Shown: one piece after another, positions 1-64,000 of the stretch
Position numbering within the stretch: position 1 is the stretch's first letter
How the letters are laid out: each line of letters opens with the position of its first letter
DNA from: Clostridiales bacterium
GTDB taxonomy: Bacteria > Bacillota > Clostridia > Saccharofermentanales > Saccharofermentanaceae
Assembly: GCA_017617995.1 (NCBI GenBank)
Contig: JAFZVE010000072.1
Coordinates: 31,997-95,996 of the forward strand
Direction of reading: 5' to 3'
DNA length: 64,000 nucleotides
The notes under the pieces: model-generated
What the model saw: the letters and a program-made list of their open reading frames with translations, nothing else
The model's database searches: none
What the model was told of the DNA's origin: nothing
Position numbers and translations under genes: made by a program

Positions 1-572
1 TCCTTCTTCGTACATACCCAGGAGCCGCCGATCGCGAAGATACAATTCTCCTTAGCAAACTCCGAGAGGTTTTCGGAGTTTACACCTCCGGTCGGGAGAA
101 ACTTCACACCCCCGAAGACGGCCGAGAGCGCCTTGATCGCCTTCATGCCGCCATAAACATTCGCCGGGAAGAACTTGATGACCGAGAGCCCGAGTTTCAC
201 CGCCGCCATGATCTCCGTCGGCGTCACACAGCCCGGGCATACCGGGATTCCTCTTTCCTGACACCAGATCACCGTTTCCTCATCCAATCCCGGCGACACG
301 ATGAAATCCGCGCCTGCCTCGACAGCTTCTTCAGCCTGCCTGACCGAGAGCACGGTTCCCGCGCCTACTATCATGTCGGGAACCTCTTTCGAGACCGCAC
401 GAATCGCCTCGGCCGCACACGCCGTTCTAAACGTGATCTCCATGAAAGTGATTCCTCCCGCAAGGAGCGCTTGTGCCGTCGGCACAGCATCTTCCGCATT
501 CTCGATGACCACGACCGGGACGATCCCCGCGCGGCCCATCTTCTCCATTATGTCCTGTTTAGAAAAGTCCAT
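1..572 (-). CDS. eda: 2-dehydro-3-deoxyphosphogluconate (KDPG) aldolase, 3' end cut by window edge
   Basis: Hand translation of the minus strand from ATG 572-570 gives MDFSKQDIMEKMGRAGIVPVVVIENAEDAVP..., a typical Eda/KdgA N-terminus. The frame stays open to position 1. It is absent from the ORF track because there is no stop in the window. Confidence 0.8.
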   Translation of the reverse strand, partial: MDFSKQDIMEKMGRAGIVPVVVIENAEDAVPTAQALLAGGITFMEITFRTACAAEAIRAVSKEVPDMIVGAGTVLSVRQAEEAVEAGADFIVSPGLDEETVIWCQERGIPVCPGCVTPTEIMAAVKLGLSVIKFFPANVYGGMKAIKALSAVFGGVKFLPTGGVNSENLSEFAKENCIFAIGGSWVCTKK

Positions 573-792
573 GTCTTTCCCCTTCGTCTTTCATTTTCGT
601 CTGCTATTTTACCGCAAATTCTTCGCAAAAAACATAGTGGAACATCGTACACACCCTGTCATTCCCGCGCTCGATAAACCACGGCAGAAGGGCTGTCCCC
701 TTCGTGGACCCATCCGCGGCAACACACCTCCGCGTCAGGCATCCACATCCGAAAGACAGCCCCATCGGCATCAAACACCCACAAGTTATATC

Positions 793-2535
793 TTACTTAC
801 TTGCCTTATATACTTCGTTGTAGAGATTGACCAGGCCCTCGTAATCGTTAGACTTGATCGTCTCTATGTACGCTTCCCAATCCTTCTCCAGATCCTTCTG
901 TCCGATGATGAACTGCAGAGACCATTCATTGACCGCAGAGATAAGAGGAGTCGCGATCAGGTTGATCTGCTCGTTCTGATCTTCTGTCGGAGCCACACCC
1001 GGAGCAAGTCTCGGGATCTCACGATTCTGAACATCAGAGAATACATAGTGATTCAGTTCATCAGTATAGTTATCTGTCATTTCCGCGAGAGAGTGACCAT
1101 ACCAGAAGTTACCACCGGCATAACCCCACTGCAGACGGATATCCGTCAGAGTGCCCTCGGCATTGTTACCATAGCCCAGACCGCCGCAGCAGTAACCGTC
1201 CTTAAGGACCTTCTTGCCGTCCTTGATCTCATAGTACTCATCCTTCGGGCCCCACTTGCAGAGCGTGTATGCTTCCTCGGAATAGAACAGCCAGTCTACG
1301 AAACGCAGCATCTTGATGAAGTCTTCTTCTCCGAGCTCGTCGAGCGCTCTCTGGGAGATCATGACACCGTTCTCAAGACGGTTGCTGCCTGCTGTAGAGT
1401 AGTTATAGAGCTTCGATCTCGGCGGGATGGTGTAGTACAGTTCGAAATTTCCTTCGCCCAGATTCTCGGCGCACTTACTGTATGTCGTCGCCATCTGGCT
1501 CTGGTTGACGCTCTGGATCACAGTCTCACCGTTATAGAACTTCGTGGTCGCCTGGTCATCTTCCTGCGTAAATGTATCCGGATCGAGGATGCCTTCCTTG
1601 ATAAAAGCATTGACCATCGTCAGGTACTGCTTGTACTCATCTGTTGCCGGGCTGAAATACCACTCGTCTTTGTCGAAGTTGAAGCGCAGGCCGTTGCCCA
1701 TGCCCCAGCCGGCATTAACATCATAGGTCGTTGCGACGACATTCAGGAGGTTACCGCCGTTGCCCTGCGCGGAACCGCCGCCGCACCACAGGTCAGACCA
1801 GATATAATCGGACTCTTTGCACATGCCCTGGGAGACCATGTACGCCTTGACCGTCTTCAGTGCCTCGAGCAGATCTTCCCATGTCCATGTCGCTTCCATA
1901 CCTTCGACATCGACACCGGCCGCCTTAAAGATATCCTGGCGGATAACGAAGGTGTAGTTCAGCGCATTTTGCTCCTTCATGCCCGGGAGCTTGTAGTACT
2001 TACCGTTACTTCTGGTGATGGTACGTACGTCCGGAGCCAGGTCATACTTGTTATAGAAGTCCGTAAAATAGGGCATCTTGTCGACATAGTCGGAGATCGG
2101 AACGATCGCTCCGCCGTCTACAAAAGCACTGTCGTCGTAGATTTTCGGGATGATGTATGCAGACTCACCTGCGTTGATGTCCAGTGTGACGTTGTTCATG
2201 TAGTCACCGGAATCGTAGGAGATGATCTCGAGGTGTACATTCGTCATATCCTCGATCTTCTTGAAGACACCCTCCGTCTTCCATGTGTCCTGCAACGCAT
2301 ACCAGGATGCGTCGCTGAAGAACATCGTGTACGTGACCTTCTCGTCAGAATGGAAAGTCTTCCCGAGACCGTACTCGTATCCATCCTTCTTCTCGGCTTC
2401 AGAAGTCGTCTCGATCTTATCCGGGACCGTAGTCATCTCGGACGCAGTCGTCGATTCATCTTTCGACGCACATGCCGCGAGGGAAAAGATCATTGAGCCA
2501 ACCAGAGCCATGCTCAAAATTTTCTTCATCTTCAT
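793..2535 (-). CDS. ABC transporter extracellular solute-binding lipoprotein (LplA-type, oligosaccharide)
   Basis: ORF 793..2619 trimmed to ATG 2535, which is preceded by GAGGAGG. MKMKKILSMALVGSMIFSLAAC is a lipoprotein signal with a lipobox Cys. At about 580 aa it has the large sugar-binding protein size, and it lies downstream of two permease genes. Confidence 0.9.
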   Translation of the reverse strand: MKMKKILSMALVGSMIFSLAACASKDESTTASEMTTVPDKIETTSEAEKKDGYEYGLGKTFHSDEKVTYTMFFSDASWYALQDTWKTEGVFKKIEDMTNVHLEIISYDSGDYMNNVTLDINAGESAYIIPKIYDDSAFVDGGAIVPISDYVDKMPYFTDFYNKYDLAPDVRTITRSNGKYYKLPGMKEQNALNYTFVIRQDIFKAAGVDVEGMEATWTWEDLLEALKTVKAYMVSQGMCKESDYIWSDLWCGGGSAQGNGGNLLNVVATTYDVNAGWGMGNGLRFNFDKDEWYFSPATDEYKQYLTMVNAFIKEGILDPDTFTQEDDQATTKFYNGETVIQSVNQSQMATTYSKCAENLGEGNFELYYTIPPRSKLYNYSTAGSNRLENGVMISQRALDELGEEDFIKMLRFVDWLFYSEEAYTLCKWGPKDEYYEIKDGKKVLKDGYCCGGLGYGNNAEGTLTDIRLQWGYAGGNFWYGHSLAEMTDNYTDELNHYVFSDVQNREIPRLAPGVAPTEDQNEQINLIATPLISAVNEWSLQFIIGQKDLEKDWEAYIETIKSNDYEGLVNLYNEVYKASK

Positions 2536-2702
2536 AGGTTTCCTCCTCATATAGTGGATGTTTATTTCTGCCCCTCCCCGGAAACGATCCTCTACTTTAC
2601 CGTTCCCGAGAGGTAACATACTGATTTACCGTTGCGGAAGATCTGTCCTCCGCCACTTCCTTTTGGCGGAAAGCCCGCCTTCTTCCGATGTCTTTCGGAA
2701 GA

Positions 2703-3623
2703 TCACTCCTTTACGCCGCCGAGCATCATACCCTGCACGTAATACTTCTGAATAAAGGGATACACACAGATGATCGGAAGCACCGTCAGCACCATGCTGC
2801 ACGAGCGGATATTCATCGAGACCTTCTGCGCATCCTGATCGTTGGCACCGGAACCGCGGATGATCGTCTGCAGATAATAGGCGACCGGCCACTTCTCCTT
2901 ACGCAGATACAGGAAAGCCTGATACCAGTTATTCCAGTACATACATGCGTAGAACAGTGTCATCGTCGCGATGATCGGTTTCGACAGCGGAATGACGATC
3001 CTCGCAAAAACACCGAACTTCGACAGGCCGTCGAGCTCGCCCGCTTCTTCGAGATCCTTCGGTGTGCCGGCGAAGAAAGACTTCATCAGGAGCACATAGT
3101 AGGTACTGATCATCATCGGCAGGATAAAGGCCGCCATTGTGTTCTTCAGTCCCAGCTTTACGACGAGCACATAGTTCGGGATCAGACCGCCGCCGAAGTA
3201 CATCGTGAAGATGATAAACGGCGTCAGGAACTTCGTGAGTTTCAGTTCTTTTTTACTGAGCGGATACGCCAGGAAAGAAGAGAAAACGAGAGACAGGACA
3301 GTTCCGATAAATGAGTACACGATCGTGTTCTTGTAGTACTTCAGAAAATCGCCCATCGAGAGCACATACTTATACGTACTGACATTGAAATCCTTCGGGA
3401 AGAGCTTGACTTCCCCTGCCATGATCGCTTTCTCCGAGGAGAATGACTGCGCCACCAGATACAGGAACGGATACAGTGTCGCGACTGCGATCATTGCCAT
3501 CAGGATCGTATTGAAAACGAGGAACACTTTGTATCCTGTATTCTCGCGCACACCGATCGTCCGGCTGCTTGTGACTTTGTCCTCGCTCTTCTTCCGGAAG
3601 GAAGGAATACTCATCTTTAACAT
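2703..3623 (-). CDS. carbohydrate ABC transporter permease (LplC/MalG-type)
   Basis: ORF 2703..3776 trimmed to ATG 3623 (MLKMSIPSFRKK...). It is multi-TM with the permease loop DLEEAGELDGLSKFGVFARIVIPLSKP, and it starts 14 nt after the stop of the upstream permease. Confidence 0.9.
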   Translation of the reverse strand: MLKMSIPSFRKKSEDKVTSSRTIGVRENTGYKVFLVFNTILMAMIAVATLYPFLYLVAQSFSSEKAIMAGEVKLFPKDFNVSTYKYVLSMGDFLKYYKNTIVYSFIGTVLSLVFSSFLAYPLSKKELKLTKFLTPFIIFTMYFGGGLIPNYVLVVKLGLKNTMAAFILPMMISTYYVLLMKSFFAGTPKDLEEAGELDGLSKFGVFARIVIPLSKPIIATMTLFYACMYWNNWYQAFLYLRKEKWPVAYYLQTIIRGSGANDQDAQKVSMNIRSCSMVLTVLPIICVYPFIQKYYVQGMMLGGVKE

Positions 3624-3636
3624 CGCTTCTCCCTCC

Positions 3637-4590
3637 TTAGAACAGACTGCTGTCCGTGATCTTCTTCGACGCGAAGTTCGCGATCGACAGCAGAACCAGA
3701 TTGATGAGGCCTTCGAAGAGTCCGACGGCCGTCGCATAACTGTAGTTACCTGATCCGATACCCATTCGGTACACATACGTCGATACGATGTCAGCCGAAG
3801 AGTAGATCATCGGATTGTAAAGCAGGAATACCTTTTCAAAAGCACCGCCCGATCCGACGAGTCCGCCGATGTCGAGGATCAGGAGTGTCGTGATCGTCGG
3901 AAGGATACTCGGGATCGTGATATGCCAGACACGCTGGAAATGACCGGCGCCATCGACAGCCGCCGCTTCATACAGATTCGGGTTGATGTTGGCCATCGCG
4001 GCAAGATAGAGGATCGTGCCCCAGCCGAGACCCTGCCAGAGTCCCGAGATCGTAAATATCGCACTGAAGTATTTCGCGACCGCCAGGAACTGGATGCGGG
4101 AACCGCCAAGTGCCTCGAGAAAACCATTGATCGGACCGGATGTCGCAGTCAGTTCCTTGATGATACCGCACACGATAACCATCGAGATGAAGTGCGGAAG
4201 ATAGGACACGGTCTGCACGAACTTCTTCCAGTGAAGATTGCGGATCTCATTGATGAGAAGTGCGAAGATCAGTGTCAGCGGGAAGCGGAAAAGAAGATAT
4301 GTGATGTTCAGGGTCAGTGTATTTCGGAAGGCTCTCCAGAAAGTCTTATCTCTGGTGAACTGCTTGAAATACTTCAGTCCGCTGTTTTCTGAACCGAAGA
4401 TATTACCGCCGGCTCTATATTTTCGGAAAGCGATGATGTTACCGAACATAGGGACATAACGGAATACGATGTAGTACACCACCGGCACCAGCAGCATCAG
4501 ATAGATCTGCCAGTAAAGACCGATATGCCGGCTCATGCTGAAGTGCTTCTTCGAAGGTGTCCACTCCGATTTCATTTGATTACTGCTCAT
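3637..4590 (-). CDS. carbohydrate ABC transporter permease (LplB/YteP, MalF-type)
   Basis: 317 aa and multi-TM, with the EAA-like loop YEAAAVDGAGHFQRVWHITIPSILP. The N-terminus resembles LplB-family permeases. Confidence 0.9.
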   Translation of the reverse strand: MSSNQMKSEWTPSKKHFSMSRHIGLYWQIYLMLLVPVVYYIVFRYVPMFGNIIAFRKYRAGGNIFGSENSGLKYFKQFTRDKTFWRAFRNTLTLNITYLLFRFPLTLIFALLINEIRNLHWKKFVQTVSYLPHFISMVIVCGIIKELTATSGPINGFLEALGGSRIQFLAVAKYFSAIFTISGLWQGLGWGTILYLAAMANINPNLYEAAAVDGAGHFQRVWHITIPSILPTITTLLILDIGGLVGSGGAFEKVFLLYNPMIYSSADIVSTYVYRMGIGSGNYSYATAVGLFEGLINLVLLSIANFASKKITDSSLF

Positions 4591-4710
4591 ACTAGACCCT
4601 CTTTTTTCCTGATTTCACCTGCATAGTGGGAAGTGTCGCACATGGCTTGGGGGTAATCAGGAGGCGTTGTTCAAACCATGCTCCATGTGCGCCTTCTCTT
4701 ACTTCCACAC

Positions 4711-4757
4711 TTGTATGCTAGTTGTCTACGCCCAAAGAATACCACCATACTAGTAAT
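4711..4757. promoter_or_regulatory. candidate GntR-regulator operators upstream of the ABC importer operon
   Basis: TTGTATGCTAGTTG (4711-4724) and ATACTAGTAAT (4747-4757). The same ATRCTAGT core occurs at three other promoters in the locus. Confidence 0.45.
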
Positions 4758-4810
4758 CTGTCAACACTCGTCTTTTGTTTTTTCGTGATTCTTTAGCCAA
4801 CATGCACAAA

Positions 4811-4844
4811 CGCCCGACTGAACGGCATTTCGTTCAATCGGGCG
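4811..4844 (-). terminator. predicted Rho-independent terminator after the esterase gene
   Basis: CGCCCGACTGAACG / CGTTCAATCGGGCG form a 14-bp stem (1 mismatch) with a 6-nt loop. The T-tract is weak on both strands. Confidence 0.45.
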
Positions 4845-4922
4845 TCTTTGTCGCCAAATATACCAGGCAGGTCCTTTATCCGATCATTCTCGGTGATAGA
4901 GAAGTTTTATGTTGGAAAACGG

Positions 4923-6557
4923 TCAGTGATAGAAGAGCTCTTCCGCCTTCTCGGCCATGCGCGCGCCGAGTTCGCTCTTCCTCTGTGGGTGAAGTTCGAG
5001 CGGCGTAAAAAGATCACGCGCATAGACGACCGCACAGCCGGGCACTTCTTGCTCCGCCTCGCGCTGCTGCTCCTGGATGCTCGTCCAGCCCTCCGGCATC
5101 TCTCCCGAAATCGGGTCCTGATAGTCCGGCATCTCGACAGCAAGGACCGGAATATCGTCCTTAAGAACAGATCTCCATGCATCGATCATACTCGCGAACT
5201 TCTCGTGATACCGCGCGGGCTGCTCCGTATTCGATTCACCCTGATACCACCAGATCCCGCGGAAGGAATAGTCTCTTAAAGGAACGACCGTCGATCGGTA
5301 AAGTGAGGTCGGGATCGTCTGCCCCATCAGGAAAGCCGTCTGCGGACACGCCGCTTCTCTTCCCCACTTTCTCTTCCATTCTCCCTCGAGAAGAACCACT
5401 TCGTCGCCGGATCTCAGATAATACGGATGGCTACTCACGAAGCCGCCGGCGCCGCCCTCGATGATCAGGCGTACCGTGATGACGTTACGCCCTTTTCGGA
5501 GAATCGTACCGTCGAAGGGGTATTTTCTCGGTGGATATCTATACTCGGTCCGACCGACCTGTACACCGTTTATGTACGTCACATCGGCATCGATCAGATC
5601 TCCGACGTATAAGAAAGCATCCGGAACCGGATCATTCTGAAGTTCGAATTCTTTATAGAACCACACCACTCCGCGGTATGGTCTGACTGCTTTTTCCTTC
5701 TCATCCTCTGTGCCGGAATCTCCACCGCAGGAAATCTCCTCAGGCATTTCCGTCGAAGTATCGCTGCCGGACAGAAGTGTTTTTCCGTAAAGGATCGAGG
5801 GCACAGCGAAGCTCTCCGCATCCTCCGGGATCTGTTCCGGTGTCCCGGCGGGAAATTCCGCATCGTCCCCGGACTCGAGTGCTGCGCGCCAGGATGCAAT
5901 ATGCTCTTCTCTTCTTCTCAGGTATTCCTGCACGGCCCCGTCCGGAAGGAAATCCGCGATCACCTCATCAAAATCCCCGAATCCCCGGAGCACCTCGCGC
6001 GGCATCCAGGACTCGATCGTCGATCCTCCCTGTGCGCCGAGCACCAGTCCGACCGGAATCTTCATCTTATCGTAGAGGCGCTTCGCACAGTAAAAACCGG
6101 CGGCACTCATCTGCCCGATCTCCTCCGGTACCGCTCTCGTCCACGGCAGGCGCGGAAGCTCCGCGATCTTATCCTCCGCCAGGCGGAACTGTGGCGTCAC
6201 GCGGTACTGCCGGATATACGGATAGTCAGACGCGTCGACCTCTTCCTGCGATACGTCCAACGTCCGCGAGACCGGAAGCTCCATATTCGACTGACCCGTA
6301 AGGAAGAAAACGTCGCCGAAGCAGACATCATGAAGTACGATCTTCTCACTTCCCGTGATGGTAATCATGACATCCCGTGCTTCTTCCTGTGCCGGTATCT
6401 CCACGGCAAAAGCACTGTCTTTTACTTCTGTCCGATAGGTCCTGCCGAAAAGTTCGACCGTAACTTCGCGCGATTGATCTTCGTGCCCGAAGATCGTGCA
6501 CGTCTTCCCACGCTGAAGGATCATCCCATCTGAGAAAATACCGGCCAGTTCTAACAT
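4923..6557 (-). CDS. sialate O-acetylesterase-like (SASA/DUF303) carbohydrate esterase
   Basis: 544 aa. The motifs GDVFFLTGQSNME and GAQGGSTIESW are typical of this SGNH-type esterase family. Confidence 0.8.
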   Translation of the reverse strand: MLELAGIFSDGMILQRGKTCTIFGHEDQSREVTVELFGRTYRTEVKDSAFAVEIPAQEEARDVMITITGSEKIVLHDVCFGDVFFLTGQSNMELPVSRTLDVSQEEVDASDYPYIRQYRVTPQFRLAEDKIAELPRLPWTRAVPEEIGQMSAAGFYCAKRLYDKMKIPVGLVLGAQGGSTIESWMPREVLRGFGDFDEVIADFLPDGAVQEYLRRREEHIASWRAALESGDDAEFPAGTPEQIPEDAESFAVPSILYGKTLLSGSDTSTEMPEEISCGGDSGTEDEKEKAVRPYRGVVWFYKEFELQNDPVPDAFLYVGDLIDADVTYINGVQVGRTEYRYPPRKYPFDGTILRKGRNVITVRLIIEGGAGGFVSSHPYYLRSGDEVVLLEGEWKRKWGREAACPQTAFLMGQTIPTSLYRSTVVPLRDYSFRGIWWYQGESNTEQPARYHEKFASMIDAWRSVLKDDIPVLAVEMPDYQDPISGEMPEGWTSIQEQQREAEQEVPGCAVVYARDLFTPLELHPQRKSELGARMAEKAEELFYH

Positions 6558-6659
6558 ATGTACCTCGACAAAACCACTTTAAAAGAAAAAGTATCACGAA
6601 CGGAAGTACTCTTTCTGAAGATAGAGTATCACAAACTGAAGTGCTTTTCCATAGTGAGC

Positions 6660-6669
6660 ATACTAGTAT
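6660..6669. promoter_or_regulatory. candidate GntR-regulator operator between the esterase and yesL genes
   Basis: Perfect 10-bp palindrome ATACTAGTAT in the divergent intergenic region. Confidence 0.45.
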
Positions 6670-6741
6670 TTAAGTTTTCTTTTTTCTCTTGTTTTTTCGT
6701 TCTCTTCCGTCTAATATATTGTGACAGGAGGAGGAATACCG

Positions 6742-7581
6742 ATGAACCAGTCTTCTTTTGAACGCTTCACAAACAGCCGGCTGTATGCCCTCGGCGATAA
6801 GCTCGGGGACGTCTTCCTGCTTAGTTTCTTCTGGCTAATCTGCAGTATCCCTCTCGTTACGATGGGCCCCGCAACGAGTGCCCTGTACTACGCGATCAAC
6901 AAACGCTATGCGGACAAATCCGAGACGCCGCTGGCCGACTACTGGAGATCCTTCCGGCAGAACCTCGGTCAGGGGATCGCGCTGACCGTGATCCTACTTC
7001 TCTATCTCGGCGCGACCATCTTCAACGTATACGTCGCTTTTTCCGGATGGAACGGCATACGGCTTCCGTCCTGGTACGGTCCGGTCGCGATCTTGCTTCT
7101 GCTGCCGTTCCTCTTCACGGCGCTCTACGTCTTCCCGTATCTGGCGCGCTTCAAGAATTCTGTCGGAAGTATACTCTTCCACAGTTTCACCTTCTCGACG
7201 ATGTATACCGGGAATACTTTCATCATGTGGCTGTATGTCATCCTTTCCGTCGCCGTTATGATCTTCTTCTTCCCGGCCCTGCTCTTCATGCCGTTCATCT
7301 GCTGTTACCTCTGCTGGCGCCGCATCGAGCGCGACTTCGGCTATGCACTGCTCCTCAAGAAGAAGCGCGAGGAGGCTGCAATGGAAGAAGCGTCTGCCAA
7401 CGAAGAAGATGCGTCAGAGGACGAATCAGACGAGGATTCAGGGGACTCAGCGGAAGATCAATCAGACGACGCATCGGAAGAAGAGTCCGAGGACGAAATG
7501 GAAGAGGGCTCGGAGGATGCTTCGGAAGAAGAATCGGACGACGAAGAAGATACAGACGAAGTTGAGGAAGCCGACGAATAA
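6742..7581 (+). CDS. YesL-family (DUF624) membrane protein with acidic C-terminal tail
   Basis: ATG 6742 follows AGGAGGAGG. FERFTNSRLYALGDKLGDVFLLSFFWLICSIPLVTMGPATSALYY matches the YesL pattern. The last ~65 aa are D/E/S-rich. Confidence 0.8.
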   Translation: MNQSSFERFTNSRLYALGDKLGDVFLLSFFWLICSIPLVTMGPATSALYYAINKRYADKSETPLADYWRSFRQNLGQGIALTVILLLYLGATIFNVYVAFSGWNGIRLPSWYGPVAILLLLPFLFTALYVFPYLARFKNSVGSILFHSFTFSTMYTGNTFIMWLYVILSVAVMIFFFPALLFMPFICCYLCWRRIERDFGYALLLKKKREEAAMEEASANEEDASEDESDEDSGDSAEDQSDDASEEESEDEMEEGSEDASEEESDDEEDTDEVEEADE

Positions 7582-7773
7582 AGTTGTGTAGATTATCGGT
7601 ATTATTCGTTGAGATTATCGGTTGACAGTATTTTTATCAAAGTATAGAGTTCTAATGTACGCTTGTGGAGGGGGAATCGCGAACGGAAAACGTGCGGGTC
7701 CACAACGATCACGTGCAGGATTACAGTGCTTTTCCCGACACAAAGACGCAGAAAAATGATTTGTCTAATTCGC

Positions 7774-7805
7774 TTGACTTTATGCTAGTTTGCTAGTATT
7801 CTAGT
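7774..7805 (+). promoter_or_regulatory. candidate uxuA promoter with overlapping CTAGT repeats
   Basis: TTGACT-17 nt-TATTCT. The spacer and -10 carry TATGCTAGTTTGCTAGTATTCTAGTT, which is three CTAGT cores. Confidence 0.4.
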
Positions 7806-7846
7806 TGCAGGCTTGTGAATTGATGCGGAAAAGAGGCAATTGAATT

Positions 7847-8920
7847 ATGAAGATGGTTTTCCGTTGGTGGCCAAATGGAGATGATACTGTAACCCTTTCC
7901 CAGATCCGGCAGATCCCGGGTGTGTCCGGCGTGGCAACGATGTTCGCCGATATCCCGGCCGGTGAAGTCTGGCCGAAGGAGACGATCCTCGCGCTTCGTG
8001 ACCAGGTGCACGAGGCGGGACTGGAGATGGAAGTCATCGAGAGTGTGAATATTCACGAGGATATCAAGAAGGGACTTCCCACCAGAGACGAGTATATCGC
8101 CAATTACATCACCACCATGAAGAACTTGAGCGAAGCGGGTGTAAAGTGCATCTGCTACAACTTCATGCCGGTCATGGACTGGTTCAGAAGTAATCTCGAG
8201 ACCCCTCTTTCTGACGGAAGCTTCGCGATGGGATATGAGCATGCGAAGGCGGAAGGGCTGACGCTTCCGAAGATGATCGCCTCCATGATGGATGGCTCAC
8301 ACGATCTGACACTTCCGGGCTGGGAGCCGGAGCGCTTCCCTGCTATGGCAAAGGATATCGAGTTCTATCAGAATGTCTCTGCGGAAGAGTACTTCAAGAA
8401 CATCTCGTATTTCTTGTCGGCCGTGATGCCGTATGCCGAGGAGTATGATCTCGATTTCGGTGTGCATCCGGATGATCCGCCGTGGCCACTGTTCGGCCTT
8501 CCGAAGGTGATCGGCAATGCCGAATCGATCCGTACTTTCCTCTCGCTTCATGACAGCAAAAGAAACGGTCTGACACTCTGTACCGGAAGTCTCGGCGCCA
8601 ATCCCGAAAATGACGTACCCGCCATGGCCAGGGAGTTTGCCTCCATGGGTCGCGTGCCCTTCGTACATCTGCGGAACGTCAAGCACACCAGCGAGCGCGA
8701 TTTCCACGAGAGCGCCCACCTGTCTTCAGACGGAGATCTGGATATGTTCGCCATCGTATCGGCGCTGCACGACAGTGGTTTTGACGGGTATATCCGTCCG
8801 GATCACGGAAGACGCATCTGGGACGAAGTATCCCGTCCGGGCTATGGACTGTATGACCGTGCACTCGGCGCTGCATACATCCAGGGACTGTGGGAAGCGG
8901 TAGAAAAGTCTTCCACTTGA
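7847..8920 (+). CDS. uxuA: mannonate dehydratase
   Basis: 357 aa. MKMVFRWWPNGDDTVTLSQIRQIPGVSGV... and overall length are typical of UxuA. It is followed directly by a mannitol-dehydrogenase-family gene. Confidence 0.9.
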   Translation: MKMVFRWWPNGDDTVTLSQIRQIPGVSGVATMFADIPAGEVWPKETILALRDQVHEAGLEMEVIESVNIHEDIKKGLPTRDEYIANYITTMKNLSEAGVKCICYNFMPVMDWFRSNLETPLSDGSFAMGYEHAKAEGLTLPKMIASMMDGSHDLTLPGWEPERFPAMAKDIEFYQNVSAEEYFKNISYFLSAVMPYAEEYDLDFGVHPDDPPWPLFGLPKVIGNAESIRTFLSLHDSKRNGLTLCTGSLGANPENDVPAMAREFASMGRVPFVHLRNVKHTSERDFHESAHLSSDGDLDMFAIVSALHDSGFDGYIRPDHGRRIWDEVSRPGYGLYDRALGAAYIQGLWEAVEKSST

Positions 8921-8988
8921 TCCGTTCAGGACAATAGTCAATTCGACGAGCTGTTGAAAAATCTTCGAACTAAAGGAGATCCTGCACT

Positions 8989-10608
8989 ATGCAATCGGTT
9001 TCTCTTACTTCCGAATCACTTAAAGATACGTGCTTCTGGGAGAGCAACAAAATCGCTCTTCCCCACTTTGACATGGGCGCCGTCGCCGATGCGACAGCCA
9101 GCTGTCCGAGATGGCTCCACTTCGGTGCCGGTAATATCTTCCGCGGCTTTATCGCGCGTCTCTCCCAGGATCTTCTGAATCAGGGTCTGACCGGCGAGGG
9201 TGTGATCGCAGCGGATACCTTTGACTATGAGATCATCGACCGGATCTACCGCCCGCACGATAACCTGACTCTGATGGTCGATCTCAAGCCCGATGGCAAC
9301 GTCGGCTACGAGGTCATCGGAAGCATCACTGAAGCGGTCAAGGCCGACCCTTCCGATTCTTCGGAGATGGAAAGACTTCGCGAGATTGCAAGATCTTCTA
9401 CGCTTCAGATCATCAGCTTCACGATCACCGAGAAAGGGTATGCGCTTCGCGATATGTCGGGTGCACTTCTTCCTGTCGTGACCCGCGATATCGAGGAAGG
9501 CCCCTCTTCTTCTAGACATGCGATGAGTATCGTCTGTGCACTTCTTCTGGAGCGTTTCCGGAACGGGGCGGCCCCACTGGCGCTTGCTTCGATGGATAAT
9601 TGCAGCCATAACGGCGAGAAGCTCCGCTCCAGTATCCTCGAGATCGCCAAGGCCTGGGAGAGCCGTGGTTTCGCAGAACCGGAGTTTATCACCTACATCG
9701 AAGATGAGTCGCGCGTCGCTTTCCCCTGGAGTATGATCGATAAAATCACACCCAGACCGGATGCCTCCGTACAGGCGATGATCGAGCAGATGGGTATCTC
9801 CGATATGGCGCCGATCACGACCAGCCGGGGAACTTTTATCGCGCCCTTCGTCAACGCGGAAGTCCCGCAGTATCTCGTGATGGAGGATGCTTTTCCGAAC
9901 GGACGCCCGCCCTTCGAGAGAGCCGGCGTCTACATGACCGATCGGCAGACAGTCAATAAATCCGAGAAAATGAAGGTCACGACGTGCCTCAATCCCCTTC
10001 ACACCTGCCTTGCGGTGTTCGGCTGCCTTCGCGGCTACACGCGGATCTCCGACGAGATGAAGGACCCGCTTCTGGTGTCGCTCATCACGAAGATGGGCTA
10101 CGAAGAAGGGCTCCCGGTCGTGACGGATCCGAAGATACTCGACCCGAAGGAATTCATCCGCGAAGTCATCGTGGAGCGTCTCCCGAATCCGTATATCCCG
10201 GATGCACCTCAGCGTATCGCGACGGATACGAGCCAGAAGATGCCGATCCGTTTCGGAGAGACGATCAAGGCCTATATCGCAGACCCCAAGCTCGATGTTA
10301 CTTCTCTTAACTACATCCCGCTGACCATTGCCGGATGGCTCCGTTATCTGCTCGGCGTGGACGATAACGGCGAGCCGATGGAGCTCAGTTCCGACCCGCT
10401 GCTTCCGTCTCTTCAGGAGCAGCTTCGCGCGATCCAGTTCGGTAATCCCGACAGCGTCGACGGAAATCTCACGGATCTTCTTAAGAACGAATCGGTCTTC
10501 GGAGCCGATCTCGTCGCATGCCGCCTCGCGCCGAAGATCGAGTTTATGCTGTCGGAGATGCTCTCGGGACCCGGAGCCGTCAAGAGGACCCTTCAGAAGT
10601 TTATCTAA
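8989..10608 (+). CDS. uxuB: mannitol dehydrogenase family oxidoreductase (fructuronate/mannonate oxidoreductase)
   Basis: 539 aa with the N-terminal Rossmann motif WLHFGAGNIFRGFIA. The RBS AAAGGAG precedes the ATG. It pairs with uxuA in an operon. Confidence 0.8.
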   Translation: MQSVSLTSESLKDTCFWESNKIALPHFDMGAVADATASCPRWLHFGAGNIFRGFIARLSQDLLNQGLTGEGVIAADTFDYEIIDRIYRPHDNLTLMVDLKPDGNVGYEVIGSITEAVKADPSDSSEMERLREIARSSTLQIISFTITEKGYALRDMSGALLPVVTRDIEEGPSSSRHAMSIVCALLLERFRNGAAPLALASMDNCSHNGEKLRSSILEIAKAWESRGFAEPEFITYIEDESRVAFPWSMIDKITPRPDASVQAMIEQMGISDMAPITTSRGTFIAPFVNAEVPQYLVMEDAFPNGRPPFERAGVYMTDRQTVNKSEKMKVTTCLNPLHTCLAVFGCLRGYTRISDEMKDPLLVSLITKMGYEEGLPVVTDPKILDPKEFIREVIVERLPNPYIPDAPQRIATDTSQKMPIRFGETIKAYIADPKLDVTSLNYIPLTIAGWLRYLLGVDDNGEPMELSSDPLLPSLQEQLRAIQFGNPDSVDGNLTDLLKNESVFGADLVACRLAPKIEFMLSEMLSGPGAVKRTLQKFI

Positions 10609-10613
10609 AAAAC

Positions 10614-10628
10614 TTGTATACTAGTTTG
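10614..10628. promoter_or_regulatory. candidate autoregulatory operator upstream of the GntR gene
   Basis: TTGTATACTAGTTTG matches the site at 4711 at 13 of its 14 positions and contains the GTATAC core typical of GntR-family sites. Confidence 0.45.
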
Positions 10629-10683
10629 AAGTACGGTATAGTTAATCTGATAATTGTTAAAGATCCTTGAAGGAGCAGTATAT

Positions 10684-11367
10684 ATGGTCATCACACCGAA
10701 GAATCCCAGTGAATCCAACCGCGAGTATGCTTTTCGCACGATAAGCGAGAATATCATCAGCCTGGATATCGAGCCCGGCAGCATGATCGGCGAGCAGGAG
10801 ATCGCCACGATGCTCGGATTGTCGAGAACGCCTGTACACGAGGCACTTCTTGAACTGTCCAAGTCCAAGATCGTCGACATCCTTCCGCAGAAGGGCTGTC
10901 TGGTCTCCATGATCGATTCCGAGCTCATCCGTGAGGCGAGGTTCCTGCGTATCACCGTCGAGACGGCGTTGGTCGAGGATGCCTGCGAACTGGCTAAGGA
11001 AGAAGACCTCAAGTATCTCGAGGATAATCTCGAGCTTCAGGAGTTCTATCTGTCTAAGGATCCGGACAAGCTCCTCGCGCTGGATAATGAATTCCACAAG
11101 AGTATCTACCGCATCTGTAACAAGATGCAGTGTCACTATATGGTCAGCCTCATGAGCATGCACTTCGACCGTGTCAGAAGTCTGAGTCTGCACTCGGTAA
11201 AAGACCTGAAGATCGTGTCCGACCACAGAGCGATTTTCGAGGCGATCAAGAAGAAAGATCCGGCTGCGGCGAGATCCGCCTTCCAGAAACACATGGCGCG
11301 TTTCGAGCTGGATTGGAACATCATCTGCCGCGAATACAAGAAGTATATCGCCGAGCCGTCCCGCTGA
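10684..11367 (+). CDS. GntR-family (FadR/FCD subfamily) transcriptional regulator
   Basis: ATG 10684 lies 8 nt after AGGAG (the track start 10654 is a TTG). It has the winged-helix segment YAFRTISENIISLDIEPGSMIGEQEIATMLGLSRTPVHEAL plus a helical C-terminal domain. Confidence 0.85.
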   Translation: MVITPKNPSESNREYAFRTISENIISLDIEPGSMIGEQEIATMLGLSRTPVHEALLELSKSKIVDILPQKGCLVSMIDSELIREARFLRITVETALVEDACELAKEEDLKYLEDNLELQEFYLSKDPDKLLALDNEFHKSIYRICNKMQCHYMVSLMSMHFDRVRSLSLHSVKDLKIVSDHRAIFEAIKKKDPAAARSAFQKHMARFELDWNIICREYKKYIAEPSR

Positions 11368-11430
11368 AGATAAGTAGACAGCAGGATCCTCTCCGGATCG
11401 ATCCGGAAGATTCCCGCCCATCGCCAGAAT

Positions 11431-11480
11431 GAAAAAAAGAAGCACATCGTCGTATCTGTACACGGTGTGCTTCTCTGTTT
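11431..11480. terminator. bidirectional terminator between the GntR gene and the SGNH hydrolase gene
   Basis: AGAAGCACATCG / CGGTGTGCTTCT stem, flanked by GAAAAAAA on the left and CTGTTTT on the right. Confidence 0.6.
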
Positions 11481-12187
11481 TAACCTTTGTTCTCGTCAAA
11501 GGAGATGTTCCGTCTCGTGACGTGGTCTTTTATCGCCTGCGCGATGAGCCTGTGCCCCTTGACGTTCGGATGGATCCCGTCCTCGCAGAGGTAGTAGGAA
11601 TAGTTCTTCTTCTCGAGGAAAACCGACGTAATATCGATGACCGGAACTTCGTTTGCGATCGCGAGCTTGAAGATCTCGATGTTGTAGCGCTCGTGCCAGT
11701 TGGTGATGTACTGGCGGTCTTCGCGCATCCACCGCATGATGTTCTCCCCGTTAAGCCCACGGCTGATTTGCTTGAAATACCTCGCCGAGTCGATCGGAGG
11801 CAGCGAAAGCAGTACCGGGATCTTCCCCATCTCTTTGATCTCCTTGATGATGGCTGAATATGTGGCGGTGAAGTTCTCGATCGTGCTCATCGGGAGATGT
11901 TCTTCGTCCGGCGTCTCGGCGACTTCTTTCCAATTGAAGTCGCAGTCGTTCCCGCCAAATTCCAGTACGACATACTTGCCGGAAGAATGGCGGATCGTGT
12001 CGAGATTTCTCTCGAAGATGCTCTCTCCCTTGGAAATGGTGCTGCCAAACTTGGCCTTGTTCTCGATAACGATCCCGAAGGATTCTTCGCAGATCTTCTG
12101 AAATGAGGAGTCCGAGACCTTATAGTGCTCGTCCTCGTAGATAACACCTTTTAATACCGAATCTCCAAATGCGGTAATCGTTTCCAT
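11480..12187 (-). CDS. SGNH/GDSL hydrolase
   Basis: Block I FGDSVLKG, block II EFGGNDC and block V DGIHPN are all present. Confidence 0.85.
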   Translation of the reverse strand: METITAFGDSVLKGVIYEDEHYKVSDSSFQKICEESFGIVIENKAKFGSTISKGESIFERNLDTIRHSSGKYVVLEFGGNDCDFNWKEVAETPDEEHLPMSTIENFTATYSAIIKEIKEMGKIPVLLSLPPIDSARYFKQISRGLNGENIMRWMREDRQYITNWHERYNIEIFKLAIANEVPVIDITSVFLEKKNYSYYLCEDGIHPNVKGHRLIAQAIKDHVTRRNISFDENKG

Positions 12188-12352
12188 ACCTCTTCTCCTA
12201 CTTCTCCAAAAGCACTTGTCCCCGAATCATTATACCACGCCTTTCGAATACCGCCATGTACGTAGCATTGTCGAGTAAAGACAGGAATGATACAATCTGT
12301 GCTGAGGATGATCCACCATAGGGAACAGCGCATTTGCCGAGGAATATCTTAT

Positions 12353-13735
12353 ATGATTGAACGTTCATTCTTTCATAAACCCACTGCTGAAGAGCATGAA
12401 CGCGTGCTCAAGGAGGCGGAGAAATACTATCTCAGCAGAAAACACACCGCCATCGCGCTCTACATTTTCTCCGGCGCACTTCTTCTCGGTTCCATCGCAG
12501 CACTCATATTCTTACGCGGCCATGCCGAAGAATCGATCCTTTGCATCTTCCTTTCCGTGATCCTCTTTCTCATCGCCATCAGCACTTCCCTGACACCTGC
12601 GACGCAGTTTGAAGATTACAGCAACGAGAAGTACACCGTCGCTCATGTCGAGATCATCGACATCCGGAGCAATCCCAACAGCGTGGTCGAGCCTACCACC
12701 CTCACACTACGTCAAGATGACGGCAGGACTTCCGAGATCCCGATGTCCCACGAACTCAGCAGCGAAGTATACTGCGGACTCAGGGGACTTCTCGCGATCC
12801 TTCCCGGAGAAGACGGACTCACGAAAGCCGGTGCATTTCAATTCGTTCCGGACGACGACTGCAGTGATGAAAGCAGCGCACTCTCTTCGGTGGGAAGTGC
12901 ATTTCACATGAGAGGAATGGACATCCCGAAGGACGTGGAGACCGCATTCTCTAACCGGCTTCGCATCAGCGGAAAAGTGATGATGTATCTTCTTCCGACA
13001 CTCATCGTCGCCGCCGTAGTATTCGGGATCGCATGGTTCGCATCCGGTCGCGACAGTGATTTTTCGTTTCTTATGACCTGCGCCATCGCACCGTTTTTCC
13101 TCTTTCTGTTTACGATGGGAGAAGCGATACTTCCGGTCCACATCTATAAGAACCGCTGGAGCGTGGCACTTTTCATAATGTGGATCTTAATGCCCACACT
13201 GATTCTCCTGACCTCGGTGCTCGGGCTTCGCCTCACCGGAAGCCCGCTTCTTTATCTGCTTCTACTCCCGATCTTCATCATCGTGACGTTGTTCTTCTTC
13301 ATGATGTGCCATCGCGAAAGAGCGGCGGCGCGAGCCTGGCAGGAGTACCGCTGGCTAAAAGAATCGATGGGGCCCGATGCGGAACTGAAGTTCCGTCCGG
13401 TCGATCCCCGGCCACGCGCGATCGATGCCGTAAAGGCCGAGGTCGGAAAGCTCGGCGAGAAGAAATACCGTGTCTACAAAAACTACAGCACCGTGCCTTT
13501 CGTGACGATCCATCTGGGAAACGGAAGCACGCTGTATTTCGCAATTTCCGACAAACAAGCCCAGCAGCTAAAGGAGGGCACGCCGGGCTATGTCTTCCGT
13601 GTCCGGGACACGTTTATGGGTGAAACAACGAACTATTTCTTCTTCGAGGCTTTGCCGGAAGCGGCGCCCGAATCGGAGTCGTCGGATGAGGCCGTCGCGA
13701 AAGATGCGCCGGCTTCCGAAGAAGCGGAATCCTGA
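12353..13735 (+). CDS. hypothetical multi-pass membrane protein
   Basis: The long ORF is trimmed to ATG 12353 after GAGGA. It has several hydrophobic segments and an acidic/Ser-rich tail. I recognise no family. Confidence 0.65.
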   Translation: MIERSFFHKPTAEEHERVLKEAEKYYLSRKHTAIALYIFSGALLLGSIAALIFLRGHAEESILCIFLSVILFLIAISTSLTPATQFEDYSNEKYTVAHVEIIDIRSNPNSVVEPTTLTLRQDDGRTSEIPMSHELSSEVYCGLRGLLAILPGEDGLTKAGAFQFVPDDDCSDESSALSSVGSAFHMRGMDIPKDVETAFSNRLRISGKVMMYLLPTLIVAAVVFGIAWFASGRDSDFSFLMTCAIAPFFLFLFTMGEAILPVHIYKNRWSVALFIMWILMPTLILLTSVLGLRLTGSPLLYLLLLPIFIIVTLFFFMMCHRERAAARAWQEYRWLKESMGPDAELKFRPVDPRPRAIDAVKAEVGKLGEKKYRVYKNYSTVPFVTIHLGNGSTLYFAISDKQAQQLKEGTPGYVFRVRDTFMGETTNYFFFEALPEAAPESESSDEAVAKDAPASEEAES

Positions 13736-14370
13736 TCTCCCACAGTCAGAATCGTCTTTTTCATCTTCATGCCGCGGGTGTCGATACCTGCATCTGTGAG
13801 GAGCTGCTTGCCCATGTCGAAGATCATCTGACATGCGGTCTCTTTCGGCATGCGGAAATCGTCCCACATCATCATAACTGCCAGGCCGTGCGTGTAGATA
13901 ACGGTATTCTGCACCGCCTCGCCGATCTTCTTCTTCGGTACCTTATATTCCTTCGCGAGAATATCGACGGCGATCTCGTCCATCTGCTGGGAGAAAATAC
14001 TATTCTCCGCGATAGCACTGGCGCTTGCGCCGATCGTCTGTTTCGGATCGTCCACGCTCAGGAAACGGAATACATTCGGGTGGTCGCACGCCATCGAGAT
14101 GTAGTGTACGCCCGTCGCAAAAAATGCATCGAGTGCGTTCATATCTGCGAGGTATTTATCGAAATTCCCCCACATGCGTGCGCCGGCATAGAACAGCAGC
14201 TCCTTCTTCAATTCCGTCATGCTGCCGAAGTGCCAGGAGATCGGCTGAGTCGAGCAGCCCAGTTTCGCAGCGATGGACTTAATCGCGACCGCGCCGATGC
14301 CCGCCTCGTCCAGAAGCTGGTACGCGGCATCGAGAATCATGTCCTTGCTGATGACTGTTTTTCTGCCCAT
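13633..14370 (-). CDS. TetR/AcrR-family transcriptional regulator
   Basis: N-terminal HTH ILDAAYQLLDEAGIGAVAIKSIAAKLGCSTQPISWHFGS, with RBS GGGAG. The last ~35 aa are low-complexity and overlap the convergent gene. Confidence 0.85.
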   Translation of the reverse strand: MGRKTVISKDMILDAAYQLLDEAGIGAVAIKSIAAKLGCSTQPISWHFGSMTELKKELLFYAGARMWGNFDKYLADMNALDAFFATGVHYISMACDHPNVFRFLSVDDPKQTIGASASAIAENSIFSQQMDEIAVDILAKEYKVPKKKIGEAVQNTVIYTHGLAVMMMWDDFRMPKETACQMIFDMGKQLLTDAGIDTRGMKMKKTILTVGDQDSASSEAGASFATASSDDSDSGAASGKASKKK

Positions 14371-14437
14371 TTTTCTCCCTGTTCGTATGTTGCGTGGCCA
14401 CGCGCCGGCTCGGCGAGCACTCGCGCGAGGTCACAGT

Positions 14438-15163
14438 TTATTTCGATTCGTACGGACGGTCGGTCAGAGGTCTTGTGCAGCCCCAGTCCGCCGCCATTTT
14501 GTTGAAGCCCTTTTTCACCACGGTCTTAAAGAGCACGCCCACCAGAAGGCGGATGTACGCCGGGAAGATCTCCGGTCCCGTGAATGCCTTACATTCCTCT
14601 GATTCAAAAGCACTGTCGCGTCCGTAGATCCGTCCCATCTCACGATAAGGCTTCGCGACGCGATCACGCTGCGTCTCATCAAATCTTATACTAAAGTTGT
14701 CCCCTTTTACAAGAGTTCCGCCGTAATTGCAGCCGAGTTTTCCGGCTAGGATCTTAAGGTACGCTTCGCCGCAGCGGAGCTGCGCGCCTTCGCCGAATCC
14801 GCCCTGCAGGATGAAACTCATCGTGGGCTTCTTTGCGGCCGCGCATTCATCTACAAGTTCGGATGGTTTTTTCGAAACATCTCCGGGAACAGTGCTTTTC
14901 GAGAGGGAGCGTGGTGTCAGGGTCTCGAGAAACTCCACGAGAAGTCCGGGGATACACTCGAAGTAAAGCGGGATCGCGATGAGGATGTGCTCCGCGGTTT
15001 CGAACTTCTCGCGGATCGTGTCCCACTGCCTTCGGTTCGATACTTCGAACTGCTCGAAGGTCGCACCGCTCTCGCGCATGCCTTCCGTGAATTCAGAAAG
15101 AATCTTGTCGGTGTTACTGTATTTCTTGATTCTCGGGCTTCCGTTAATGATCAGTGCATGCAT
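14438..15163 (-). CDS. flavodoxin-like fold NAD(P)H-dependent oxidoreductase
   Basis: Trimmed to ATG 15163 after AGGAGG. MHALIINGSPRIKKYSNTDK is a typical N-terminus of FMN-reductase-like proteins. Confidence 0.75.
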   Translation of the reverse strand: MHALIINGSPRIKKYSNTDKILSEFTEGMRESGATFEQFEVSNRRQWDTIREKFETAEHILIAIPLYFECIPGLLVEFLETLTPRSLSKSTVPGDVSKKPSELVDECAAAKKPTMSFILQGGFGEGAQLRCGEAYLKILAGKLGCNYGGTLVKGDNFSIRFDETQRDRVAKPYREMGRIYGRDSAFESEECKAFTGPEIFPAYIRLLVGVLFKTVVKKGFNKMAADWGCTRPLTDRPYESK

Positions 15164-15714
15164 GCGATCGCCTCCTTTATTTCTTCTACCGGGAACACGC
15201 CGAGCGAGCGGCTGTCTAGGTTCAGTGTGACTCTCTGGTTCCATCTGTCGAGATACTCACGCTCTCCGTCGCCGCGATAGATCAGGCCGACGTCGGTTCT
15301 ATGCTTATAGCGCGGGACATGGCGCATCTGCTTCTTTTTAAATCTCAGGTACATCGTCGCCAGCGGGATCATGCGGTCGATGATGTTCTTACCTTTATGG
15401 TCGACCATTCCGAGCGACGTATCGGAGATGAGCCACATCTGGTCGGCGTGGACGAGCTTACTGAAGATCTGCTCGTAGTCATCTTTCAGCGCGCAGATGC
15501 CGGGCGTCTTCAGCCAGCATTCGTTACAGCCGACGCAGTGGCTGATGCGCATCGTGCCGGCTTCAATGATTTCAAATTCAGTCGCGGCAGAGGACGTACT
15601 CTTCCCTATGGATTTCGCGCCCGCCGCGGAGGAAAGTGCTCCGCGAGATGTAAGCGCTTCGCGGATCTTAGCCGTGATCGAAGTGTCTGTTGTCGTATTC
15701 ACAATAAGGATCAT
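15151..15714 (-). CDS. flavodoxin-family / iron-sulfur flavoprotein-like protein
   Basis: MILIVNTTT... with the Cys cluster HCVGCNECWLKTPGIC. It overlaps the next gene by 13 nt. Confidence 0.75.
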   Translation of the reverse strand: MILIVNTTTDTSITAKIREALTSRGALSSAAGAKSIGKSTSSAATEFEIIEAGTMRISHCVGCNECWLKTPGICALKDDYEQIFSKLVHADQMWLISDTSLGMVDHKGKNIIDRMIPLATMYLRFKKKQMRHVPRYKHRTDVGLIYRGDGEREYLDRWNQRVTLNLDSRSLGVFPVEEIKEAIACMH

Positions 15715-15861
15715 TTTTTTACTTCCTTTCTATCTGATGTGTTTTTTCGTGTTCGTCGTTTTATATAAACCTGTTTATGTAAACACGTTTATATTATACC
15801 CGAAAGAAAACTTTGTCAACAGATTTCATCCGATGATTTAGGAAGAGAAGAAAAGAAAGGA

Positions 15862-16497
15862 TCAGTACCCGAGCTCGTCGTTCACGAGGATCACGGAGAT
15901 GCGGCCGACGTGCCTGGAATAACGCGTGATCAGGAACTGGCAACAGATGGTGTCCGGCGACTTGCAGTTAAAGCAGGAGCCGGTCTTCGCGCATGGCGTT
16001 TCGAGGCCGAAGCGCTGGGCATTTACAGGAGCAGCGACATTCCGCGCGCGCTTCATGGCGTGGTCGATGTCCTTGCAGACCTTATTCATGCCGACCACGA
16101 AGAGCACATGTTTCGGGCCCTGTGCGATCGCGGAAACGCGGTTGGAGTTGCCGTCGATATTGACCAGGACGCCGTCCTCGGTCATCGCATTTACGCTCGA
16201 AAGGAAGAAATCCGCATCGTAAGCCATAAGCATCGCCGCACGCTTATCCTCGTACGCATCGCGGTCGATGAAATTGTAGTTGCCGTCCTTCAGCGCCTGT
16301 GACAGGCCGATCGCATGCACACTCATGGAACCGCCCATCGAGATCGAGCTGCCCTCCGGAATCAGCTCCAGTGCTTTTGCCAAAGCTTCTTCCTTATTGG
16401 CCGCATAGAAGCCTTCCATATTGCGGGACTTAAGGCCCGCGATCACCTTCTGCGCCAGCAGTGCATTGCGCTTAGTAACCATTTCTTCCATAGTCAA
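15862..16497 (-). CDS. LUD-domain (lactate utilisation protein B/C-like) protein
   Basis: 211 aa. The pattern NALLAQKVIAGLKSRNMEGFYAANKEEALAKALELIPEGSSISMGGSMS, with a C-terminal Cys-rich end, is typical of the YkgG/DUF162 family. Confidence 0.75.
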   Translation of the reverse strand: MTMEEMVTKRNALLAQKVIAGLKSRNMEGFYAANKEEALAKALELIPEGSSISMGGSMSVHAIGLSQALKDGNYNFIDRDAYEDKRAAMLMAYDADFFLSSVNAMTEDGVLVNIDGNSNRVSAIAQGPKHVLFVVGMNKVCKDIDHAMKRARNVAAPVNAQRFGLETPCAKTGSCFNCKSPDTICCQFLITRYSRHVGRISVILVNDELGY

Positions 16498-16554
16498 CCT
16501 CCTGCGTTCCCCGCCGCCCTTTCCGCTCGAAAAGCACTGTCACGGGTTCTTTGT

Positions 16555-17286
16555 TTACGTCTGCGTCAGATAGATCTTCACCTTCCGGCACGCATGCTCC
16601 ATCGCGTATCTATACGACTTCGAGCCTCGTATATGGTCGAAGAAATCGCCGCGCACTTTGTCGCTGTTCATATGCTCGAAGATCTTGAAGTTTTCCTTAT
16701 TCGGCTCGAAGTGCATCTCCACTATGAACTGGAAGAATTCCCCTTCTCCGTCGGGATACTGGCGCGTCAGCGAAATCGTGAAATCATCGTTGATGCTGCG
16801 GAACGTACCGCACTCGTACATCAGAAGATCCCGCTCGAGAAGCTCCTCTTCGGAAAGCCCCGCCGTTACGCGGCCGGTCAGGATGCCGTCAAATTTCATA
16901 TCCTCGCAGAGGTCCTCGAAAGCCTTCACGACTTCCTCGACCGTACTTTCGTCATTTAATATATCCTGGAACTTCGAGACCCACATCCGGCCGCGGATGC
17001 TCTGCGGATTGTCCGCGTCGTAAAACGATTCCGGATCGGCTTCCTTGTCATTTATCGCATGCGCGCGATCACCGTGGCTTCTATTCATGTAGTAGACCAG
17101 TTTTCCCGCGTCGATCAGTGACGCGATAACCGCAAAGAGAAGAAATGCGAGGCTCAGCGGCAGGAAGAACGAATCAGCTGCAGCAAGCAACAGGAAAAGG
17201 AGCGCGAGAAGAAGCGCCCATCCGAACTTGAAAATGACGCAGAAAACGAAATGAAAAACGATGAATTTGGCGTATAGTTTTTTCAT
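16555..17286 (-). CDS. hypothetical membrane-anchored protein
   Basis: GGAGG RBS, two N-terminal TM segments and a soluble acidic domain. No family recognised. Confidence 0.6.
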   Translation of the reverse strand: MKKLYAKFIVFHFVFCVIFKFGWALLLALLFLLLAAADSFFLPLSLAFLLFAVIASLIDAGKLVYYMNRSHGDRAHAINDKEADPESFYDADNPQSIRGRMWVSKFQDILNDESTVEEVVKAFEDLCEDMKFDGILTGRVTAGLSEEELLERDLLMYECGTFRSINDDFTISLTRQYPDGEGEFFQFIVEMHFEPNKENFKIFEHMNSDKVRGDFFDHIRGSKSYRYAMEHACRKVKIYLTQT

Positions 17287-17388
17287 CTCATATCCTCCTC
17301 ATAATGTCATTTGCCGTCCGGATCCACACCCGGTTCTGTCATATCATCTTCGTTGTTTTTCGTAGTAATTGTGGAAGCGCTTCCTCAA

Positions 17389-18261
17389 TCAGATTCCCAG
17401 TTCGAACTTGAGCTGCGGCTGCATCGGCTCGTAGTTCAACATCTCGAAATCCTCGACCCGTATCTCTTCCAGACTGCAAAAGCGCTCTTTGTGAAGGACC
17501 AGCATCGGCGTCGCATCTACGCTCGCATCTGCTGCCTTCGCCGCCTCGGCTTTCTCCTCCGCGCGGCGCAGCATCTCGTGTGCGTTATCGATGTGGCGGT
17601 CGTAGATCTGCTCATTGGCCACGAAATGCGTGAACACGCCGGGTTCGTAACCCGTGGCACGTGCGATCATGATCAGAAGCGCCGCGTACTGGATCTCGTT
17701 GATGCCGCCCGCGCCGGATGCCGTCAGCATATCGCCGGATCTCTGGATCATGCACATATCGAGATATTCCCCGCGCACGTTCCAGATCGTAAGGAATGCG
17801 CAAGGCGCGAGGCCGGGTGTCTCACGAAGGTCTGTCTCCTGCCACAGAGACATGATCTTTCTTCTTCCGTACGGATCTTTCTTGATGTTCTCGATAAGTC
17901 CGTTTACGAGATCGTAGCGCTTGACCGTCGCGCCGTAGCGCTGGCCGATCGTGCCGTCACCGATATCCCATGGAGTCCACCACGTGACGCCCATCTCCTC
18001 CATCTCGGAGAGAACATTCGTCGGGTTCTTATAGATCGTGAAGATCTCACGGATGCCCGTCTTCCACGCCTGCTTACGAAGCGTGCAGATCGGGAACTCG
18101 CCCTTACTTAAGTCGTACTTACGCGTCACGTGATTAACGCTGATCGTGTGCGCCGGTGTCCCGTCCTCATACTTCGGGCGGGGATCGATATCCTTATAGC
18201 CATTTTCGAGAATATTCTTAATATCCGAAACCAGATACTGGTCTGCTTTGGTCATGCTCAT
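17389..18261 (-). CDS. thyA: thymidylate synthase (B. subtilis ThyA-type)
   Basis: DGTPAHTISV, QAWKTGIREI, DGTIGQRYG, GRRKIMSLWQ, LAPCAF (catalytic Cys), QRSGD and a C-terminal ...KFELGI parallel the 279-aa Bacillus ThyA subfamily. Confidence 0.9.
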   Translation of the reverse strand: MSMTKADQYLVSDIKNILENGYKDIDPRPKYEDGTPAHTISVNHVTRKYDLSKGEFPICTLRKQAWKTGIREIFTIYKNPTNVLSEMEEMGVTWWTPWDIGDGTIGQRYGATVKRYDLVNGLIENIKKDPYGRRKIMSLWQETDLRETPGLAPCAFLTIWNVRGEYLDMCMIQRSGDMLTASGAGGINEIQYAALLIMIARATGYEPGVFTHFVANEQIYDRHIDNAHEMLRRAEEKAEAAKAADASVDATPMLVLHKERFCSLEEIRVEDFEMLNYEPMQPQLKFELGI

Positions 18262-18378
18262 CGTCTGAAGACTCCTTACTGTGCGCGGCTCATCACGTGC
18301 ACCTGTATCTCAGCGCACCGGATCCTTCCCGGGACCCTCGCGCTGACTTTCTATCATTATACCAAACTTCGCCCCGTC

Positions 18379-20208
18379 TTAATCGTAATAGAATACTTTT
18401 CCCTTCGGACGGAAAGGCAGGCGTTTTCCCTTCGGGATCAGGAAAGCGTGCGACCTCTTGACCACGAGGTCATTCTCGATCTCTCCGTCCGTGATGATGA
18501 GGATCGGGCCGTCCTTCGGGAAGGTTTTCGAGGTTTCCAGCAGGTCCACACCGGGCTGTAACACTGTTCCACCACGGCCCTTCACCTCTACTCTCCCGGC
18601 CACATCCTCCGGTGAGAGGTATCCGGCGTCATATGCCTCCGCATCGCAGAATACCACACGCATCTTCGGGACATCTTTCGCGTCGGCATAGCTCGCGATA
18701 GCCCCGAGCGCGATACCGATATCGTGCGCACTCATCGAGCCGGACGTGTCGATGACCACGCCGAAAGTTCTTCCGTCCGTGGCGCTCTCGGAGAGGTAGT
18801 ACCGAGGCCTCGGGATATCCGGGGTGCTGGCCTGACGGCGGCTCGGCCGTGCATACGTCCTGACCTTCTCGACCGGCGCGAAATAATCGTCGAACCACTT
18901 GGCAAGCTCGACATCCCAGGGGATCGGCGGCATCGCAAGTGCGCGGATCTCCTCGATCAGCCCCGCCGGGATGCGTCCGCGCGAGGAGGTCAGATGGTAC
19001 TCGAGGCCCTGCATCAGGGCACTCTTACAGTATTCGTCGAGCGTGACGGTACCGACCATCACATCGCCTTTTCCGATGATATCGCCCTTTCCGTAGCCAC
19101 GGAGGGTCTGAAGCTTTCTCGACACGCGGAGATTCCGCACGAGCTCGTCGTAGATCTCTTCGGCAGACATCCCGGCAAGCGACTCATCGTAGAGCGTCCC
19201 GTTCTGCGGCTGGGTGCCGATGTGCATCTCCGTGAGCCAGCTGTTGATGACGAAGTCGCAGGCCACATTCCAGAGTTCGGGATCTCTACCCGTCCGTCTT
19301 CTCGCATGCCCGAGTCCGGCATGCAGATACTCGTGTGCGAGCACGAACTTCAGTTCATCGGGCTTTAATCCCGCGGCCGGATTCACGTAGATCTCGCCGG
19401 CATCGATGTCGATGGCCGCGATCGAGATCTCGTTTCTCATGCAGAAAAGCGCATCCTCTTTCACCTTAAAATGCGCGGCGAGTCCGCCGAGGAGCGGGTA
19501 GCTGTTGATGAACCACAGCGCCGCGCGCTTCGCCTCGGTGTCGACGTTCTCCGCGGGTCCCTCGTCCGAAGAAGGGGTCCCCGCAGTGCGAAGTACTTTT
19601 CGCACGGAACCTTGCAGTGCCCGAGAAAAGGATTTCTCGAAGTGATCGCGGCTCTGCCAGCGGTACGTGAATTCATCCCAGATCGTGTCGAGCTCGTCGA
19701 TATCGCATTTGTCCGCGCCAAAAACACTGAAGCACGTGTACTGATCGATCTCCTCGCGGTGTTCGCAGAGATATTCGTAGATGGTTTTTTCGTTACGAAG
19801 ACTACCCTTGAAATCGTCAAGGCGCACGACAATATCCGGCTCACCCGGGAACTTCACGTCGTGCAGAAACTTCGTCACGAAGATATCGCACGCGACGTTC
19901 CAGATGCGGATGTCGACGCCCTTGCTGACGTGGTCGGGATTGGCCTGGCCGAGGCAGAGATGGAGCATCAGGTGCGCGAAGATATACGCCCACTCATGCG
20001 GCTCGCGGTGCGCGGTCTTGTTGTACTTGATGTTTCCATGGGGGGTGACACAGGCGGCGCCGGGGAATCCCTTCGCGCACTCGATCGGGCGGAAGTAGAA
20101 ATCCCTTCCGTTCACAAGCGGACCGAAGAGCGCGTGATTCTCGATGATCTCCCGCCCCGCCATGACATTCTGCTCCACTATGGAAGGTTGTTTTGATTTC
20201 TTTCCCAT
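18379..20208 (-). CDS. VWA-domain protein with duplicated DUF2201_N-like putative metallopeptidase domain
   Basis: The C-terminal VWA has a MIDAS-like VVIDTSGSMS. There is an intact HEYLH (VLAHEYLHAGLGH ... WNVACDFVIN) and an upstream degenerate copy (FAHLMLHLCLGQ ... WNVACDIFVT). Confidence 0.8.
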   Translation of the reverse strand: MGKKSKQPSIVEQNVMAGREIIENHALFGPLVNGRDFYFRPIECAKGFPGAACVTPHGNIKYNKTAHREPHEWAYIFAHLMLHLCLGQANPDHVSKGVDIRIWNVACDIFVTKFLHDVKFPGEPDIVVRLDDFKGSLRNEKTIYEYLCEHREEIDQYTCFSVFGADKCDIDELDTIWDEFTYRWQSRDHFEKSFSRALQGSVRKVLRTAGTPSSDEGPAENVDTEAKRAALWFINSYPLLGGLAAHFKVKEDALFCMRNEISIAAIDIDAGEIYVNPAAGLKPDELKFVLAHEYLHAGLGHARRRTGRDPELWNVACDFVINSWLTEMHIGTQPQNGTLYDESLAGMSAEEIYDELVRNLRVSRKLQTLRGYGKGDIIGKGDVMVGTVTLDEYCKSALMQGLEYHLTSSRGRIPAGLIEEIRALAMPPIPWDVELAKWFDDYFAPVEKVRTYARPSRRQASTPDIPRPRYYLSESATDGRTFGVVIDTSGSMSAHDIGIALGAIASYADAKDVPKMRVVFCDAEAYDAGYLSPEDVAGRVEVKGRGGTVLQPGVDLLETSKTFPKDGPILIITDGEIENDLVVKRSHAFLIPKGKRLPFRPKGKVFYYD

Positions 20209-20326
20209 CTTCTCTTACGTTCTTGCCTCGCCGCGCGCCCTCGGTGCAAATCTTCCTTAATCGCCACGCGCCGTAATCGCAAGATGCGCAAATGCGCGAC
20301 GCATGTCGTCCGCGCGGCGGCGCGTG

Positions 20327-21385
20327 TTACTTCGATATCAGACGCGGCAGATCGCGGACGATCTCCACCATAAACCAGTCAGGAAGTGCTTTGCCATCCT
20401 CATCGGAAACCACCAGCTGCGCCATCTCGAAATTGATCGCCGCGAGATCCTTCATGAGGGCCTTCGCGCGGTGCGTGAAGAACTGCGTATTTGCATCCAT
20501 CTTCTCCTTATCCTTCGGAAGTTCAAGAAGGAGACGGTCGCGGAAGGACTGCGCCAGGAAATACAGAACGTCTCTTTCCTCCGGCGCGGCCGGCCAACGC
20601 GCTTCGCCCTTGATGATCTCCGACAGGAGATTCTTATTCCCGAGCTGCTTGGTAAAGGCGACGAACATACCGGCGTGGCTCGGACTGACTGTACCATATG
20701 CCAGCATCTTCAGTGTCTCCGACTTCGGCGAGATGCCGGTCTTATCGTATTCCTTCAGAAGGTCGCTCAGTGTGTGCCACGAACGCGGCGTCGAGAACGG
20801 CTCCTCCGTTTTCGGAGGATTGCTGAAGAGGTGATCCGGACGGATCGTGATGTACTCCGTCACCCACGGATGAACCTCCGCTTCGTACGCCCACTGCAGC
20901 CACTTCTCCGCATCGACCTTCAGCTGGACGTGGAACATCCTGTTGATGAGGGCCGAGGACATGGTCTTTACGATCGCGCTGTCCTGCGCACGGTTGCCCG
21001 CGCCGATGACGACGCTTCCCTTCGGCAGGTGATACTCACCGATCCTGCGCTCGTAGATCAGACTGTAGAAGGCCTTCTGCACCTCCTGCGAGCAGGCATT
21101 CAGCTCGTCGAGGAAAAGGACGTAAGGTTCTTTTCGTGCGATCATCTTCGGCGGCAGAAATTCCGACACATCCTCGCTGATACGCGGGATGCCGATGATG
21201 TCCTCCGGCGCGAGCTGGCTTCCGAGAAGCGAGACGCAGTCCATGCCCACATCCTTACTGAACTTCTCGACCAGAGCGGATTTGCCGATACCCGGCGCGC
21301 CCCAGATGAACACCGGCCGCACCGGCGCCACCGTAAGCAGGACCTCCGAAAGTTCCTCCTGATTTACCGAAATGGGAAGATTCAT
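20327..21385 (-). CDS. MoxR-like AAA+ ATPase (AAA_5)
   Basis: Walker A GAPGIGKS, Walker B LFLDELN, and single-AAA MoxR/CbbQ-like length. It lies immediately upstream of the VWA gene. Confidence 0.85.
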   Translation of the reverse strand: MNLPISVNQEELSEVLLTVAPVRPVFIWGAPGIGKSALVEKFSKDVGMDCVSLLGSQLAPEDIIGIPRISEDVSEFLPPKMIARKEPYVLFLDELNACSQEVQKAFYSLIYERRIGEYHLPKGSVVIGAGNRAQDSAIVKTMSSALINRMFHVQLKVDAEKWLQWAYEAEVHPWVTEYITIRPDHLFSNPPKTEEPFSTPRSWHTLSDLLKEYDKTGISPKSETLKMLAYGTVSPSHAGMFVAFTKQLGNKNLLSEIIKGEARWPAAPEERDVLYFLAQSFRDRLLLELPKDKEKMDANTQFFTHRAKALMKDLAAINFEMAQLVVSDEDGKALPDWFMVEIVRDLPRLISK

Positions 21386-21528
21386 ATTGACCCCCTTTTC
21401 CTTTCATCGCTTATGCTTTTTCAGTATAAAAGTATGCTTTTACGTTATACTTTTTCTTGTAAGTGAATCATGCTTCTCATATTTCCATGTTGCTTTCATG
21501 TTATGCATTTTTCGGGAAAGAATCAAGA

Positions 21529-21557
21529 ACCGCCCGGTATACGGAATACCGGACGGT
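21529..21557 (-). terminator. predicted terminator after the lipoprotein gene
   Basis: ACCGCCCGGTAT-ACGGA-ATACCGGACGGT lies 30 nt past stop 21587. The minus strand continues TCTTGATTCTTTCC. Confidence 0.55.
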
Positions 21558-21586
21558 CCTTTCGTAATATGTACGGTTTAGGAGGA

Positions 21587-23161
21587 TCAGGTTTTGTGCT
21601 GAAGCGAGAAGAAATAGGTGTTCTCACGGATATAGACGCCACCGCCGAAATACTCGGATACATCTGTTTCCAACTCGCGCGGACCATCGAGTTCTTCGAT
21701 CAGTAACTGAACGCCATATTCCTGAAGTTCGATCGTGGCCTTTCTATAGAAGGTCTCGCCCGGATCGACCTGACCGTTGTAGTTTCTGTCATCCCAGCCA
21801 TGATACCAGAAGTTCGTGACATTCTGATTCAAAGGAAGGATGACCGGATCCAGTTCTGCCGTTCTGTAGAACCACAGATAGACCTCGATATTCTCACCGT
21901 CCTCATCCGCTAAGAGGAAAAGCTCGATACTGCCTTCGTTGATGGAATACCTACCGTTGTAAAGGGAGTAATCGCTGATCTCGCGGTACTCCGGCGTGTA
22001 ACCGAACTGCATGCCGATAAAATCATCATCTGTCGGGAGGTAACAGTTTCGCAGGTAATAGAGCGCCCTGTTGCAGTTGACGTATCCCCGGATCTCATGA
22101 TACGGAGTCGATGCTGTTGTTTCGCCCCACGGACCGGCATCTCCGACGATCATATCATAGAGTGTGAATTCTCTTGCTATAAAGTCCATGTGATTCTCCG
22201 TTCTCAGCTCAGCGATACGGTTCGAATATGGTATATAGGTGAAATAATCACTGGAGTCGCAGTACAACTGCTCAAGAACGGGACATGGTTCCCCATCTAA
22301 GTATGTATAGATACTTAAGTAATAGCCATCGTCCACTTCGGACATATCGGAGATAATGAGCTCAGGGATATCATCGGTATTCAGATGCATGAAAGAAGCT
22401 CTCACTTTATAGTTTCCGTCGTACTGCTGCAGGATCGTCCGGTAGTAGTAATCATTTAATGTGTCAAGCGTGATGTATCCGTACTGACATAGACTCGGAT
22501 CCGAATAAGATGTTTCCGATTCATAGGTATCTTCGTCATATGCATCCTCTTCATATTCATATACATCGTCTGCATTTGCATCTTCTGCCGGAGCCTGCGA
22601 CTCTTGCGGCTGCTCTACCTGCCTCTCTGCCGGGGCGGTTTCCGATGATTCCGCCGGGGCCTGTTCCTGAGTCGCTGCCGGAGCCTGGGTTTCGCTCTGT
22701 GCAGGTGCCTGGTTCACGCCCTGTGCAGGTGCCTGGTTTCCTGACGCGGCCGGAGCCTGGTCATCAGCCTTCGCAGGGTCCTGTGTCGCAGCCGGAGCCT
22801 GGTCAGATGAGTTCGCTTTCCCACTGTTTCCGCTTCCTGCATCTACGCTCTTCCCCGCCTGACCGCCTGCATTTGCGGTTGCTGTTCCATTATTGGTCTC
22901 AGCAGAAGAACGATTTCCTGAAAGAACATTCTTTCCGCTTCCGTCATCCTGCGGAGAGATAACATTGCCGTCCTCATCCGTGACAACAGGCTGGGACCCG
23001 TTCTGTTTTTCCGAACCGTTCAGATACGTATCCGCGATTCCCGAGACCAGCGATTCGATCTGCTTTTCATCACCATCAATTTCCAGAGTGCATCCGGATG
23101 CGCCGAGCGCTACGGAAACCGTAAGTGCCAATACCGCTGCCATCGCCTTCATCTGTTTCAT
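21587..23161 (-). CDS. secreted lipoprotein with QAPA-rich linker and C-terminal domain paralogous to the BlaR1-like sensor domain
   Basis: MKQMKAMAAVLALTVSVALGASGC is a lipobox, with a GGAGG RBS. The C-terminal ~300 aa align by eye with the C-terminus of 23512..25983. Confidence 0.8.
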   Translation of the reverse strand: MKQMKAMAAVLALTVSVALGASGCTLEIDGDEKQIESLVSGIADTYLNGSEKQNGSQPVVTDEDGNVISPQDDGSGKNVLSGNRSSAETNNGTATANAGGQAGKSVDAGSGNSGKANSSDQAPAATQDPAKADDQAPAASGNQAPAQGVNQAPAQSETQAPAATQEQAPAESSETAPAERQVEQPQESQAPAEDANADDVYEYEEDAYDEDTYESETSYSDPSLCQYGYITLDTLNDYYYRTILQQYDGNYKVRASFMHLNTDDIPELIISDMSEVDDGYYLSIYTYLDGEPCPVLEQLYCDSSDYFTYIPYSNRIAELRTENHMDFIAREFTLYDMIVGDAGPWGETTASTPYHEIRGYVNCNRALYYLRNCYLPTDDDFIGMQFGYTPEYREISDYSLYNGRYSINEGSIELFLLADEDGENIEVYLWFYRTAELDPVILPLNQNVTNFWYHGWDDRNYNGQVDPGETFYRKATIELQEYGVQLLIEELDGPRELETDVSEYFGGGVYIRENTYFFSLQHKT

Positions 23162-23241
23162 CGTTTTATCCTCCGATAATCCTTTTTCTTTTCTTGTTGT
23201 TTTTGTCTTGTTTTCGATATCTTTTGCAACATTGCAAGGTC

Positions 23242-23270
23242 ATTCTACACATGTAGTATCTCCATGTCAA
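23242..23270 (-). promoter_or_regulatory. sigma-A-type promoter of the lipoprotein gene (TTGACA-17-TAGAAT)
   Basis: The minus strand reads TTGACA (23270-23265), a 17-nt spacer and TAGAAT (23247-23242). It is almost identical to the blaI promoter. Confidence 0.6.
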
Positions 23271-23314
23271 TAGATTTTTCTACATTTGTAGAAATTTTTT
23301 CTATATTTGTAGAA
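23243..23314. promoter_or_regulatory. three BlaI/MecI-type operator dyads (TTCTAC-N4-GTAGAA)
   Basis: TTCTACACATGTAGTA at 23243-23258 overlaps the -10. TTCTACATTTGTAGAA is at 23278-23293 and TTCTATATTTGTAGAA at 23299-23314. All carry the TACA..TGTA core known for BlaI/MecI. Confidence 0.65.
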
Positions 23315-23511
23315 TTTCTTTCAGGGAAAAGTGCTTTTCGCGCGGTAAAAAGCCATCCCCGAAAGGCATTTCGCCTTCCGGTGACGGTTTTCTACAAATT
23401 TAGAATAATAACAGAAGAAGCCGGGTTCTGTCCCGGCCCGGAGATGTCGCACGTCGTAGAATCAGACCCGCACGCCGCCAGCAGGATCAGACAGTTCTTT
23501 CGCCGGCAGGA

Positions 23512-25983
23512 TCAGGTCGTTCTGTCGTCGAAGGTATAGTACTGTGTCTGCGCGGAGATATAGTCACTCCTATAGAACTTGCTGATCACATTCAGGTCCC
23601 ACACGAACTCCTCCCGGGAAATATCCTCGAGCGTGACCTTGATCCCGTCAGACAGAAGTTCGACAGTGCCTTTGCGGAAGAGCAGCTCGTCATCTTCGAC
23701 TATGTTATTGTAGTTCCGATCTACAACGATCTCATCATAGAATACGCAGATATTGTCTTCTATAGGAAGTGTGACCTCATGAAGTTCGGCCCCGGCAAAG
23801 AAATACCAGCTGATCGTGATCCTCTGATCGCCTTCATAACGGAACGTGAACTTCGTATATCCGTTTGCAGTTGTATAAGTACCATCGTACTTGCTGTAAT
23901 CATCGATCGTCATGCGGGTCGGCTGATACCGCCCCGGTGTCGTCTCGGACGGTGTCTCGTAAGGATCGGTATCCGAAGGGGTCTCATAAGGAGTTTCGTA
24001 AGGAGTCTCATACGTGGACTCGTACGGGGTCTCATAAGGGGGCTCGTAAGGCGTCTCGTACGGATCCGAAGTATCGTACGGCTGCTCGTAGATGTCCGTG
24101 GCCGTAGCCATACCGTCCGAAGTCGGCGCCATCGGGTCGGCCGTCGCATCCGTGAGATCCGTCACATCTGTCGTATACTCATCTGGATCCCGTAGCATCC
24201 GGTACGGGTGTCGTTCATAGAGCGCATCGATCGGGATGTTACCGAGTTCCAGGTGCTCGATCGTCTGTTTCGCACTCTCATAACCGACCACCACCCACGA
24301 AGGTGCATTTTTATCATAAGGAATCGCCGTCCCATCCTGCTCACCAGAATAATCCATCATCCAGAACCGGTAGATGAAGTACTGCGGCGTGCTGTTCTCG
24401 TCGCTACCGGGCGGAACAATGTAGCTACAGAAGGCATTGCTGTAAGGACAGTAACAGTAGAACCAGTCCTCTATCTCGTTCACATACGACGACTCGATCA
24501 CCGTATACAACTGGCCGTTCTTAAAGGTGTAAACCGAGAGTACGTATTCCCATGTTTCGTAACTGTTTGTGTAGTCCGAGATCACCAGCTCCGGGTAGAA
24601 ATCGTCGTCGATGTGCGGGAGGAAATACAGAATATTGTCATTATCCCTTCCGTATGAATCGATGATTTCGATATAAGCCTGCGCGCATTCATCCATGAGA
24701 TAATCCGTCGTCTCCGATGTGGACGGGGATGTGGACTCGGATGTAGCCGATGTTTCCGACTCCGGAGTAGTCTCGGATGTGCTTTCCACTGCCGGCGCCG
24801 TCGTGCTTTCCGAGCCTTCCGTCGCCGAAGAGGGTACACTCTCCTCTGTCTTCTCCGTCTCTTCACTCTCCAGCGACCTTCCCGCTTTTTCGAGGAAATC
24901 CTCCAAGGAAGTACCGTACGAACGCGACGACATGAGGAGCACGACACTGCAAGTGACGATGACGGAGATAAGCATCATGTACTTCGAGTGCTTCCTGTTC
25001 TTAAGAAGATTCTTGATGCGCATCTTCGTCTCCATCCCGCCGAAGCCGAGGCCGCTGAATGCCGTCTGCTGCAGGAACGATCCCCTTCGCTCGAAACGCG
25101 CATGCTCGACCAGTGAACGGCAGTACTCCTTGACCATCTCCATATCGAAAGCAAGCGTCGTCTCTTCGTCCACGCGCATCTCGATGTCGGCGCAGAGGAT
25201 GACGAACGACAGCCATACGAGGGGGTTGAACCAGTGGAGGCAGAGCACGAAATAGCTGAAGAGCTTGGTGATGCCGTCCTTATTCTTGATGTGCGTCCAC
25301 TCGTGGTTGAGGATGTATTCTTTCTCATCGTCATCGAGATGGACCGGGATAAAGATCTTCGGTCTTATGAATCCGATGACGAACGGGGTCTCGATATTCG
25401 TGGTGAAGTACCGCCCGTCGTAGGCGCGCGAGTTCCATCTCGCCTTCGAATAAAAGAGGATATACCGGACGGTAAAGAGGATGACCAGTCCGACTACGAC
25501 GACAAGCCAGATGATCGCGAAGACGCGGAATACCCGGGCTTCGGACTTACTGAGTGTTTCTTTTTCTTCTGCAAATGCACTTGTCCCCGCATCTTTTGTT
25601 TTTGCGGTTTTTCCCGTGCGTGCCTCTTCCGCTTCCGGATCTGTGATTTCTTTTCCTTTCGATATCGATTCAACTTCGTCTGCGTCATTCTTGATTAGAC
25701 CGGAGTCTGCACCATTTTTGAGATCGGCCGCGCCCGAGTGCTTTTCGAGCGTGACAGACTCAGCAGCCTCGCTCGACCCGCTCCAGAGCCGGCTTATATT
25801 CAGCACACTCGTCGGCATAGCCAGATTAAAGGGGCAGATCAGGCGGAACGCGACGACCAGCCAGAAGAGGATCAGGATCCGCTTCGGGCATTTTCTGAAA
25901 ATGAGCCGGAACAGAAGCACGATCAGGATCGCGATGCTCCCGTAGAGGCTCATTTCGAGAATCTTTGCAAACACTGCGTTCAT
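23512..25983 (-). CDS. BlaR1/MecR1-like M56 peptidase signal transducer with non-canonical extracellular domain
   Basis: The HEWTHIKNKD zinc motif sits in a multi-TM N-terminal half. The start is taken as ATG 25983 (MNAVFAKILE...), while the track start 25998 is a TTG overlapping the blaI stop. The C-terminal half has a Ser/Thr/Glu linker, PYET repeats and a domain shared with the lipoprotein. Confidence 0.8.
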   Translation of the reverse strand: MNAVFAKILEMSLYGSIAILIVLLFRLIFRKCPKRILILFWLVVAFRLICPFNLAMPTSVLNISRLWSGSSEAAESVTLEKHSGAADLKNGADSGLIKNDADEVESISKGKEITDPEAEEARTGKTAKTKDAGTSAFAEEKETLSKSEARVFRVFAIIWLVVVVGLVILFTVRYILFYSKARWNSRAYDGRYFTTNIETPFVIGFIRPKIFIPVHLDDDEKEYILNHEWTHIKNKDGITKLFSYFVLCLHWFNPLVWLSFVILCADIEMRVDEETTLAFDMEMVKEYCRSLVEHARFERRGSFLQQTAFSGLGFGGMETKMRIKNLLKNRKHSKYMMLISVIVTCSVVLLMSSRSYGTSLEDFLEKAGRSLESEETEKTEESVPSSATEGSESTTAPAVESTSETTPESETSATSESTSPSTSETTDYLMDECAQAYIEIIDSYGRDNDNILYFLPHIDDDFYPELVISDYTNSYETWEYVLSVYTFKNGQLYTVIESSYVNEIEDWFYCYCPYSNAFCSYIVPPGSDENSTPQYFIYRFWMMDYSGEQDGTAIPYDKNAPSWVVVGYESAKQTIEHLELGNIPIDALYERHPYRMLRDPDEYTTDVTDLTDATADPMAPTSDGMATATDIYEQPYDTSDPYETPYEPPYETPYESTYETPYETPYETPSDTDPYETPSETTPGRYQPTRMTIDDYSKYDGTYTTANGYTKFTFRYEGDQRITISWYFFAGAELHEVTLPIEDNICVFYDEIVVDRNYNNIVEDDELLFRKGTVELLSDGIKVTLEDISREEFVWDLNVISKFYRSDYISAQTQYYTFDDRTT
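23941..24090 (-). repeat. coding 12-nt tandem repeats (PYET repeats) inside the BlaR1-like gene
   Basis: The protein reads PYETPYEPPYETPYESTYETPYETPYETPSDTDPYETPSETTP. The DNA shows reiterated GTCTCGTAAGG/GTCTCATAAGG-like units. Confidence 0.8.
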
Positions 25984-25994
25984 CGGGGCAGGCC

Positions 25995-26372
25995 TCAATC
26001 TTCCGTGTGGTTCTCGATCATCTCGATCAGTTTTGCGGCGTCATCTTTGCTCAGGCTCTTCTTGCCGCCGCTTCCGAGAAATGCACTTACGAAGCTCGGC
26101 AGCGATCCTTTGAAGTTCTTCTCCACCACTTCATTACTCTGCTGGTGCTGGACTTCCTCGCGGCGCACGAGATACGTGATCTTCGCCTTGTTGCTCGCGA
26201 CAAAGCCCTTATCGGACAGGCGCTTGATCATGGTATAGACGGTCGTCTTCTTCCATCCGTGCAGCTCCGCACAGATGTCCGACAGCTCGCCGGAAGAAAT
26301 CGGAGCACGATCCCAGATCAACTCCATCAGTTTAAATTCACTATCACCTATCGAATTGTCTTTCATGGGCAT
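25995..26372 (-). CDS. BlaI/MecI/CopY-family transcriptional repressor
   Basis: 125 aa. The winged helix EFKLMELIWDRAPISSGELSDICAELHGWKKTTVYTMIKRLSDKGFV is present, with an AAGGAG RBS. It lies directly upstream of the M56 gene. Confidence 0.9.
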   Translation of the reverse strand: MPMKDNSIGDSEFKLMELIWDRAPISSGELSDICAELHGWKKTTVYTMIKRLSDKGFVASNKAKITYLVRREEVQHQQSNEVVEKNFKGSLPSFVSAFLGSGGKKSLSKDDAAKLIEMIENHTED

Positions 26373-26394
26373 ACTCCTTTCACATTACGCGTCT

Positions 26395-26423
26395 ATTCTA
26401 CCCATGTAGAACTCCGATGTCAA
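26395..26423 (-). promoter_or_regulatory. sigma-A-type promoter of the blaI-blaR1-like operon (TTGACA-17-TAGAAT)
   Basis: The minus strand reads TTGACA (26423-26418), a 17-nt spacer and TAGAAT (26400-26395). Confidence 0.6.
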
Positions 26424-26445
26424 GAATCATTCTACTTTTGTAGAA
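26396..26445. promoter_or_regulatory. two BlaI/MecI-type operator dyads
   Basis: TTCTACCCATGTAGAA at 26396-26411 overlaps the -10. TTCTACTTTTGTAGAA is at 26430-26445. Confidence 0.65.
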
Positions 26446-26612
26446 GAGCATCACAGTTCTGCGAAGAGCAACGCCTGATGGTAGTTTCATCCGAGGTCAC
26501 GAGGTTTCCCTTATTCTGTTGATAACTCGTGATACAGATACGAAAAAGCGTCATGAGGTATTTCTCATTTCGATGAAACCTCGTGTCTTCGAATTCGAGA
26601 GTCCGCTTGAAT

Positions 26613-26974
26613 GCAAGAGGTCAGCGCTTTTCCGGCTTGACCTCTTGTATCGGGGCGAAGAAAAATACAAGAGGTCGACAGAATTTCGACTTGACCTCTT
26701 GTATCGGGGCGAAGAAAAATACAAGAGGTCGACAGGATTTCGACTTGACCTCTTGTATCGGGGCGAAGAAAAATACAAGAGGTCGACAGGATTTCGACTT
26801 GACCTCTTGTATCGGGGCGAAGAAAAATACAAGAGGTCGACAGGATTTCGGCTTGACCTCTTGTATCGGGGCGAAGAAAAATACAAGAGGTCGACAGGAT
26901 TTCGACTTGACCTCTTGTATCGGGGCGAAGAAAAAAACAAGAGGTCGACAGGATTTCGACTCGACCTCTTGTAT
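26613..26974. repeat. tandem array A: one degenerate plus six near-identical 54-bp units, each built from a 12-bp inverted repeat
   Basis: GACCTCTTGTAT starts at 26639, 26693, 26747, 26801, 26855, 26909 and 26963, an exact 54-bp period. ATACAAGAGGTC starts at 26665 and every 54 bp thereafter. The linkers alternate between CGGGGCGAAGAAAA (14 nt) and GACAGGATTTCGACTT (16 nt). Confidence 0.95.
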
Positions 26975-27003
26975 CAGCATCATTCTCGTTTTCCGTTTAG
27001 TAT

Positions 27004-28419
27004 TCAGATCCTCGTTCCGCACTCCTGGCAGAAAGCGCCTGTAGGCGGAAGCGGTTTTCCGCAGTTCATGCAGAACTTCGGACGTGCTGCCTGCGGTGCT
27101 GCCGGAGCCGCTGCCTGGGCGGGCGCTGCCGGTGCTGCTGCCGCGCCAGCATCCGCGCCTTCCCACAGTTCCTTCGGATAGCCGCTGTTCTTAAGGAAGT
27201 TCACCGCATTTACCTCGGAGCCGTCCGGGTATGTCGGGCCGAACATCTTCTTAGCTTTTTCCGCCTCGATCGCCGCGCCCTGAAGCGGAGTCAGACCCTG
27301 AGCTTTCCAGTTCGCGAGCTGCTGCTGACGGGCCGCTTCCATCGCAGCCTGCATTTGTGCCGCCATCTTCGCCGGATCGCTGGCGAGTTCCATCTTCTGC
27401 GTCATGCTATCGAGCTTCATCTTTTCCTTGCCGTCCATCGTGATACTACCGATCGTGATCTCGAGTACATTGTCGCCGGAATTACGAAGTTCCTCGGCTG
27501 CCTTCTGTGCGATCTCATCGGCCTTGCTTCCGAGATCCAGCACCGATACATCGCGCAGATTCATCAGCTGCATATTGATATTCATCACGACCATGTCCGC
27601 CATCATCGAGAGTTTCTTCTCATAGTAATCCGGCTCGAACTTGGTCATATCGATCGTATACGTACCGCTCATGTCGATCTTGCAGGTCATTTTTGTCTTC
27701 GCATCACGCATCGCCAGTGTCGCTGTTCCACCTACCGAAGAAAAAGCGGCGGTGATCCGGTCGACCTTCGCCGTCGGAACCGGGCCTACAGGCGCAAGTG
27801 CTTTTTCAAAGATAACAAAAGGCTTCTCATACTGTGCAGCACCGCCGAGCTGGCTCGCCATTTTTGCTTCTTCGACCTTCTCCCGCTCTGCTCTCGCCTG
27901 CTGCTTCGCGGCTCTTGACGCATCGCTCTCTCTTAAAGAAATGTGCGAGATATCTGTTCTTACCTGCAGTCCCAGCGCCTCGATCTTCGGGAAAAGCACC
28001 GGATCGAATTCCTTGTCGCGCATCATGATCGAGGTCGCGCCGAGCATCGTGCCCTTCGCCTGCTCTTCTTCCTTGATCTTCAGGATGAATGCCTTCGCCT
28101 CCGGGACCACGGTCTGGTAGATCTTCCCCATCACTTCCTGCTCTGTGCGGAAGGGAGCACCCTCGACAGGGATGACGTTGAGGACGCCGTTCGGGACGAT
28201 GGTCTCCTTGCCCATCATCGACTCGATTTCCACGCCGACTTCTGTTTTCACGCGGATCGCGATCGTCTTACCGGGTGTGATCGGCGTGCCCTGGGGCTGT
28301 GCCATCGGCTGCTGCATCGGCATGCCCTGCTGACCTTGCATTGGAGCCCCTGCCTGGCCCTGGAACGGAGCCGGCTGACCCTGCATATTGTTACCATTCG
28401 GATTCTCGAAATATCCCAT
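27004..28419 (-). CDS. hypothetical protein with Q/P/M-rich N-terminus and C-terminal zinc ribbon
   Basis: Trimmed to ATG 28419 (MGYFENPNG) after GGGAGGAAG. The C-terminus FCMNCGKPLPPTGAFCQECGTRI is a CxxC..CxxC motif. The central part is charged and helical. Confidence 0.7.
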   Translation of the reverse strand: MGYFENPNGNNMQGQPAPFQGQAGAPMQGQQGMPMQQPMAQPQGTPITPGKTIAIRVKTEVGVEIESMMGKETIVPNGVLNVIPVEGAPFRTEQEVMGKIYQTVVPEAKAFILKIKEEEQAKGTMLGATSIMMRDKEFDPVLFPKIEALGLQVRTDISHISLRESDASRAAKQQARAEREKVEEAKMASQLGGAAQYEKPFVIFEKALAPVGPVPTAKVDRITAAFSSVGGTATLAMRDAKTKMTCKIDMSGTYTIDMTKFEPDYYEKKLSMMADMVVMNINMQLMNLRDVSVLDLGSKADEIAQKAAEELRNSGDNVLEITIGSITMDGKEKMKLDSMTQKMELASDPAKMAAQMQAAMEAARQQQLANWKAQGLTPLQGAAIEAEKAKKMFGPTYPDGSEVNAVNFLKNSGYPKELWEGADAGAAAAPAAPAQAAAPAAPQAARPKFCMNCGKPLPPTGAFCQECGTRI

Positions 28420-28484
28420 GTTTCTTCCTCCCTTGTTCCACAAATCTACTTGAGAATATTATATCAGAAAAGCACTTCTCCCGG

Positions 28485-29861
28485 TCACGATTCCGTCTCT
28501 TTTGCCACACGCGCGGCACACCAGTTCTCGAATTCCTGTTGCTTGGCATAGGACTCGAAATAGTACTCCTGAAACTCCGCCATCTCACTATCAGCGGCAT
28601 CTTCCTTCCAGTAAAGATACAGCCACGGTCCATCGCCGCCGGCCTCGAGTGATTCCTTCCGGCGCATCACTTTGCCACCTGAGATCAACTCCCATATCTT
28701 GTCGCACTCCTCGGCCGTGAGCTCGATCTTTCCGGAGTCTGTCACATCGGACTCCTCCAGCGGCCAGTGATCGCCCTCCCTTTTCTCGTGATAGAGGAAC
28801 CATTTCCCGTCCTCGCAGAGGATCTCGTAGCGCTGGAAGGTCGGCGGATCTGTCGAGTCCGAGCGGGTGAACCGGAATTCCTTCATCTGCTCGCGCGTCA
28901 CTTCGTCACCCACCACATACTCATATTTCGGAGTATTCTTCGCCATGAGCGATTCTCCATTTTTAATCGCATCCGTCATTACAGTGGCCGCCGTGAGGCC
29001 GAAGCCACCGAAAAACATGGCCGCCGAAAGCCCGCCCGCGATGGCAAACTTCGTAGCTTTATGGTGTTCGGGATCGATAAGCATCATGCCGGTCACGAGA
29101 AGGATCGGTGCGGCAAACGCGAAAAACATATATGCACCGAGCGCCGCGACGCCGTTGATTTCCATCACCTGCTCTGCCGAGCTCTCGGTGTTGATGAACT
29201 GATTGCCGAGATAGCTCAGCGTCGCCGCCGCGAAGTTATTGAGGAAATGCATGAGCATCGGAAGAAGAATATTGTTTTTCTTAACAAGAAGGTACGACAT
29301 GATCGCACCAGCCGTCGCCGTACTCAGAAACCGAAGCGGCGACCAGTGCATGATACCGAAGAACACGCCCATGATGAGGACGATCACCCAGTCTTTCTTA
29401 ATCGACCGGAAATGGGACAGCACGCAGCCACGCTCCATCGACTCTTCACAGATCGCCGGCAGAAGCGCTACGACGAGCACCATCTCGAGGTAATTCATCT
29501 TTCCGTAGAGGAAATCCGACAGTCCCGTCACTTCGCTTCGGACGGACTTCGGAAGGACTGCGAGCGAGATACCGACACCCACCATACTGAAGAGAAATCC
29601 GGTCACCGCGAGAATCACGACACCCCAGAATTCTCTGCCCGTGATTTTCTTTACCGGGAACATCTCACGGAGTTTGACACGGCGGATGAGGCAGTACAGT
29701 ACCGAAACGACCAGGAACATCAGCTCGGATCCGATGAGTCCGGGGATGCCGTATGTTCTCTGCATCCACGCGCCCGCCGTGAGAAATAGTCCGAGAAAAC
29801 CCGCCTGTACCACAAATCCCATCCATGGGCGGAGTTTCTTCTGATTCGATACCTGTTCCAT
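28485..29861 (-). CDS. CPBP-family intramembrane glutamic endopeptidase with soluble C-terminal extension
   Basis: Motifs EESMERG, FGIMHWS and HFLNN lie in a multi-TM protein. An extra soluble domain of about 170 aa follows. Confidence 0.8.
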   Translation of the reverse strand: MEQVSNQKKLRPWMGFVVQAGFLGLFLTAGAWMQRTYGIPGLIGSELMFLVVSVLYCLIRRVKLREMFPVKKITGREFWGVVILAVTGFLFSMVGVGISLAVLPKSVRSEVTGLSDFLYGKMNYLEMVLVVALLPAICEESMERGCVLSHFRSIKKDWVIVLIMGVFFGIMHWSPLRFLSTATAGAIMSYLLVKKNNILLPMLMHFLNNFAAATLSYLGNQFINTESSAEQVMEINGVAALGAYMFFAFAAPILLVTGMMLIDPEHHKATKFAIAGGLSAAMFFGGFGLTAATVMTDAIKNGESLMAKNTPKYEYVVGDEVTREQMKEFRFTRSDSTDPPTFQRYEILCEDGKWFLYHEKREGDHWPLEESDVTDSGKIELTAEECDKIWELISGGKVMRRKESLEAGGDGPWLYLYWKEDAADSEMAEFQEYYFESYAKQQEFENWCAARVAKETES

Positions 29862-29968
29862 ACGTCTCTCCTGTTGTTTTACCTATGCTAAAATAGTACC
29901 ATATTCACTCGGGTTTCGGTAATCCGAAGCCCCCGAGAAAACAAGATCCGAGAATCGAGGAACACGTC

Positions 29969-30817
29969 ATGACTATACCGATCGAGACTGTAAAAACATC
30001 CGAATTTGAGATGGATTATTTCCGCTTCGGAAACGGAAAGAAGACCGCGGTCATTCTTCCCGGGATCAGCGTCAAGTCCGTGATGGACTCAGCCAGCTCA
30101 GTGGTCAAACAGTACTCGCTCTGGGAGGAAGAATTCACGACGTATCTTTTCGACAGAAGGAAGAATCTCCCCGAGAAGTACTCGGTCCCCGATATGGCGC
30201 GTGATACTGCCTCCGCGATGCGTGCGCTCGGCCTTTCCGGCGTATGTCTTTTCGGCGCCTCTCAGGGCGGCATGATCGCTCTTGCCTTAACGATCGACAA
30301 CCCCGATCTCGTAAGTAGACTCGCCCTCGGTTCCACCACCGCCCGGGTCACTTCGGACGACACTTCGGGCTGCACTTCTGAAGATGGAGAAGAATCTTCC
30401 GGTGCTCTCGGCTGCATCGACAACTGGATCGACCTCGCCAGATCTGGCGACGCGCGGACACTTTATCGCGAATTCGGAAGACACATCTACCCTGAAGCGG
30501 TTTTCGAGCGATATAAAAATATCCTCGAAGGACTAAGTAACTTCGTCACGAAGGAGGACCTCGACCGATTCATCACACTCGCCGAAGGGACTTACGGATT
30601 CGACGTCAGCGCCTCACTCGACAGAATCACCTGCCCCGTTTTCGTCATCGGCTCAAACGACGATGAGGTGGTCCCTCCTGCATACTCTCTCGAGCTCAAA
30701 GAAGGTCTCACCTCATCTTCTGATTGTAAGCTTTATATGTATGACGGCTGCGGTCACGCGGCATTTGACACCGCGCCCGACTACCAGAAACGCCTCCTCG
30801 ATTTCTTCACCGCTTAA
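29969..30817 (+). CDS. alpha/beta hydrolase
   Basis: Nucleophile elbow GASQGG and a C-terminal GCGH motif, in 282 aa. Confidence 0.8.
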   Translation: MTIPIETVKTSEFEMDYFRFGNGKKTAVILPGISVKSVMDSASSVVKQYSLWEEEFTTYLFDRRKNLPEKYSVPDMARDTASAMRALGLSGVCLFGASQGGMIALALTIDNPDLVSRLALGSTTARVTSDDTSGCTSEDGEESSGALGCIDNWIDLARSGDARTLYREFGRHIYPEAVFERYKNILEGLSNFVTKEDLDRFITLAEGTYGFDVSASLDRITCPVFVIGSNDDEVVPPAYSLELKEGLTSSSDCKLYMYDGCGHAAFDTAPDYQKRLLDFFTA

Positions 30818-30848
30818 CCGAGGCGTATATTCTGCACATCTTCACTAC

Positions 30849-31070
30849 TTAGCCCAGCAGCGCCTCGACGGCTTTTCTAACCTCGTCCATATCAACGGTC
30901 GGCTCGAATCGAGCGACGACATTCCCCTCACGGTCGATCAGGAACTTCGTGAAATTCCAGCGGATATACGCCTTGTCGCCAAAGGTCTTGTTGTTCATGT
31001 CCGAGAACTTCTTCAGCGCCATGCTCTTGATGCCATTTCCGAATCCTCCTTTTTGATTCTGTTTTCTCAC
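30849..31070 (-). pseudogene. glutathione peroxidase C-terminal fragment
   Basis: Only the last ~70 aa of a Gpx remain (..IRWNFTKFLIDREGNVVARFEPTVDMDEV..). The N-terminal catalytic part is missing, and the upstream sequence reads as an unrelated short ORF. Confidence 0.6.
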
Positions 31071-31374
31071 GAAATTCCATCTTAATGAATCCGTTTCACG
31101 AATTCTGTTCCATATTCCGAAGTGCCTTGTACGTCAGTTCATAGAGCACCTGAAATTCCTCGAGCGTAAGACCCATACACTTCGCGATCGCCGGGGGGAT
31201 GTGCACGGCTCCGATGTCAATCCTTTCCTTTATGAAAAAAACACGAAAACAAAAGGCGGGTAGTTGACAGTGACATCGACCCGTGGTATCATGATTCACG
31301 ACGATATCATTTTGATATCACTTCAACATCACACGAGGGCTCATGCCCATGACAAGAAAGAAAAGGTGAAACTT

Positions 31375-32430
31375 ATGAAAGACACAAACATCAATGAGAA
31401 AATCCTTAAGGGAAGAAAGATCGGAGGTCTCGTCCTCTTCCTGTACATCATTCTGACCTGTGCTTCGATCGCAGGCATCATCTACAGCGGAATCAACGCT
31501 ACCAACGACAACCCGGATCCGCTATGGATGTTCATCGTAAGTATCGTCTTCATCTGTATCGGTTGGTTCCCGCTCTGCGGTCTTAAAGTCCTTAAGCCGA
31601 ACGAAGCCCTCGTACTGACACTCTTCGGTAAATACATCGGCACCCTGAAGGGCGACGGATTCTTCTGGGTCAACCCCTTCTGCACAGCCTTTAATCCGGC
31701 AGCAGGTACTCACCTCGGTCAGAGTGGAGATGTTTCCCAGAAAGGATCTTCCATCCTGGTAGCTGCCGCTGCGGCAAGCACCGGAACATCTGCAACAACG
31801 ACAGCAGAGATGGTCTCCAGAAAGATCTCCCTTAAGGTCATGACCCTCTCGAACTCTAAGCAGAAGGTCAACGACGTACTCGGTAATCCGGTCGAGATCG
31901 CAGTCGCCGTTATGTGGAAGGTCAACGATACAGCGAAGGCAGTATTTAATGTAGATAACTTCAAGGAATATCTCTCCCTGCAGTGCGACACCGCAGTCAG
32001 AAATGTAGTTAAGGTTTATCCTTATGACGTAACAGATAACGTAGATACCACAGGCGACGGCGAGGCCGATGACGGGTCCCTCAGAGGTTCCACCGAGGTC
32101 GTCGCCAACCGTATCAAAGAAGAGATCCAGAGCAAGGTTTCCGATGCGGGTCTTGAGATCGTCGATGCACGTATCACCTACCTGGCCTATGCACCGGAGA
32201 TCGCTGCGGCGATGCTGCAGCGTCAGCAGGCTTCCGCGATCGTAGACGCGAGAAAGCTCATCGTAGACGGCGCCGTCGGCATGGTCGAGATGGCTCTGGA
32301 AAGATTGTCCGAGAAGAACACAGTCGAACTGGATGAGGAGCGCAAGGCGGCAATGGTTTCCAATCTCCTGGTCGTACTGTGCGGCAATAAGGAAGCGCAG
32401 CCGGTCGTAAACTCCGGCAGCCTCTACTAA
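31375..32430 (+). CDS. SPFH/Band-7 domain membrane protein
   Basis: Trimmed to ATG 31375 (MKDTNINEK..). It has two N-terminal TM segments followed by an SPFH-like core ending ..AAMLQRQQASAIVDARKLIVDGAVGMV. Confidence 0.8.
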   Translation: MKDTNINEKILKGRKIGGLVLFLYIILTCASIAGIIYSGINATNDNPDPLWMFIVSIVFICIGWFPLCGLKVLKPNEALVLTLFGKYIGTLKGDGFFWVNPFCTAFNPAAGTHLGQSGDVSQKGSSILVAAAAASTGTSATTTAEMVSRKISLKVMTLSNSKQKVNDVLGNPVEIAVAVMWKVNDTAKAVFNVDNFKEYLSLQCDTAVRNVVKVYPYDVTDNVDTTGDGEADDGSLRGSTEVVANRIKEEIQSKVSDAGLEIVDARITYLAYAPEIAAAMLQRQQASAIVDARKLIVDGAVGMVEMALERLSEKNTVELDEERKAAMVSNLLVVLCGNKEAQPVVNSGSLY

Positions 32431-32442
32431 GGGACGGAAGAA

Positions 32443-32652
32443 ATGGCGGATAAGATGCCTGAGAAGAAACAAGTCCCTCTCCGGCTCTCGGCGAAGCTTT
32501 ATGACGCCATCGCCGCGTGGGCAGAAGACGACTTCCGTTCCGTCAACGGACAGATCGAATACCTCCTGACCGAGTGTGTCAAGCAGAGAAAGAAAAACGG
32601 AAAATACGTATCTGATGAACTGGACAAACCGCTCGATCTGGACATCAAGTAA
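32443..32652 (+). CDS. ribbon-helix-helix (Arc/MetJ-like) small protein
   Basis: 69 aa. KKQVPLRLSAKLYDAIAAWAEDDFRSVNGQIEYLL has the RHH pattern. It starts 12 nt after the SPFH gene. Confidence 0.7.
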   Translation: MADKMPEKKQVPLRLSAKLYDAIAAWAEDDFRSVNGQIEYLLTECVKQRKKNGKYVSDELDKPLDLDIK

Positions 32653-32713
32653 TCCTTCTTCGCGAAAAGCACTAGCACATCGAGTGACTGCTAAAAGAAG
32701 AAAAAGCAAGCGC

Positions 32714-32760
32714 AAAAAGAACGGTGACGAGCATCTGCCCGTCACCGTTCTTCAGCTTCT
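32714..32760. terminator. bidirectional terminator between the RHH gene and the response regulator gene
   Basis: GAACGGTGACG (32719-32729) pairs with CGTCACCGTTC (32740-32750). AAAAA precedes the stem and TTCAGCTTCTTTTCC follows it. Confidence 0.65.
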
Positions 32761-32850
32761 TTTCCTTTTCTACGAAATAAACTGACTTCTCTTTCCTTCT
32801 TCTTCACCCGACTTTTTACTCATTCATATATCCTTCGTTTCAACGACCAT

Positions 32851-33510
32851 TTACTCGTCATGCAAACGCTCTTTGTCATTCACAACCAGCCCGAGAAGCT
32901 TCGCATGCGCCGCCAGTGTGAGCCGGCTCTCAAATCCCGTTTTCTCCATGATGTTCTGTATATGTCTTTTGACCGTATTGACAGAGATCTGGAGTTTCTC
33001 GGCGATCTCTTCATTTGTCATGCTGGCCGTCAGTTCACGGAGGATCTCCAGTTCCCGCTCCGTAAGGTCGGCGCGAGTGACTCTGCCAAAAGGAACCTTC
33101 GGCGACTCTTCCGGATAGACCGACACACCACTTATCGTACGGTCCATAATCTCCAGAAGTCCGTGCTCATCGTATTCCTTATACCAGAAGCTCTCGATGC
33201 CGGCGGCTCTCGCCTTTTCTTCCCAGCTCGTCTCCGAGGTGGAGGTCGTCAGGATGATCTTGATCTCAGGATGACTCTTCTTGATTCTTTCCGCTGCCGT
33301 CAATCCGTCGATCCCGTCCTGCATCATAACATCGAGGATCAGAAGGTCGACCTCATGCGTATCGACGAAGGCCACCGCTTCTTTCGCCGTTCGAAGTCCG
33401 GCGATCAGTTCATAGTTCGCCGCAGCACGCACGTACATCTCAAAGAAGCCACGGGAAATATTCTGATCATCAACAACGACCACTTTGGCTCGGGATGTCT
33501 TCTCTTGCAT
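32851..33510 (-). CDS. LuxR/NarL-family response regulator
   Basis: Receiver VVVVDDQ...LLILDVMMQDGIDG...KIILTTS plus the HTH LTERELEILRELTASMTNEEIAEKLQISVNTVKRHI. ATG 33510 gives 219 aa (the track start 33603 is a GTG). Confidence 0.85.
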   Translation of the reverse strand: MQEKTSRAKVVVVDDQNISRGFFEMYVRAAANYELIAGLRTAKEAVAFVDTHEVDLLILDVMMQDGIDGLTAAERIKKSHPEIKIILTTSTSETSWEEKARAAGIESFWYKEYDEHGLLEIMDRTISGVSVYPEESPKVPFGRVTRADLTERELEILRELTASMTNEEIAEKLQISVNTVKRHIQNIMEKTGFESRLTLAAHAKLLGLVVNDKERLHDE

Positions 33511-33728
33511 ATATTTCAAATCCTTCTTCGTTTCCTGATTCGACCCTGATGAGGACTGTTTTCTCTTCGCTGGAGGGAATATCCGCTCTTTTTGTGTTTC
33601 CACAAATAAATCTTACAAAAATTAAGAAGTCTTGAGAATCACCTTTTTGTACCATTTTTGAAATGCCGAGCTCTCGCCGCAAGAAGCACTTCACTTGCCC
33701 AAAGCATACGCTACAGAATGAGATTCCC

Positions 33729-35033
33729 TTATCCCGGCATCCGCACGGAAAGAACGAATTCCGGATCGCTCTTGATCGTCATCACGCCGCCCTTTTCTTC
33801 CACCGTCCTTCGAAGCGACAAAAGGCCTCCGCTCTCGGCAATCTTCCCCTTCGGTGGTTTTCCGTTATTCCGGATCGAAAAGACGAGTTCCTCTCCATCG
33901 GAAAGGATCAGATCGCCCGCGCATTTTCTTTTCTCGACCATCACGCGGATCGTGTCCCCCTCGGCATGCTTGACCGTATTTGCCGCACACTCCGTGATGG
34001 CCTGTGACAGAAGATCCCGGAACGTCTCATTTTCCGGCATACCTCCAGTAAGCTCGACATGCACTCCGATACTGTTGGCCATGGCGATGGAAGAAGTGAT
34101 TGCATCTTCTTCTCCCTGATAAGGTTCTTCCGACTCTCCCAGAAGGAAAAGGTTCATCTGGTGCGTCGCCACATAGACCACCTTCGGATCCGTGACATCT
34201 TTGTGATTAAGATAGTGCCGTCCCATCAGAAGCACCTGACCGAGCTGGTTATGGAGCGCTGCACGCGCATCGGCTTCCTCCTGCGCGACGAACATATCTC
34301 CGGACAGATCCGAGACGGCCTTCATACGACGCTGGATATCGAGAAGAAGCTCGTTCTTCTCCCGAAGGATCTCGATGATCTCATACCGCTCCGTCACATC
34401 CGTCGCCGTGATCTGCTCATACTCCGTCTCATTGACCAGTACTCCCGTCTTCTCGAAGAGCCACGTCCCTGCGTTCTTCGTGCGCACCAGGAACTGTCCG
34501 TTCTGCTCTTCTCCCGTCTCGGAAACCTGCGACCAGAAACGTGCCCCGTCGACAAGAAGATCGCCTGTCATCTGCTTACTCAGTTCATTGATACGAAGGT
34601 TCGACAGGCGCACCGTTCCATCCCTGTCACAGATAGCGATCCCCTCCGGAAGGATATCGATGGTCTGACAGATCGCATCTGATGTCAGGAAGCTCTTGCG
34701 AAGCAGGACACCGTCGCGGATGCAGACGAGGAGCAGCACCAGCGAGAGGATCTCGATCCCGGCAAAGACAAGATACGGTACATCGAACAGCGCCAGCTCG
34801 AACGACGAGAAAACTGCTTCGCCCACATAGTCTACGCGTGCGCAGTCCATCAGGATCAGGAACAAAGCGAAAGACAGGATCATATTGATCCACGAGAGCA
34901 GAAGCAGCCGCTTCTTACGTGTCTCATCGAGCGTGCGGAGGAGCACCGCAAATGCACCGGATATGAGGAAGAATGCGGCGGCGCAGATGACAAACCACAG
35001 GCCGGTATTGAGGATCGAACGGATGGAATTCAT
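33729..35033 (-). CDS. membrane sensor histidine kinase (HisKA_3-type)
   Basis: N-terminal TMs, a PAS-like middle and the H-box AALHNQLGQVLL, with a C-terminal ATPase (NNGKPP, GGLLSL). Its ATG overlaps the upstream stop (ATGA). Confidence 0.85.
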   Translation of the reverse strand: MNSIRSILNTGLWFVICAAAFFLISGAFAVLLRTLDETRKKRLLLLSWINMILSFALFLILMDCARVDYVGEAVFSSFELALFDVPYLVFAGIEILSLVLLLVCIRDGVLLRKSFLTSDAICQTIDILPEGIAICDRDGTVRLSNLRINELSKQMTGDLLVDGARFWSQVSETGEEQNGQFLVRTKNAGTWLFEKTGVLVNETEYEQITATDVTERYEIIEILREKNELLLDIQRRMKAVSDLSGDMFVAQEEADARAALHNQLGQVLLMGRHYLNHKDVTDPKVVYVATHQMNLFLLGESEEPYQGEEDAITSSIAMANSIGVHVELTGGMPENETFRDLLSQAITECAANTVKHAEGDTIRVMVEKRKCAGDLILSDGEELVFSIRNNGKPPKGKIAESGGLLSLRRTVEEKGGVMTIKSDPEFVLSVRMPG

Positions 35034-36670
35034 GTGCTCTCCCCTCCCTTTCTGCGGATGGTGAAGAAGAAAACACCGTCACTTTCTTTCACTTCGACCG
35101 GCAACACGGTTTCCGGGATCTCCCGTTCTTCTTTCGCCTCTGCCGCGATGCGGATGCCTTCGGGAAGGATCGACACCGTCATTCCCGTAAGGACCGGAAG
35201 ATACGCCTCGACGACCATTTCAAAGGTATCGTAGAGATCGTTGAGATCCGAAAGAGGCATATCCGAGTATTCCTCGCCCACCGTAGCCGCCTCGATCCCG
35301 CAGCACTTCATGAATCGGCACGATTCCGACAAGGCAAGGTAGAGTTCCCTGTTTCTTCCCGTGAGGGTCTCCTCGGACAGAAGAAGAAGATTCGTCTTTC
35401 TCTTCGAGTATGCATTTAGAACACAGACTTTTCCGAGCGCCTCGCCAAAAGAACTGTCCTCCGGATCGATATCCATAAGGAGCGTCTCGATTCTCTTCTG
35501 CTTCGGACGGATCGCCGCCGCGATACGTGCGTAAACCTGATTCTGCGCATCAAGACGGGCTTTCTGCTCACGAAGATGATTCTCCACCGCGATCAGATCG
35601 TTCTCTTCGTTGAGGATCTCGTTTGCCTCCGCAAGACTCCTTCTCTTCTCGAGAAGCTCGTGTTCGTTCTCCGTCCAGAACGCATATCCTGCGGGAATCG
35701 GCATACACATGAGACGTGTCTCTTCATCGAGATAGACCGGATGATCCTTGCACTCCTGAAGCTGGACGCGGGTCGCTCCGATCGGCGCGACCGTCTTATG
35801 CACGACATTCAGATCCGCATCCGTGATCAGAGCCGGAAGCCGGAACTTCTTGAAGAAGTTCCCGTGGTTCTGGTTATACGGGATCAGGCGGCTTCGGATA
35901 CAGCACTCGAAAATCAGAAGCAGGACGAAGACGTCGATCTCCGGCTTATTGTACATGCGAATGGAATCATGCTTCTCGAGAAACAGTGTCATACCGGCCA
36001 CCGAGACGATCCAGAATCCGATGATCCACACCAGTGCGACAACCACATTTTTCTTCTTCCTTCCGACCACGTTGAAAAGGATAGCGAGTGCGATCAGAAG
36101 CGTCAGGATGACCCATGCATATGCAGCAAAGAAAGCCGGTCCCCACGAATAGGAAGAGGAGTCCAGATCAAAAGCATTTCCTTCTACAGGACGATAGACC
36201 AGATGATGAAGATCATTCGTCATGACCAGCAGGAAAACAGCCAGTGAAGAAAAGATCACGGCTCTTTCCCTCTTTCTTCCGCGGTTCTTCTCCCCAAACA
36301 GAAGACTCAGCGCCGTGGTAAGGAGCATCGTCGGCACCATGATGATCGGCAGAAAATAGAAATAGGTGATGTGTCGCGAGATGATATCGGATGACGTGAC
36401 CGCACGGTACTTAAAGCCCCGGGCGATAATATAGGTCAGCATCAGGGCCGCCGCGAAGAAGATATACGAGCGCGTCCTCGTCGGGAGAAGTCTCGTGCGG
36501 ATCGTATCCGCCCAGAATACGATCAGTCCGATGAAGATCATGAGGTTACAGGAGAACATCAGCGCCCGAAACATCATGCTGCCCGTACGGGTCAGAAGAT
36601 TACATACCCCGGCGAGAAGAAACAGTGTGATGAAGACACTGGAGATCTTATGATTCAGTATTACTTTCAT
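35030..36670 (-). CDS. 7-TM membrane protein with coiled coil and degenerate kinase-like C-terminus (pseudo-kinase)
   Basis: The N-terminus has about 7 TM segments. It is followed by LLEKRRSLAEANEILNEENDLIAVENHLREQKARLDAQNQVYARIAAAI, with no His at the expected phospho-acceptor position and no obvious N/G boxes. Confidence 0.7.
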   Translation of the reverse strand: MKVILNHKISSVFITLFLLAGVCNLLTRTGSMMFRALMFSCNLMIFIGLIVFWADTIRTRLLPTRTRSYIFFAAALMLTYIIARGFKYRAVTSSDIISRHITYFYFLPIIMVPTMLLTTALSLLFGEKNRGRKRERAVIFSSLAVFLLVMTNDLHHLVYRPVEGNAFDLDSSSYSWGPAFFAAYAWVILTLLIALAILFNVVGRKKKNVVVALVWIIGFWIVSVAGMTLFLEKHDSIRMYNKPEIDVFVLLLIFECCIRSRLIPYNQNHGNFFKKFRLPALITDADLNVVHKTVAPIGATRVQLQECKDHPVYLDEETRLMCMPIPAGYAFWTENEHELLEKRRSLAEANEILNEENDLIAVENHLREQKARLDAQNQVYARIAAAIRPKQKRIETLLMDIDPEDSSFGEALGKVCVLNAYSKRKTNLLLLSEETLTGRNRELYLALSESCRFMKCCGIEAATVGEEYSDMPLSDLNDLYDTFEMVVEAYLPVLTGMTVSILPEGIRIAAEAKEEREIPETVLPVEVKESDGVFFFTIRRKGGEST

Positions 36671-36772
36671 TTTCCCAGATCCTCTGCCCCCATCGTTTCT
36701 TTCTTATCAGATATCCTATTTCATTTCATCATGACAATTCTTAAAAATCAAGACGCGAAGCCGGGGGCCACC

Positions 36773-38686
36773 TCAGAACCCGATCGGCTTTTTCAGCGTC
36801 GTCTCCTCTTCTTCCTTTGCCATCTCCGGAAGAGAAAAATCTTCCGAAAGGAGATGTAAGCGCACCTCCTCGTCCGGAGCCTCCGGGGAATCTGCCTTCT
36901 TCGTCTTGGGATGCGATTCTTCGGGAACCGGTGTTTCTTGACAAGAGACATCTCCGTTTCCGTAGACCCGCATCGCGTAGTTCATGATCGCGTTCTCGAC
37001 GAGGTTTCTGCAGAAACGTCCGTTGCCGTTCTCACCATTACCGCACGCCTCTCTACAGAGCTCGATGATTCTTCCTTCGGCAGACTTACTGATTCTGAAA
37101 CCGCGCCCTTCAGCGGTCTTCTCCGTGATCGCCAGAAGCTCTTCTTCTGTGTAATCCGGGAAGGAGAGATGGAACGGAACTCTCGACCGAAGCCCCGGAT
37201 TTCTTCTCATAAATTCCGCCATCTTATCGGGGTATCCCGCGAAGATCACGATGGTATTCTCCCTGTTGTTCTCCATCTCCTGAACGATCGTGTTGATGGC
37301 CTCATCGCCGTAGGAATTAGTCCACCTGTCCAGAAGAGAATACGCCTCGTCGATGAAGAGTACTCTTCCTCTGGCACGCGAGAAAACCTCTTTCACTTTC
37401 ACGGCCGTATGTCCGGTATACTCACCGACCAGATCCGCACGGCCGACCTCGATGACCTCGGAGAACTTGAGGAGGCCTACCTCGTGAAAAAGTCTGCTCA
37501 TGATGCGTGCGACAGTGGTTTTCGCGGTGCCGGGATTACCGGTGAATTCCATGTTCATCACGATCGGAGAGGTAGAAAGATGCCGCGCCTGTATGTCCTT
37601 CTGCATACGTGCAAAGGCGATGATCTTTTTCGCCTGCATCTTGATCCCGGAAAGCCCGATCAGATTATCCAGTTCTTCCATCGCCGCCACCGGGGCAGGT
37701 TTGTCCGGCAGTGCCAGCACTCTGCACTTCGGGAGGACGCCCTTCTTGCGAAGTGAATCAAGTACCTTGTGAATCTCCCTGACACAACTCTGTGACATAT
37801 TTCGCATCTCCCAAAGGTCATCGTCACTCAGATTCACCAGTTCCGAAAGAGTCGAGACACCGGCTCTCTTCAGGACGTTATAGGCACGAACGGAGAGGTG
37901 GAGAGACTCGATCGGCATGCATGCCAGTTCCTCTTCTCTTTCCTCCTCCGTCTGCGGAATCACCATGCTCCGATAGAGCATCACGCCGATTTCTCTTCTG
38001 AGAAATGTGCTCGGGATCAGCGTGGCTTCCTTCTCTTCGCTGTTCATGTTTTTCAGCTCATCGAAATCCCTGATTCTGCCATGGCGAAAGAAGATCGAAA
38101 GGACACTTCTCAATCGAAGAGATATGGGCCTGGGCGTACTCACCATGAGCAGAAGTCCGGGGTTTTTGTCCTTGCAGGGAAATGCCGTGATGCGCAGGAT
38201 CGCCCGCTCCGCGGCAATCTCCCGATAGACTTCTTTCATACTCACATTGGGAAGAAGCGTTTCTTCATCGCTATAGGCGATCTCGATAAAATCGCATTCA
38301 TCCTGATCGAGTTCCTCCTGCGTCGTCGGGCGATCAAAGAAATACATGTACCGATCCTTCGAGAACTCCATCGCTACTTCATTCGCTTTCTCCAGAGGTT
38401 CAACTCCATTGGCCGGAAACGCCCATCGGACGGTATCGGGATGTACAGCAGTATCGTTACTGAAGACCTGAAGATCCGGGATACATCTGTCTCCCGGAGT
38501 CCACTGGAAACCTACGAATCTGTCCGGCTTCATCGCTTCGAGCAGAAAGAGGAAACGCTCATATGCGATCGTTCCGACGGAATCGTCCCGATCACGGAAT
38601 TTCTCTGCGTGAGCGTGATCGGTAATCGCGATGTTAGCCATCACCTTAATCAGTTCTTCTCTTACATTTGTGTTTTTTCTAGTCAT
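36773..38686 (-). CDS. SpoVK/CbbX-type AAA+ ATPase fused to RpoA-alphaCTD-like HhH domain and an unknown N-terminal domain
   Basis: ATG 38686 follows GTGAGG. Walker A GNPGTAKTT, Walker B VLFIDEAY and the CbbX-like tail are present. The central segment PIESLHLSVRAYNVLKRAGVSTLSELVNLSDDDLWEMRNM resembles the RNA polymerase alpha C-terminal domain. Confidence 0.8.
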   Translation of the reverse strand: MTRKNTNVREELIKVMANIAITDHAHAEKFRDRDDSVGTIAYERFLFLLEAMKPDRFVGFQWTPGDRCIPDLQVFSNDTAVHPDTVRWAFPANGVEPLEKANEVAMEFSKDRYMYFFDRPTTQEELDQDECDFIEIAYSDEETLLPNVSMKEVYREIAAERAILRITAFPCKDKNPGLLLMVSTPRPISLRLRSVLSIFFRHGRIRDFDELKNMNSEEKEATLIPSTFLRREIGVMLYRSMVIPQTEEEREEELACMPIESLHLSVRAYNVLKRAGVSTLSELVNLSDDDLWEMRNMSQSCVREIHKVLDSLRKKGVLPKCRVLALPDKPAPVAAMEELDNLIGLSGIKMQAKKIIAFARMQKDIQARHLSTSPIVMNMEFTGNPGTAKTTVARIMSRLFHEVGLLKFSEVIEVGRADLVGEYTGHTAVKVKEVFSRARGRVLFIDEAYSLLDRWTNSYGDEAINTIVQEMENNRENTIVIFAGYPDKMAEFMRRNPGLRSRVPFHLSFPDYTEEELLAITEKTAEGRGFRISKSAEGRIIELCREACGNGENGNGRFCRNLVENAIMNYAMRVYGNGDVSCQETPVPEESHPKTKKADSPEAPDEEVRLHLLSEDFSLPEMAKEEEETTLKKPIGF

Positions 38687-38880
38687 ACTGTGCCTCACTT
38701 TCACGGCGGGCTTTGCCGCCACTTAAAGACTTGTCGTTCATTCGCCGGGATGCCTCACGGGACTTTCCCCACGGATCGCTCGCTGCGGAGTTCGCAGGTC
38801 CTCGCAAACCGTTTTGTCGGGGCCGGCCGCCCCGTGAGTATCCGGGCCGATTGTCAAGGTACGGTTCGTCTCGGACACAG

Positions 38881-38974
38881 CAAAAATGCCGTGGAAACGA
38901 GATCTTTCGGTGTCATGAGCAGGGCACAAATCCCCCAGCCCAATGACTTTCGATAAACCTCGTTTCCACGGCAT
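38881..38974 (-). terminator. large stem-loop plus T-tract (terminator/attenuator) inside the leader of the AAA+ gene
   Basis: ATGCCGTGGAAACGAG (38886-38901) pairs perfectly with CTCGTTTCCACGGCAT (38959-38974). The minus strand continues TTTTTG. Confidence 0.5.
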
Positions 38975-39035
38975 GAAACCGCGAAACCAAAGTCACAATA
39001 TGAATACAAAACTAAATCATCCACCTATCGGATGT
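38881..39035 (-). ncRNA. candidate ~155-nt small RNA or attenuating 5' leader element
   Basis: It runs from the predicted promoter (39070-39042) to a 16-bp perfect stem (38974-38959 / 38901-38886) with a structured 57-nt loop, followed by a T-run on the minus strand. Confidence 0.3.
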
Positions 39036-39041
39036 GAGGTC

Positions 39042-39070
39042 ATTCTACTACGCTCTTTGCTTCCGCGCAA
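39042..39070 (-). promoter_or_regulatory. candidate promoter (TTGCGC-17-TAGAAT) driving the leader/sRNA upstream of the AAA+ gene
   Basis: The minus strand reads TTGCGC (39070-39065), a 17-nt spacer and TAGAAT (39047-39042). Confidence 0.35.
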
Positions 39071-39109
39071 GAGGGTAAACCAGAAGGCTAATGCCAACGC
39101 ATGCGCCTA

Positions 39110-39118
39110 TGTTATAAT
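39110..39118 (+). promoter_or_regulatory. extended -10 promoter element (TGTTATAAT) for the phosphatase-family gene
   Basis: TGnTATAAT lies 24 nt upstream of ATG 39142, followed by AAGGAG. Confidence 0.45.
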
Positions 39119-39141
39119 GAGCAAAAACAAGGAGCCCGCTT

Positions 39142-40323
39142 ATGCAGAAGATCCCGCCACTTCCCAACTATGACGAATGTCTCGTCAACCTTGCAAATTC
39201 CATGCTCGTGAATTTCGGCGCCAAGCCAAGTGCGAAAACACTGCCGTTGGCCGACCGTTATCTTTCGAAAAACTATAAGAACGTGGTGGTCCTTCTTCTC
39301 GATGCGATGGGAACATCGATCATCGAGAAACATCTTGCGCCGGACGGACTTTTCCGTTCGCACCTCGCCGGCAGTTACAGCTCGGTTTTCCCACCGACGA
39401 CTGTGGCCGCGACGACAGCGGTGATGACCGGAAACTACCCTTGTGAGACCGGATGGCTCGGCTGGGACTGCTACTTCCCGCAGCTTGGCAAAAATGTCAC
39501 GGTATATCAGAACGCCGATCAGCTCCTGGAAAAAGGTTCACCTTTTGCCCGCACGTCGGAGATAACACTCGACGAAGATGGCATTCCGGCACTCGAAGAG
39601 CCGCTACCTGCCGCAGACTATAATGTCGCTTTTACATACATCCCTTACGCGAGCCTCTATGACAAGATCAAGGAAGCCGGTGGCCAGGCGCACTTCGTCA
39701 CGCCTTTCGTACCACCCTTCCCGCAGACGCTCGACGAGATCTTCGCGCGCATCAAGGAGATCTGCACCTTCTCAGGGCGCAACTTCATCTACTCCTACTG
39801 GTCCGAGCCGGACCACACGATGCACCTGACCGGCACGAAGAGTGACGACACACACGCGGTCATCACCGAGCTCGAGAAGCGCGTCGCCGAACTGGTCGAC
39901 GATCTCTCCGACACGCTCGTTTTCGTCACGGCCGACCACGGACACATGGACAGTAAAAACCTCTGCATCCTCGATTATCCGGAGATCATGAAGTGCCTCG
40001 TCCGCATGCCCTCGATCGAGCCGCGTGCACTGAACCTGTTTGTCAAAGAAGAATATAGGGCCGAGTTCCCGGCGCTTTTCGAGAAGACTTTCGGCGACAA
40101 ATTCCAGGTGATTCCGAAAGAAGAAGTCATCGAGCGGAAACTCTTCGGCCCCGGCACAGAGCACCCGCTCTTCCGCGACATGCTCGGGGATTTCCTCGCC
40201 ATCTCGATCGCGGAGGTTTCGCTCTTTAACACGCATAAGGAAGCTGCGCTCATGCCCGGCGGCCACGCAGGACTCACGAAAGAAGAACTCGAGATCCCAT
40301 TGATCGTGATTGAGAAAAGCTGA
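39142..40323 (+). CDS. alkaline phosphatase family protein (type I phosphodiesterase/nucleotide pyrophosphatase-like)
   Basis: VVVLLLDAMG and VTADHGHMD metal-ligand motifs, with RBS AAGGAG. Confidence 0.8.
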   Translation: MQKIPPLPNYDECLVNLANSMLVNFGAKPSAKTLPLADRYLSKNYKNVVVLLLDAMGTSIIEKHLAPDGLFRSHLAGSYSSVFPPTTVAATTAVMTGNYPCETGWLGWDCYFPQLGKNVTVYQNADQLLEKGSPFARTSEITLDEDGIPALEEPLPAADYNVAFTYIPYASLYDKIKEAGGQAHFVTPFVPPFPQTLDEIFARIKEICTFSGRNFIYSYWSEPDHTMHLTGTKSDDTHAVITELEKRVAELVDDLSDTLVFVTADHGHMDSKNLCILDYPEIMKCLVRMPSIEPRALNLFVKEEYRAEFPALFEKTFGDKFQVIPKEEVIERKLFGPGTEHPLFRDMLGDFLAISIAEVSLFNTHKEAALMPGGHAGLTKEELEIPLIVIEKS

Positions 40324-40369
40324 GTTGTTCCAGTGAAGAATGCAGGTCTGGTTGATGCCGTCCTGTCTT

Positions 40370-40596
40370 CAGTCTGATTTCTGTCTAATTTCACCCCTTT
40401 GATTAGACAGATATCAGACCAGAAATCGCTTCAGTCAGATAAATGCCCTTTCTTTCGCTGATCATCTGACTGGAAAAGCACTTCAGTCTGATTTTCCGTC
40501 AGATAGGGCACAAAATCAGACAAATCATCAGAATAATAAACACACAGTCTGATATTTGTCAGATGGCACCCCTTTCATCAGACAGATATCAGACTG
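40370..40596. repeat. hairpin-repeat cluster B1 (CAGTCTGAT / ATCAGACTG family, four hairpins)
   Basis: Left arms start at 40370, 40432, 40484 and 40545. The outer hairpins are ~52 bp (20-bp arms, 12-nt loop containing CACCCCTTT). Confidence 0.9.
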
Positions 40597-40620
40597 GCTT
40601 CATATTCAAACAAAATCAAG

Positions 40621-40854
40621 TTAATAAATCGTCCGGATCTTCCCCGGCTCCACGCCGACTTCCTCACAGAAAAGCGCGATCTCCGCGGGCGACGTGACCT
40701 TCCTCACATCGTGGTACTTCCCCGTCGCGCGGTCCACAAATCCCACCGTCGTCTCGCCCGTGCAGATGCTCTTGTGCACGACCGGTTCTTCCTTCTCCGG
40801 GTCCCACTTTAGCGCCTCTTTCGCGGCGTCTTTCTTACCGAATAATCCGAACAT
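40621..40854 (-). CDS. small conserved hypothetical protein (77 aa)
   Basis: Trimmed to ATG 40854 (MFGLFGKKDAAKE...SICTGETTVGFVD...). It resembles a small protein family common in Clostridia, with no assigned function. Confidence 0.55.
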   Translation of the reverse strand: MFGLFGKKDAAKEALKWDPEKEEPVVHKSICTGETTVGFVDRATGKYHDVRKVTSPAEIALFCEEVGVEPGKIRTIY

Positions 40855-40928
40855 CGCGCACCTTCCTTTCCCTGCAACTATCGCAGCCGCTTCCTTGCTT
40901 TCCTCGCGAAATGCACTTTCCCCAGGGA

Positions 40929-41468
40929 TTACATCTTCTCGCACAGCGCGAGTATCTCCTCCCGATGCGCGGCGACGTCCTCCTTATACTCCACCGAAAC
41001 CATACCGAGATTTCCCGCGCACTCGATCTCGAGGTGCCCGTAGAAATGCTCGATGCTGCCGATGAGCCGCTCACACTCTTTCATGTTCGGACCCGTCCGC
41101 AGCGCGACCGCAAAACCACGTTTGCTGGAAGAGAGTTTCGCATGCGGCTCATGCGTATTGCACCACGGCGTCACGCGGTCGATGAAGGCCTTAAACTGAC
41201 CCGGAATATCCGCCCAGTACGACGGCGCCACACAGACGATCACGTCAGCATTTTCGAACTCTTCCATCAGAAGATCGACATCGTCGTGCTGCACACATTT
41301 TGCCGTCTTATGACAGCTCCGGCACCCCAGACAGAAACTGAATTTGTAGTCATCGATACAGACGCTCTTGGTTTCATATCGACTCCCGAGTTCCCCCGCG
41401 ATGATCCCGACGATCTCCGCCGTCGCTCCGTTTCTCACCGGACTGCAATTAATCACCAAAGCCTTCAT
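40929..41468 (-). CDS. flavodoxin-family / iron-sulfur flavoprotein-like protein
   Basis: ATG 41468 follows GGGAGG. MKALVINCSPVRNG and the Cys cluster CLGCRSCHKTAKC are present. Confidence 0.75.
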   Translation of the reverse strand: MKALVINCSPVRNGATAEIVGIIAGELGSRYETKSVCIDDYKFSFCLGCRSCHKTAKCVQHDDVDLLMEEFENADVIVCVAPSYWADIPGQFKAFIDRVTPWCNTHEPHAKLSSSKRGFAVALRTGPNMKECERLIGSIEHFYGHLEIECAGNLGMVSVEYKEDVAAHREEILALCEKM

Positions 41469-41508
41469 CCAAAATCCTCCCAAGTATGTGTTTCTATATT
41501 TTCCGATC

Positions 41509-44500
41509 TCATCGGATGTCTTTTCCGCACTGATTACAGAATATCGAGTCGACCGGGATCTTTGATCCGCAATACCTGCAGAAAAGCACTGTTCTCGCGG
41601 GTTCCTGCGCGGCCTGTACCGGCTGCGTTTCCTGCGTTGGCTGTACGGCCTGCACTGGCTGCACTTGCTGTACCGGCTGCGCTTCCTGGACTGCCGGCTG
41701 AACCTGCGGCACGACGACCTGAGGCTCTGCCTCCACGACCTGCGGCGCAGCTTGTACCGTTTCTTCTATTGTCTGCTGCGGCACCGCTTGAGGCGCCGCT
41801 TCCATAGCTGTGACCTGCTCAACTGCTGCGGCCGGAGCCGCAACAGGAGTCGTAACCACCGAAGTTTCCGGCACTGCCTGAGCCTGCACTGGAGCCGCAT
41901 TCATCTGCGCCTCGCGCTTAGCGAGAATTCTCGCCTTCTCATCTGCGAATATCTTATTGAGGCTCGCCTGATCAAGTTCCGCTCGTTCGGAAGCCGAAGT
42001 GGAAGATGGCGCCCCACCAGCGGCCTGCCCTGCACCTGCCGTCGCACCCGAGGCTACCGCGCCATCCGCACCAGCCACAGATCCTTCTCCACCAGCAGCA
42101 ACAGCGGCCGCGGCCCCTGCAATACCTGCCGCAGCAGTCTCACCGACGATGACGCCCTGGTTTACATCGACACCGCTCTTCTCGAGATCCGCGTCGCGCT
42201 CAGCCGCACTCGACTCATCCGCAAATGTATCAAACTCCGCCTGCTTGGCTTCGACCAGCTCGAGCATCCTCTCATCGACCGTATCCGGGCAGAGAAGCCG
42301 GTGCACCATAACATCGCGCGTCTGCCCCATTCGGTGCGCACGCCCGATCGCCTGGTTCTCCGTCGACGGCTTGTACTGCGGCTCACAGAGCACGACCACG
42401 CTGGCCGACTGGATATTAAGGCCCGTACCTCCCGACTGGATCTGCGCCGCGAGGACCGATCCCGCCGGTGCCGCTTCAAATGCATCGACGATGTTTTGTC
42501 TTTCTTCTACCGGCACGGCGCCGTTGATCACGCCGATGCAGCGCTCACCGAAGACCGTCTTCACCTTCTCAAGGGTATCGAGGAAGAACGAGAACACCAG
42601 TACTTTTCGCGCATCCTCGGCCGCATCCTCCACGATCTCGCGAAGACGCGTCACCTTCGCCGACGTATTGAGGTAGTCCTCATTACGCCACGAGACGCGA
42701 CGGACGTCCATGAACGACCCCGAAAGCACGTCGTTCTCGTAGGCCTGCTCATCCTGCTGCGTCATGTCACACCACTCCTTGATGTCGGTCAGTTCCGGCA
42801 ACTCGGAGAGCACATCGTTCCTGCGGCGGCGGTAATAAACTGGCGAGATCTTCCGCTTGAAATCATCCGCATACGCGGTCACGCTCACGGACTTAGCCGA
42901 CTCGGCGACCTCGTGCTGCAGGTGCCCCATCAGACCGACCATCTCGTCGACGCGATTCTCGAGCGGAGTACCGGTCATGAAGAGGATGCGGTCGGTGTGA
43001 TCGCACAGTTTCAGCACATTCTGGCTGCGCTTGGCCGCGATATTCTTGATGTAGTGCGCTTCATCGACGATGACCATGTCAATGTCGAAATCGTCGTCCA
43101 CGCGGAAACGGTTCTCGAGGCTTTCGAAGTTCGTGACTGCGACGCCGCCGTCCTTTTCCCATGCTTGAAATGCACTTTCCCTATTGGCGTCGTGCATGTT
43201 GTAAGATTTGAGATCACTTTTCGCCTCGACCTCACGGCACCAGTTGACGATAACGCTCGCGGGGCAGATAACGAGGAAGCGCTTCGGCCCCACTTCTTCT
43301 TTTTCTTCGGGTTGCTGCGTAGCAGGCGCTTCGGCAACAGGCATTTCTGCCGTCGGCGGCTGAACAGATGCTTCAGGTGTCGAAGGTTGCTGCGCGACCG
43401 CTACGGGAGCCATAGGCTGCACTGTTTCCTGAACCTGCGCCGCGACCTGTTGAATCGGGTTCATCGGCTCCGGCTTCTCGGACGGGACCCCGTTTCGCAG
43501 TGAGACCATCGCAGCAAGTGCCTGGATCGTTTTTCCAAGACCCATCTCATCACCGAGAAGCACACGCTTCTGGCGGAGGATATACTTCACGCCCCAGATC
43601 TGGTAACCACGGAGCGTACACTTCAGGCCCGTCAGATCAACCGGTGTGTTTTCGACACTTTCACGGATCTCGTCGCTCAGGCCGTAGCCGTCTTCGGAGC
43701 TGTCGAAACGGTCCGGAGCGATGCCTTCGAGGATACTATAGTACTCGACCGGACGCTTGGCGAAGTCTGCCCAGGCATCCGCGATCGTGATCGGAGCAAG
43801 TCCGAGGACTGCCTTCGCAGAGGGCATCGCGCCAGCTGCCCCGGATGCCGCCGCTCCTGTACCGGCAGCACCGGCTCCTGAAGATGCCGAACTGCCGATC
43901 CCCTCGACTCGTCCACCGACGAGGCCGGTGCCGTTGATCTGCATCAGAAGCCCGCTCGCATCGATCGCATCGGCAGAAGCTTTCAGGCGGGTATAGGCAT
44001 CGTTCGCAGCATCTTTCTTCGCGCCGCCGGTGAAAAACCACTTCACCCCGTTCTTCGCACAATCGAGCTTATCCAGTTCATTTTCCGCATCAGAAGGAAT
44101 CATCGCGAGGACCTGCTCACACTTCGGCAGGATCTCCTTCGCACGCATATGTTCATTGACCGCCGCGACCAGACGCGAATACTCCTCGGTCTTATGGTCA
44201 GTGCTGATCTTGAGTTTAACACTGTTACAAACCTCGGTGGCAACGGCATTTGAGATCTCTTTGGCGCGGGCGGCCATCTGATCGCCGATGCCGTAGATAT
44301 GCGCCAGCGTATCCGTACTCGCACCGCAGATCGCCTGCATATCTCCATAGCCCGCATCCTTCAGAAGCTGGATGCGGATACCCGCTTTTCGCGCATTGAG
44401 TTCATCCACGGGGATGGTCTTGAGCTTACGCCAGCCCTCCGGCTTCGACACCGCATCGATGGCCGACTCGATATCCGCCACCGACTCCGACATCAGGCGC

Positions 44501-44586
44501 ACACCGGCATTACCGATGTCCCGCGCACGCAGAAGGCGCTGTTTCAGTGCTTTTATATCGGAATTACGACAAACACGCTCTTTCAT
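41509..44586 (-). CDS. SNF2-family helicase with N-terminal HhH region, low-complexity inserts and C-terminal zinc ribbon
   Basis: LRGYQIWGVKYIL...LGDEMGLGKTIQ (motif I), DEAHYIKN (II) and the helicase-C motifs QSGGTGLNIQ and AIGRAHRMGQ are all present. The C-terminus is FCRYCGSKIPVDSIFCNQCGKDIR. Confidence 0.9.
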   Translation of the reverse strand: MKERVCRNSDIKALKQRLLRARDIGNAGVRLMSESVADIESAIDAVSKPEGWRKLKTIPVDELNARKAGIRIQLLKDAGYGDMQAICGASTDTLAHIYGIGDQMAARAKEISNAVATEVCNSVKLKISTDHKTEEYSRLVAAVNEHMRAKEILPKCEQVLAMIPSDAENELDKLDCAKNGVKWFFTGGAKKDAANDAYTRLKASADAIDASGLLMQINGTGLVGGRVEGIGSSASSGAGAAGTGAAASGAAGAMPSAKAVLGLAPITIADAWADFAKRPVEYYSILEGIAPDRFDSSEDGYGLSDEIRESVENTPVDLTGLKCTLRGYQIWGVKYILRQKRVLLGDEMGLGKTIQALAAMVSLRNGVPSEKPEPMNPIQQVAAQVQETVQPMAPVAVAQQPSTPEASVQPPTAEMPVAEAPATQQPEEKEEVGPKRFLVICPASVIVNWCREVEAKSDLKSYNMHDANRESAFQAWEKDGGVAVTNFESLENRFRVDDDFDIDMVIVDEAHYIKNIAAKRSQNVLKLCDHTDRILFMTGTPLENRVDEMVGLMGHLQHEVAESAKSVSVTAYADDFKRKISPVYYRRRRNDVLSELPELTDIKEWCDMTQQDEQAYENDVLSGSFMDVRRVSWRNEDYLNTSAKVTRLREIVEDAAEDARKVLVFSFFLDTLEKVKTVFGERCIGVINGAVPVEERQNIVDAFEAAPAGSVLAAQIQSGGTGLNIQSASVVVLCEPQYKPSTENQAIGRAHRMGQTRDVMVHRLLCPDTVDERMLELVEAKQAEFDTFADESSAAERDADLEKSGVDVNQGVIVGETAAAGIAGAAAAVAAGGEGSVAGADGAVASGATAGAGQAAGGAPSSTSASERAELDQASLNKIFADEKARILAKREAQMNAAPVQAQAVPETSVVTTPVAAPAAAVEQVTAMEAAPQAVPQQTIEETVQAAPQVVEAEPQVVVPQVQPAVQEAQPVQQVQPVQAVQPTQETQPVQAAQEPARTVLFCRYCGSKIPVDSIFCNQCGKDIR

Positions 44587-44692
44587 ATCCCCTCCGAATT
44601 CTCATCCCCCGCAAGCGTGGGATGCTGATATAATCACTTATCCGGCTGATGCAACCACGGGAATTCTTATCTGATTGCAGCCATCAAGCCCG

Positions 44693-45868
44693 TCAGCCCA
44701 GATAACTGTACTCCGCCATCGACGAATCCAGCACGCCATCCGGGAAATTCTCTCTCAATATCTCGATATACGTATCCATAGAAACAAAGTTGAGTGTGTC
44801 AAACTTGTCGATGATCTGGTGTACTTCGGCACTGACGTCCGGATCGTCGGTCCGGCCGAGGAGGTATGTGTATGTAGTCGCGGTATAGATCGGCTCGAGG
44901 TCGACGATATTCATACGCGCCACGACGATATTCCCCTGCTCATCCGGATGGGAATCGGTATAGTCAGTAAGCTCCTGAAGTTCCTCTTCGAGCGTAGCAT
45001 ACGCGTCGTTGCAGAATGCCTGCTTGGCGACGAGCGAGTATTTGCCGTTCGCATCGATGAGACCTCTGTCCTGAAGCGTCATGTTAAAACCCTCGGAACC
45101 ATCAGTCTCGACAAGGCCCGTGCGGAAGATGGAAACGTCGTTTCGGGACCAGGCATCGAATACGGCCGTGAGATAAAGCTCGCCGTCGATGCACTTGATG
45201 ATCATCTCCATTCTGAAATCGCCTAGTCCCATGATCTCGCAGACGAGCTCCGGATCACCGTCGAGCCCCGCATCGATAAAGGCATAGGAAACATAGGGGT
45301 TGATGTCATCACGCTGCGAATCGAGGTGCATGTGGACAAAGTGGACGACCTCGTCGAGTGAGAGTTTCTCTGTCGGGACCTCCGCACCCGGGATCGCAAG
45401 CATGTAAGAGTAATCTTTATATTCGCCGAAAAAACTCGCGTCGACCTTCTCGTTTCCTAGGAGGAATTGTTCGTAAAGATCGCGGGAGATCTTGCCCTGC
45501 GAGGAATCGCGGCAAGGCGCGCCCGGAAGGTTCGGATCGTTCGGACCCGGATCGATGCCGTTACTGCCGGATGTCCCGGAAGTGTCATCCGTATCGGATG
45601 TATCTGTGGGCACGAGATCCGTATTGCTCGAAGAGTCAGAGGTGTCGGAAGGATCGGTATCGGACGGCGCCGTGGTCATGTCCGGATCTTCATCAGAGGT
45701 AGACTCGCCCGGATCTTCCGTAGGCGGATCGATCTCCTCTTCCGTAGTCGTTTTCTTTGCAGGTTTCTTCGTGGGTTTCTTCGTGGTTTCCTTGCTCGTG
45801 CATCCGGCCATTCCCGCCAGGATACTAAGCGACAGTGCCACCGCCAGGATGCGGATCTTCTTACTCAT
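44693..45868 (-). CDS. secreted lipoprotein, D/T/S-rich linker, unknown domain
   Basis: MSKKIRILAVALSLSILAGMAGC is a lipobox. The domain contains IDAGLDGDPELVCEI, reminiscent of the ..D.PEL.ISD.. motif in the two proteins at 21.6-26 kb. Confidence 0.7.
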   Translation of the reverse strand: MSKKIRILAVALSLSILAGMAGCTSKETTKKPTKKPAKKTTTEEEIDPPTEDPGESTSDEDPDMTTAPSDTDPSDTSDSSSNTDLVPTDTSDTDDTSGTSGSNGIDPGPNDPNLPGAPCRDSSQGKISRDLYEQFLLGNEKVDASFFGEYKDYSYMLAIPGAEVPTEKLSLDEVVHFVHMHLDSQRDDINPYVSYAFIDAGLDGDPELVCEIMGLGDFRMEMIIKCIDGELYLTAVFDAWSRNDVSIFRTGLVETDGSEGFNMTLQDRGLIDANGKYSLVAKQAFCNDAYATLEEELQELTDYTDSHPDEQGNIVVARMNIVDLEPIYTATTYTYLLGRTDDPDVSAEVHQIIDKFDTLNFVSMDTYIEILRENFPDGVLDSSMAEYSYLG

Positions 45869-45935
45869 CAGTAATTCCCAACTTTCTTTGACTAATTACA
45901 GAAAGTATATCACAAATAAGAGAAGGCGCGTGAGG

Positions 45936-46559
45936 TCAGTTCCAGTACAGCTCCCTCTCCGCCATTTCGGTGATGAACGAATAGACTGCGAGCTGCTCGG
46001 GCGTGATCTGATGGCGGATGCTGACCGGGATCAGTAGGTTCTCGTCCGCGATGTTCGCCGCCCCTCCTCGTTTCGTCATGGAGTGATACACGAGATAACT
46101 CATCGTTCCCTCCTTCGGGATATTGTCGATGATGCCGGCGTCCTTGAGCATGCCGTACTTAAGTTCGCCGATATAGACAAAGTAGACATTATTCATTTCC
46201 AGAAGTTCCTTAAGGACCGTGAACTCCTCCGGCTCGATAAACTGTCCGGAGCCCTGGTCGCAGAGGACGATCATGCGCCCTGCAAATCCGGATCCGCTCA
46301 CCTTCGCGTCTTCCATATTATCGATTCTTCTGGCGACGAGGTTACGCGGTGCGACCGTCTCGGGATCCACTCGGTAGAACATCACGTCGAATTTTCTGTC
46401 GTTAAACTCCGCCGTGTATTCGTCCATCTTCTCGAATCCGCGCTCCATATTCTCTTCTTTATCGACCCATGGATCAAACAGTCTCAGAAAAACTACGAAA
46501 ACGAATACCACTGCAAGCAGGCACAAAACTGCGATGGTGGCGTGTCTTCTTGTCAACAT
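45936..46559 (-). CDS. hypothetical membrane-anchored protein
   Basis: ATG 46559 follows GGGAGG. It has a single N-terminal TM, and no family is recognised. Confidence 0.6.
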   Translation of the reverse strand: MLTRRHATIAVLCLLAVVFVFVVFLRLFDPWVDKEENMERGFEKMDEYTAEFNDRKFDVMFYRVDPETVAPRNLVARRIDNMEDAKVSGSGFAGRMIVLCDQGSGQFIEPEEFTVLKELLEMNNVYFVYIGELKYGMLKDAGIIDNIPKEGTMSYLVYHSMTKRGGAANIADENLLIPVSIRHQITPEQLAVYSFITEMAERELYWN

Positions 46560-46865
46560 ATACGTACCTCCCGAATCCGTCCGCGTGTCCGTGATGTCCC
46601 CGTCCGGACACAAATTCTCTACTATGATTATATGCCAGGCATACCTTTCCTTCTACGCCACAAACACGGAAATAGACCCCTCCTTTTTCTCATTCTGTGC
46701 AAGAAGACCTCCCGCCCCTATCGTCAGTTTTCCATCCTACACGCCTCCTTTTGCGGCTTTACTCTTTCTTTATTCTTTCCCGCGAATCTTTGAAAAGTAT
46801 TAGCGATTTCCCGAAGGGGTGTGTTGTAAGATAAGACCATCAGGAACGAAAAGGAGCTTTCGGAA

Positions 46866-47540
46866 ATGGTAGAAGAGAACAACAGAATCGAAGGAAAGGA
46901 TGCAGAGACCATGACAGAAATGACAACAGAAGAAATCAAAGACATCGAAGCAACATGTGACGAGATAGAAGTCGAGGGCGAAGATACCGGCATCTGTGCA
47001 GACGGATACGGCATGATCGAGATCACGACCAAGAAACTCACCAAAGAGAAGTTCCGGGCAAAGTTTGCTTTTCACGCGGACTTCCAGATGCTCCAGGATG
47101 TACTCGCATCCGGCGGAAAAGCATTCGGACTTCGGAAGAGTGGTTTCTTTAAAGATGGCCCGATCGAGGTCGTCTTCACGATCCGCGTCTCCGAGAACAG
47201 CTATAACTGCGAACAGCTCCTCTTCTCCGACGGCATCGCGGAAGCCTCGCGTGACAACATCCGCAGACATGTACGCCTCGAGGTCGCTCGTCTCGCCCTG
47301 TCCGCCAACTGCCACGACAACACTTTTCTCGGGGAGGCGCTCCCTGAACTTGTACGCGAAGTCGGCGCCCCCAACTGGATCATGGGCGTTGCCTTTGCCA
47401 TCCTATACGGCATCTGTCTGAGATCGGCATTTGGCGACTACATCACGAGCATGTGCGTCGGCGTTTCGATGGGCATCGCGATGAGCTTCTGCTTCCGCTC
47501 CGTCAAGTATCACTTCCAGACCGCTTCCGAACAGAAGTAA
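46866..47540 (+). CDS. hypothetical protein with C-terminal TM segments
   Basis: AAGGAG RBS, 224 aa, acidic N-terminus. No family recognised. Confidence 0.6.
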   Translation: MVEENNRIEGKDAETMTEMTTEEIKDIEATCDEIEVEGEDTGICADGYGMIEITTKKLTKEKFRAKFAFHADFQMLQDVLASGGKAFGLRKSGFFKDGPIEVVFTIRVSENSYNCEQLLFSDGIAEASRDNIRRHVRLEVARLALSANCHDNTFLGEALPELVREVGAPNWIMGVAFAILYGICLRSAFGDYITSMCVGVSMGIAMSFCFRSVKYHFQTASEQK

Positions 47541-47612
47541 AAAGAAAGTACGGCGAAATTTGCAGAAACGAATGATCTGTCCGTAAAGACCCGGATACTT
47601 TGAAATAGCCAC

Positions 47613-48296
47613 TCAGGTTCGGATACTCATCGTGCAGCGGCAGATCGGGAAACTCAGGCACCCCCAGAATCCGCCCATCGATCCCTGCCGGACGACCATC
47701 GGACTTCCGCACTGCGGGCAGATCCGCATGAGACCCTCTTTCACCCGTTGCTCCTGCTCGCCGCGCAGTTTCTCATAGACCTTCTGCGTCATGTAGCAGT
47801 CCGCCAGCGCACGGTGAGCGCCGGCCGTGCTGATTCCGTAGTGGCCCGCCAGACTCCCGAGACCGTATCCTCTTTGACCGGGCAGGCATATCCTCGCCAT
47901 CTGAAGCGTGTCGACATAATCGTTGCCGATCGTCTGTCCCCAGAACTCCGTCGCATCGCGATACAGAAACGGAAGGTCGAACCTGTGGATGTTATGTCCC
48001 ACCAGCACCATTTCTTCTGCAAAAGCACTGAAGTCCTGTAGTACCTGCCGAAATCCCGGGGCATCCGATACCATGTCGTCCGTGATCCCGTTTACATCGG
48101 TCGCGACCTCCGGGATATGCTGACCCGGATTCACAAGCGAGGAAAATTCCTCCACCACTTCGTGATTTCGCACCTTCAATGCGGAGATTTCGATTACTTT
48201 ATCATAATGGCTCGATAGCCCCGTCGTCTCGAGGTCGAACACCACATAGTTTTCTACAAAAGACTTCTTGTTTCTACCAGGCTGCTGCGCTAACAT
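47613..48296 (-). CDS. DnaQ-like 3'-5' exonuclease with C-terminal C4 zinc finger
   Basis: Exo I VVFDLETTGL, Exo II LVGHNIHRFDLPFL and Exo III HRALADCYMT are present. The tail is CPQCGSPMVVRQGSMGGFWGCLSFPIC. Confidence 0.85.
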   Translation of the reverse strand: MLAQQPGRNKKSFVENYVVFDLETTGLSSHYDKVIEISALKVRNHEVVEEFSSLVNPGQHIPEVATDVNGITDDMVSDAPGFRQVLQDFSAFAEEMVLVGHNIHRFDLPFLYRDATEFWGQTIGNDYVDTLQMARICLPGQRGYGLGSLAGHYGISTAGAHRALADCYMTQKVYEKLRGEQEQRVKEGLMRICPQCGSPMVVRQGSMGGFWGCLSFPICRCTMSIRT

Positions 48297-48441
48297 ATGT
48301 CATCTACTTTCTAATACCAAGTCCGGATTTCACTGACTCAGTTTTGCTTTTTCCACATTATACCACGGGCTGTCTCACATCGATCATGGCAGCATCTCTC
48401 AGCGATCACGGAAGGACATCACTTATCAAACACGAGCGACA

Positions 48442-48900
48442 TCACTCATCGATCACAAGTCCGGAAGAACGCACATTTACAGCGAGCTCCACACGATTCT
48501 TAAATCCCGTCTTCTGCATGAGGCTGTTGACGTGGGAACGCACGGTCCATCGGCTCATGTTAAGCGCATCGGCGATCTCCTGATCGGTATAACCATAGAC
48601 GACCTTTCGAAGAACATCGAGTTCTCGTGCGGTAAAGTCCGTGCTCGATGCATCCCCGATCTTAAGTACCGGCGTCGATTCCGGGATGATCTTCTCACCA
48701 CTGAGGACGCGCTCGATGACCTTGACGAGCGGCATGACTTCGTATTCCTTATACCACATGCCTTCCACACCGGCTTCCTTCGCCTTTTCCACATACGACA
48801 CTTCCGGCATACTCGTCACGAGGATGATCTTGATATCCGGGTGATCTTTCTTGATACGCGCGGCTGCCTCGATCCCATTCAGACTGATCGTAGTCGATAT
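48442..48900 (-). pseudogene. 5'-truncated LuxR-family response regulator remnant
   Basis: The frame is open only from 48900 (in-frame TAG at 48903-48901). It reads ..ISLNGIEAAARIKKDHPDIKIILVTSMPEV...LTARELDVLRKVVYGYTDQEIADALNMS.., so it lacks the first ~85 aa of the receiver including the phospho-acceptor region. It is a paralogue of 32851..33510. Confidence 0.7.
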
Positions 48901-49219
48901 CTACGAAGCGGTATGTCTCGAGGAGCCAGAAATACTCGTCGTCCGTGATCTTCTCGAGGTCCGCGATCTCCGCCATCTCGAGGAGTTCTTCCGCCGTCAT
49001 GCTCTCATACTTTTCTTTCGTGAGGCCTTCCTCGACGGGTTCTGTGGTTTCTTCGGTCGTCGGCGCGGCAGTTGTGGTATCCTCCGTCGCCTCCGTCTTC
49101 GGTTTTGTCGCATCCGGCGACTTCGTCGCTCTCGTCGTCTCTTCATCCTTCTTGCCGCAGGCCGCCAGAGAGCCGAGCATCGAAATCGTCAGAACCGTTG
49201 CAATCAGTTTCTTTTTCAT
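48749..49219 (-). CDS. small lipoprotein whose 3' end runs out of frame into the response-regulator remnant
   Basis: ATG 49219 follows AGGAGGAAG. MKKKLIATVLTISMLGSLAAC is a lipobox. From about 48900 downstream, the frame is the wrong-frame reading of the regulator remnant. Confidence 0.6.
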   Translation of the reverse strand: MKKKLIATVLTISMLGSLAACGKKDEETTRATKSPDATKPKTEATEDTTTAAPTTEETTEPVEEGLTKEKYESMTAEELLEMAEIADLEKITDDEYFWLLETYRFVDIDYDQSEWDRGSRAYQERSPGYQDHPRDEYAGSVVCGKGEGSRCGRHVV

Positions 49220-49376
49220 ATTCTCTTCCTCCTGTTTTGTGTTTCTCCTTACTGGAAGATTATCATGAAAACCTAACATTTCGCATCGCTATAAATAGCG
49301 ATTTTGAGGTGGGTGGGGGTGCGGATCTGGTCTGATTTTCTCTCTTTTTTCCTTGGATAGGGTTCGCTCTGAGGCT

Positions 49377-49602
49377 CAGTCTGATTTTTGTCTGATGGCA
49401 CCCTCTTCATTAGACAGAAATCAGACTGAAAACTCTCCCAGTCTAACAGAACCGGCTTTTTCAAGATTCGTCTGACCAGAGTGGCGTCCCAGTCAGATAA
49501 ACAGTCTGATACGAGCTCAAATCAGACAGATCGTCAGACTGGCTGACTCCCAGTCTGATATCTGTCTAATGTCACACCCTTTATCAGACAAATATCAGAC
49601 CA
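49377..49602. repeat. hairpin-repeat cluster B2 (same family and same internal spacing as B1)
   Basis: Left arms start at 49377, 49439, 49490 and 49551 (spacing 62/51/61, versus 62/52/61 in B1). The outer hairpins have loops GGCACCCTCTTC and GTCACACCCTTT, in the same orientation as B1. Confidence 0.9.
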
Positions 49603-49723
49603 GGAACATGCTCTTCAGTAATTCAGTCAGATGCACCGCGTATTATCCCGATATTTCTGACTCAGTCACTTTTTCAGTCAATTTCCGGCGCCAAAAGTGA
49701 CAGTTCAGTGAGCAGTCCACCCC

Positions 49724-49762
49724 AAAAAAGCCGCCCCCGAAGTTTTTCACTTCCGGGACGGC
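49724..49762 (-). terminator. predicted terminator after the SPFH/zinc-ribbon gene
   Basis: The minus strand reads GAGCCGTCCCGGAAGT-GAAAAA-ACTTCGGGGGCGGCT followed by TTTTTT. Confidence 0.7.
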
Positions 49763-49818
49763 TCATTCTTCTTTTTCTTCGTGAAATGCACTGTAGCCGC
49801 GGCTACCTGCCTCTACTC

Positions 49819-51312
49819 TCAGTTCTTAGGTGCCACACACGGGCTTCCGCAATCCGGGCAGAATCTTGATACGATTCCGGTCTTACCGCAGTTCGGGCAA
49901 TTCCAGGTCGCTACTACCGGAGATGTATGCTCAGCCGGAGCCGGAGTTGCAACAGGAGCTGCATCGACAGGTGCTGCCGGAGCAGAAACTGTACCCGCAA
50001 CGACACCGGCGGTTGCGCCGGCAACCACACCGGCCGTAGCCGGATCAACAGGAGCACCCGCCACAGGAACGCCTGCGACCGGAGCGCCAGCTACAGGAGC
50101 TGCACCAGGAACACCGGCACCAGGAACCGTACCTGCCGGTGCGCCGGTATTTCCTGCGACCACTCCGCCGAAGCCCTGTCCGAGCTGTGCGGAAGTGCCC
50201 ATGATCGGATTCAGCGCATCCTTCGTCATATTGATCACGCCGCCCATCGCACCGAGCGCCACACCAAGACCTGCGACCTCGCCGATACCGCCGGCTGCTC
50301 CGCCACCTGCACCACCACCGGTGATACCGTTCTGCATCGCTTCCATGCCGACCTTTCTCGCGGTCTCGTCCTGATAGGAGTAACCCTTCATTCTCATCTC
50401 CTGGGCCTCCGCCTCAGCCTGCATACGATACGCATCCGCTTCCGCCTGCGCCTTGATACGGATCGCCTCGGCATCTCCCTGCGCACTGACCATCTTCAGC
50501 TGTGCCTCTGTCTGCGCCTCGACGATTTTTCTGCCCTGCGCGGCCTCAGCCTCAGCACGTCTGACTTCCTCTTCACGAACCTTAAGAGTACGATCCGCGA
50601 ACTGCTGCTTCAGTCTTTGGAAGTTCGGGTCATCGTCCGGCGTCATCACGGTCGTGATGTAGAACTCCGGCATGAAAAGACCATACTCGACGAGCGACTC
50701 ATTGATGACCGCCTGCATCTGCGCAGAGAGGACATCGAGGTACGCATCGACTTCGAGGATATTGATATTCTGTTCTTTAATAACACGAGCCAGGTTCGTC
50801 TTCACGCGGTTGATGATGAGCGCTCTAAACTTACTTGTGCCGTATTCGAGTCCTTCGCTCGGATCCGCGATCTCGCTTCTGAGAAGTCCATCTGTCGTAC
50901 CGACGATCTTCACGATGAGCTTACGGGAATCGACGACCTTCAGGTTAAAGGTACCGCTCGCGCCCACCTCGATATGAAGTCCCGATGCCGGATCGAAGAG
51001 ACGGACCTTGCTGTCCGTACCCCAGCGGATACCCATCTGGGTGGTCATGTTGATGAAGTAGACCTCCGCGTGGAAGACATTCTCTCCACCGGTACCGAGC
51101 TTCATCAGGTCACGCAGGAGCGGGATGTTATAAGTCGTTAAGGTATGACGGCCTGCCTGGAAAAGGTCCAGCGCTTTACCATCTCGGAAAAAGAGCGCCT
51201 CCTGCGACTCATGAACGATCAGCTGAGATCCGATCGTGATGTCTTCCTTCGGATGCTTGTACGCAAATACCTCATTACTGCCTTCGTACTTGATTACACT
51301 AATAATTTCCAT
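49819..51312 (-). CDS. SPFH-domain protein (YdjI-like) with Gly/Ala/Pro-rich linker and C-terminal zinc ribbon
   Basis: MEIISVIKYEGSNEVFAYKHPKEDITIGSQLIVHESQEALFFRDGK is typical of YdjI-type SPFH proteins. The C-terminus is WNCPNCGKTGIVSRFCPDCGSPC. Confidence 0.8.
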   Translation of the reverse strand: MEIISVIKYEGSNEVFAYKHPKEDITIGSQLIVHESQEALFFRDGKALDLFQAGRHTLTTYNIPLLRDLMKLGTGGENVFHAEVYFINMTTQMGIRWGTDSKVRLFDPASGLHIEVGASGTFNLKVVDSRKLIVKIVGTTDGLLRSEIADPSEGLEYGTSKFRALIINRVKTNLARVIKEQNINILEVDAYLDVLSAQMQAVINESLVEYGLFMPEFYITTVMTPDDDPNFQRLKQQFADRTLKVREEEVRRAEAEAAQGRKIVEAQTEAQLKMVSAQGDAEAIRIKAQAEADAYRMQAEAEAQEMRMKGYSYQDETARKVGMEAMQNGITGGGAGGGAAGGIGEVAGLGVALGAMGGVINMTKDALNPIMGTSAQLGQGFGGVVAGNTGAPAGTVPGAGVPGAAPVAGAPVAGVPVAGAPVDPATAGVVAGATAGVVAGTVSAPAAPVDAAPVATPAPAEHTSPVVATWNCPNCGKTGIVSRFCPDCGSPCVAPKN

Positions 51313-51315
51313 CGA

Positions 51316-52113
51316 TTAACTCCTTTCCGGCAACGCTGCCAAGCCTATAATAACTGCTATCGGAATGCCCACGGCCAGAGCCGCCGCAGGGCCTGTGTCC
51401 ATATTAAAACCATACGCCAGCACCATGAAGAGGATGAGCGGTACCGCACACACGAACGACAGGACCATGATCACTGTCGCCAGTGTCCCTTCGAGGTACA
51501 CGGCATAGGCCATCGCCGCGGTGAGCACCACAAAAATCGGGATGCATGCCGCGATCGGAAAATTCAGTTTCTCACGCAGGACGATCGCGATGATCGCCGG
51601 AAGGATCGTGCCGATGATGATCGCCAGCGGGATGTGCTTGCGTCTCGAGATGAGGATCTCTTTATCACAGACCTGGATCAATTCTTCGGTGTCCCGCGCG
51701 CCCTTGATCTTCACGAACTCTTTTCGTGCCTGGCGGAAGTTTTTCTTGTCAAAGAAATTCTTGCCCTTCGCATAGGTCGCACACTGATCTGCCTGCACGA
51801 TGCCCGATTCGCAGACCTTCAGGATCTCCGAAGAGATCGCATCCGGGTGCTGCGTGCACTCCAGCGCGGCCGTCTTATAGACAAGCCTCGCCTGTCCTGC
51901 ACTCGCCACGTCGGGCTTACCGGAGAGCATCTCCTTCGCCTTCGCGACCAGCTCGATCGTGTGTGCGTGCTTGCCGTAGTCCGGGATCATGTCCTTCATG
52001 TCCCACTTGTTTCCGCAGTGCGCGCAGACACAGGTACCCGCGAAGTAGTCGTTCCGGATATCCCCGCCGCAAATCTTGCATTTTAACGAAACTGATGTGG
52101 CTCCCTCTGGCAT
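51316..52113 (-). CDS. zinc-ribbon membrane protein (YdjG/YdjH-like partner of the SPFH protein)
   Basis: The N-terminal LKCKICGG...CVCAHCGNKW is followed by TM segments. Its stop lies 3 nt before the SPFH start. Confidence 0.7.
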   Translation of the reverse strand: MPEGATSVSLKCKICGGDIRNDYFAGTCVCAHCGNKWDMKDMIPDYGKHAHTIELVAKAKEMLSGKPDVASAGQARLVYKTAALECTQHPDAISSEILKVCESGIVQADQCATYAKGKNFFDKKNFRQARKEFVKIKGARDTEELIQVCDKEILISRRKHIPLAIIIGTILPAIIAIVLREKLNFPIAACIPIFVVLTAAMAYAVYLEGTLATVIMVLSFVCAVPLILFMVLAYGFNMDTGPAAALAVGIPIAVIIGLAALPERS

Positions 52114-52336
52114 TTCTTACTCCTATCGAGAAAAACTGTCCTCCGGCGTGAGAGATCCTCCGGAAGGTCCATCCCCTCGGGCTACTCTCAACACCAAGAA
52201 ATATATTAGCATAATTTTACTTTTTAGTCAGCACAGCACTTTCCGAAGATATGCCGATTTACGCCGGCCTATTCCCGTCAGGATATCGCCTAACACGAGG
52301 AATCCTCTTTCCCGGGGCTCGTCTTTCGAAGTTCCT

Positions 52337-54766
52337 CTACTCGTGCGGCAGGAACTCGATGACATCGTCCTCACCCGGCGTGAACTCCATGATATCGTCT
52401 TCTATAGAAGATGTACCACGCTCGGGGACCACGGACCGGATCGCACCGGCTACTGCTTCGTACTCCGCCATCATCACATCGTGCCCGCGCTTGATCGTCG
52501 CCGCATCTCCCGCATTCGCCGCCGCTTCCAGTCCGGCCGCCATCTCACTTAGAGTGGATGCACCGATCATCTTGGAAGTGCTTTTCAAGGCGTGGACATA
52601 GATCGCATAATCGTGCCAGTTCTCCCCGGCAAAACTTGTCCGGATACTCTCGGTCTTCTCTGCATTCTCACTCGCATACTCTGCAAGAAGGGACCGGTAG
52701 AAATTCTCATCTTTCTGGCAGTAGAGAAGTCCGATATCCGGATCGATGCCCGCCGCACGAAGCGTCGCAAATCCATCCTCTGCCGCGTCCGCTTTTTCCG
52801 AGTCTGATTCTTCCGCGTCCGACATCGAAGTACTTCCTCCCGTCTCCTCACGGACACTCTCCACCTTCTCCTGCGGCAGATACCGGATCAGGAGTTTCTC
52901 GAGCGCGAAGCTGTCGATCGGCTTGGTCAGGTAATCCGAGAAACCCTCCGCCAGGTAGTGCTCTTTAGCTCCGACCACCGCATCCGCCGTCAGGCAAACG
53001 ATCGGCGCATCCTTACTCGCGCCGCTTTCAGTCGAACGGATCTTGTGGAGTGCCTCGGTCCCGTCCATCTCCGGCATGCGCTGATCCATGAGGATCACAT
53101 CGTATCTCGTCTTCTCCGCCATCGCCACGGCATTGGCCCCGCTGGTGGACGTATCGATCTGCATCCTCGTATCTTTCAGGAGGTTGACCACTACATTCAG
53201 ATTGATTCTCGTGTCATCGACGATCAGGATCCGGGCATCCGGCGCACGGAAGGATTCCCTGTACGCTCTGGCCTCGAGAAGATTCACTTCGAAACGCTCC
53301 TGGAAATTCCCGACCGGGACCGCCGACAGGATCTTCTGCGGGATCGTGACGGTAAAGACCGACCCCTTCCCGTATTCGCTCTCCACGTCGATCGTGCCGT
53401 GCATCATCTCGAGGAGACGCTGCGTGATGACAAGTCCGAGACCTGTGCCCTCGACGGTACTGTTTCTCTCCATTTCCAGACGCTGGAACCGCTCGAAAAG
53501 CTTCTCCTTATCTTCTTCCCGGATTCCGATTCCCGTATCCTCCACCGTCGCATGAAGGATCAGATATTCATCCGTCATCTTCTCGCCGCGGATCGTCAGC
53601 TTCACCGAGCCCTTCTCGGTATACTTGACCGCATTGTTCAGAATATTCGTCAGGATCTGGCGCACACGCACCTCGTCTCCCTGAAGCTCGTCCGGCAGGT
53701 TCTCATCCACATCGATGATGAAGTCCAGTTTCTTGTCCTGTGCCTTGTACAGCACCATGTTACTGATATTGTTAAGAAGCGAGCCGAGCTTGTACGGCGC
53801 CTCCACCAGATCCATCCGTCCCTCCTCGATCTTGGAAAAGTCGAGGATATCGTTGACGATCGCGAGAAGATTGTGGCCCGCATTCTCGACATCGCCCGCA
53901 TACACGACGATGTTGCGGAGCGTCTCGCGGATATCCTGCGTACTGGACTTCGTGAGGTCCTGCGCCTTTCGTCCTTCACGCATGATCATCTCATTCATGC
54001 CGAGTACCGCATTGATCGGGGTACGGATCTCGTGTGACATATTCGCGAGAAAATCACTTTTGGCGTGGTTGGCACTCTCGGCGCGGATCTTCTCCTCCAT
54101 CAGCTCGCCCTGCATCTTCACAAAAGGACTTACGGTGAAGAGCGCCAGCAGCGCCGCCACGAGAAGCGAGAAAATGAGGATAATGACATAACTGATAATC
54201 GTCGATTTTGTCTGCGCGGAGAGCTGCCCTTCGAACCATTCGACGGAGAAGTCAACGGCCACGATGCCCGCCACGTTTCCGTGCGAATCTTTGACCGGGC
54301 TGTACGCACTGTAGAACTCGCCCCACTGGTCGGTGTAGGGAACCTCGTCTACGGCAGCCTCACCACGTCCTGCTCTTGCGAGCGCATCCGTGTACTCGAC
54401 GCTGTCGCCGTAGCTCGCCGGCGTATACTGGTCGAGGTCCATCGTGAAGATGAAGTTCCCGGGACTCGCTTCCTTGATGCAGTACACATATTCAAGTTCG
54501 ACATTGTCACGGAAAACCGCCAGAGTATCGTATACATTGTTATATTCGGCACTTCCGACCTTATCTTCGTCCAGGCCCCCGAGCACATCGCCGTTGACCG
54601 AGCCCGACGCACAGTTGGCGATATCGAGCATACGCTGCTGGATCGCCTTACGGATACCGACCCTAGCCCTGTAAATAGAAACGGTGCAGAAAAGTATACT
54701 GGAGATCAGGATGATCCCCTCTACCATCAGGATGATCTTGGTGGAAAGATTATTCTTCGCCCCCAC
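52337..54766 (-). CDS. hybrid sensor histidine kinase / response regulator with HPt domain
   Basis: Periplasmic Cache-like domain, H-box SHEIRTPINAVLGMNEMI, ATPase, receiver ILIVDD...LMDQRMPEMDG and C-terminal HPt HALKSTSKMIGA. GTG start follows GAGGGGGG. Confidence 0.9.
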   Translation of the reverse strand: MGAKNNLSTKIILMVEGIILISSILFCTVSIYRARVGIRKAIQQRMLDIANCASGSVNGDVLGGLDEDKVGSAEYNNVYDTLAVFRDNVELEYVYCIKEASPGNFIFTMDLDQYTPASYGDSVEYTDALARAGRGEAAVDEVPYTDQWGEFYSAYSPVKDSHGNVAGIVAVDFSVEWFEGQLSAQTKSTIISYVIILIFSLLVAALLALFTVSPFVKMQGELMEEKIRAESANHAKSDFLANMSHEIRTPINAVLGMNEMIMREGRKAQDLTKSSTQDIRETLRNIVVYAGDVENAGHNLLAIVNDILDFSKIEEGRMDLVEAPYKLGSLLNNISNMVLYKAQDKKLDFIIDVDENLPDELQGDEVRVRQILTNILNNAVKYTEKGSVKLTIRGEKMTDEYLILHATVEDTGIGIREEDKEKLFERFQRLEMERNSTVEGTGLGLVITQRLLEMMHGTIDVESEYGKGSVFTVTIPQKILSAVPVGNFQERFEVNLLEARAYRESFRAPDARILIVDDTRINLNVVVNLLKDTRMQIDTSTSGANAVAMAEKTRYDVILMDQRMPEMDGTEALHKIRSTESGASKDAPIVCLTADAVVGAKEHYLAEGFSDYLTKPIDSFALEKLLIRYLPQEKVESVREETGGSTSMSDAEESDSEKADAAEDGFATLRAAGIDPDIGLLYCQKDENFYRSLLAEYASENAEKTESIRTSFAGENWHDYAIYVHALKSTSKMIGASTLSEMAAGLEAAANAGDAATIKRGHDVMMAEYEAVAGAIRSVVPERGTSSIEDDIMEFTPGEDDVIEFLPHE

Positions 54767-54857
54767 GAAGTGCCCCCCTCGAATTCTACTTACTTTTCAT
54801 AACACACAATACCCAATCATACTAACAGAAATGACCTTTCCCCTCAACCCTACTGCG

Positions 54858-55673
54858 TCACGAAAATTCGCCTTCGTGCTTCTTGAAGAACTCGTAGAAA
54901 TACCGCACATTACTAAGCTCGCTCCACTGCGCCACGTGGTAGTCTGATGAGTCGAGATCATAGATCTTCGCATTAAGAGTCCCGAGCATGAACGGCGAAT
55001 GCGTCGCGAGGATAAACTGGCACCCGAGGAGACGCGCCATCTCGTTGATCATGTTCGCAAGCTCGACCTGGTTTCCCGGCGACAGCGAGACCTCGGGTTC
55101 GTCGAGAAGATAGAGCGCATCGGGCCGGATATAGTCCTTGAAGTACATAAGCGCCGTCTCGCCGTTCGAGAACTTTTCCTGCGAGAACTCGATAAAGCCC
55201 TGCTGTTTCTTCCCGAGTTTCGTCTCGAGAAACGCCTGCGCCGCATCGACGCTCTCGCCCGCTTTCACGCGGTCATAGACCATCCCGTCTGAGAGCACCT
55301 GCCGCTGCTGGATCTTCTTGATCTCGTAGAGGATGTCTTCGCTCTTGATGTACCGGCTCTCGCGCGGCAGGCCCTTGATGGTCCTTCCGGACTCATCCTC
55401 GCCCAACCCCGCCGCGCAGCCGTTACTAAACCTCGCGCAGTAGTTATCGTTTCCGAACGTATTCGGCGTCGCCAGTTCTTTTCCCTTAATATCGAGTGTA
55501 TCCGCAATCACATTGAGAAGCGTCGACTTCCCCGAGCCGTTGTTCCCGTAGAGGACCGTGATCGGCTCGAAATAGAAAGCCAGTCCCTCCCGTCCACGGA
55601 AGACATTGAACGGATAGATATTCGGGCATTTCAGTTTCTCGTCACTCAGTTTGAAACTCTTAAGATAGATCAT
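54858..55673 (-). CDS. stand-alone ABC/SMC-like AAA ATPase (AAA_21-like)
   Basis: Walker A YGNNGSGKST, signature-like FSNGE, Walker B LYLLDEPE and H-loop LATHSP. At 271 aa it has no fused effector domain. Confidence 0.8.
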   Translation of the reverse strand: MIYLKSFKLSDEKLKCPNIYPFNVFRGREGLAFYFEPITVLYGNNGSGKSTLLNVIADTLDIKGKELATPNTFGNDNYCARFSNGCAAGLGEDESGRTIKGLPRESRYIKSEDILYEIKKIQQRQVLSDGMVYDRVKAGESVDAAQAFLETKLGKKQQGFIEFSQEKFSNGETALMYFKDYIRPDALYLLDEPEVSLSPGNQVELANMINEMARLLGCQFILATHSPFMLGTLNAKIYDLDSSDYHVAQWSELSNVRYFYEFFKKHEGEFS

Positions 55674-55731
55674 GTCGCACCACAGTTCTTCTCACCAATC
55701 CTGACTTTGTGTTTTCGCCACGCCACAGGAC

Positions 55732-56112
55732 TTAGCCCGGGAAACCGTTGACGATCACATAGATAATGAAAGAAATAATATCAATCGTGAGGATCCCGGC
55801 GAGTCCGATGAGGACCCACTTCAGGACGCCTTTGACGCGCGAACCGTTCTTCTCGGTCAGGACCTTCTGGTCGATCACGTCGCCGATGGTTTTATGGTCA
55901 TTATCCGGAAGCGGTTCGATTCCTTTTAAGATATAGTCCGTCGTCACGCCGAAAAGCTCGCTCATGATGACCACCTTATCGATATCCGGTGTTGCCTGCT
56001 CGCTCTCCCATTTCGAAACGGCCTGGCGGGATACACCGATCGCGTCAGCCAGCTGCTCCTGAGACATACCCTTGGCTTTACGAAGTGATAAAATTCTGTC
56101 TGCAATTGTCAT
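55732..56112 (-). CDS. XRE-family HTH protein with C-terminal TM segment
   Basis: ILSLRKAKGMSQEQLADAIGVSRQAVSKWESEQATPDIDKVVIMSELFGV and a hydrophobic tail, with AGGAGG RBS. Confidence 0.85.
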   Translation of the reverse strand: MTIADRILSLRKAKGMSQEQLADAIGVSRQAVSKWESEQATPDIDKVVIMSELFGVTTDYILKGIEPLPDNDHKTIGDVIDQKVLTEKNGSRVKGVLKWVLIGLAGILTIDIISFIIYVIVNGFPG

Positions 56113-56337
56113 GTTGTTTGACCTCCTGTCGTTTTGGTAGCCTCACTATACCTTTTCCCGTCATAACATCTCTACCAACTGGGGCTTGAACTTTGTCAAC
56201 CTGAGGTTGCGATACGTATTTTTCAGGGGTTTTCGCGTTTTTTCGGGCGAGTCGGTCCTTCTCATGGATATTGTATCACTTTCTCCTCCGGAGTGTTTCC
56301 GCCGGGTATTTTTCTTCTCCAAAAGCACTTGCCCGGA

Positions 56338-56346
56338 TGGTATAAT
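56338..56346 (+). promoter_or_regulatory. extended -10 element (TGGTATAAT) upstream of the 773-aa lipoprotein gene
   Basis: TGGTATAAT lies ~85 nt upstream of ATG 56432. Confidence 0.4.
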
Positions 56347-56431
56347 CAGATGTGTGTCGTATGTCTACGCCGCCGCAGGATCGTATATAGTTGGGGAAGA
56401 TCTTCGAGGATGGATCAGATAGGACAGGGTT

Positions 56432-58753
56432 ATGGCAAAGAGAAGAGAATTCAGGGATGTAGTTGTTCGGCTCGAGTGCGCCATTTTTATCGTGGCACTG
56501 CTGTTCAGTTCGCTCGCATTTAGCGGATGCACCAGCGGAAAGAAAGAGACGACGAAGAAGGGTAAAAATTCGAAGTCGAAAGATACAAAAGAGTACGTCG
56601 AGACCGAGGACGACGAAACAGAGCCTTCCGATGCGGAAGCGCCGACTGAGTCCGAAACGGAAGCGGAGACGGAGCCTGAAGAGGAGGAAGAGAAGGAACC
56701 GGAAGAAGATCCGGAGCCTCGCGCGCTCGAGATCGCGGCCGAAGTCGGACTCAGCGAGGAGGACCTGCGTGGCGAATATGCGCTTTTCCTGAAGTATGCG
56801 GCTGCCGTTGCAAGTAACCCCGATCTTCACGAATATAGAGGATACATCTATAGTCTCTTCCCGCTTGTCGCCGATCACCTCGAAAGCGAAAACGAAGAAT
56901 ACTTCCTCAAGCAGGTCAACACCCTCTTTTTCATGAACGTCGAGACCGAAGATTTCTGGGGTGGCTTCTCCCCCGACGCCAACGGGATCTTCATCGGAAT
57001 CGATCAGTTTCAATCCTGTACAGCCGGCCAGCAGGCCACAGGGCTTTATCACGAGCTCATGCACTTCATCGACAACTGCATCGACGGACCATATACATCC
57101 ATCTGTTTACTCGATGACGGAAGCTTCGCCAACACCCTCGATTATCCCGAAGAAGAATGGGAGAATATGACGATCATCGAATCGCCGTACTGGGCCGAGG
57201 GCGGCTCCGAGAAGTACTACGCCCGGTATTTCACCTATGCGCCGGAGACGGGCGCCTACCGCGTCGCCGAGCAGTTCCTCGTCGGACTCGAGTATATCTT
57301 CGGAAGTGAGATAATCGACGAGATGTTCTTCGCCCACGACACGGATCTCCGCTTCGTACATCTCCTTCAGGATAATGGTTTCACGAACGACGAGATCGTC
57401 AGGTTCTATAACGTGATGCAGCTGATGCTTGCGCGCGAAGACTCCGGTTTTAGTAATGACGAGCTTCTTGATCCGCAGGAGACACTGATCCGACTCTATA
57501 TCAACAACGTCGGGCCGGACTTCGAGAGTGACGCCCCCTTCTGCCGCATCCTGGCCTCGATGGAGGATCCGGTTCTAAAGCCGATCCCGTCCGAGTACCG
57601 CGATTTCACGAATACGCTCCGTCTCTTCACTGCGAAAGAGGAGGCGAACATGATGCAGAAGATCAGCAGCACCGGCCAGTATTTCGCCATCACACCGGCA
57701 CCGCTTTTCGTAGACGGCGAACTGAAGTTAGTCGCCATCTTTTTCGATTATGTAGATAGCGAAACCGTCGCCAAAGCAGTCATCATGAACTATGATTTCG
57801 AAGAGAACGAGATCGTAGACTTCGAGATCTACGATGACTGGATCCCCGAGACTCTTTACGTCACCCTTCCTTCCGACGACACGCCGGAGGCGCAGGAACT
57901 GATCGAGAGCCTGACCGCCGACAATTCAGAGGCACATACCAAGAAGATAAAAGGCAAGCAGAACGATCTTCAGGATCAATATGCCCGGGCTGAGGAGATC
58001 GGAAACAAGTACGGCATCCGTTTCTGGTTCGGTGATCTGACCCCGGACGGCGTACTCTTCTTCGACGATGTCAAGGCCTGGGATCCCGCTTACATCGACG
58101 ATGCACTCGATCAGATCGAAAATGTGCTTTCGCTCTATCCGGAGGACTATTTCGACCACTTCCTTTTCGAGTATTATTCGGGTATCGCGATCTGTCTTTA
58201 TGATGGAAACTACGAGTTTGCCTATCCCTACCGGAACCTTGTCAAGAACAAAAACTACCTGACACTCTATGTCGATGTGAGTAAGGAAGCGGTAGAGGGC
58301 CATCCCGGCGCGAATGATCTTAGCGTCCAAAACTTCAGGACAGTCCATCCGATCGCAGCTGAACTGATCTGCGATATCTGGATGATGACGGAACAGATCA
58401 TGAAAGACCGGGATGAACATTTCGACGAGGTGACCTTCACCGAGGAAGCCTGGCAGGCACTAAACCCATCGGACTTCGAGTATCTCGAGACCGATTACTG
58501 GGACGAACTCGACACGTACTCGGCTGAGGTCGACATGCAGTATTTCCTCTACACTGGATCACTTCATTCTGCAAAGAACGACCGCATGCTTTTCTATGAG
58601 TACCTGATGCTTGCTGCCCTAACCGGTGAGAACCCTCTGGAGTTCACGCCCGAGTGCCAGGCGAAGATGGACGAGCTACTTTCCATGATCCGCTTCTATT
58701 TCGAGACAGACCAGTGGCCGGATCAGACAACCTGGGAAGCAGCCATCGGATAA
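56432..58753 (+). CDS. large secreted lipoprotein with HExxH motif (putative metalloprotease-like)
   Basis: The N-terminus contains IVALLFSSLAFSGC (lipobox) and an acidic linker. There is a GLYHELMHFIDNC motif. 773 aa, no family recognised. Confidence 0.7.
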   Translation: MAKRREFRDVVVRLECAIFIVALLFSSLAFSGCTSGKKETTKKGKNSKSKDTKEYVETEDDETEPSDAEAPTESETEAETEPEEEEEKEPEEDPEPRALEIAAEVGLSEEDLRGEYALFLKYAAAVASNPDLHEYRGYIYSLFPLVADHLESENEEYFLKQVNTLFFMNVETEDFWGGFSPDANGIFIGIDQFQSCTAGQQATGLYHELMHFIDNCIDGPYTSICLLDDGSFANTLDYPEEEWENMTIIESPYWAEGGSEKYYARYFTYAPETGAYRVAEQFLVGLEYIFGSEIIDEMFFAHDTDLRFVHLLQDNGFTNDEIVRFYNVMQLMLAREDSGFSNDELLDPQETLIRLYINNVGPDFESDAPFCRILASMEDPVLKPIPSEYRDFTNTLRLFTAKEEANMMQKISSTGQYFAITPAPLFVDGELKLVAIFFDYVDSETVAKAVIMNYDFEENEIVDFEIYDDWIPETLYVTLPSDDTPEAQELIESLTADNSEAHTKKIKGKQNDLQDQYARAEEIGNKYGIRFWFGDLTPDGVLFFDDVKAWDPAYIDDALDQIENVLSLYPEDYFDHFLFEYYSGIAICLYDGNYEFAYPYRNLVKNKNYLTLYVDVSKEAVEGHPGANDLSVQNFRTVHPIAAELICDIWMMTEQIMKDRDEHFDEVTFTEEAWQALNPSDFEYLETDYWDELDTYSAEVDMQYFLYTGSLHSAKNDRMLFYEYLMLAALTGENPLEFTPECQAKMDELLSMIRFYFETDQWPDQTTWEAAIG

Positions 58754-58756
58754 ACC

Positions 58757-58810
58757 GAAAAAAGTCAGACTAAAGCTTAGGAAACAAGGGGGATGCTTTA
58801 GTCTGACTTG
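58757..58810. terminator. 15-bp perfect hairpin between convergent genes (T-run on minus strand)
   Basis: AAGTCAGACTAAAGC (58762-58776) pairs with GCTTTAGTCTGACTT (58795-58809). An A6 run precedes it on the plus strand, which is a T6 run after it on the minus strand. Confidence 0.6.
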
Positions 58811-58862
58811 AGGGGGGTGTTCAGGAAATATCCTGAACAGCTACGGAAATGAAATCTGCGGA

Positions 58863-59438
58863 TCAGTAGTACATATCAAATCCGCTTTCGAGGGTATTCG
58901 CATATGTTTTTCCGGCTTCTTCCAAAGCAGGAAGGATATAGTCTTTGTTATATCGGACCACAGAGATGCGGTCGTAAACACGCATGCCCATGTGAGAAAG
59001 TCCGCGCTCGAACTGTGTCAAGCACTCGAGTGTGCCGCGTCCCGTTCCACCCGCGCAGGCGACGAGCACACAGCGCTTCTCGGCAAGAAGGCGGTTATGC
59101 GTGGCATCGCATCTGCGAAGCCGGTCGAAGAATGCCTTGAAACACTCGGTCATATCCGACCAGTACACCGCACTGATGAAAACGATGCCATCGGCGGAGG
59201 CGAGCTTACCATAGATCTCGGCAAAGTCATCACCGATCACGCAGGAACCGGTCTTATTGCAGGTACCCCAGCCGTTCCCGCAGGCACGGCAGTGCTCGAT
59301 ATGCTTACTATTGAGATGGATCTCTTCCACCTCGACCTTCGTCTCGCTTTCCAAAAGTCCGGCAAGAATCTGATTTTTCGCCGTTGCGGTTAGTCCGTTA
59401 AGATTCGGACTTGACCAGATGATTACTACTTTTTTCAT
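58863..59438 (-). CDS. flavodoxin-family / iron-sulfur flavoprotein-like protein
   Basis: ATG 59438 follows GGAGG. MKKVVIIWSSPNLNG and the Cys cluster HCRACGNGWGTCNKTGSC are present. Confidence 0.75.
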   Translation of the reverse strand: MKKVVIIWSSPNLNGLTATAKNQILAGLLESETKVEVEEIHLNSKHIEHCRACGNGWGTCNKTGSCVIGDDFAEIYGKLASADGIVFISAVYWSDMTECFKAFFDRLRRCDATHNRLLAEKRCVLVACAGGTGRGTLECLTQFERGLSHMGMRVYDRISVVRYNKDYILPALEEAGKTYANTLESGFDMYY

Positions 59439-59606
59439 ACAGTCTGCCTCCATTTCCATACGTTTTTCTCTACATCCAAATCCCCGAGTAAAATCTACAC
59501 AGATTATAGTTTTTGCAACGTTTTAAACAAATAAGAGTTTTATCCTGTTTTGCGGAAAAATATCACTATTTTGCTCAATTCATTTCGAATGGTGTATAAT
59601 CCAGAT

Positions 59607-60884
59607 ATGAGAAGGCCGATCACAAAAAAAGATAAGAAGATCCTCGATAAGTACAGCAACCATATCCAGACGCTAATGATGTCCGGTACGGCTGGCTTTA
59701 GTTTTCTCGCGCTTTCCATCGGCACCGCTGTGGGCGGCATCCTCGGCGCTATTGTGGCATTCGGGATACTCGGCGAGCATCATCCGCTTTCCCTTTACAT
59801 CTTCCTGTTCTCTTTTCTTATCGGCGGTGCCCTGGCTGTTTTTTTCACTATGAAGATCGGCACGAGAAGCAAGCGGAATAAGCTCTTCCGCGTTGGCATA
59901 ACACTGTTAAATGGCGCGACGTGCGTAAATAATATCGATGACGAGGAGTTCACCTATACCGAGGACGATCTTCTCGACGAAAACGGGCATCCTTATAAGA
60001 TCCTGTTTACGGAACTCTATAGCAGACCGAAGAAAGGCGACCGGTTTATCGTCCTCGTAAACGGTGATGTGACCTTCCTCATGAAAGCCGAAAACGAAGA
60101 ACTTGCGAGTCTCATCCCGGAGAAAGCGCCACAGGAAGTGCATCCGGATTCCATCGTCATCGCTCACCAGAACGAGCTTCTAAAGAAAACTTCCGTGGCC
60201 CCGCAGGCCGCATCTGCAGCGCAGACCGTGGTGACTCCTACAGCTCAGGCACAGGCTGTGGCTCCTACAGTGCAGGCACAGACCGCCACTACATCTTCAC
60301 AGATCCAGTCGCAGATCCCCAGCGCGTCGGCGCCGACGCCTCTTTACCAGTCGCAGAACGAAGCGTACAGGATTGCGGCTTCAGCTTATGAGAAGCGCCA
60401 GATCGAGACCTTCTACAACCACTATCCGAACACTTCCCGATTCCGCCGTTCTCTGGCCATCCTCGGCACAGGCTTCTTCGGGTTCTGTTTCCTCACCATC
60501 ATTTTCTTCTCCTGTTACGGATTATTCTTCGATGGAACGGCTTACGAAGACCGCTACTTCCCGGTCGCCGTCCCGCTCATCTTCTTATTGACTCCGGTCT
60601 GCATCTGGGTGTGCATCCGCGTTTTCAAGAGGAGTCTTTATAAGAAATACGGTGAGATCAAGGCCGTAAAGCCTGTCCTGCTCGTAAGGACGAACGTCAA
60701 CATGATCGTACCCCATACCCGTGATTTCGTCATCTCGGAGGCTGACATCAACGGCAACATGGTCGTCAATCAGTACCGTGCGCATCCGAATTACGACTGC
60801 GCCGATTCCGATCACATGAAGCCCGGCCAGACGATCTTCAAGTACACCTTCGAAAACGGCGGCATCTTCTTCGGCTCAAAGTGA
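59607..60884 (+). CDS. hypothetical membrane protein
   Basis: The ORF is open from 59550 (TTG). ATG 59607 lies 7 nt after TGTATAAT, so the start is uncertain and the mRNA may be leaderless. It has TM segments and a Q/A/T-rich linker. Confidence 0.6.
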   Translation: MRRPITKKDKKILDKYSNHIQTLMMSGTAGFSFLALSIGTAVGGILGAIVAFGILGEHHPLSLYIFLFSFLIGGALAVFFTMKIGTRSKRNKLFRVGITLLNGATCVNNIDDEEFTYTEDDLLDENGHPYKILFTELYSRPKKGDRFIVLVNGDVTFLMKAENEELASLIPEKAPQEVHPDSIVIAHQNELLKKTSVAPQAASAAQTVVTPTAQAQAVAPTVQAQTATTSSQIQSQIPSASAPTPLYQSQNEAYRIAASAYEKRQIETFYNHYPNTSRFRRSLAILGTGFFGFCFLTIIFFSCYGLFFDGTAYEDRYFPVAVPLIFLLTPVCIWVCIRVFKRSLYKKYGEIKAVKPVLLVRTNVNMIVPHTRDFVISEADINGNMVVNQYRAHPNYDCADSDHMKPGQTIFKYTFENGGIFFGSK

Positions 60885-60902
60885 TTTCACGTCGATCGCC
60901 CA

Positions 60903-61256
60903 TTCCGTCCCTTTTGAAAGTATCATCAATTGGGGACGGAAGATTTCAACGTCCTTCAATGCCAATTCCGTCCTTTTCTCCCAAAATGGCGAAAAGGGAC
61001 GGAAATATAAACGAGGGTTCTTCCCCTTTTCCGTCCCTTTTGAGCAAAATCGCTATTTCGGACGGAATTTTAAGATTCTCGGAGAATCAGATTCCGTCCT
61101 TTTTTTGGAAAATCTTCATTCGGGACGGAAATGCGTATTCCCTCGCAAAGATAATTCCGTCCCTTTTCGACAAAAATACGAAAACAGACGGAAAGCCCTC
61201 AGAAGGCCACATCGGTTTTCCGTCCCTTTGAAAGTATTTGCAAATTGAGACGGAAT
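60903..61256. repeat. hairpin-repeat array C: six units, exact 63-bp period (TTCCGTCC ... GGACGGAA)
   Basis: TTCCGTCC starts at 60903, 60966, 61029, 61092, 61155 and 61218. GGACGGAA-like arms start at 60934, 60997, 61060, 61123, 61186 and ~61248. Loops and inter-unit spacers vary in sequence. Confidence 0.95.
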
Positions 61257-61259
61257 GGC

Positions 61260-61291
61260 AAAAAAAGACGCCCCCGAATCTCAGGAGCGTC
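61260..61291 (-). terminator. predicted terminator after the HerA-like gene
   Basis: The minus strand reads GACGCTCC-TGAGATTC-GGGGGCGTC followed by TTTTTTT (plus-strand A7 at 61260-61266). Confidence 0.55.
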
Positions 61292-61337
61292 CGATAATTC
61301 ATATGACTTGGAAACGAAATTCCGGTCTCCGCCGGCC

Positions 61338-62951
61338 TTACAGCATCGGCGTGTCGTTGTACTGCTTTCTGTCGCACTTGTTGACGTGGATGAAGACGTT
61401 GTGCAGGAGGTTGACGCTCGTCAGGATGACTTCGCCCTGATTGAGCTTACGGACATGCTTCATCGCATAATCGTCGAGGTGGTTCTCGACAGCGTGGATC
61501 TCGTCGTTAAGCATGAGACGGTGGATCAACATCGTACCGACCTGTCCGAAAAGCACTGGAGACACGTCTTTCGGATTCTGTGTCGTCAGGTAGAGGAACA
61601 CACCCTTACGACGGCCTTCTCTGGCGATCAGCGTCAGACCACCATGGAATTCTCTCTCGGAATATCTGGACTTCGCGTATCTGTGGACCTCATCGATGAA
61701 GAATACGAAGGGGTAAGTATCCTGCTGCGCCATAACGAAATTACTCAACAGGTCGATAACCATGCCGCCGACACCTTCCGCCGCACCGAGTGCAGATGTA
61801 TCGATGTACAGACTCTCCTCCGGACGGTGAACGAAATCATCCACAACATCGAGGAGATTATTCATACTCGGGTCATTGGAGAAGAACGTCAGGAATCGAG
61901 TGTTCGTCATCTGATACTGGATCTTCTTAACAAAAGAAGCATTGGCGTTCGCCTTCAGCGCATCGTAACGGAAACGGAAGTTATAGTCATTATCACGATC
62001 CGGCTCGCAGACTGCCTCCGCCTGGATCTGCTCCGGCAGAAGCTCGATATTGAAGTCGGTATCTTCATTGGAAACAGAAGCGAGATTCTCCTGAACTTCG
62101 TCGATATTCGCACCGACCTTATAGTAGTAGGAATCGTCGCCGATCTTCTTCATGAAGCGAAGCGAAGTAATCGCCTCTGCCAGAACCGCGCCCTGGCCGC
62201 TGTTCTCCGCCTCGAAAAGTTTCTCCCACTGTTCCATCGTGATCTTACTCGGAGAGATCGTCGTATCGATACCCAGAGTCAGCTTCATGACCTCATCGTC
62301 AGAAAACGCGTGGCGGTACTCACCGGTCGGATCGATGATCAGTGCCTTTCTTCTGGTACGGATCAATTTATCGAGGATCGCGAGCGCCGTAGTAGACTTA
62401 CCACTGTTCGTCGCACCGATACACATCAGGTGACGGTTAAAGAGCGTACTCGGCTTGAGTGACACCGAAGCCTGCGCGGAACGGTTAAGATATGTCGCGA
62501 ATGACGGGAGCGGCTGCTCGTCGTCCTGAGAGAACTCGAGCGACTGGATGAACAGCTGATAAGTAACATCCGGAGCAATGTAGACTTTATCGGTGATACC
62601 GAGCGTCTTAAATCCCGCAAGCTGGAAACGGTTGGAGTTCGGAGTCAGAACCGCGAGAGTATCGATGCAGATCTCGTGATAGCCCTGCGCCTTCCCATCG
62701 GCCTGCTCGGAGACATTCTTTCTTGAAGACTTATTCTCGAAAACCTCTCCGAGGAACACACCTACGGTCGATTCGACCAGTACGAAGTAGTTGATGGTGT
62801 TCGGGAGAAATGAACTGCTGAAATTGCTTCTGTTCGTCATCGCTTCGACGTTTTCGATCTGTGCGATACAGCTGCTTCGATAAACCTGCGTTACTTTTCC
62901 CAGATAATAGTCTTGGATGTTCAGCCCTTCAAATAGAGATTCGAGTGTCAT
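61338..62951 (-). CDS. HerA/FtsK-like (DUF87-type) ATPase
   Basis: Walker A IGATNSGKST, Walker B VFFIDEVHRY and the C-terminal LTTQNPKDVSPVLFGQVGTMLIHRL are present. An N-terminal barrel-like region and a GGAGG RBS are also present. Confidence 0.8.
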   Translation of the reverse strand: MTLESLFEGLNIQDYYLGKVTQVYRSSCIAQIENVEAMTNRSNFSSSFLPNTINYFVLVESTVGVFLGEVFENKSSRKNVSEQADGKAQGYHEICIDTLAVLTPNSNRFQLAGFKTLGITDKVYIAPDVTYQLFIQSLEFSQDDEQPLPSFATYLNRSAQASVSLKPSTLFNRHLMCIGATNSGKSTTALAILDKLIRTRRKALIIDPTGEYRHAFSDDEVMKLTLGIDTTISPSKITMEQWEKLFEAENSGQGAVLAEAITSLRFMKKIGDDSYYYKVGANIDEVQENLASVSNEDTDFNIELLPEQIQAEAVCEPDRDNDYNFRFRYDALKANANASFVKKIQYQMTNTRFLTFFSNDPSMNNLLDVVDDFVHRPEESLYIDTSALGAAEGVGGMVIDLLSNFVMAQQDTYPFVFFIDEVHRYAKSRYSEREFHGGLTLIAREGRRKGVFLYLTTQNPKDVSPVLFGQVGTMLIHRLMLNDEIHAVENHLDDYAMKHVRKLNQGEVILTSVNLLHNVFIHVNKCDRKQYNDTPML

Positions 62952-63053
62952 TATTTGCCTCCCGAGTTGTGAAAGAATTAAGTCGTGTCCGAGACGGACC
63001 TCTTATCATTATACCTAAATCTTATGAAATATGCTACTTATGAAATATGTTAC

Positions 63054-64000
63054 TTATGCTTTCTTACGAAAAATCAAAGTAATCTTCGTTCCCAGTCCGG
63101 GCTCACTCTCCATCGTCACCTTCGCCCCGTGGTGCTGGGCGCCGTGTTTGACGATCGAAAGGCCGAGGCCCGTGCCGCCGATCTCTTTCGAGTGGCTCTT
63201 ATCCACACGGTAGAAGCGCTCAAACACGCGCTTCTGGTGCTCCGGTGGGATACCGATTCCCGTATCCGCGACACTCAGGAAGACCTCGTCTCCCTTCGAA
63301 GAAACATCGACAGTGACCTTACCGCCGGGGGTATTGTATTTGACCGCGTTGTCGCAGAGATTATAGACCATCTCGTTGATGAGCTGGTACACACCCGGAA
63401 CCGTGTTCGGGCTTCCCGTCAGTTTCAGCGTGATCCCCTGCTTCGAGGCAACCGGCCTAAGTCCGTCGAGCACATCTGCGGAGAGCGCATAAAGATCGAC
63501 ATTCTCCCACTCCGGTTCCACCGCATCCTCATCGAGGCGCGACAGCTTGATGATGTCATCCACGAGCGCGATGAGGCGCTGGGATTCCTTATAGATATCG
63601 CGCGAAAACTCCTGCACCTTATCTCCGGAAACGACACCCTCGGACATCAGCTCCGCAAAACCGGAGATCGACGTCAGCGGCGTCTTCAGCTCGTGCGAGA
63701 CATTCGCCGAGAATTCCCGCCTCATCTGTTCTCGTCCGGCGACCTCTTCCTGGATCGTGATCTTCTGCTCCTCGATCTTCTCGATCAGAGGCTTCAGTTC
63801 CGGATACTTGTTCGTCTCCGGGTGGTCCAGATCGATATCGTTTATAGGATTTACGATCTGCTTCGCGATACGGAAGGACAGCACGCCCGAGATGACCACG
63901 ACGAGGACCAGTACCCATACGAAAGGTCTTACCGCGAGGAATCCTTCGCGCACGGCACTGATCGGCCGGCTCAGACGGATCACGGAGCCGTCCTTACACT
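63054..64000 (-). CDS. sensor histidine kinase (PhoR/WalK-like), 5' end beyond window
   Basis: H-box SHELKTPLTSISGFAELM and ATPase boxes (NAVKYNTPGG, DTGIGIP, GGTGLGLSIV). The frame remains open upstream of the track start (GTG 63983) to position 64000. Confidence 0.85.
   Translation of the reverse strand, partial: CKDGSVIRLSRPISAVREGFLAVRPFVWVLVLVVVISGVLSFRIAKQIVNPINDIDLDHPETNKYPELKPLIEKIEEQKITIQEEVAGREQMRREFSANVSHELKTPLTSISGFAELMSEGVVSGDKVQEFSRDIYKESQRLIALVDDIIKLSRLDEDAVEPEWENVDLYALSADVLDGLRPVASKQGITLKLTGSPNTVPGVYQLINEMVYNLCDNAVKYNTPGGKVTVDVSSKGDEVFLSVADTGIGIPPEHQKRVFERFYRVDKSHSKEIGGTGLGLSIVKHGAQHHGAKVTMESEPGLGTKITLIFRKKA

Follow-up and report, generated by a model that had tools for sequence, protein, structure and literature searches.

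Interspersed arrays of fixed-length hairpin repeats downstream of genes in rumen Clostridiales

What kind of element is a tandem array of hairpins that recurs at gene ends on unrelated arm sequences? The question is raised by a 64,000-nt stretch of a Clostridiales genome (hereafter "the window"), in which an earlier note had described four such arrays (A, B1, B2, and C) and proposed for them a common generator. The arrays themselves are confirmed: they exist as inverted-repeat units, seven in A, four each in B1 and B2, and six in C, positioned as claimed after stop codons at 27004, 40323/40621, 49819, and 60884/61338. The claim of a high hairpin density also held, with 33 perfect hairpins (arms ≥9 bp) in the window compared to 3–10 in shuffled sequences, and nearly all of these hairpins lie within the four arrays. 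One correction concerns B2, which a terminator separates from the SPFH/zinc-ribbon gene ending at 49819.

Table 1 Coordinates of arrays and associated features in the window.
Feature	Position	Strand	Description	Source
blaI-like gene promoter	26395..26423	−	TTGACA-17-TAGAAT, TCTACA-N4-GTAGA operators on both flanks	
Degenerate A-like hairpins	26499..26613	−	Adjoin array A, in phase; arms CACGAGGT / ACCTCATG / ACCTCGTG	
Array A	26614..26975	−	7 hairpin units, period exactly 54 bp	TRF, arm positions, unit print-out
Array A arms			ATACAAGAGGTC / GACCTCTTGTAT	
Array B1	40367..40600	+	4 hairpins; unit starts 61, 53, 64 bp apart	
Motif GAAAAGCACT	40473..40482	+	One copy, in B1 spacer	
Array B2	49376..49610	+	B1 paralogue: 4 hairpins, identical order and orientation	
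Intrinsic terminator (canonical) of SPFH/zinc-ribbon gene (stop 49819)	49724..49762	−		Read by eye from sequence
Isolated hairpin	58762..58809	.	15-bp arms, convergent gap	
Array C	60903..61260	.	6 units, period exactly 63 bp	
Intrinsic terminator (canonical) of HerA-like gene (stop 61338)	61266..61292	−		Terminator scan and sequence

In array A, the 12-nt arm GACCTCTTGTAT alternates with its own complement in steps of 26/28 bp. TRF reports 6.3 copies of a 54-bp period with 98% matches at 26636–26975, and the seventh hairpin is a variant first unit at 26614. On the minus strand, which is sense for the upstream gene, TATTTTTCTT follows every hairpin, and the terminator scan returned terminator-like matches on this strand. 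The adjoining degenerate hairpins are kept in a relative (locus L042, 78%). The genes downstream are blaI/blaR1, and the position of the blaI-like promoter shows that their transcription unit begins only after array A and does not include it.

The two B arrays can be aligned over ~250 bp with a column identity of 76% and a conserved order of the four hairpins. Arms in B1 are two-part, with GTCWRAT heptads at 11-bp distance, and its long units contain the loop CACCCCTTT. A strict two-part-arm pattern matched at 40372, 40547, 49379, and 49553, and in 0 of 100 shuffles; in a scan of genome contigs, it matched only two loci, both in one related MAG and at non-orthologous sites. B2 is surrounded by a partial arm (49327–49339) and a degenerate fifth hairpin (49617–49670). 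The isolated hairpin at 58762 is real, including its 15-bp arms, but its suggested membership in family B is weak: ~11 of 14 bases match the arm of B1 unit 2 in a by-eye reading. It may represent a lone relative of the short B unit.

Array C begins 18 nt past the stop (60884) of a convergent 444-aa gene and, relative to the HerA-like gene, lies beyond that gene's terminator. Its TTCCGTCC copies start at 60903, 60966, 61029, 61092, 61155, and 61218, i.e., at exact 63-bp steps, with arms TTCCGTCCC(TTTT) and (AAAA)GGGACGGAA at a spacing of 31/32 bp. Its units have diverged in loops and spacers, and the right arms of the last two are degenerate. Family C is known from this single locus only.

The grammar common to these unrelated arms is real and general in the lineage. 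In one metagenome scan, A-type units (CAAGAGGT-N18-ACCTCTTG-N20) formed arrays of 4–8 units at 11 distinct loci of rumen Clostridiales, a count taken over metagenome contigs; two of these loci share one 177-kb contig, and two share one 45.7-kb contig. The arrays are thus not limited to four loci without family structure: family A is dispersed with a fixed geometry, and family B recurs at the non-orthologous sites of the related MAG. Units of one family are found at many unrelated loci in several species, and neighboring genes are unrelated across the 11 family A loci. Arm spacing is 26/28 bp in all but ~5 of >200 intervals, the exceptions being one-base deviations. Units are arranged head-to-tail, with loop and spacer keeping one orientation along the array, and within-array similarity ranges from 98% in the window to higher-order two-unit repeats (loci L054, L060, and L073). 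In relatives, family A loops have the consensus GAAAAGCACT, and no oligomer is more over-represented in the genome region; array A of the window has lost this motif.

Arrays are found downstream of genes only, as the earlier note had proposed for the 3′ flank. Six of the family A gaps are convergent, four are co-directional, and none is divergent. For co-directional gaps, the upstream stop is 9–107 bp away and the next start 200–370 bp away, and the strand of the array, as set by the A-rich loop, is that of the upstream gene in every case, with the T-rich tail pointing along the sense of this gene. At 8 of the 11 loci, the array begins 1–40 nt past a same-sense stop codon. We saw no conserved promoter ahead of family A arrays, and no target-site duplication or conserved insertion site at their borders.

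Compensatory substitutions maintain the stem. At pair 3–38, T-A occurs in 80 units, G-C in 7, and A-T in 4, and the observed pairing was reached in 0 of 1000 shuffles. G·U pairs number 64 on the sense strand vs 35 on the other, and arm conservation well exceeds what pairing alone needs. The family A consensus consists of a 13-bp stem followed by nTTTTC; units 1 and 2 of L042 bear T5 and T8 tracts. Stems followed by a T-rich tail occur in array A (minus strand) and array C (both strands), and because loops span 12–22 nt, the scan detects only inner mini-hairpins within arrays. Minimum free energy folding of whole arrays as RNA yielded highly stable structures on both strands (z −6 to −11); since repeated arms pair over long range, folding settles neither register nor strand.

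Beyond A, B, and C, at least four further families occur in relatives, with periods of 50, 53, 63, and 63 bp. Each family has a fixed unit length of 50–63 bp, comprising a stem of ~8–13 bp, a loop, and a spacer, and periods stay exact between species and even where units have diverged (54 bp for A; 63 bp for C, D, and F; 50 bp for E). From one related species to another, orthologous intergenic slots differ in the arm family they contain, i.e., family replacement within one slot occurs. In the window, the phosphodiesterase gap is occupied by B and the HerA gap by C. The former contains a B-like unit and a 50-bp GGTCTC array in an 89% relative and A-type units in a 73% relative, the latter a CATACTAAA array, likewise with 63-bp spacing, in a 91% relative. 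In L046, three kinds of repeat form a mosaic in the gap downstream of the SPFH gene. The presence of an E-family array differs between the window and 87–89% relatives, and a CTAAGATCAAC...GGTGACAG tail is conserved beside B/E arrays in relatives. Finally, the gain and loss of units that the earlier note had suggested checking is apparent from copy numbers differing between assemblies of one locus (L044 vs L045; L046 vs L047 and L065): arrays grow, shrink, and homogenize in register.

The earlier interpretation is partly supported. No single generator common to the arrays came to light; for array growth, in-register tandem duplication or unequal exchange suffices. A Pfam scan of 50 window ORFs detected no Y1_Tnp, other transposase, RAYT, integrase, or cas domain, in agreement with the reported lack of a RAYT-like gene in the window, and a crude HUH...Y regex test yielded no RAYT candidate across ~450 kb of window and related loci. 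Searches of the window and six related loci against Rfam 15 gave 0 matches at gathering score, and only chance-level matches for array A at E up to 1; a tRNA search returned none. A phage origin was rejected, as arm-pattern scans of viral contigs gave nothing or chance matches without inner heptads. That the window and the related loci examined revealed neither a mobilizing gene nor a target duplication nor a conserved flank counts against a reading of the arrays as dispersed repeats.

The arrays could instead be phased DNA sites for a protein, with hairpins a by-product of dyad symmetry. Such a protein could be of the nucleoid, gyrase, or IHF type known from BIMEs, or a site-specific recombinase like the one suggested to act on dRS3 of NIMEs. 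Phased sites would account for the persistence of exact periods (A 54; C, D, and F 63; E 50; ~5 one-base deviations in >200 intervals), for an arm conservation well above pairing needs, and for the B heptads, which lie 11 bp (one helical turn) apart in direct and inverted orientation and are kept where pairing is lost. Yet stem pairing is preserved through compensatory changes, an orientation rule with respect to transcription is unexpected for symmetric sites, periods of 50, 53, 54, and 63 bp have no common helical phase, and the arrays have no candidate binding protein associated with them, neighbors being unrelated across the 11 loci. We consider such sites unlikely. We regard it as still less probable that every array represents a gene for a structured non-coding RNA, e.g., a sponge displaying the family A loop motif GAAAAGCAC in the manner of CsrB/RsmZ-type RNAs. 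The over-representation of the family A loop consensus, the conservation of B1 and B2 as entire four-hairpin composites with an asymmetric loop, and the excess of G·U pairs on one strand would be consistent with such a gene, but arrays have no conserved promoter before them and mostly start 1–40 nt past a stop codon, the loop motif is lost from array A of the window, unit number varies freely, and Rfam provides no match.

Two further explanations appear highly improbable. A blaI/blaR1-type operon follows array A and a small gene follows B2, as might be expected for independent clusters of operators serving distinct neighboring regulators; array A can nevertheless be ruled out as a BlaI operator, since the true TCTACA-N4-GTAGA operators belong to the blaI promoter, 190 bp away. 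More generally, local operators are contradicted by one unit type recurring at 11 loci with unrelated neighbors, and by the placement of arrays close to gene 3′ ends, not 5′ ends, and in no case in divergent gaps. Equally remote is the prospect that arrays encode repeat peptides or small ORFs translationally coupled to flanking genes, as in MIRUs. The earlier note had seen no coding potential: frames are indeed not conserved, but open frames do cross arrays A (54 bp, or 18 codons) and C (63 bp, or 21 codons), whose periods are divisible by three. ORFs span array A in both the window and L042, ORF 60881–61231 begins at a GTG overlapping the upstream TGA, and gene callers annotate ORFs at arrays. 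Coding repeats were rejected all the same, as stops interrupt 10 of 20 A arrays even in the best frame and no frame is open throughout. In addition, conserved residues only mirror the arms whereas loop-encoded residues vary, the array of the 91% relative is not open, and 50 and 53 bp are among the periods of other families.

Among known systems, the arrays share several traits with the REP/BIME elements of Enterobacteria and Pseudomonas, whose REPINs are mobilized by RAYT: short palindromic units in regularly spaced extragenic arrays at gene 3′ ends, with several families per genome, lineage-specific arms, and variable unit number (PMC2817692, PMC3116915, PMC3733652). Dispersed extragenic copies, mostly at 3′ ends, are what is observed for family A, with 11 loci and no divergent gap. 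BIME positions are reportedly conserved between E. coli and Salmonella, with species-specific units (attributed to Gilson et al. 1987). REPs and REPINs are defined by an unpaired GTAG (or CGTC) tetranucleotide at one palindrome end and have loops of 2–20 (GTAG) or 4–5 nt (CGTC) (PMC3733652), whereas the arrays described here lack such a tag and have loops of 12–22 nt. The tag is likewise absent from the family A consensus gatTCAAGAGgTTT...AAACCTCTTGaat, and the CGTC of array C arms sits within the paired stem. BIMEs consist of regularly spaced REPs in alternating orientation (PMC2817692); here spacing is regular, but units form head-to-tail tandems with a fixed spacer. REP/REPIN systems have a cognate RAYT (HUH/Y1 transposase) gene flanked by the repeats, and no RAYT was detected in the window or, by the crude test, in ~450 kb of related loci. 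The host also differs, being a Firmicute, a phylum not named in the 2013 survey.

In the NIMEs of Neisseria, dRS3 repeats (ATTCCCN8GGGAAT) separate RS segments of variable length (PMC1797815). Similar to the arrays here, a short conserved inverted repeat recurs with variable sequence between, and long mosaic arrays combine several repeat kinds with strain-variable unit number (PMC1797815), comparable to the SPFH slot of L046. NIME spacers, however, are 19–214 bp long and comprise >100 families, and dRS3 is a single 20-bp element targeted by phage or recombinase; here arms differ from dRS3, unit length is fixed per family, and no such recombinase or prophage is linked. Pneumococcal BOX (boxA-boxB(n)-boxC), RUP, and SPRITE are interspersed intergenic repeats of Firmicutes, and BOX shares a variably repeated internal module and predicted stable RNA structures (PMC3049150). 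BOX differs by its terminal modules A and C, with only boxB repeating, and by its unrelated sequence; terminal modules are absent here except for the CTAAGATCAAC...GGTGACAG tail. Array A superficially recalls the near-identical tandem repeats, each some dozens of bases long, just upstream of a gene in type III toxin-antitoxin loci (ToxI), but is followed by blaI/blaR1 rather than a ToxN/AbiQ-type gene, and A units occur at 11 unrelated loci. The arrays are also distinct from CRISPRs, in which unique spacers of similar length lie between identical direct repeats, usually close to cas genes: here inverted copies alternate, loops and spacers are related between units, and no cas domain was detected among the window ORFs scanned. 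Mycobacterial MIRU-VNTRs comprise tandem units of 40–100 bp at ~40 dispersed intergenic loci with strain-variable copy number, and small ORFs overlapping flanking stop/start codons (attributed to Supply et al. 1997). MIRUs are located within operons and are not known to have marked dyad symmetry. Tandem units, dispersed intergenic loci, and variable copy number are thus shared with MIRUs, but every unit here is a hairpin, no ORF is conserved, and arrays follow the last gene or occupy the gap of a convergent pair.

Taken together, we favor the view that the arrays are probably lineage-wide interspersed mosaic hairpin repeats, a Clostridiales analog of BIME/REP and NIME elements. The kind of element resembles known REP/BIME, and the array families of rumen Clostridiales are previously undescribed: the literature searched contained no comparable arrays in Clostridia or Saccharofermentans. 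Arrays probably form the transcribed 3′ end of the mRNA of the upstream gene, where hairpins and U-rich tracts could act as terminators, 3′ exonuclease barriers, or insulators; judging from sequence, a terminator or stabilizer role may be envisaged. Expansion would proceed via replication slippage or unequal exchange, and new loci might be seeded by a trans-acting activity or by ectopic recombination between arrays.

Several observations run against an RNA 3′-end role. An intrinsic terminator typically has a GC-rich stem with a 3–8-nt loop and an adjoining U tract; loops here are larger, at 12–22 nt, and family A tails mostly reach just T4. Family B has no T tract, and B1 and B2 lie on one strand, yet their upstream genes are on opposite strands. 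The HerA and SPFH genes already have canonical terminators before C and B2. Indels are few despite diverged loops and spacers, which a spacing-sensitive DNA–protein complex would fit better, and the majority of stem mismatches are not wobble pairs.

More speculatively, Saccharofermentans-related rumen Clostridiales might possess a RAYT-independent REP/BIME-like system, in which an activity writes and overwrites gene 3′ flanks with many fixed-length families, and the family A loop displays the hyper-abundant 10–12-mer CTCGAAAAGCACTG; we advance this only tentatively. That oligomer may be an uptake-type or protein-recognition signal and, if so, its display in loops would link repeat arrays to a second genome-wide signal. 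In practice, the arrays affect the quality of rumen MAGs, as they break short-read assemblies, with contigs ending within arrays, and induce spurious ORF annotation by gene callers. Interspersed palindromic arrays have been much studied in Proteobacteria and hardly in Clostridia. With its many families, strict unit lengths, slot turnover between close species, and no visible RAYT, this lineage offers a natural system for asking how repeats spread without a known transposase, and whether a fixed geometry is imposed by RNA or by protein.

Overall, the arrays belong to families of interspersed hairpin repeats. These families undergo in-register change, are confined to gene 3′ flanks and are oriented with transcription. 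The existence of four arrays in the window (A, B1, B2 and C) was borne out by TRF, arm patterns, shuffles and a hairpin count: perfect hairpins (arms ≥9 bp) numbered 33, against 3–10 in shuffles, and nearly all lay inside these arrays. Array A is a 54-bp tandem repeat (TRF; 6.3 copies, 98% matches) in which a 12-nt arm and its complement alternate in steps of 26 and 28 bp, giving seven hairpins when the variant first unit at 26614 is counted. The six units of array C have left-arm starts exactly 63 bp apart and right arms offset by 31 bp, with loops and spacers diverged between units. A strict two-part-arm pattern (GTCTGAT-N4-GTCWRAT-loop-ATYWGAC-N4-ATCAGAC) matched twice each in B1 and B2 and never in 100 shuffles. 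Since B1 and B2 align over ~250 bp (76% column identity) and have four hairpins in common, in identical order and orientation, they are paralogous composites rather than independent clusters.

The host is a rumen Clostridiales near Saccharofermentans, Ruminococcaceae bacterium KH2T8 and YRB3002, and the window is ordinary chromosome. Pfam scans of 50 ORFs identified sugar metabolism, two-component systems, a blaI/blaR1 pair, SPFH proteins, an SNF2 helicase and a HerA-like ATPase; none of the 50 matched a transposase, integrase, HUH enzyme or Cas protein. BlaI/MecI-type operators (TTCTACA-N2-4-TGTAGAA) form a tandem duplicate downstream of blaR1 and flank the blaI promoter; such operators also occur in a 78% relative (percentages are protein identities to the window). 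A 524-aa gene is thus a possible member of this regulon. Another gene product, kept in two related stretches (L003, L046), combines an RNA polymerase alpha C-terminal domain with an AAA ATPase, and several neighboring proteins have zinc-ribbon C-termini.

Coordinates of the arrays and associated features
Feature	Stretch	Position	Context
Array A	window	26614-26975	between zinc-ribbon protein gene stop (27004) and blaI promoter (26395-26423)
Array B1	window	40367-40600	occupies convergent gap
Array B2	window	49376-49610	past SPFH gene terminator, ahead of small gene
Array C	window	60903-61260	occupies convergent gap
ORFs over arrays	window	26519-27181, 60881-61231	
ORF over array	L076	3221-3466	
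ORF over array	L077	2739-3293	
Tail of B-/E-type arrays	L007	2155	
Tail of B-/E-type arrays	L008	7919	
Tail of B-/E-type arrays	L040	2232	minus strand
Tail of B-/E-type arrays	L044	3430	
Duplicated gene end	L031	3161-3178, 3227-3244	91% relative
Contig ends at arrays	L041	11662	
Contig ends at arrays	L078	3048	
Contig ends at arrays	L030-L033		
42-bp array	L050	1-230	high-GC organism
42-bp array	L051	13-276	
Duplicated operators	window	23275-23322	downstream of blaR1
blaI promoter operators	window	26395-26450	TCTACA-N4-GTAGA
BlaI/MecI-type operators	L042	8220-8275	78% relative
524-aa gene	window	21587-23161	
RNA polymerase alpha/AAA gene	window	36773-38722	minus strand
Zinc-ribbon C-termini	window	stops 27004, 41509, 49819	neighbors of 36773-38722 gene
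AAAAGCAC example sites	window	6640, 7725, 12208, 14606, 16530, 23330, 25737, 28468, 32665, 40474, 41582, 48021, 56321, 61549	

Family A was traced with one metagenome scan (CAAGAGGT-gap-ACCTCTTG-gap-CAAGAGGT, each gap a free 12–24 nt), which matched 28 stretches, 22 of them arrays of 4–7 units with the 26/28 spacing. The remaining six, from other environments, were classed as unrelated; two of these are 42-bp tandem hairpin arrays with the family A arm core GAACCTCTT...AAGAGGTTC, which entered only through the scan pattern, come from other samples than the window and are not necessarily kin to family A. Scan, window and other related loci together yielded 11 distinct family A loci by flank similarity, in some cases two on one contig. 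The zinc-ribbon/blaI gap contains eight A-type units in the 78% relative and two, then the contig end, in an 87% relative; the arms keep exactly to the window's 26/28-bp spacing even though loops and spacers differ. Family A also occupies a non-orthologous locus, i.e., the gap of B1 in a 73% relative, with the same 54-bp geometry. Its unit consensus, gatTCAAGAGgTTTncncgAAAAgcncnaAACCTCTTGaatnttttc, is a hairpin (stem of at most 13 bp, 14-nt loop) with a T-rich tail, and unit length showed only ~5 one-base deviations in >200 intervals.

Gap type was assigned at 10 of the 11 family A loci, since the units of L067a are identical to those of L057, probably the same locus: six gaps were convergent, four co-directional and none divergent. 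In co-directional gaps, arrays lay 9–107 bp from the upstream stop and 200–370 bp before the next start, always on the strand of the upstream gene (orientation by the A-rich loop). At eight loci, a same-sense stop codon preceded the first arm by 1–40 nt. The other hairpin families likewise lie at gene 3′ ends.

Shared slots revealed turnover between families. The HerA gap, occupied by C in the window, instead holds in the 91% relative an array with arms CATACTAAA/TTTGGTATG, also in 63-bp steps; a plain terminator and no array were seen after the gene in the 80% relatives, whose contigs stop short of the next gene, and in a 77% relative, where the neighboring gene differs. The 91% relative carries two copies, 66 bp apart, of the final 18 bp of the convergent 444-aa gene with its stop codon (TTAGCGTGAGCCGAAGAA); the gene end was thus captured by a tandem duplication in this gap. 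The phosphodiesterase gap holds B in the window, A-type units in the 73% relative and, in an 89% relative, a single unit resembling B together with five or six units of 50 bp whose arms are two-part (AGTCTCC-N3-GGGTCTC); the 50-bp family fills a second slot in 87–89% relatives that is empty in the window. Downstream of the SPFH gene, L046 carries a 1-kb mosaic in which ACACATTA hairpins are mixed with hairpins of the CATACTAAA type and with AAAAGCACTG palindromes, and a 53-bp GACAAGAA family adjoins an A array in L052. Unit number varies between assemblies of one locus. Short-read contigs from several samples end in or just past arrays, making these assembly breakpoints in rumen MAGs. At three unrelated loci in 87–89% relatives, B- and E-type arrays (the latter with a 50-bp unit) are followed by the conserved sequence CTAAGATCAAC-N-...GGTGACAG(N)GCC. 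This tail suggests an asymmetric terminal module of the family and is absent beside B1 and B2 in the window.

Outside the arrays, the top 9-mer and 10-mer of the window were AAAAGCAC (23 copies, ~1.5 expected) and GAAAAGCACT (12 copies, 0.09 expected). AAAAGCAC has an extended consensus of ~CTCGAAAAGCACTG and occurs in both orientations, inside genes in all frames and both senses, with 9 of 23 copies intergenic. In relatives, the motif forms inverted-pair hairpins, and family A has it as its loop consensus; it is reminiscent of a DNA-uptake-type or other genome-wide DNA signal.

Several identities were rejected. Coding repeats do not fit, as the earlier note had held: even the best frame is interrupted by stops in 10 of 20 A arrays, and conserved residues merely mirror the arms. 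Public gene calls lie inside array C (81 aa) and array A (184 aa) and have no Pfam match; they are probably annotation artefacts, arising because the repeats lack stop codons. The window and six related loci had no Rfam match at the gathering score, arm-pattern scans of viral contigs ruled out a phage origin, and CRISPR was rejected, as were operators of local regulators (e.g., the blaI promoter has its own operators apart from array A). BIME/REP and NIME are the nearest known systems (PMC2817692, PMC3116915, PMC1797815), with BOX and MIRU as looser analogues. Strict REP/BIME membership is excluded: REPs carry a GTAG or CGTC tag (PMC3733652) whereas these arrays have neither, the head-to-tail units are unlike the BIME arrangement (PMC2817692), and no RAYT was found by Pfam on 50 window ORFs, as previously stated for the window, or by a crude HUH...Y pattern search, covering the window and ~450 kb of related loci. 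Literature searches turned up no account of such arrays in Clostridia. Of the earlier inference, the family structure (family A at 11 loci, further families in relatives) and the 3′-end rule stand, while a common generator was not confirmed.

The family A hairpin is under constraint. Its core pairs are 74–100% paired across 103 distinct units, pair 3-38 occurs as T-A, G-C or A-T with the observed pairing reached by 0 of 1000 partner shuffles, and G·U pairs number 64 on the sense strand versus 35 on the other; degenerate hairpins flanking arrays show the variants CACGAGG/CCTCGTG and CATGAGG/CCTCATG. Arm sequence and unit length are conserved far above the need of pairing alone. The main rival, that the arrays form a spacing-sensitive DNA–protein complex, draws on the fixed unit lengths and on the helical phasing of the family B heptads, and we regard it as unlikely. 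We lean toward the view that the arrays are transcribed as mRNA 3′ ends, where their hairpins would be terminator-like or block exonucleases, that they may expand via slippage or unequal exchange, and that a putative activity would seed new loci.

What the first reader, a model, noticed from the sequence alone, without database searches (positions are those of the whole stretch)
60903..61256. Array C: six hairpins with an exact 63-bp phase next to the solo HerA-like gene
TTCCGTCC starts at 60903, 60966, 61029, 61092, 61155 and 61218, exactly 63 bp apart. Each is followed ~22 nt later by the complementary GGACGGAA, also 63 bp apart except for the last arm.

Only the arms and a short T/A-run next to them are conserved. 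The loops and the inter-unit spacers differ in sequence.

Sixty-three bp is six turns of B-DNA. All arms would therefore face the same side of the helix, which is what one expects of a cooperative protein-binding array (centromere-like or iteron-like) rather than of simple mRNA-stabilising hairpins.

The array fills the convergent gap between the membrane-protein gene (stop 60884) and the terminator of the HerA-like ATPase gene (61260-61291).
Basis: seen in the sequence. Interest (0 to 1): 0.65.

Follow-up and report, generated by a model that had tools for sequence, protein, structure and literature searches.

The report
Dispersed split-palindrome hairpin repeat array
The six phased hairpins are real, but they are one copy of a repeat family scattered through the intergenic DNA of uncultured rumen and gut Clostridia, in which only two 8-base arms and their 39-base span are kept by selection, and they have no special link to the HerA-like gene.

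Summary
Six units TTCCGTCC-N23-(G/A)GACGGAA lie at 60903-61255 in exact 63-bp phase (0 of 100 shuffles).

It is not a HerA-linked centromere or iteron. The same split palindrome forms 1-8-unit arrays at about 24 other loci in about 11 rumen and gut 'Clostridiales'/'Mogibacterium' genome bins. Their neighbours are unrelated genes, and they sit in convergent, tandem and divergent gaps.

Most HerA orthologue loci carry only a terminator downstream. Two lineages carry arrays with different arms there.

Against the orthologous array in RGIG7868:
- arms are 79/80 identical;
- loops are 56% and linkers 62% identical;
- four-fold sites of the flanking genes are 66-76% identical;
- the one clear large length change inside the array is a whole 63-bp unit.

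The span is 39 nt in 92 of about 100 units. The period is 63, 64 or 65 bp depending on the array, so six helical turns is not a family constant.

It is not coding, CRISPR or TIGR, and it matches no Rfam family.

Best reading is a REP/BIME-like dispersed palindromic repeat, recognised through its arms at a fixed distance, which here forms a multi-hairpin module after the membrane-protein gene. Binding of a protein to duplex DNA remains a live rival. I call it a new variant of a known kind, of moderate interest.

The parts
60903..61255 (.). Whole array: six head-to-tail units, each a 39-nt split palindrome plus a 24-nt linker, period 63 bp
   Evidence: Identical in four metagenome runs.
60903..60941 (.). 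Unit 1: TTCCGTCCC-N21-GGGACGGAA
   Evidence: RNA fold -19.8 kcal/mol, z -3.7. Orthologous to L008 unit 1.
60966..61004 (.). Unit 2: stem extendable to TTCCGTCC-TTTTC / GAAAAGGGACGGAA
   Evidence: Fold -20.2 kcal/mol, z -4.9.
61029..61067 (.). Unit 3: 8-bp arms
   Evidence: Fold -15.7 kcal/mol, z -4.1.
61092..61154 (.). Unit 4 plus its linker: the 63-bp unit that is absent from the orthologous array in L008. The linker before it (61068-61091), with the left arm and the T7 run, also forms a terminator-like hairpin on the + strand.
   Evidence: Alignment A1 shows an exact 63-column gap. Terminator-like hit 61080-61096 followed by a T-rich tail. Inter-unit fold -20.6 kcal/mol.
61155..61193 (.). 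Unit 5: right arm AGACGGAA (C.A at pair 8), inner stem TTTTCG/CGAAAA
   Evidence: -14.4 kcal/mol, z -6.1.
61218..61255 (.). Unit 6: 38 nt, right arm AGACGGAA, weakest hairpin. Its loop is related to that of unit 1 (78%).
   Evidence: family D3; -9.1 kcal/mol, z -0.3.
61259..61292 (-). Intrinsic terminator of the HerA-like gene (12-bp stem plus T7). It lies between that gene and the array, so the array is not in the HerA mRNA unless transcription reads through.
   Evidence: 26 of 27 positions identical in L008.
59550..60884 (+). Upstream gene, 444 aa, about four hydrophobic segments, no Pfam family. Its stop is 19 nt before the first arm, and no canonical terminator precedes the array on this strand.
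61338..62951 (-). HerA/DUF87-type ATPase gene, convergent neighbour. It is conserved at 74-94% in relatives that mostly lack any array.
60881..61231 (+). Open frame through the array (116 aa; 81 aa were called as a gene on the ENA contig). It is a by-product of the 21-codon period and not a gene.
   Evidence: The same frame has two stops in L008. No protein homologue found. The arms are invariant at all three codon positions.

Best explanation
The array is a local tandem cluster of a dispersed, lineage-specific repeat. The unit is a 39-nt split palindrome. It has 8-9-nt arms, TTCCGTCC(C) and (G)GGACGGAA, whose starts are exactly 31 nt apart, and an A/T-rich filler of free sequence between them.

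Shown:
- The unit occurs singly and in head-to-tail arrays of up to 8 at many intergenic sites in a group of rumen and gut Clostridia.
- Arrays gain and lose whole units in register.
- The arms and the 39-nt span are under strong purifying selection, while loops and linkers drift at or above the synonymous rate.
- The array is not coding and is not tied to the HerA-like gene.

Inferred:
- The arms are kept because a trans-acting factor recognises both of them at a fixed distance. This factor may be the one that spread the family, in the way that REP sequences depend on their transposase-like RAYT partner.
- At this locus the array lies in the read-through transcript of the 444-aa membrane-protein gene. 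There its six stem-loops (-9 to -20 kcal/mol) would act like an E. coli REP/BIME cluster such as REP325. They would block 3'-to-5' decay of the upstream mRNA and damp transcription running into the convergent HerA-like gene.
For: Reality and dispersal:
- 24 relevant loci were found with a two-unit pattern in 185,579 species genomes, all in rumen and gut 'Clostridiales'/'Mogibacterium sp.' bins, with several loci per genome.
- Neighbours are unrelated: ArgR, RuvC, YgjV, GNAT, LUD, nitroreductase, GDSL, SLAC1, LysR.
- All intergenic configurations are used.

Selection:
- Arms 79/80 identical, loops 64/114, linkers 60/96, four-fold sites 152/229 and 136/178.
- p = 1e-13 for arms against loops plus linkers.

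Ruler: the span is 39 nt in 92 and 38 nt in 4 of about 100 units.

Unit turnover: there is one exact 63-bp indel between orthologous arrays.

Hairpin potential and position:
- Five of six units fold far better than shuffles.
- The array starts 19 nt after the stop codon, with no earlier terminator on that strand.
- The two other independent arrays of the same subtype, L018 and L010, also start 8-27 nt after the stop of a co-oriented gene.

Analogy: the E. coli REP325 cluster is reported to act as both terminator and mRNA stabiliser in a 3'UTR (bioRxiv 10.64898/2026.03.23.713779).

Weak transcript evidence: one 95-nt exact contig of an RNA-seq run lies inside a related array, L016.
Against: - No RNA data exist for this locus. 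The RNA contig on L016 has low depth and could be DNA carry-over.
- A free RNA hairpin does not need a fixed 23-nt loop, so the 39-nt ruler is not explained by hairpin function alone.
- In the 65-bp subtype, 7 of 16 arrays lie between divergent genes, in either orientation. That is unlike E. coli REPs and argues against a purely 3'UTR role for the family.
- Variants at pair 8 show no strand bias (T.G 8, C.A 8).
- No RAYT or other transposase was seen within the 8-kb flanks. Whole genomes could not be searched.
- Intra-unit and inter-unit pairings are about equally stable, so the fold in vivo is undefined.
Confidence: 0.5

Rival explanations
1. The array is a scaffold for protein binding on duplex DNA. 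A dimeric or higher-order protein binds the two inverted half-sites 31 bp apart (about three helical turns, so the same face) across an A/T-rich, bendable filler. Tandem units then allow cooperative binding or wrapping. This is the reader's idea, but applied to a genome-wide nucleoid-associated or regulatory protein and not to a centromere.
For: - The arm sequence, and not just complementarity, is invariant, and the span is invariant.
- Fillers are 31% G+C against 53% for the window, with T and A runs about 9-10 bp apart.
- There is no strand bias in arm variants.
- Arrays occur in either orientation and often in divergent promoter regions.
- Other arm families in the same genomes have the same 36-39-bp span.
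Against: - No candidate binder was found, and each arm family would need its own binder.
- The unit-to-unit period varies (63, 64, 65, with odd units at 53, 73 and 75), so phasing between units is not conserved.
- I know of no precedent for tandem site arrays scattered over dozens of chromosomal loci, apart from gyrase and IHF binding to BIMEs.
- G.T pairs recur on one strand in the sister family of L030, which fits single-strand folding.
Confidence: 0.3
2. The array is selfish or neutral repetitive DNA with no host function. In this reading it is a miniature mobile element amplified by slippage in a permissive gap between convergent genes.
For: - Presence is sporadic among close relatives.
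- There is whole-unit gain or loss.
- Three different array types occupy the gap downstream of the HerA gene in three lineages.
- In L030 a whole array with about 30 nt of leader is duplicated at a second site.
Against: Every one of 10 orthologous arms is kept (79/80 positions) while the sequence between them has diverged by about 40%. Inactive relics of a mobile element would decay uniformly.
Confidence: 0.1
3. The array is a guide-RNA array of the TIGR or CRISPR kind. The two alternating short repeats would frame two variable 'spacers' of 23 and 24 nt that target other nucleic acids.
For: - Two alternating 8-13-nt repeats with fixed-length variable segments.
- Repeats are uniform within an array and differ between arrays.
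- 5-8 units, with a terminator at one end.
- TIGR arrays are described as poorly conserved and easily missed.
Against: [quoted passage not shown] The arrays lie next to a Nop-domain tas gene (PMC12045711). None of this is seen here.
- The variable segments of orthologous arrays are alignable and drift like neutral sites, and are not replaced.
- Arrays lie beside housekeeping genes at many loci.
- There is no match in phages or plasmids or viral contigs.
Confidence: 0.03
4. The array is a centromere-like or iteron-like site served by the neighbouring HerA-like ATPase.
For: It is adjacent to the ATPase gene, and the local phase is exactly 63 bp.
Against: - HerA orthologues at 74-94% identity mostly have no array.
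- The array family lies next to unrelated genes elsewhere.
- A strong terminator separates the gene from the array.
- There are several arrays per genome.
Confidence: 0.03
5. The array is a protein-coding 21-residue tandem repeat (IPS...DG), in an ORF that overlaps the upstream stop codon.
For: The frame is open for 116 codons, the GTG overlaps the TGA, and part of it was called as an 81-aa gene on the ENA contig.
Against: - The same frame carries two stops in the orthologue.
- There is no homologue among 5.8 billion protein clusters and no Pfam family.
- The arms are invariant at synonymous positions.
- Arrays with 64- and 65-bp periods cannot keep a frame.
Confidence: 0.01

Closest known systems
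REP sequences clustered as BIMEs in Enterobacteria and Pseudomonas (for example the E. coli REP325 cluster)
   Same: - Short extragenic palindromes dispersed over many intergenic sites.
- Found singly or in tandem clusters of up to about 8-12.
- The number of units varies between strains.
- They form stem-loops in 3'UTRs, with reported roles as decay barriers and terminators.
- They are family-specific within a lineage.
   Different: - REPs are conserved along their whole length, with short loops, and neighbouring REPs in a BIME alternate in orientation.
- Here only 8-9-nt arms are conserved, around a 21-23-nt free filler of fixed length, and units are head to tail.
- There is no GTAG-type 5' tetranucleotide, and no RAYT gene was seen in the flanks.
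- The family is frequent in divergent regions.
BOX elements of Streptococcus pneumoniae (boxA-boxB(n)-boxC) and STAR repeats of Staphylococcus aureus. This comparison rests on my own knowledge.
   Same: - Dispersed intergenic modular repeats in Firmicutes with a variable number of internal tandem units.
- STAR has short conserved G+C-rich motifs separated by variable spacers of roughly constant length.
   Different: - BOX modules are conserved in sequence throughout.
- STAR motifs are direct repeats and not inverted pairs.
- Neither has a 39-nt split palindrome.
sopC of plasmid F and other plasmid centromere or iteron arrays. This comparison rests on my own knowledge.
   Same: Tandem direct units of about 43-63 bp, each carrying a short inverted repeat that could bind a dimer.
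   Different: - sopC units are near-identical throughout, occur once per replicon and lie next to their partition genes.
- Here units share only the arms, there are many chromosomal loci, and there is no partition gene.
TIGR arrays of TIGR-Tas systems, dual-repeat and stem-loop types
   Same: - Alternating short conserved repeats with fixed-length variable segments.
- They escape CRISPR finders.
- Repeats are array-specific.
   Different: - TIGR spacers are 8-12 nt with box C/D motifs, and units are about 36 nt or variable stems.
- A Nop-domain Tas gene is always adjacent.
- None of this applies here.

Membership tests
REP/BIME | Imperfect palindrome of about 20-40 nt able to form a stem-loop | tested here: met
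   39-nt units. Five of six fold with z of -2.6 to -6.1.
REP/BIME | Extragenic, with many dispersed copies per genome | tested here: met
   Several contigs per bin (9 of RUG11951, 3 of RUG14658, 2 of RGIG7868), all intergenic. Absolute copy number per genome could not be counted.
REP/BIME | Sequence conserved along the whole element, with neighbouring REPs in alternating orientation | tested here: not met
   Only the arms are conserved in the window subtype, and units are head to tail.
REP/BIME | Conserved 5' tetranucleotide and a cognate RAYT (Y1 transposase) gene flanked by REPs | tested here: inconclusive
   There is no GTAG-like motif. The 65-bp subtype has AAAC...GTC flanks. No Y1 transposase was found among 27 flanking proteins. 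Whole genomes could not be searched.
CRISPR array | Repeat of 23-50 nt identical along its length, unique spacers that turn over, and cas genes or a leader | tested here: not met
   The interior of the 'repeat' is variable. Spacers are orthologous and drifting. No cas domains were found in the neighbours.
TIGR array | Two 8-12-nt spacers flanked by box C/D motifs, with an adjacent Nop-domain tas gene | tested here: not met
   Variable segments are 23 and 24 nt with no internal conserved motif. Neighbours are a membrane protein, a HerA ATPase, a kinase and an FMN reductase.
Plasmid-type centromere or iteron array | One array per replicon, adjacent to its partition or replication gene and co-inherited with it | tested here: not met
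   There are many loci per genome. HerA orthologues lack the array.
Plasmid-type centromere or iteron array | Specific binding of a cognate protein | not testable with these tools
   This needs gel-shift, DAP-seq or ChIP.
Intrinsic terminator | G+C-rich stem, loop of 3-8 nt, followed by a U-tract | tested here: not met
   Unit loops are 21-23 nt and no U-tract follows the right arm. Only one inter-unit hairpin (61056-61104, then T7) looks canonical.
Protein-coding tandem repeat | Frame conserved in orthologues, homologues exist, and substitutions are concentrated at synonymous sites | tested here: not met
Rfam RNA families | Match above the gathering score | tested here: not met
   None at gathering threshold. 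Only a chance hit at E = 0.72.

The most novel reading that the evidence does not exclude
The 38-39-nt span may be a molecular ruler shared by at least five unrelated arm sequences in these genomes:
- TTCCGTCC
- CATACTAAA
- ACACATTAAA
- GACCTCTTGTAT
- GTAGTTCC

That would point to an undescribed class of elements. One possibility is a family of paralogous dimeric proteins, each reading its own split palindrome on DNA and assembling on tandem arrays. The other is a new kind of miniature mobile element whose enzyme measures the distance between two short ends. In either case the sequence between the arms is free to drift.
Probability: 0.2. Interest if true: 0.7.

Novelty: new variant of a known kind. 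Interest (0 to 1): 0.5.

Why it matters
Dispersed palindromic repeats are well studied in Proteobacteria and a few pathogens. They are hardly studied in the uncultured Clostridia that dominate rumen and gut communities.

This family separates three things unusually cleanly: what is selected (two 8-nt arms and a 39-nt span), what drifts (everything between them), and how arrays change (whole units). That makes it a tractable case for asking whether such repeats work as RNA hairpins, as DNA binding sites or as mobile DNA.

Practically, the arrays create open frames that gene callers annotate as proteins. They are also hotspots of intergenic turnover between otherwise syntenic strains.

Tried and rejected
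1. Rfam at gathering and permissive thresholds: nothing real.
2. Phage, plasmid and viral-contig searches with the array or its two-unit pattern: no match.
3. RNA evidence for the window locus: no RNA runs hold it. A related array, L016, gave only a thin RNA contig.
4. Strain polymorphism in four DNA runs: the array is identical, with no unit-number variants.
5. Transposase, RAYT, Cas or Tas next to arrays: 27 flanking proteins scanned, none found.
6. Coding hypothesis: rejected.
7. TIGR-Tas and UG27 ncRNA arrays: read and rejected on architecture and context.
8. Wobble-asymmetry test for the active strand: T.G equals C.A at pair 8 in the family, so it was uninformative. One-strand G.T pairs occur only in the sister family of L030.
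9. Orientation relative to genes: the window subtype is 3 of 3 downstream of a co-oriented gene, which is not significant. The 65-bp subtype shows no rule.
10. The global fold of the array gives long-range nesting of identical arms and says nothing about the fold in vivo.
11. L009 (Planctomycetota, 21-nt repeat) and L022 (Dehalococcoidia, 61-bp CRISPR-like array) matched the search pattern but are unrelated.

Full report
**1. The observation**

The sequence shows six units of TTCCGTCC(C)-filler-(G)GGACGGAA at 60903, 60966, 61029, 61092, 61155 and 61218, exactly 63 bp apart.
- The hairpin pattern occurs 6 times against 0.04 expected, and no shuffle out of 100 reaches that.
- Units 1-4 carry the exact complement. 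Units 5 and 6 have AGACGGAA.
- Each hairpin spans 39 nt (38 in unit 6) and each linker is 24 nt.
- A T-run follows every left arm. Loops and linkers otherwise differ, though loops 1 and 6 are 78% alike, a trace of old duplication.
- Four metagenome runs carry the identical array.

- a 444-aa protein with about four hydrophobic segments, ending at 60884;
- a DUF87/HerA-type ATPase on the minus strand, at 61338-62951;
- that gene's strong terminator at 61292-61266 followed by T7.

The terminator lies between the ATPase gene and the array. On the plus strand nothing terminator-like precedes the array.

**2. A dispersed family**

A scan of one genome per species (185,579 species) for two consecutive units returned 26 stretches.
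- Two of them, L009 and L022, are unrelated repeats that happen to contain the 8-mer.
- The other 24 come from about 11 rumen and gut bins labelled Clostridiales or Mogibacterium sp., with several loci per bin.
- Arrays have 1 to 8 units.
- An unbiased census of arm distances gives a hairpin span of 39 nt in 92 cases and 38 nt in 4.
- Linkers are 24 nt (12 cases), 25 nt (4) or 26 nt (58), giving periods of 63, 64 or 65 bp.
- The period is uniform within an array but differs between arrays.
- The invariant quantity is therefore the 31-nt arm-to-arm distance, not the six-turn period.

In the common 65-bp subtype the whole unit is conserved. Its consensus is AAAC-TTCCGTCC-nAAACGCnGAAAACGGGCCTCnG-GGACGGAA-GTC. 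The window subtype (window, L008, L018, L010) keeps only the arms and the T-run.

Neighbouring genes are unrelated to one another: ArgR, RuvC, YgjV, an acetyltransferase, a LUD-domain protein, a nitroreductase, a lipase, an anion channel and a LysR regulator. Arrays lie in convergent, tandem and divergent gaps and in either orientation.

**3. No tie to the HerA-like gene**

28 metagenome loci encode orthologues at 74-92% identity.
- Only the window's own contig (L027) and the genome bin RGIG7868 (L008; HerA 94%, membrane protein 86%) share this array.
- About 17 of the 20 orthologue loci with readable downstream sequence have a single terminator hairpin 25-60 nt after the stop and nothing else.
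- L028-L030 (HerA 92%) carry a different array at the same place. Its units are 38-nt hairpins, AGCATACTAA-N18-TTTGGTATGTT, spaced 63, 73 and 63 bp.
- The same loci carry two paralogous arrays of ACACATTAAA-N16-TTTAATGTGT in two other gaps.
- L040 has a 71-bp array with doubled arms.

**4. What selection keeps**

Alignment with L008 pairs the units one to one. Identities are as follows:

| Class | Identical |
|---|---|
| Arms | 79 of 80 |
| Loops | 64 of 114 |
| Linkers | 60 of 96 |
| HerA terminator | 26 of 27 |
| Four-fold sites, HerA gene | 152 of 229 |
| Four-fold sites, membrane-protein gene | 136 of 178 |

- Arms against loops plus linkers gives p = 1e-13.
- Loops and linkers are, if anything, faster than synonymous sites (p = 0.004).
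- Inside the array the alignment shows one gap of exactly 63 bp, which is unit 4 with its linker. The only other length difference is a 1-nt gap in unit 6.
- The roughly 105 nt of flanking intergenic DNA carry several indels.
- Arms and spacing are therefore constrained, and everything else is free.
- Fillers are 31% G+C and linkers 43%, against 53% for the window.

**5. What it is not**

- Not coding. The 116-codon frame exists because 63 is 21 codons and the arms lack stops. The orthologue has two stops in that frame. No homologue or Pfam family exists.
- Not CRISPR. The repeat interior varies, and the 'spacers' are orthologous and drifting.
- Not TIGR. That system has 8-12-nt spacers, box C/D motifs and an adjacent Nop-domain gene.
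- Not a UG27-type ncRNA array, whose units are about 150 nt and lie next to a reverse transcriptase.
- Not a set of canonical terminators. Loops are 21-23 nt and no U-tract follows the right arm. One inter-unit hairpin (61056-61104, followed by T7) does look like a terminator for the membrane-protein gene.
- No Rfam, plasmid, phage or viral-contig match.

**6. How it most likely works**

Identical arms allow two pairing registers of similar stability:
- within units, -9 to -20 kcal/mol;
- between units, -13 to -24 kcal/mol.

The within-unit 39-mer is the true unit, for two reasons. Arrays always begin with a left arm and end with a right arm. Single 39-mers also exist.

I favour a REP/BIME-like element, with confidence about 0.5.
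- It would be a dispersed palindrome whose arms are read at a fixed distance by a trans-acting factor, perhaps the one that spreads it.
- At this locus it would sit in the 3' region of the membrane-protein transcript, as a multi-hairpin barrier to exonucleases and to transcription into the convergent gene.
- This is what is reported for the E. coli REP325 cluster.
- The two other independent arrays of the window subtype also start 8-27 nt after the stop of a co-oriented gene. Three cases prove nothing.

The main rival, at about 0.3, is binding of a multimeric protein to duplex DNA at half-sites three turns apart.
- It explains the ruler better, as well as the A/T-rich filler, the lack of strand bias in arm variants and the frequent position in divergent regions.
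- It lacks any candidate binder, and it needs one binder per arm family.

Nothing here decides between DNA and RNA. No RNA run holds the locus. A related array is covered only by a thin RNA-seq contig.

**7. Novelty and score**

The kind is known: dispersed extragenic palindromes that cluster in tandem.

The variant is, as far as I can tell, not described. This rests on the library searches and on my own knowledge. Its distinctive features are:
- split palindromes with a fixed span and a free interior;
- head-to-tail arrays;
- several arm families sharing a 36-39-nt span in the same genomes.

Interest is moderate, at 0.5.

Noticed in passing
window 26614-26975: A second hairpin array: 6.3 copies of a 54-bp unit, 98% identical. 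Each unit holds a 38-nt hairpin, GACCTCTTGTAT-N14-ATACAAGAGGTC. It has the same span as the finding but different arms and a 16-nt linker, and it looks like a young array of the same class. Several spurious ORFs run through it (54 bp is 18 codons).
   Followed up: partly
window 40340-40610 and 49340-49610: Two paralogous copies (78% identical) of a composite element of about 250 bp. It is made of hairpins whose arms are doubled motifs (CAGTCTGAT..CTGTCTAAT / ATTAGACAG..ATCAGAC) around loops containing CACCCC. The copies lie in the same orientation about 9 kb apart and bracket several genes. L037 (6845-6960) and L039 have the same architecture with other arms (AAAAGTA..AAAAGTACGTT).
   Followed up: partly
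L030 2865-3080, 5727-5963 and 7659-7944: Three hairpin arrays within 9.6 kb of a close relative. Two of them, with arms ACACATTAAA/TTTAATGTGT, are segmental duplicates that include a leader of about 30 nt. They sit in different gaps, after the ABC-transporter gene and between the membrane-protein and 773-aa-protein homologues. This suggests that whole arrays can be copied to new sites.
   Followed up: partly
L040 2728-2891: Downstream of the HerA orthologue there is a 71-bp-period array with doubled arms (GGGTAACG-N4-CGGTAACG / CGTAACC-N5-CGTTACCC). It is a third array type in the same gap in a third lineage.
   Followed up: no
L012 6420-6630: A 84-bp tandem repeat whose unit contains a 38-nt hairpin, GTAGTTCC-N22-GGAACTAC. 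It is another arm family with the same span.
   Followed up: no
window 60986-61231 (+): The public annotation of the source contig (ENA ERZ28653445, scaffold_260) calls an 81-aa gene inside the array. It is an artefact of the 21-codon period.
   Followed up: yes
window 61338-62951 (-): The solo HerA/DUF87-type ATPase is conserved at 74-94% identity across 28 rumen and gut metagenome loci with varied neighbours. No NurA-like partner was seen in the flanks examined. It behaves like a core gene of the clade and not like a defence-island gene.
   Followed up: partly
window 23976-24060 and 7414-7545: Short-period tandem repeats reported by Tandem Repeats Finder: a 12-nt unit AAGGGGTCTCGT repeated 7 times, and 24/48-nt acidic-looking units. 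These were not examined.
   Followed up: no
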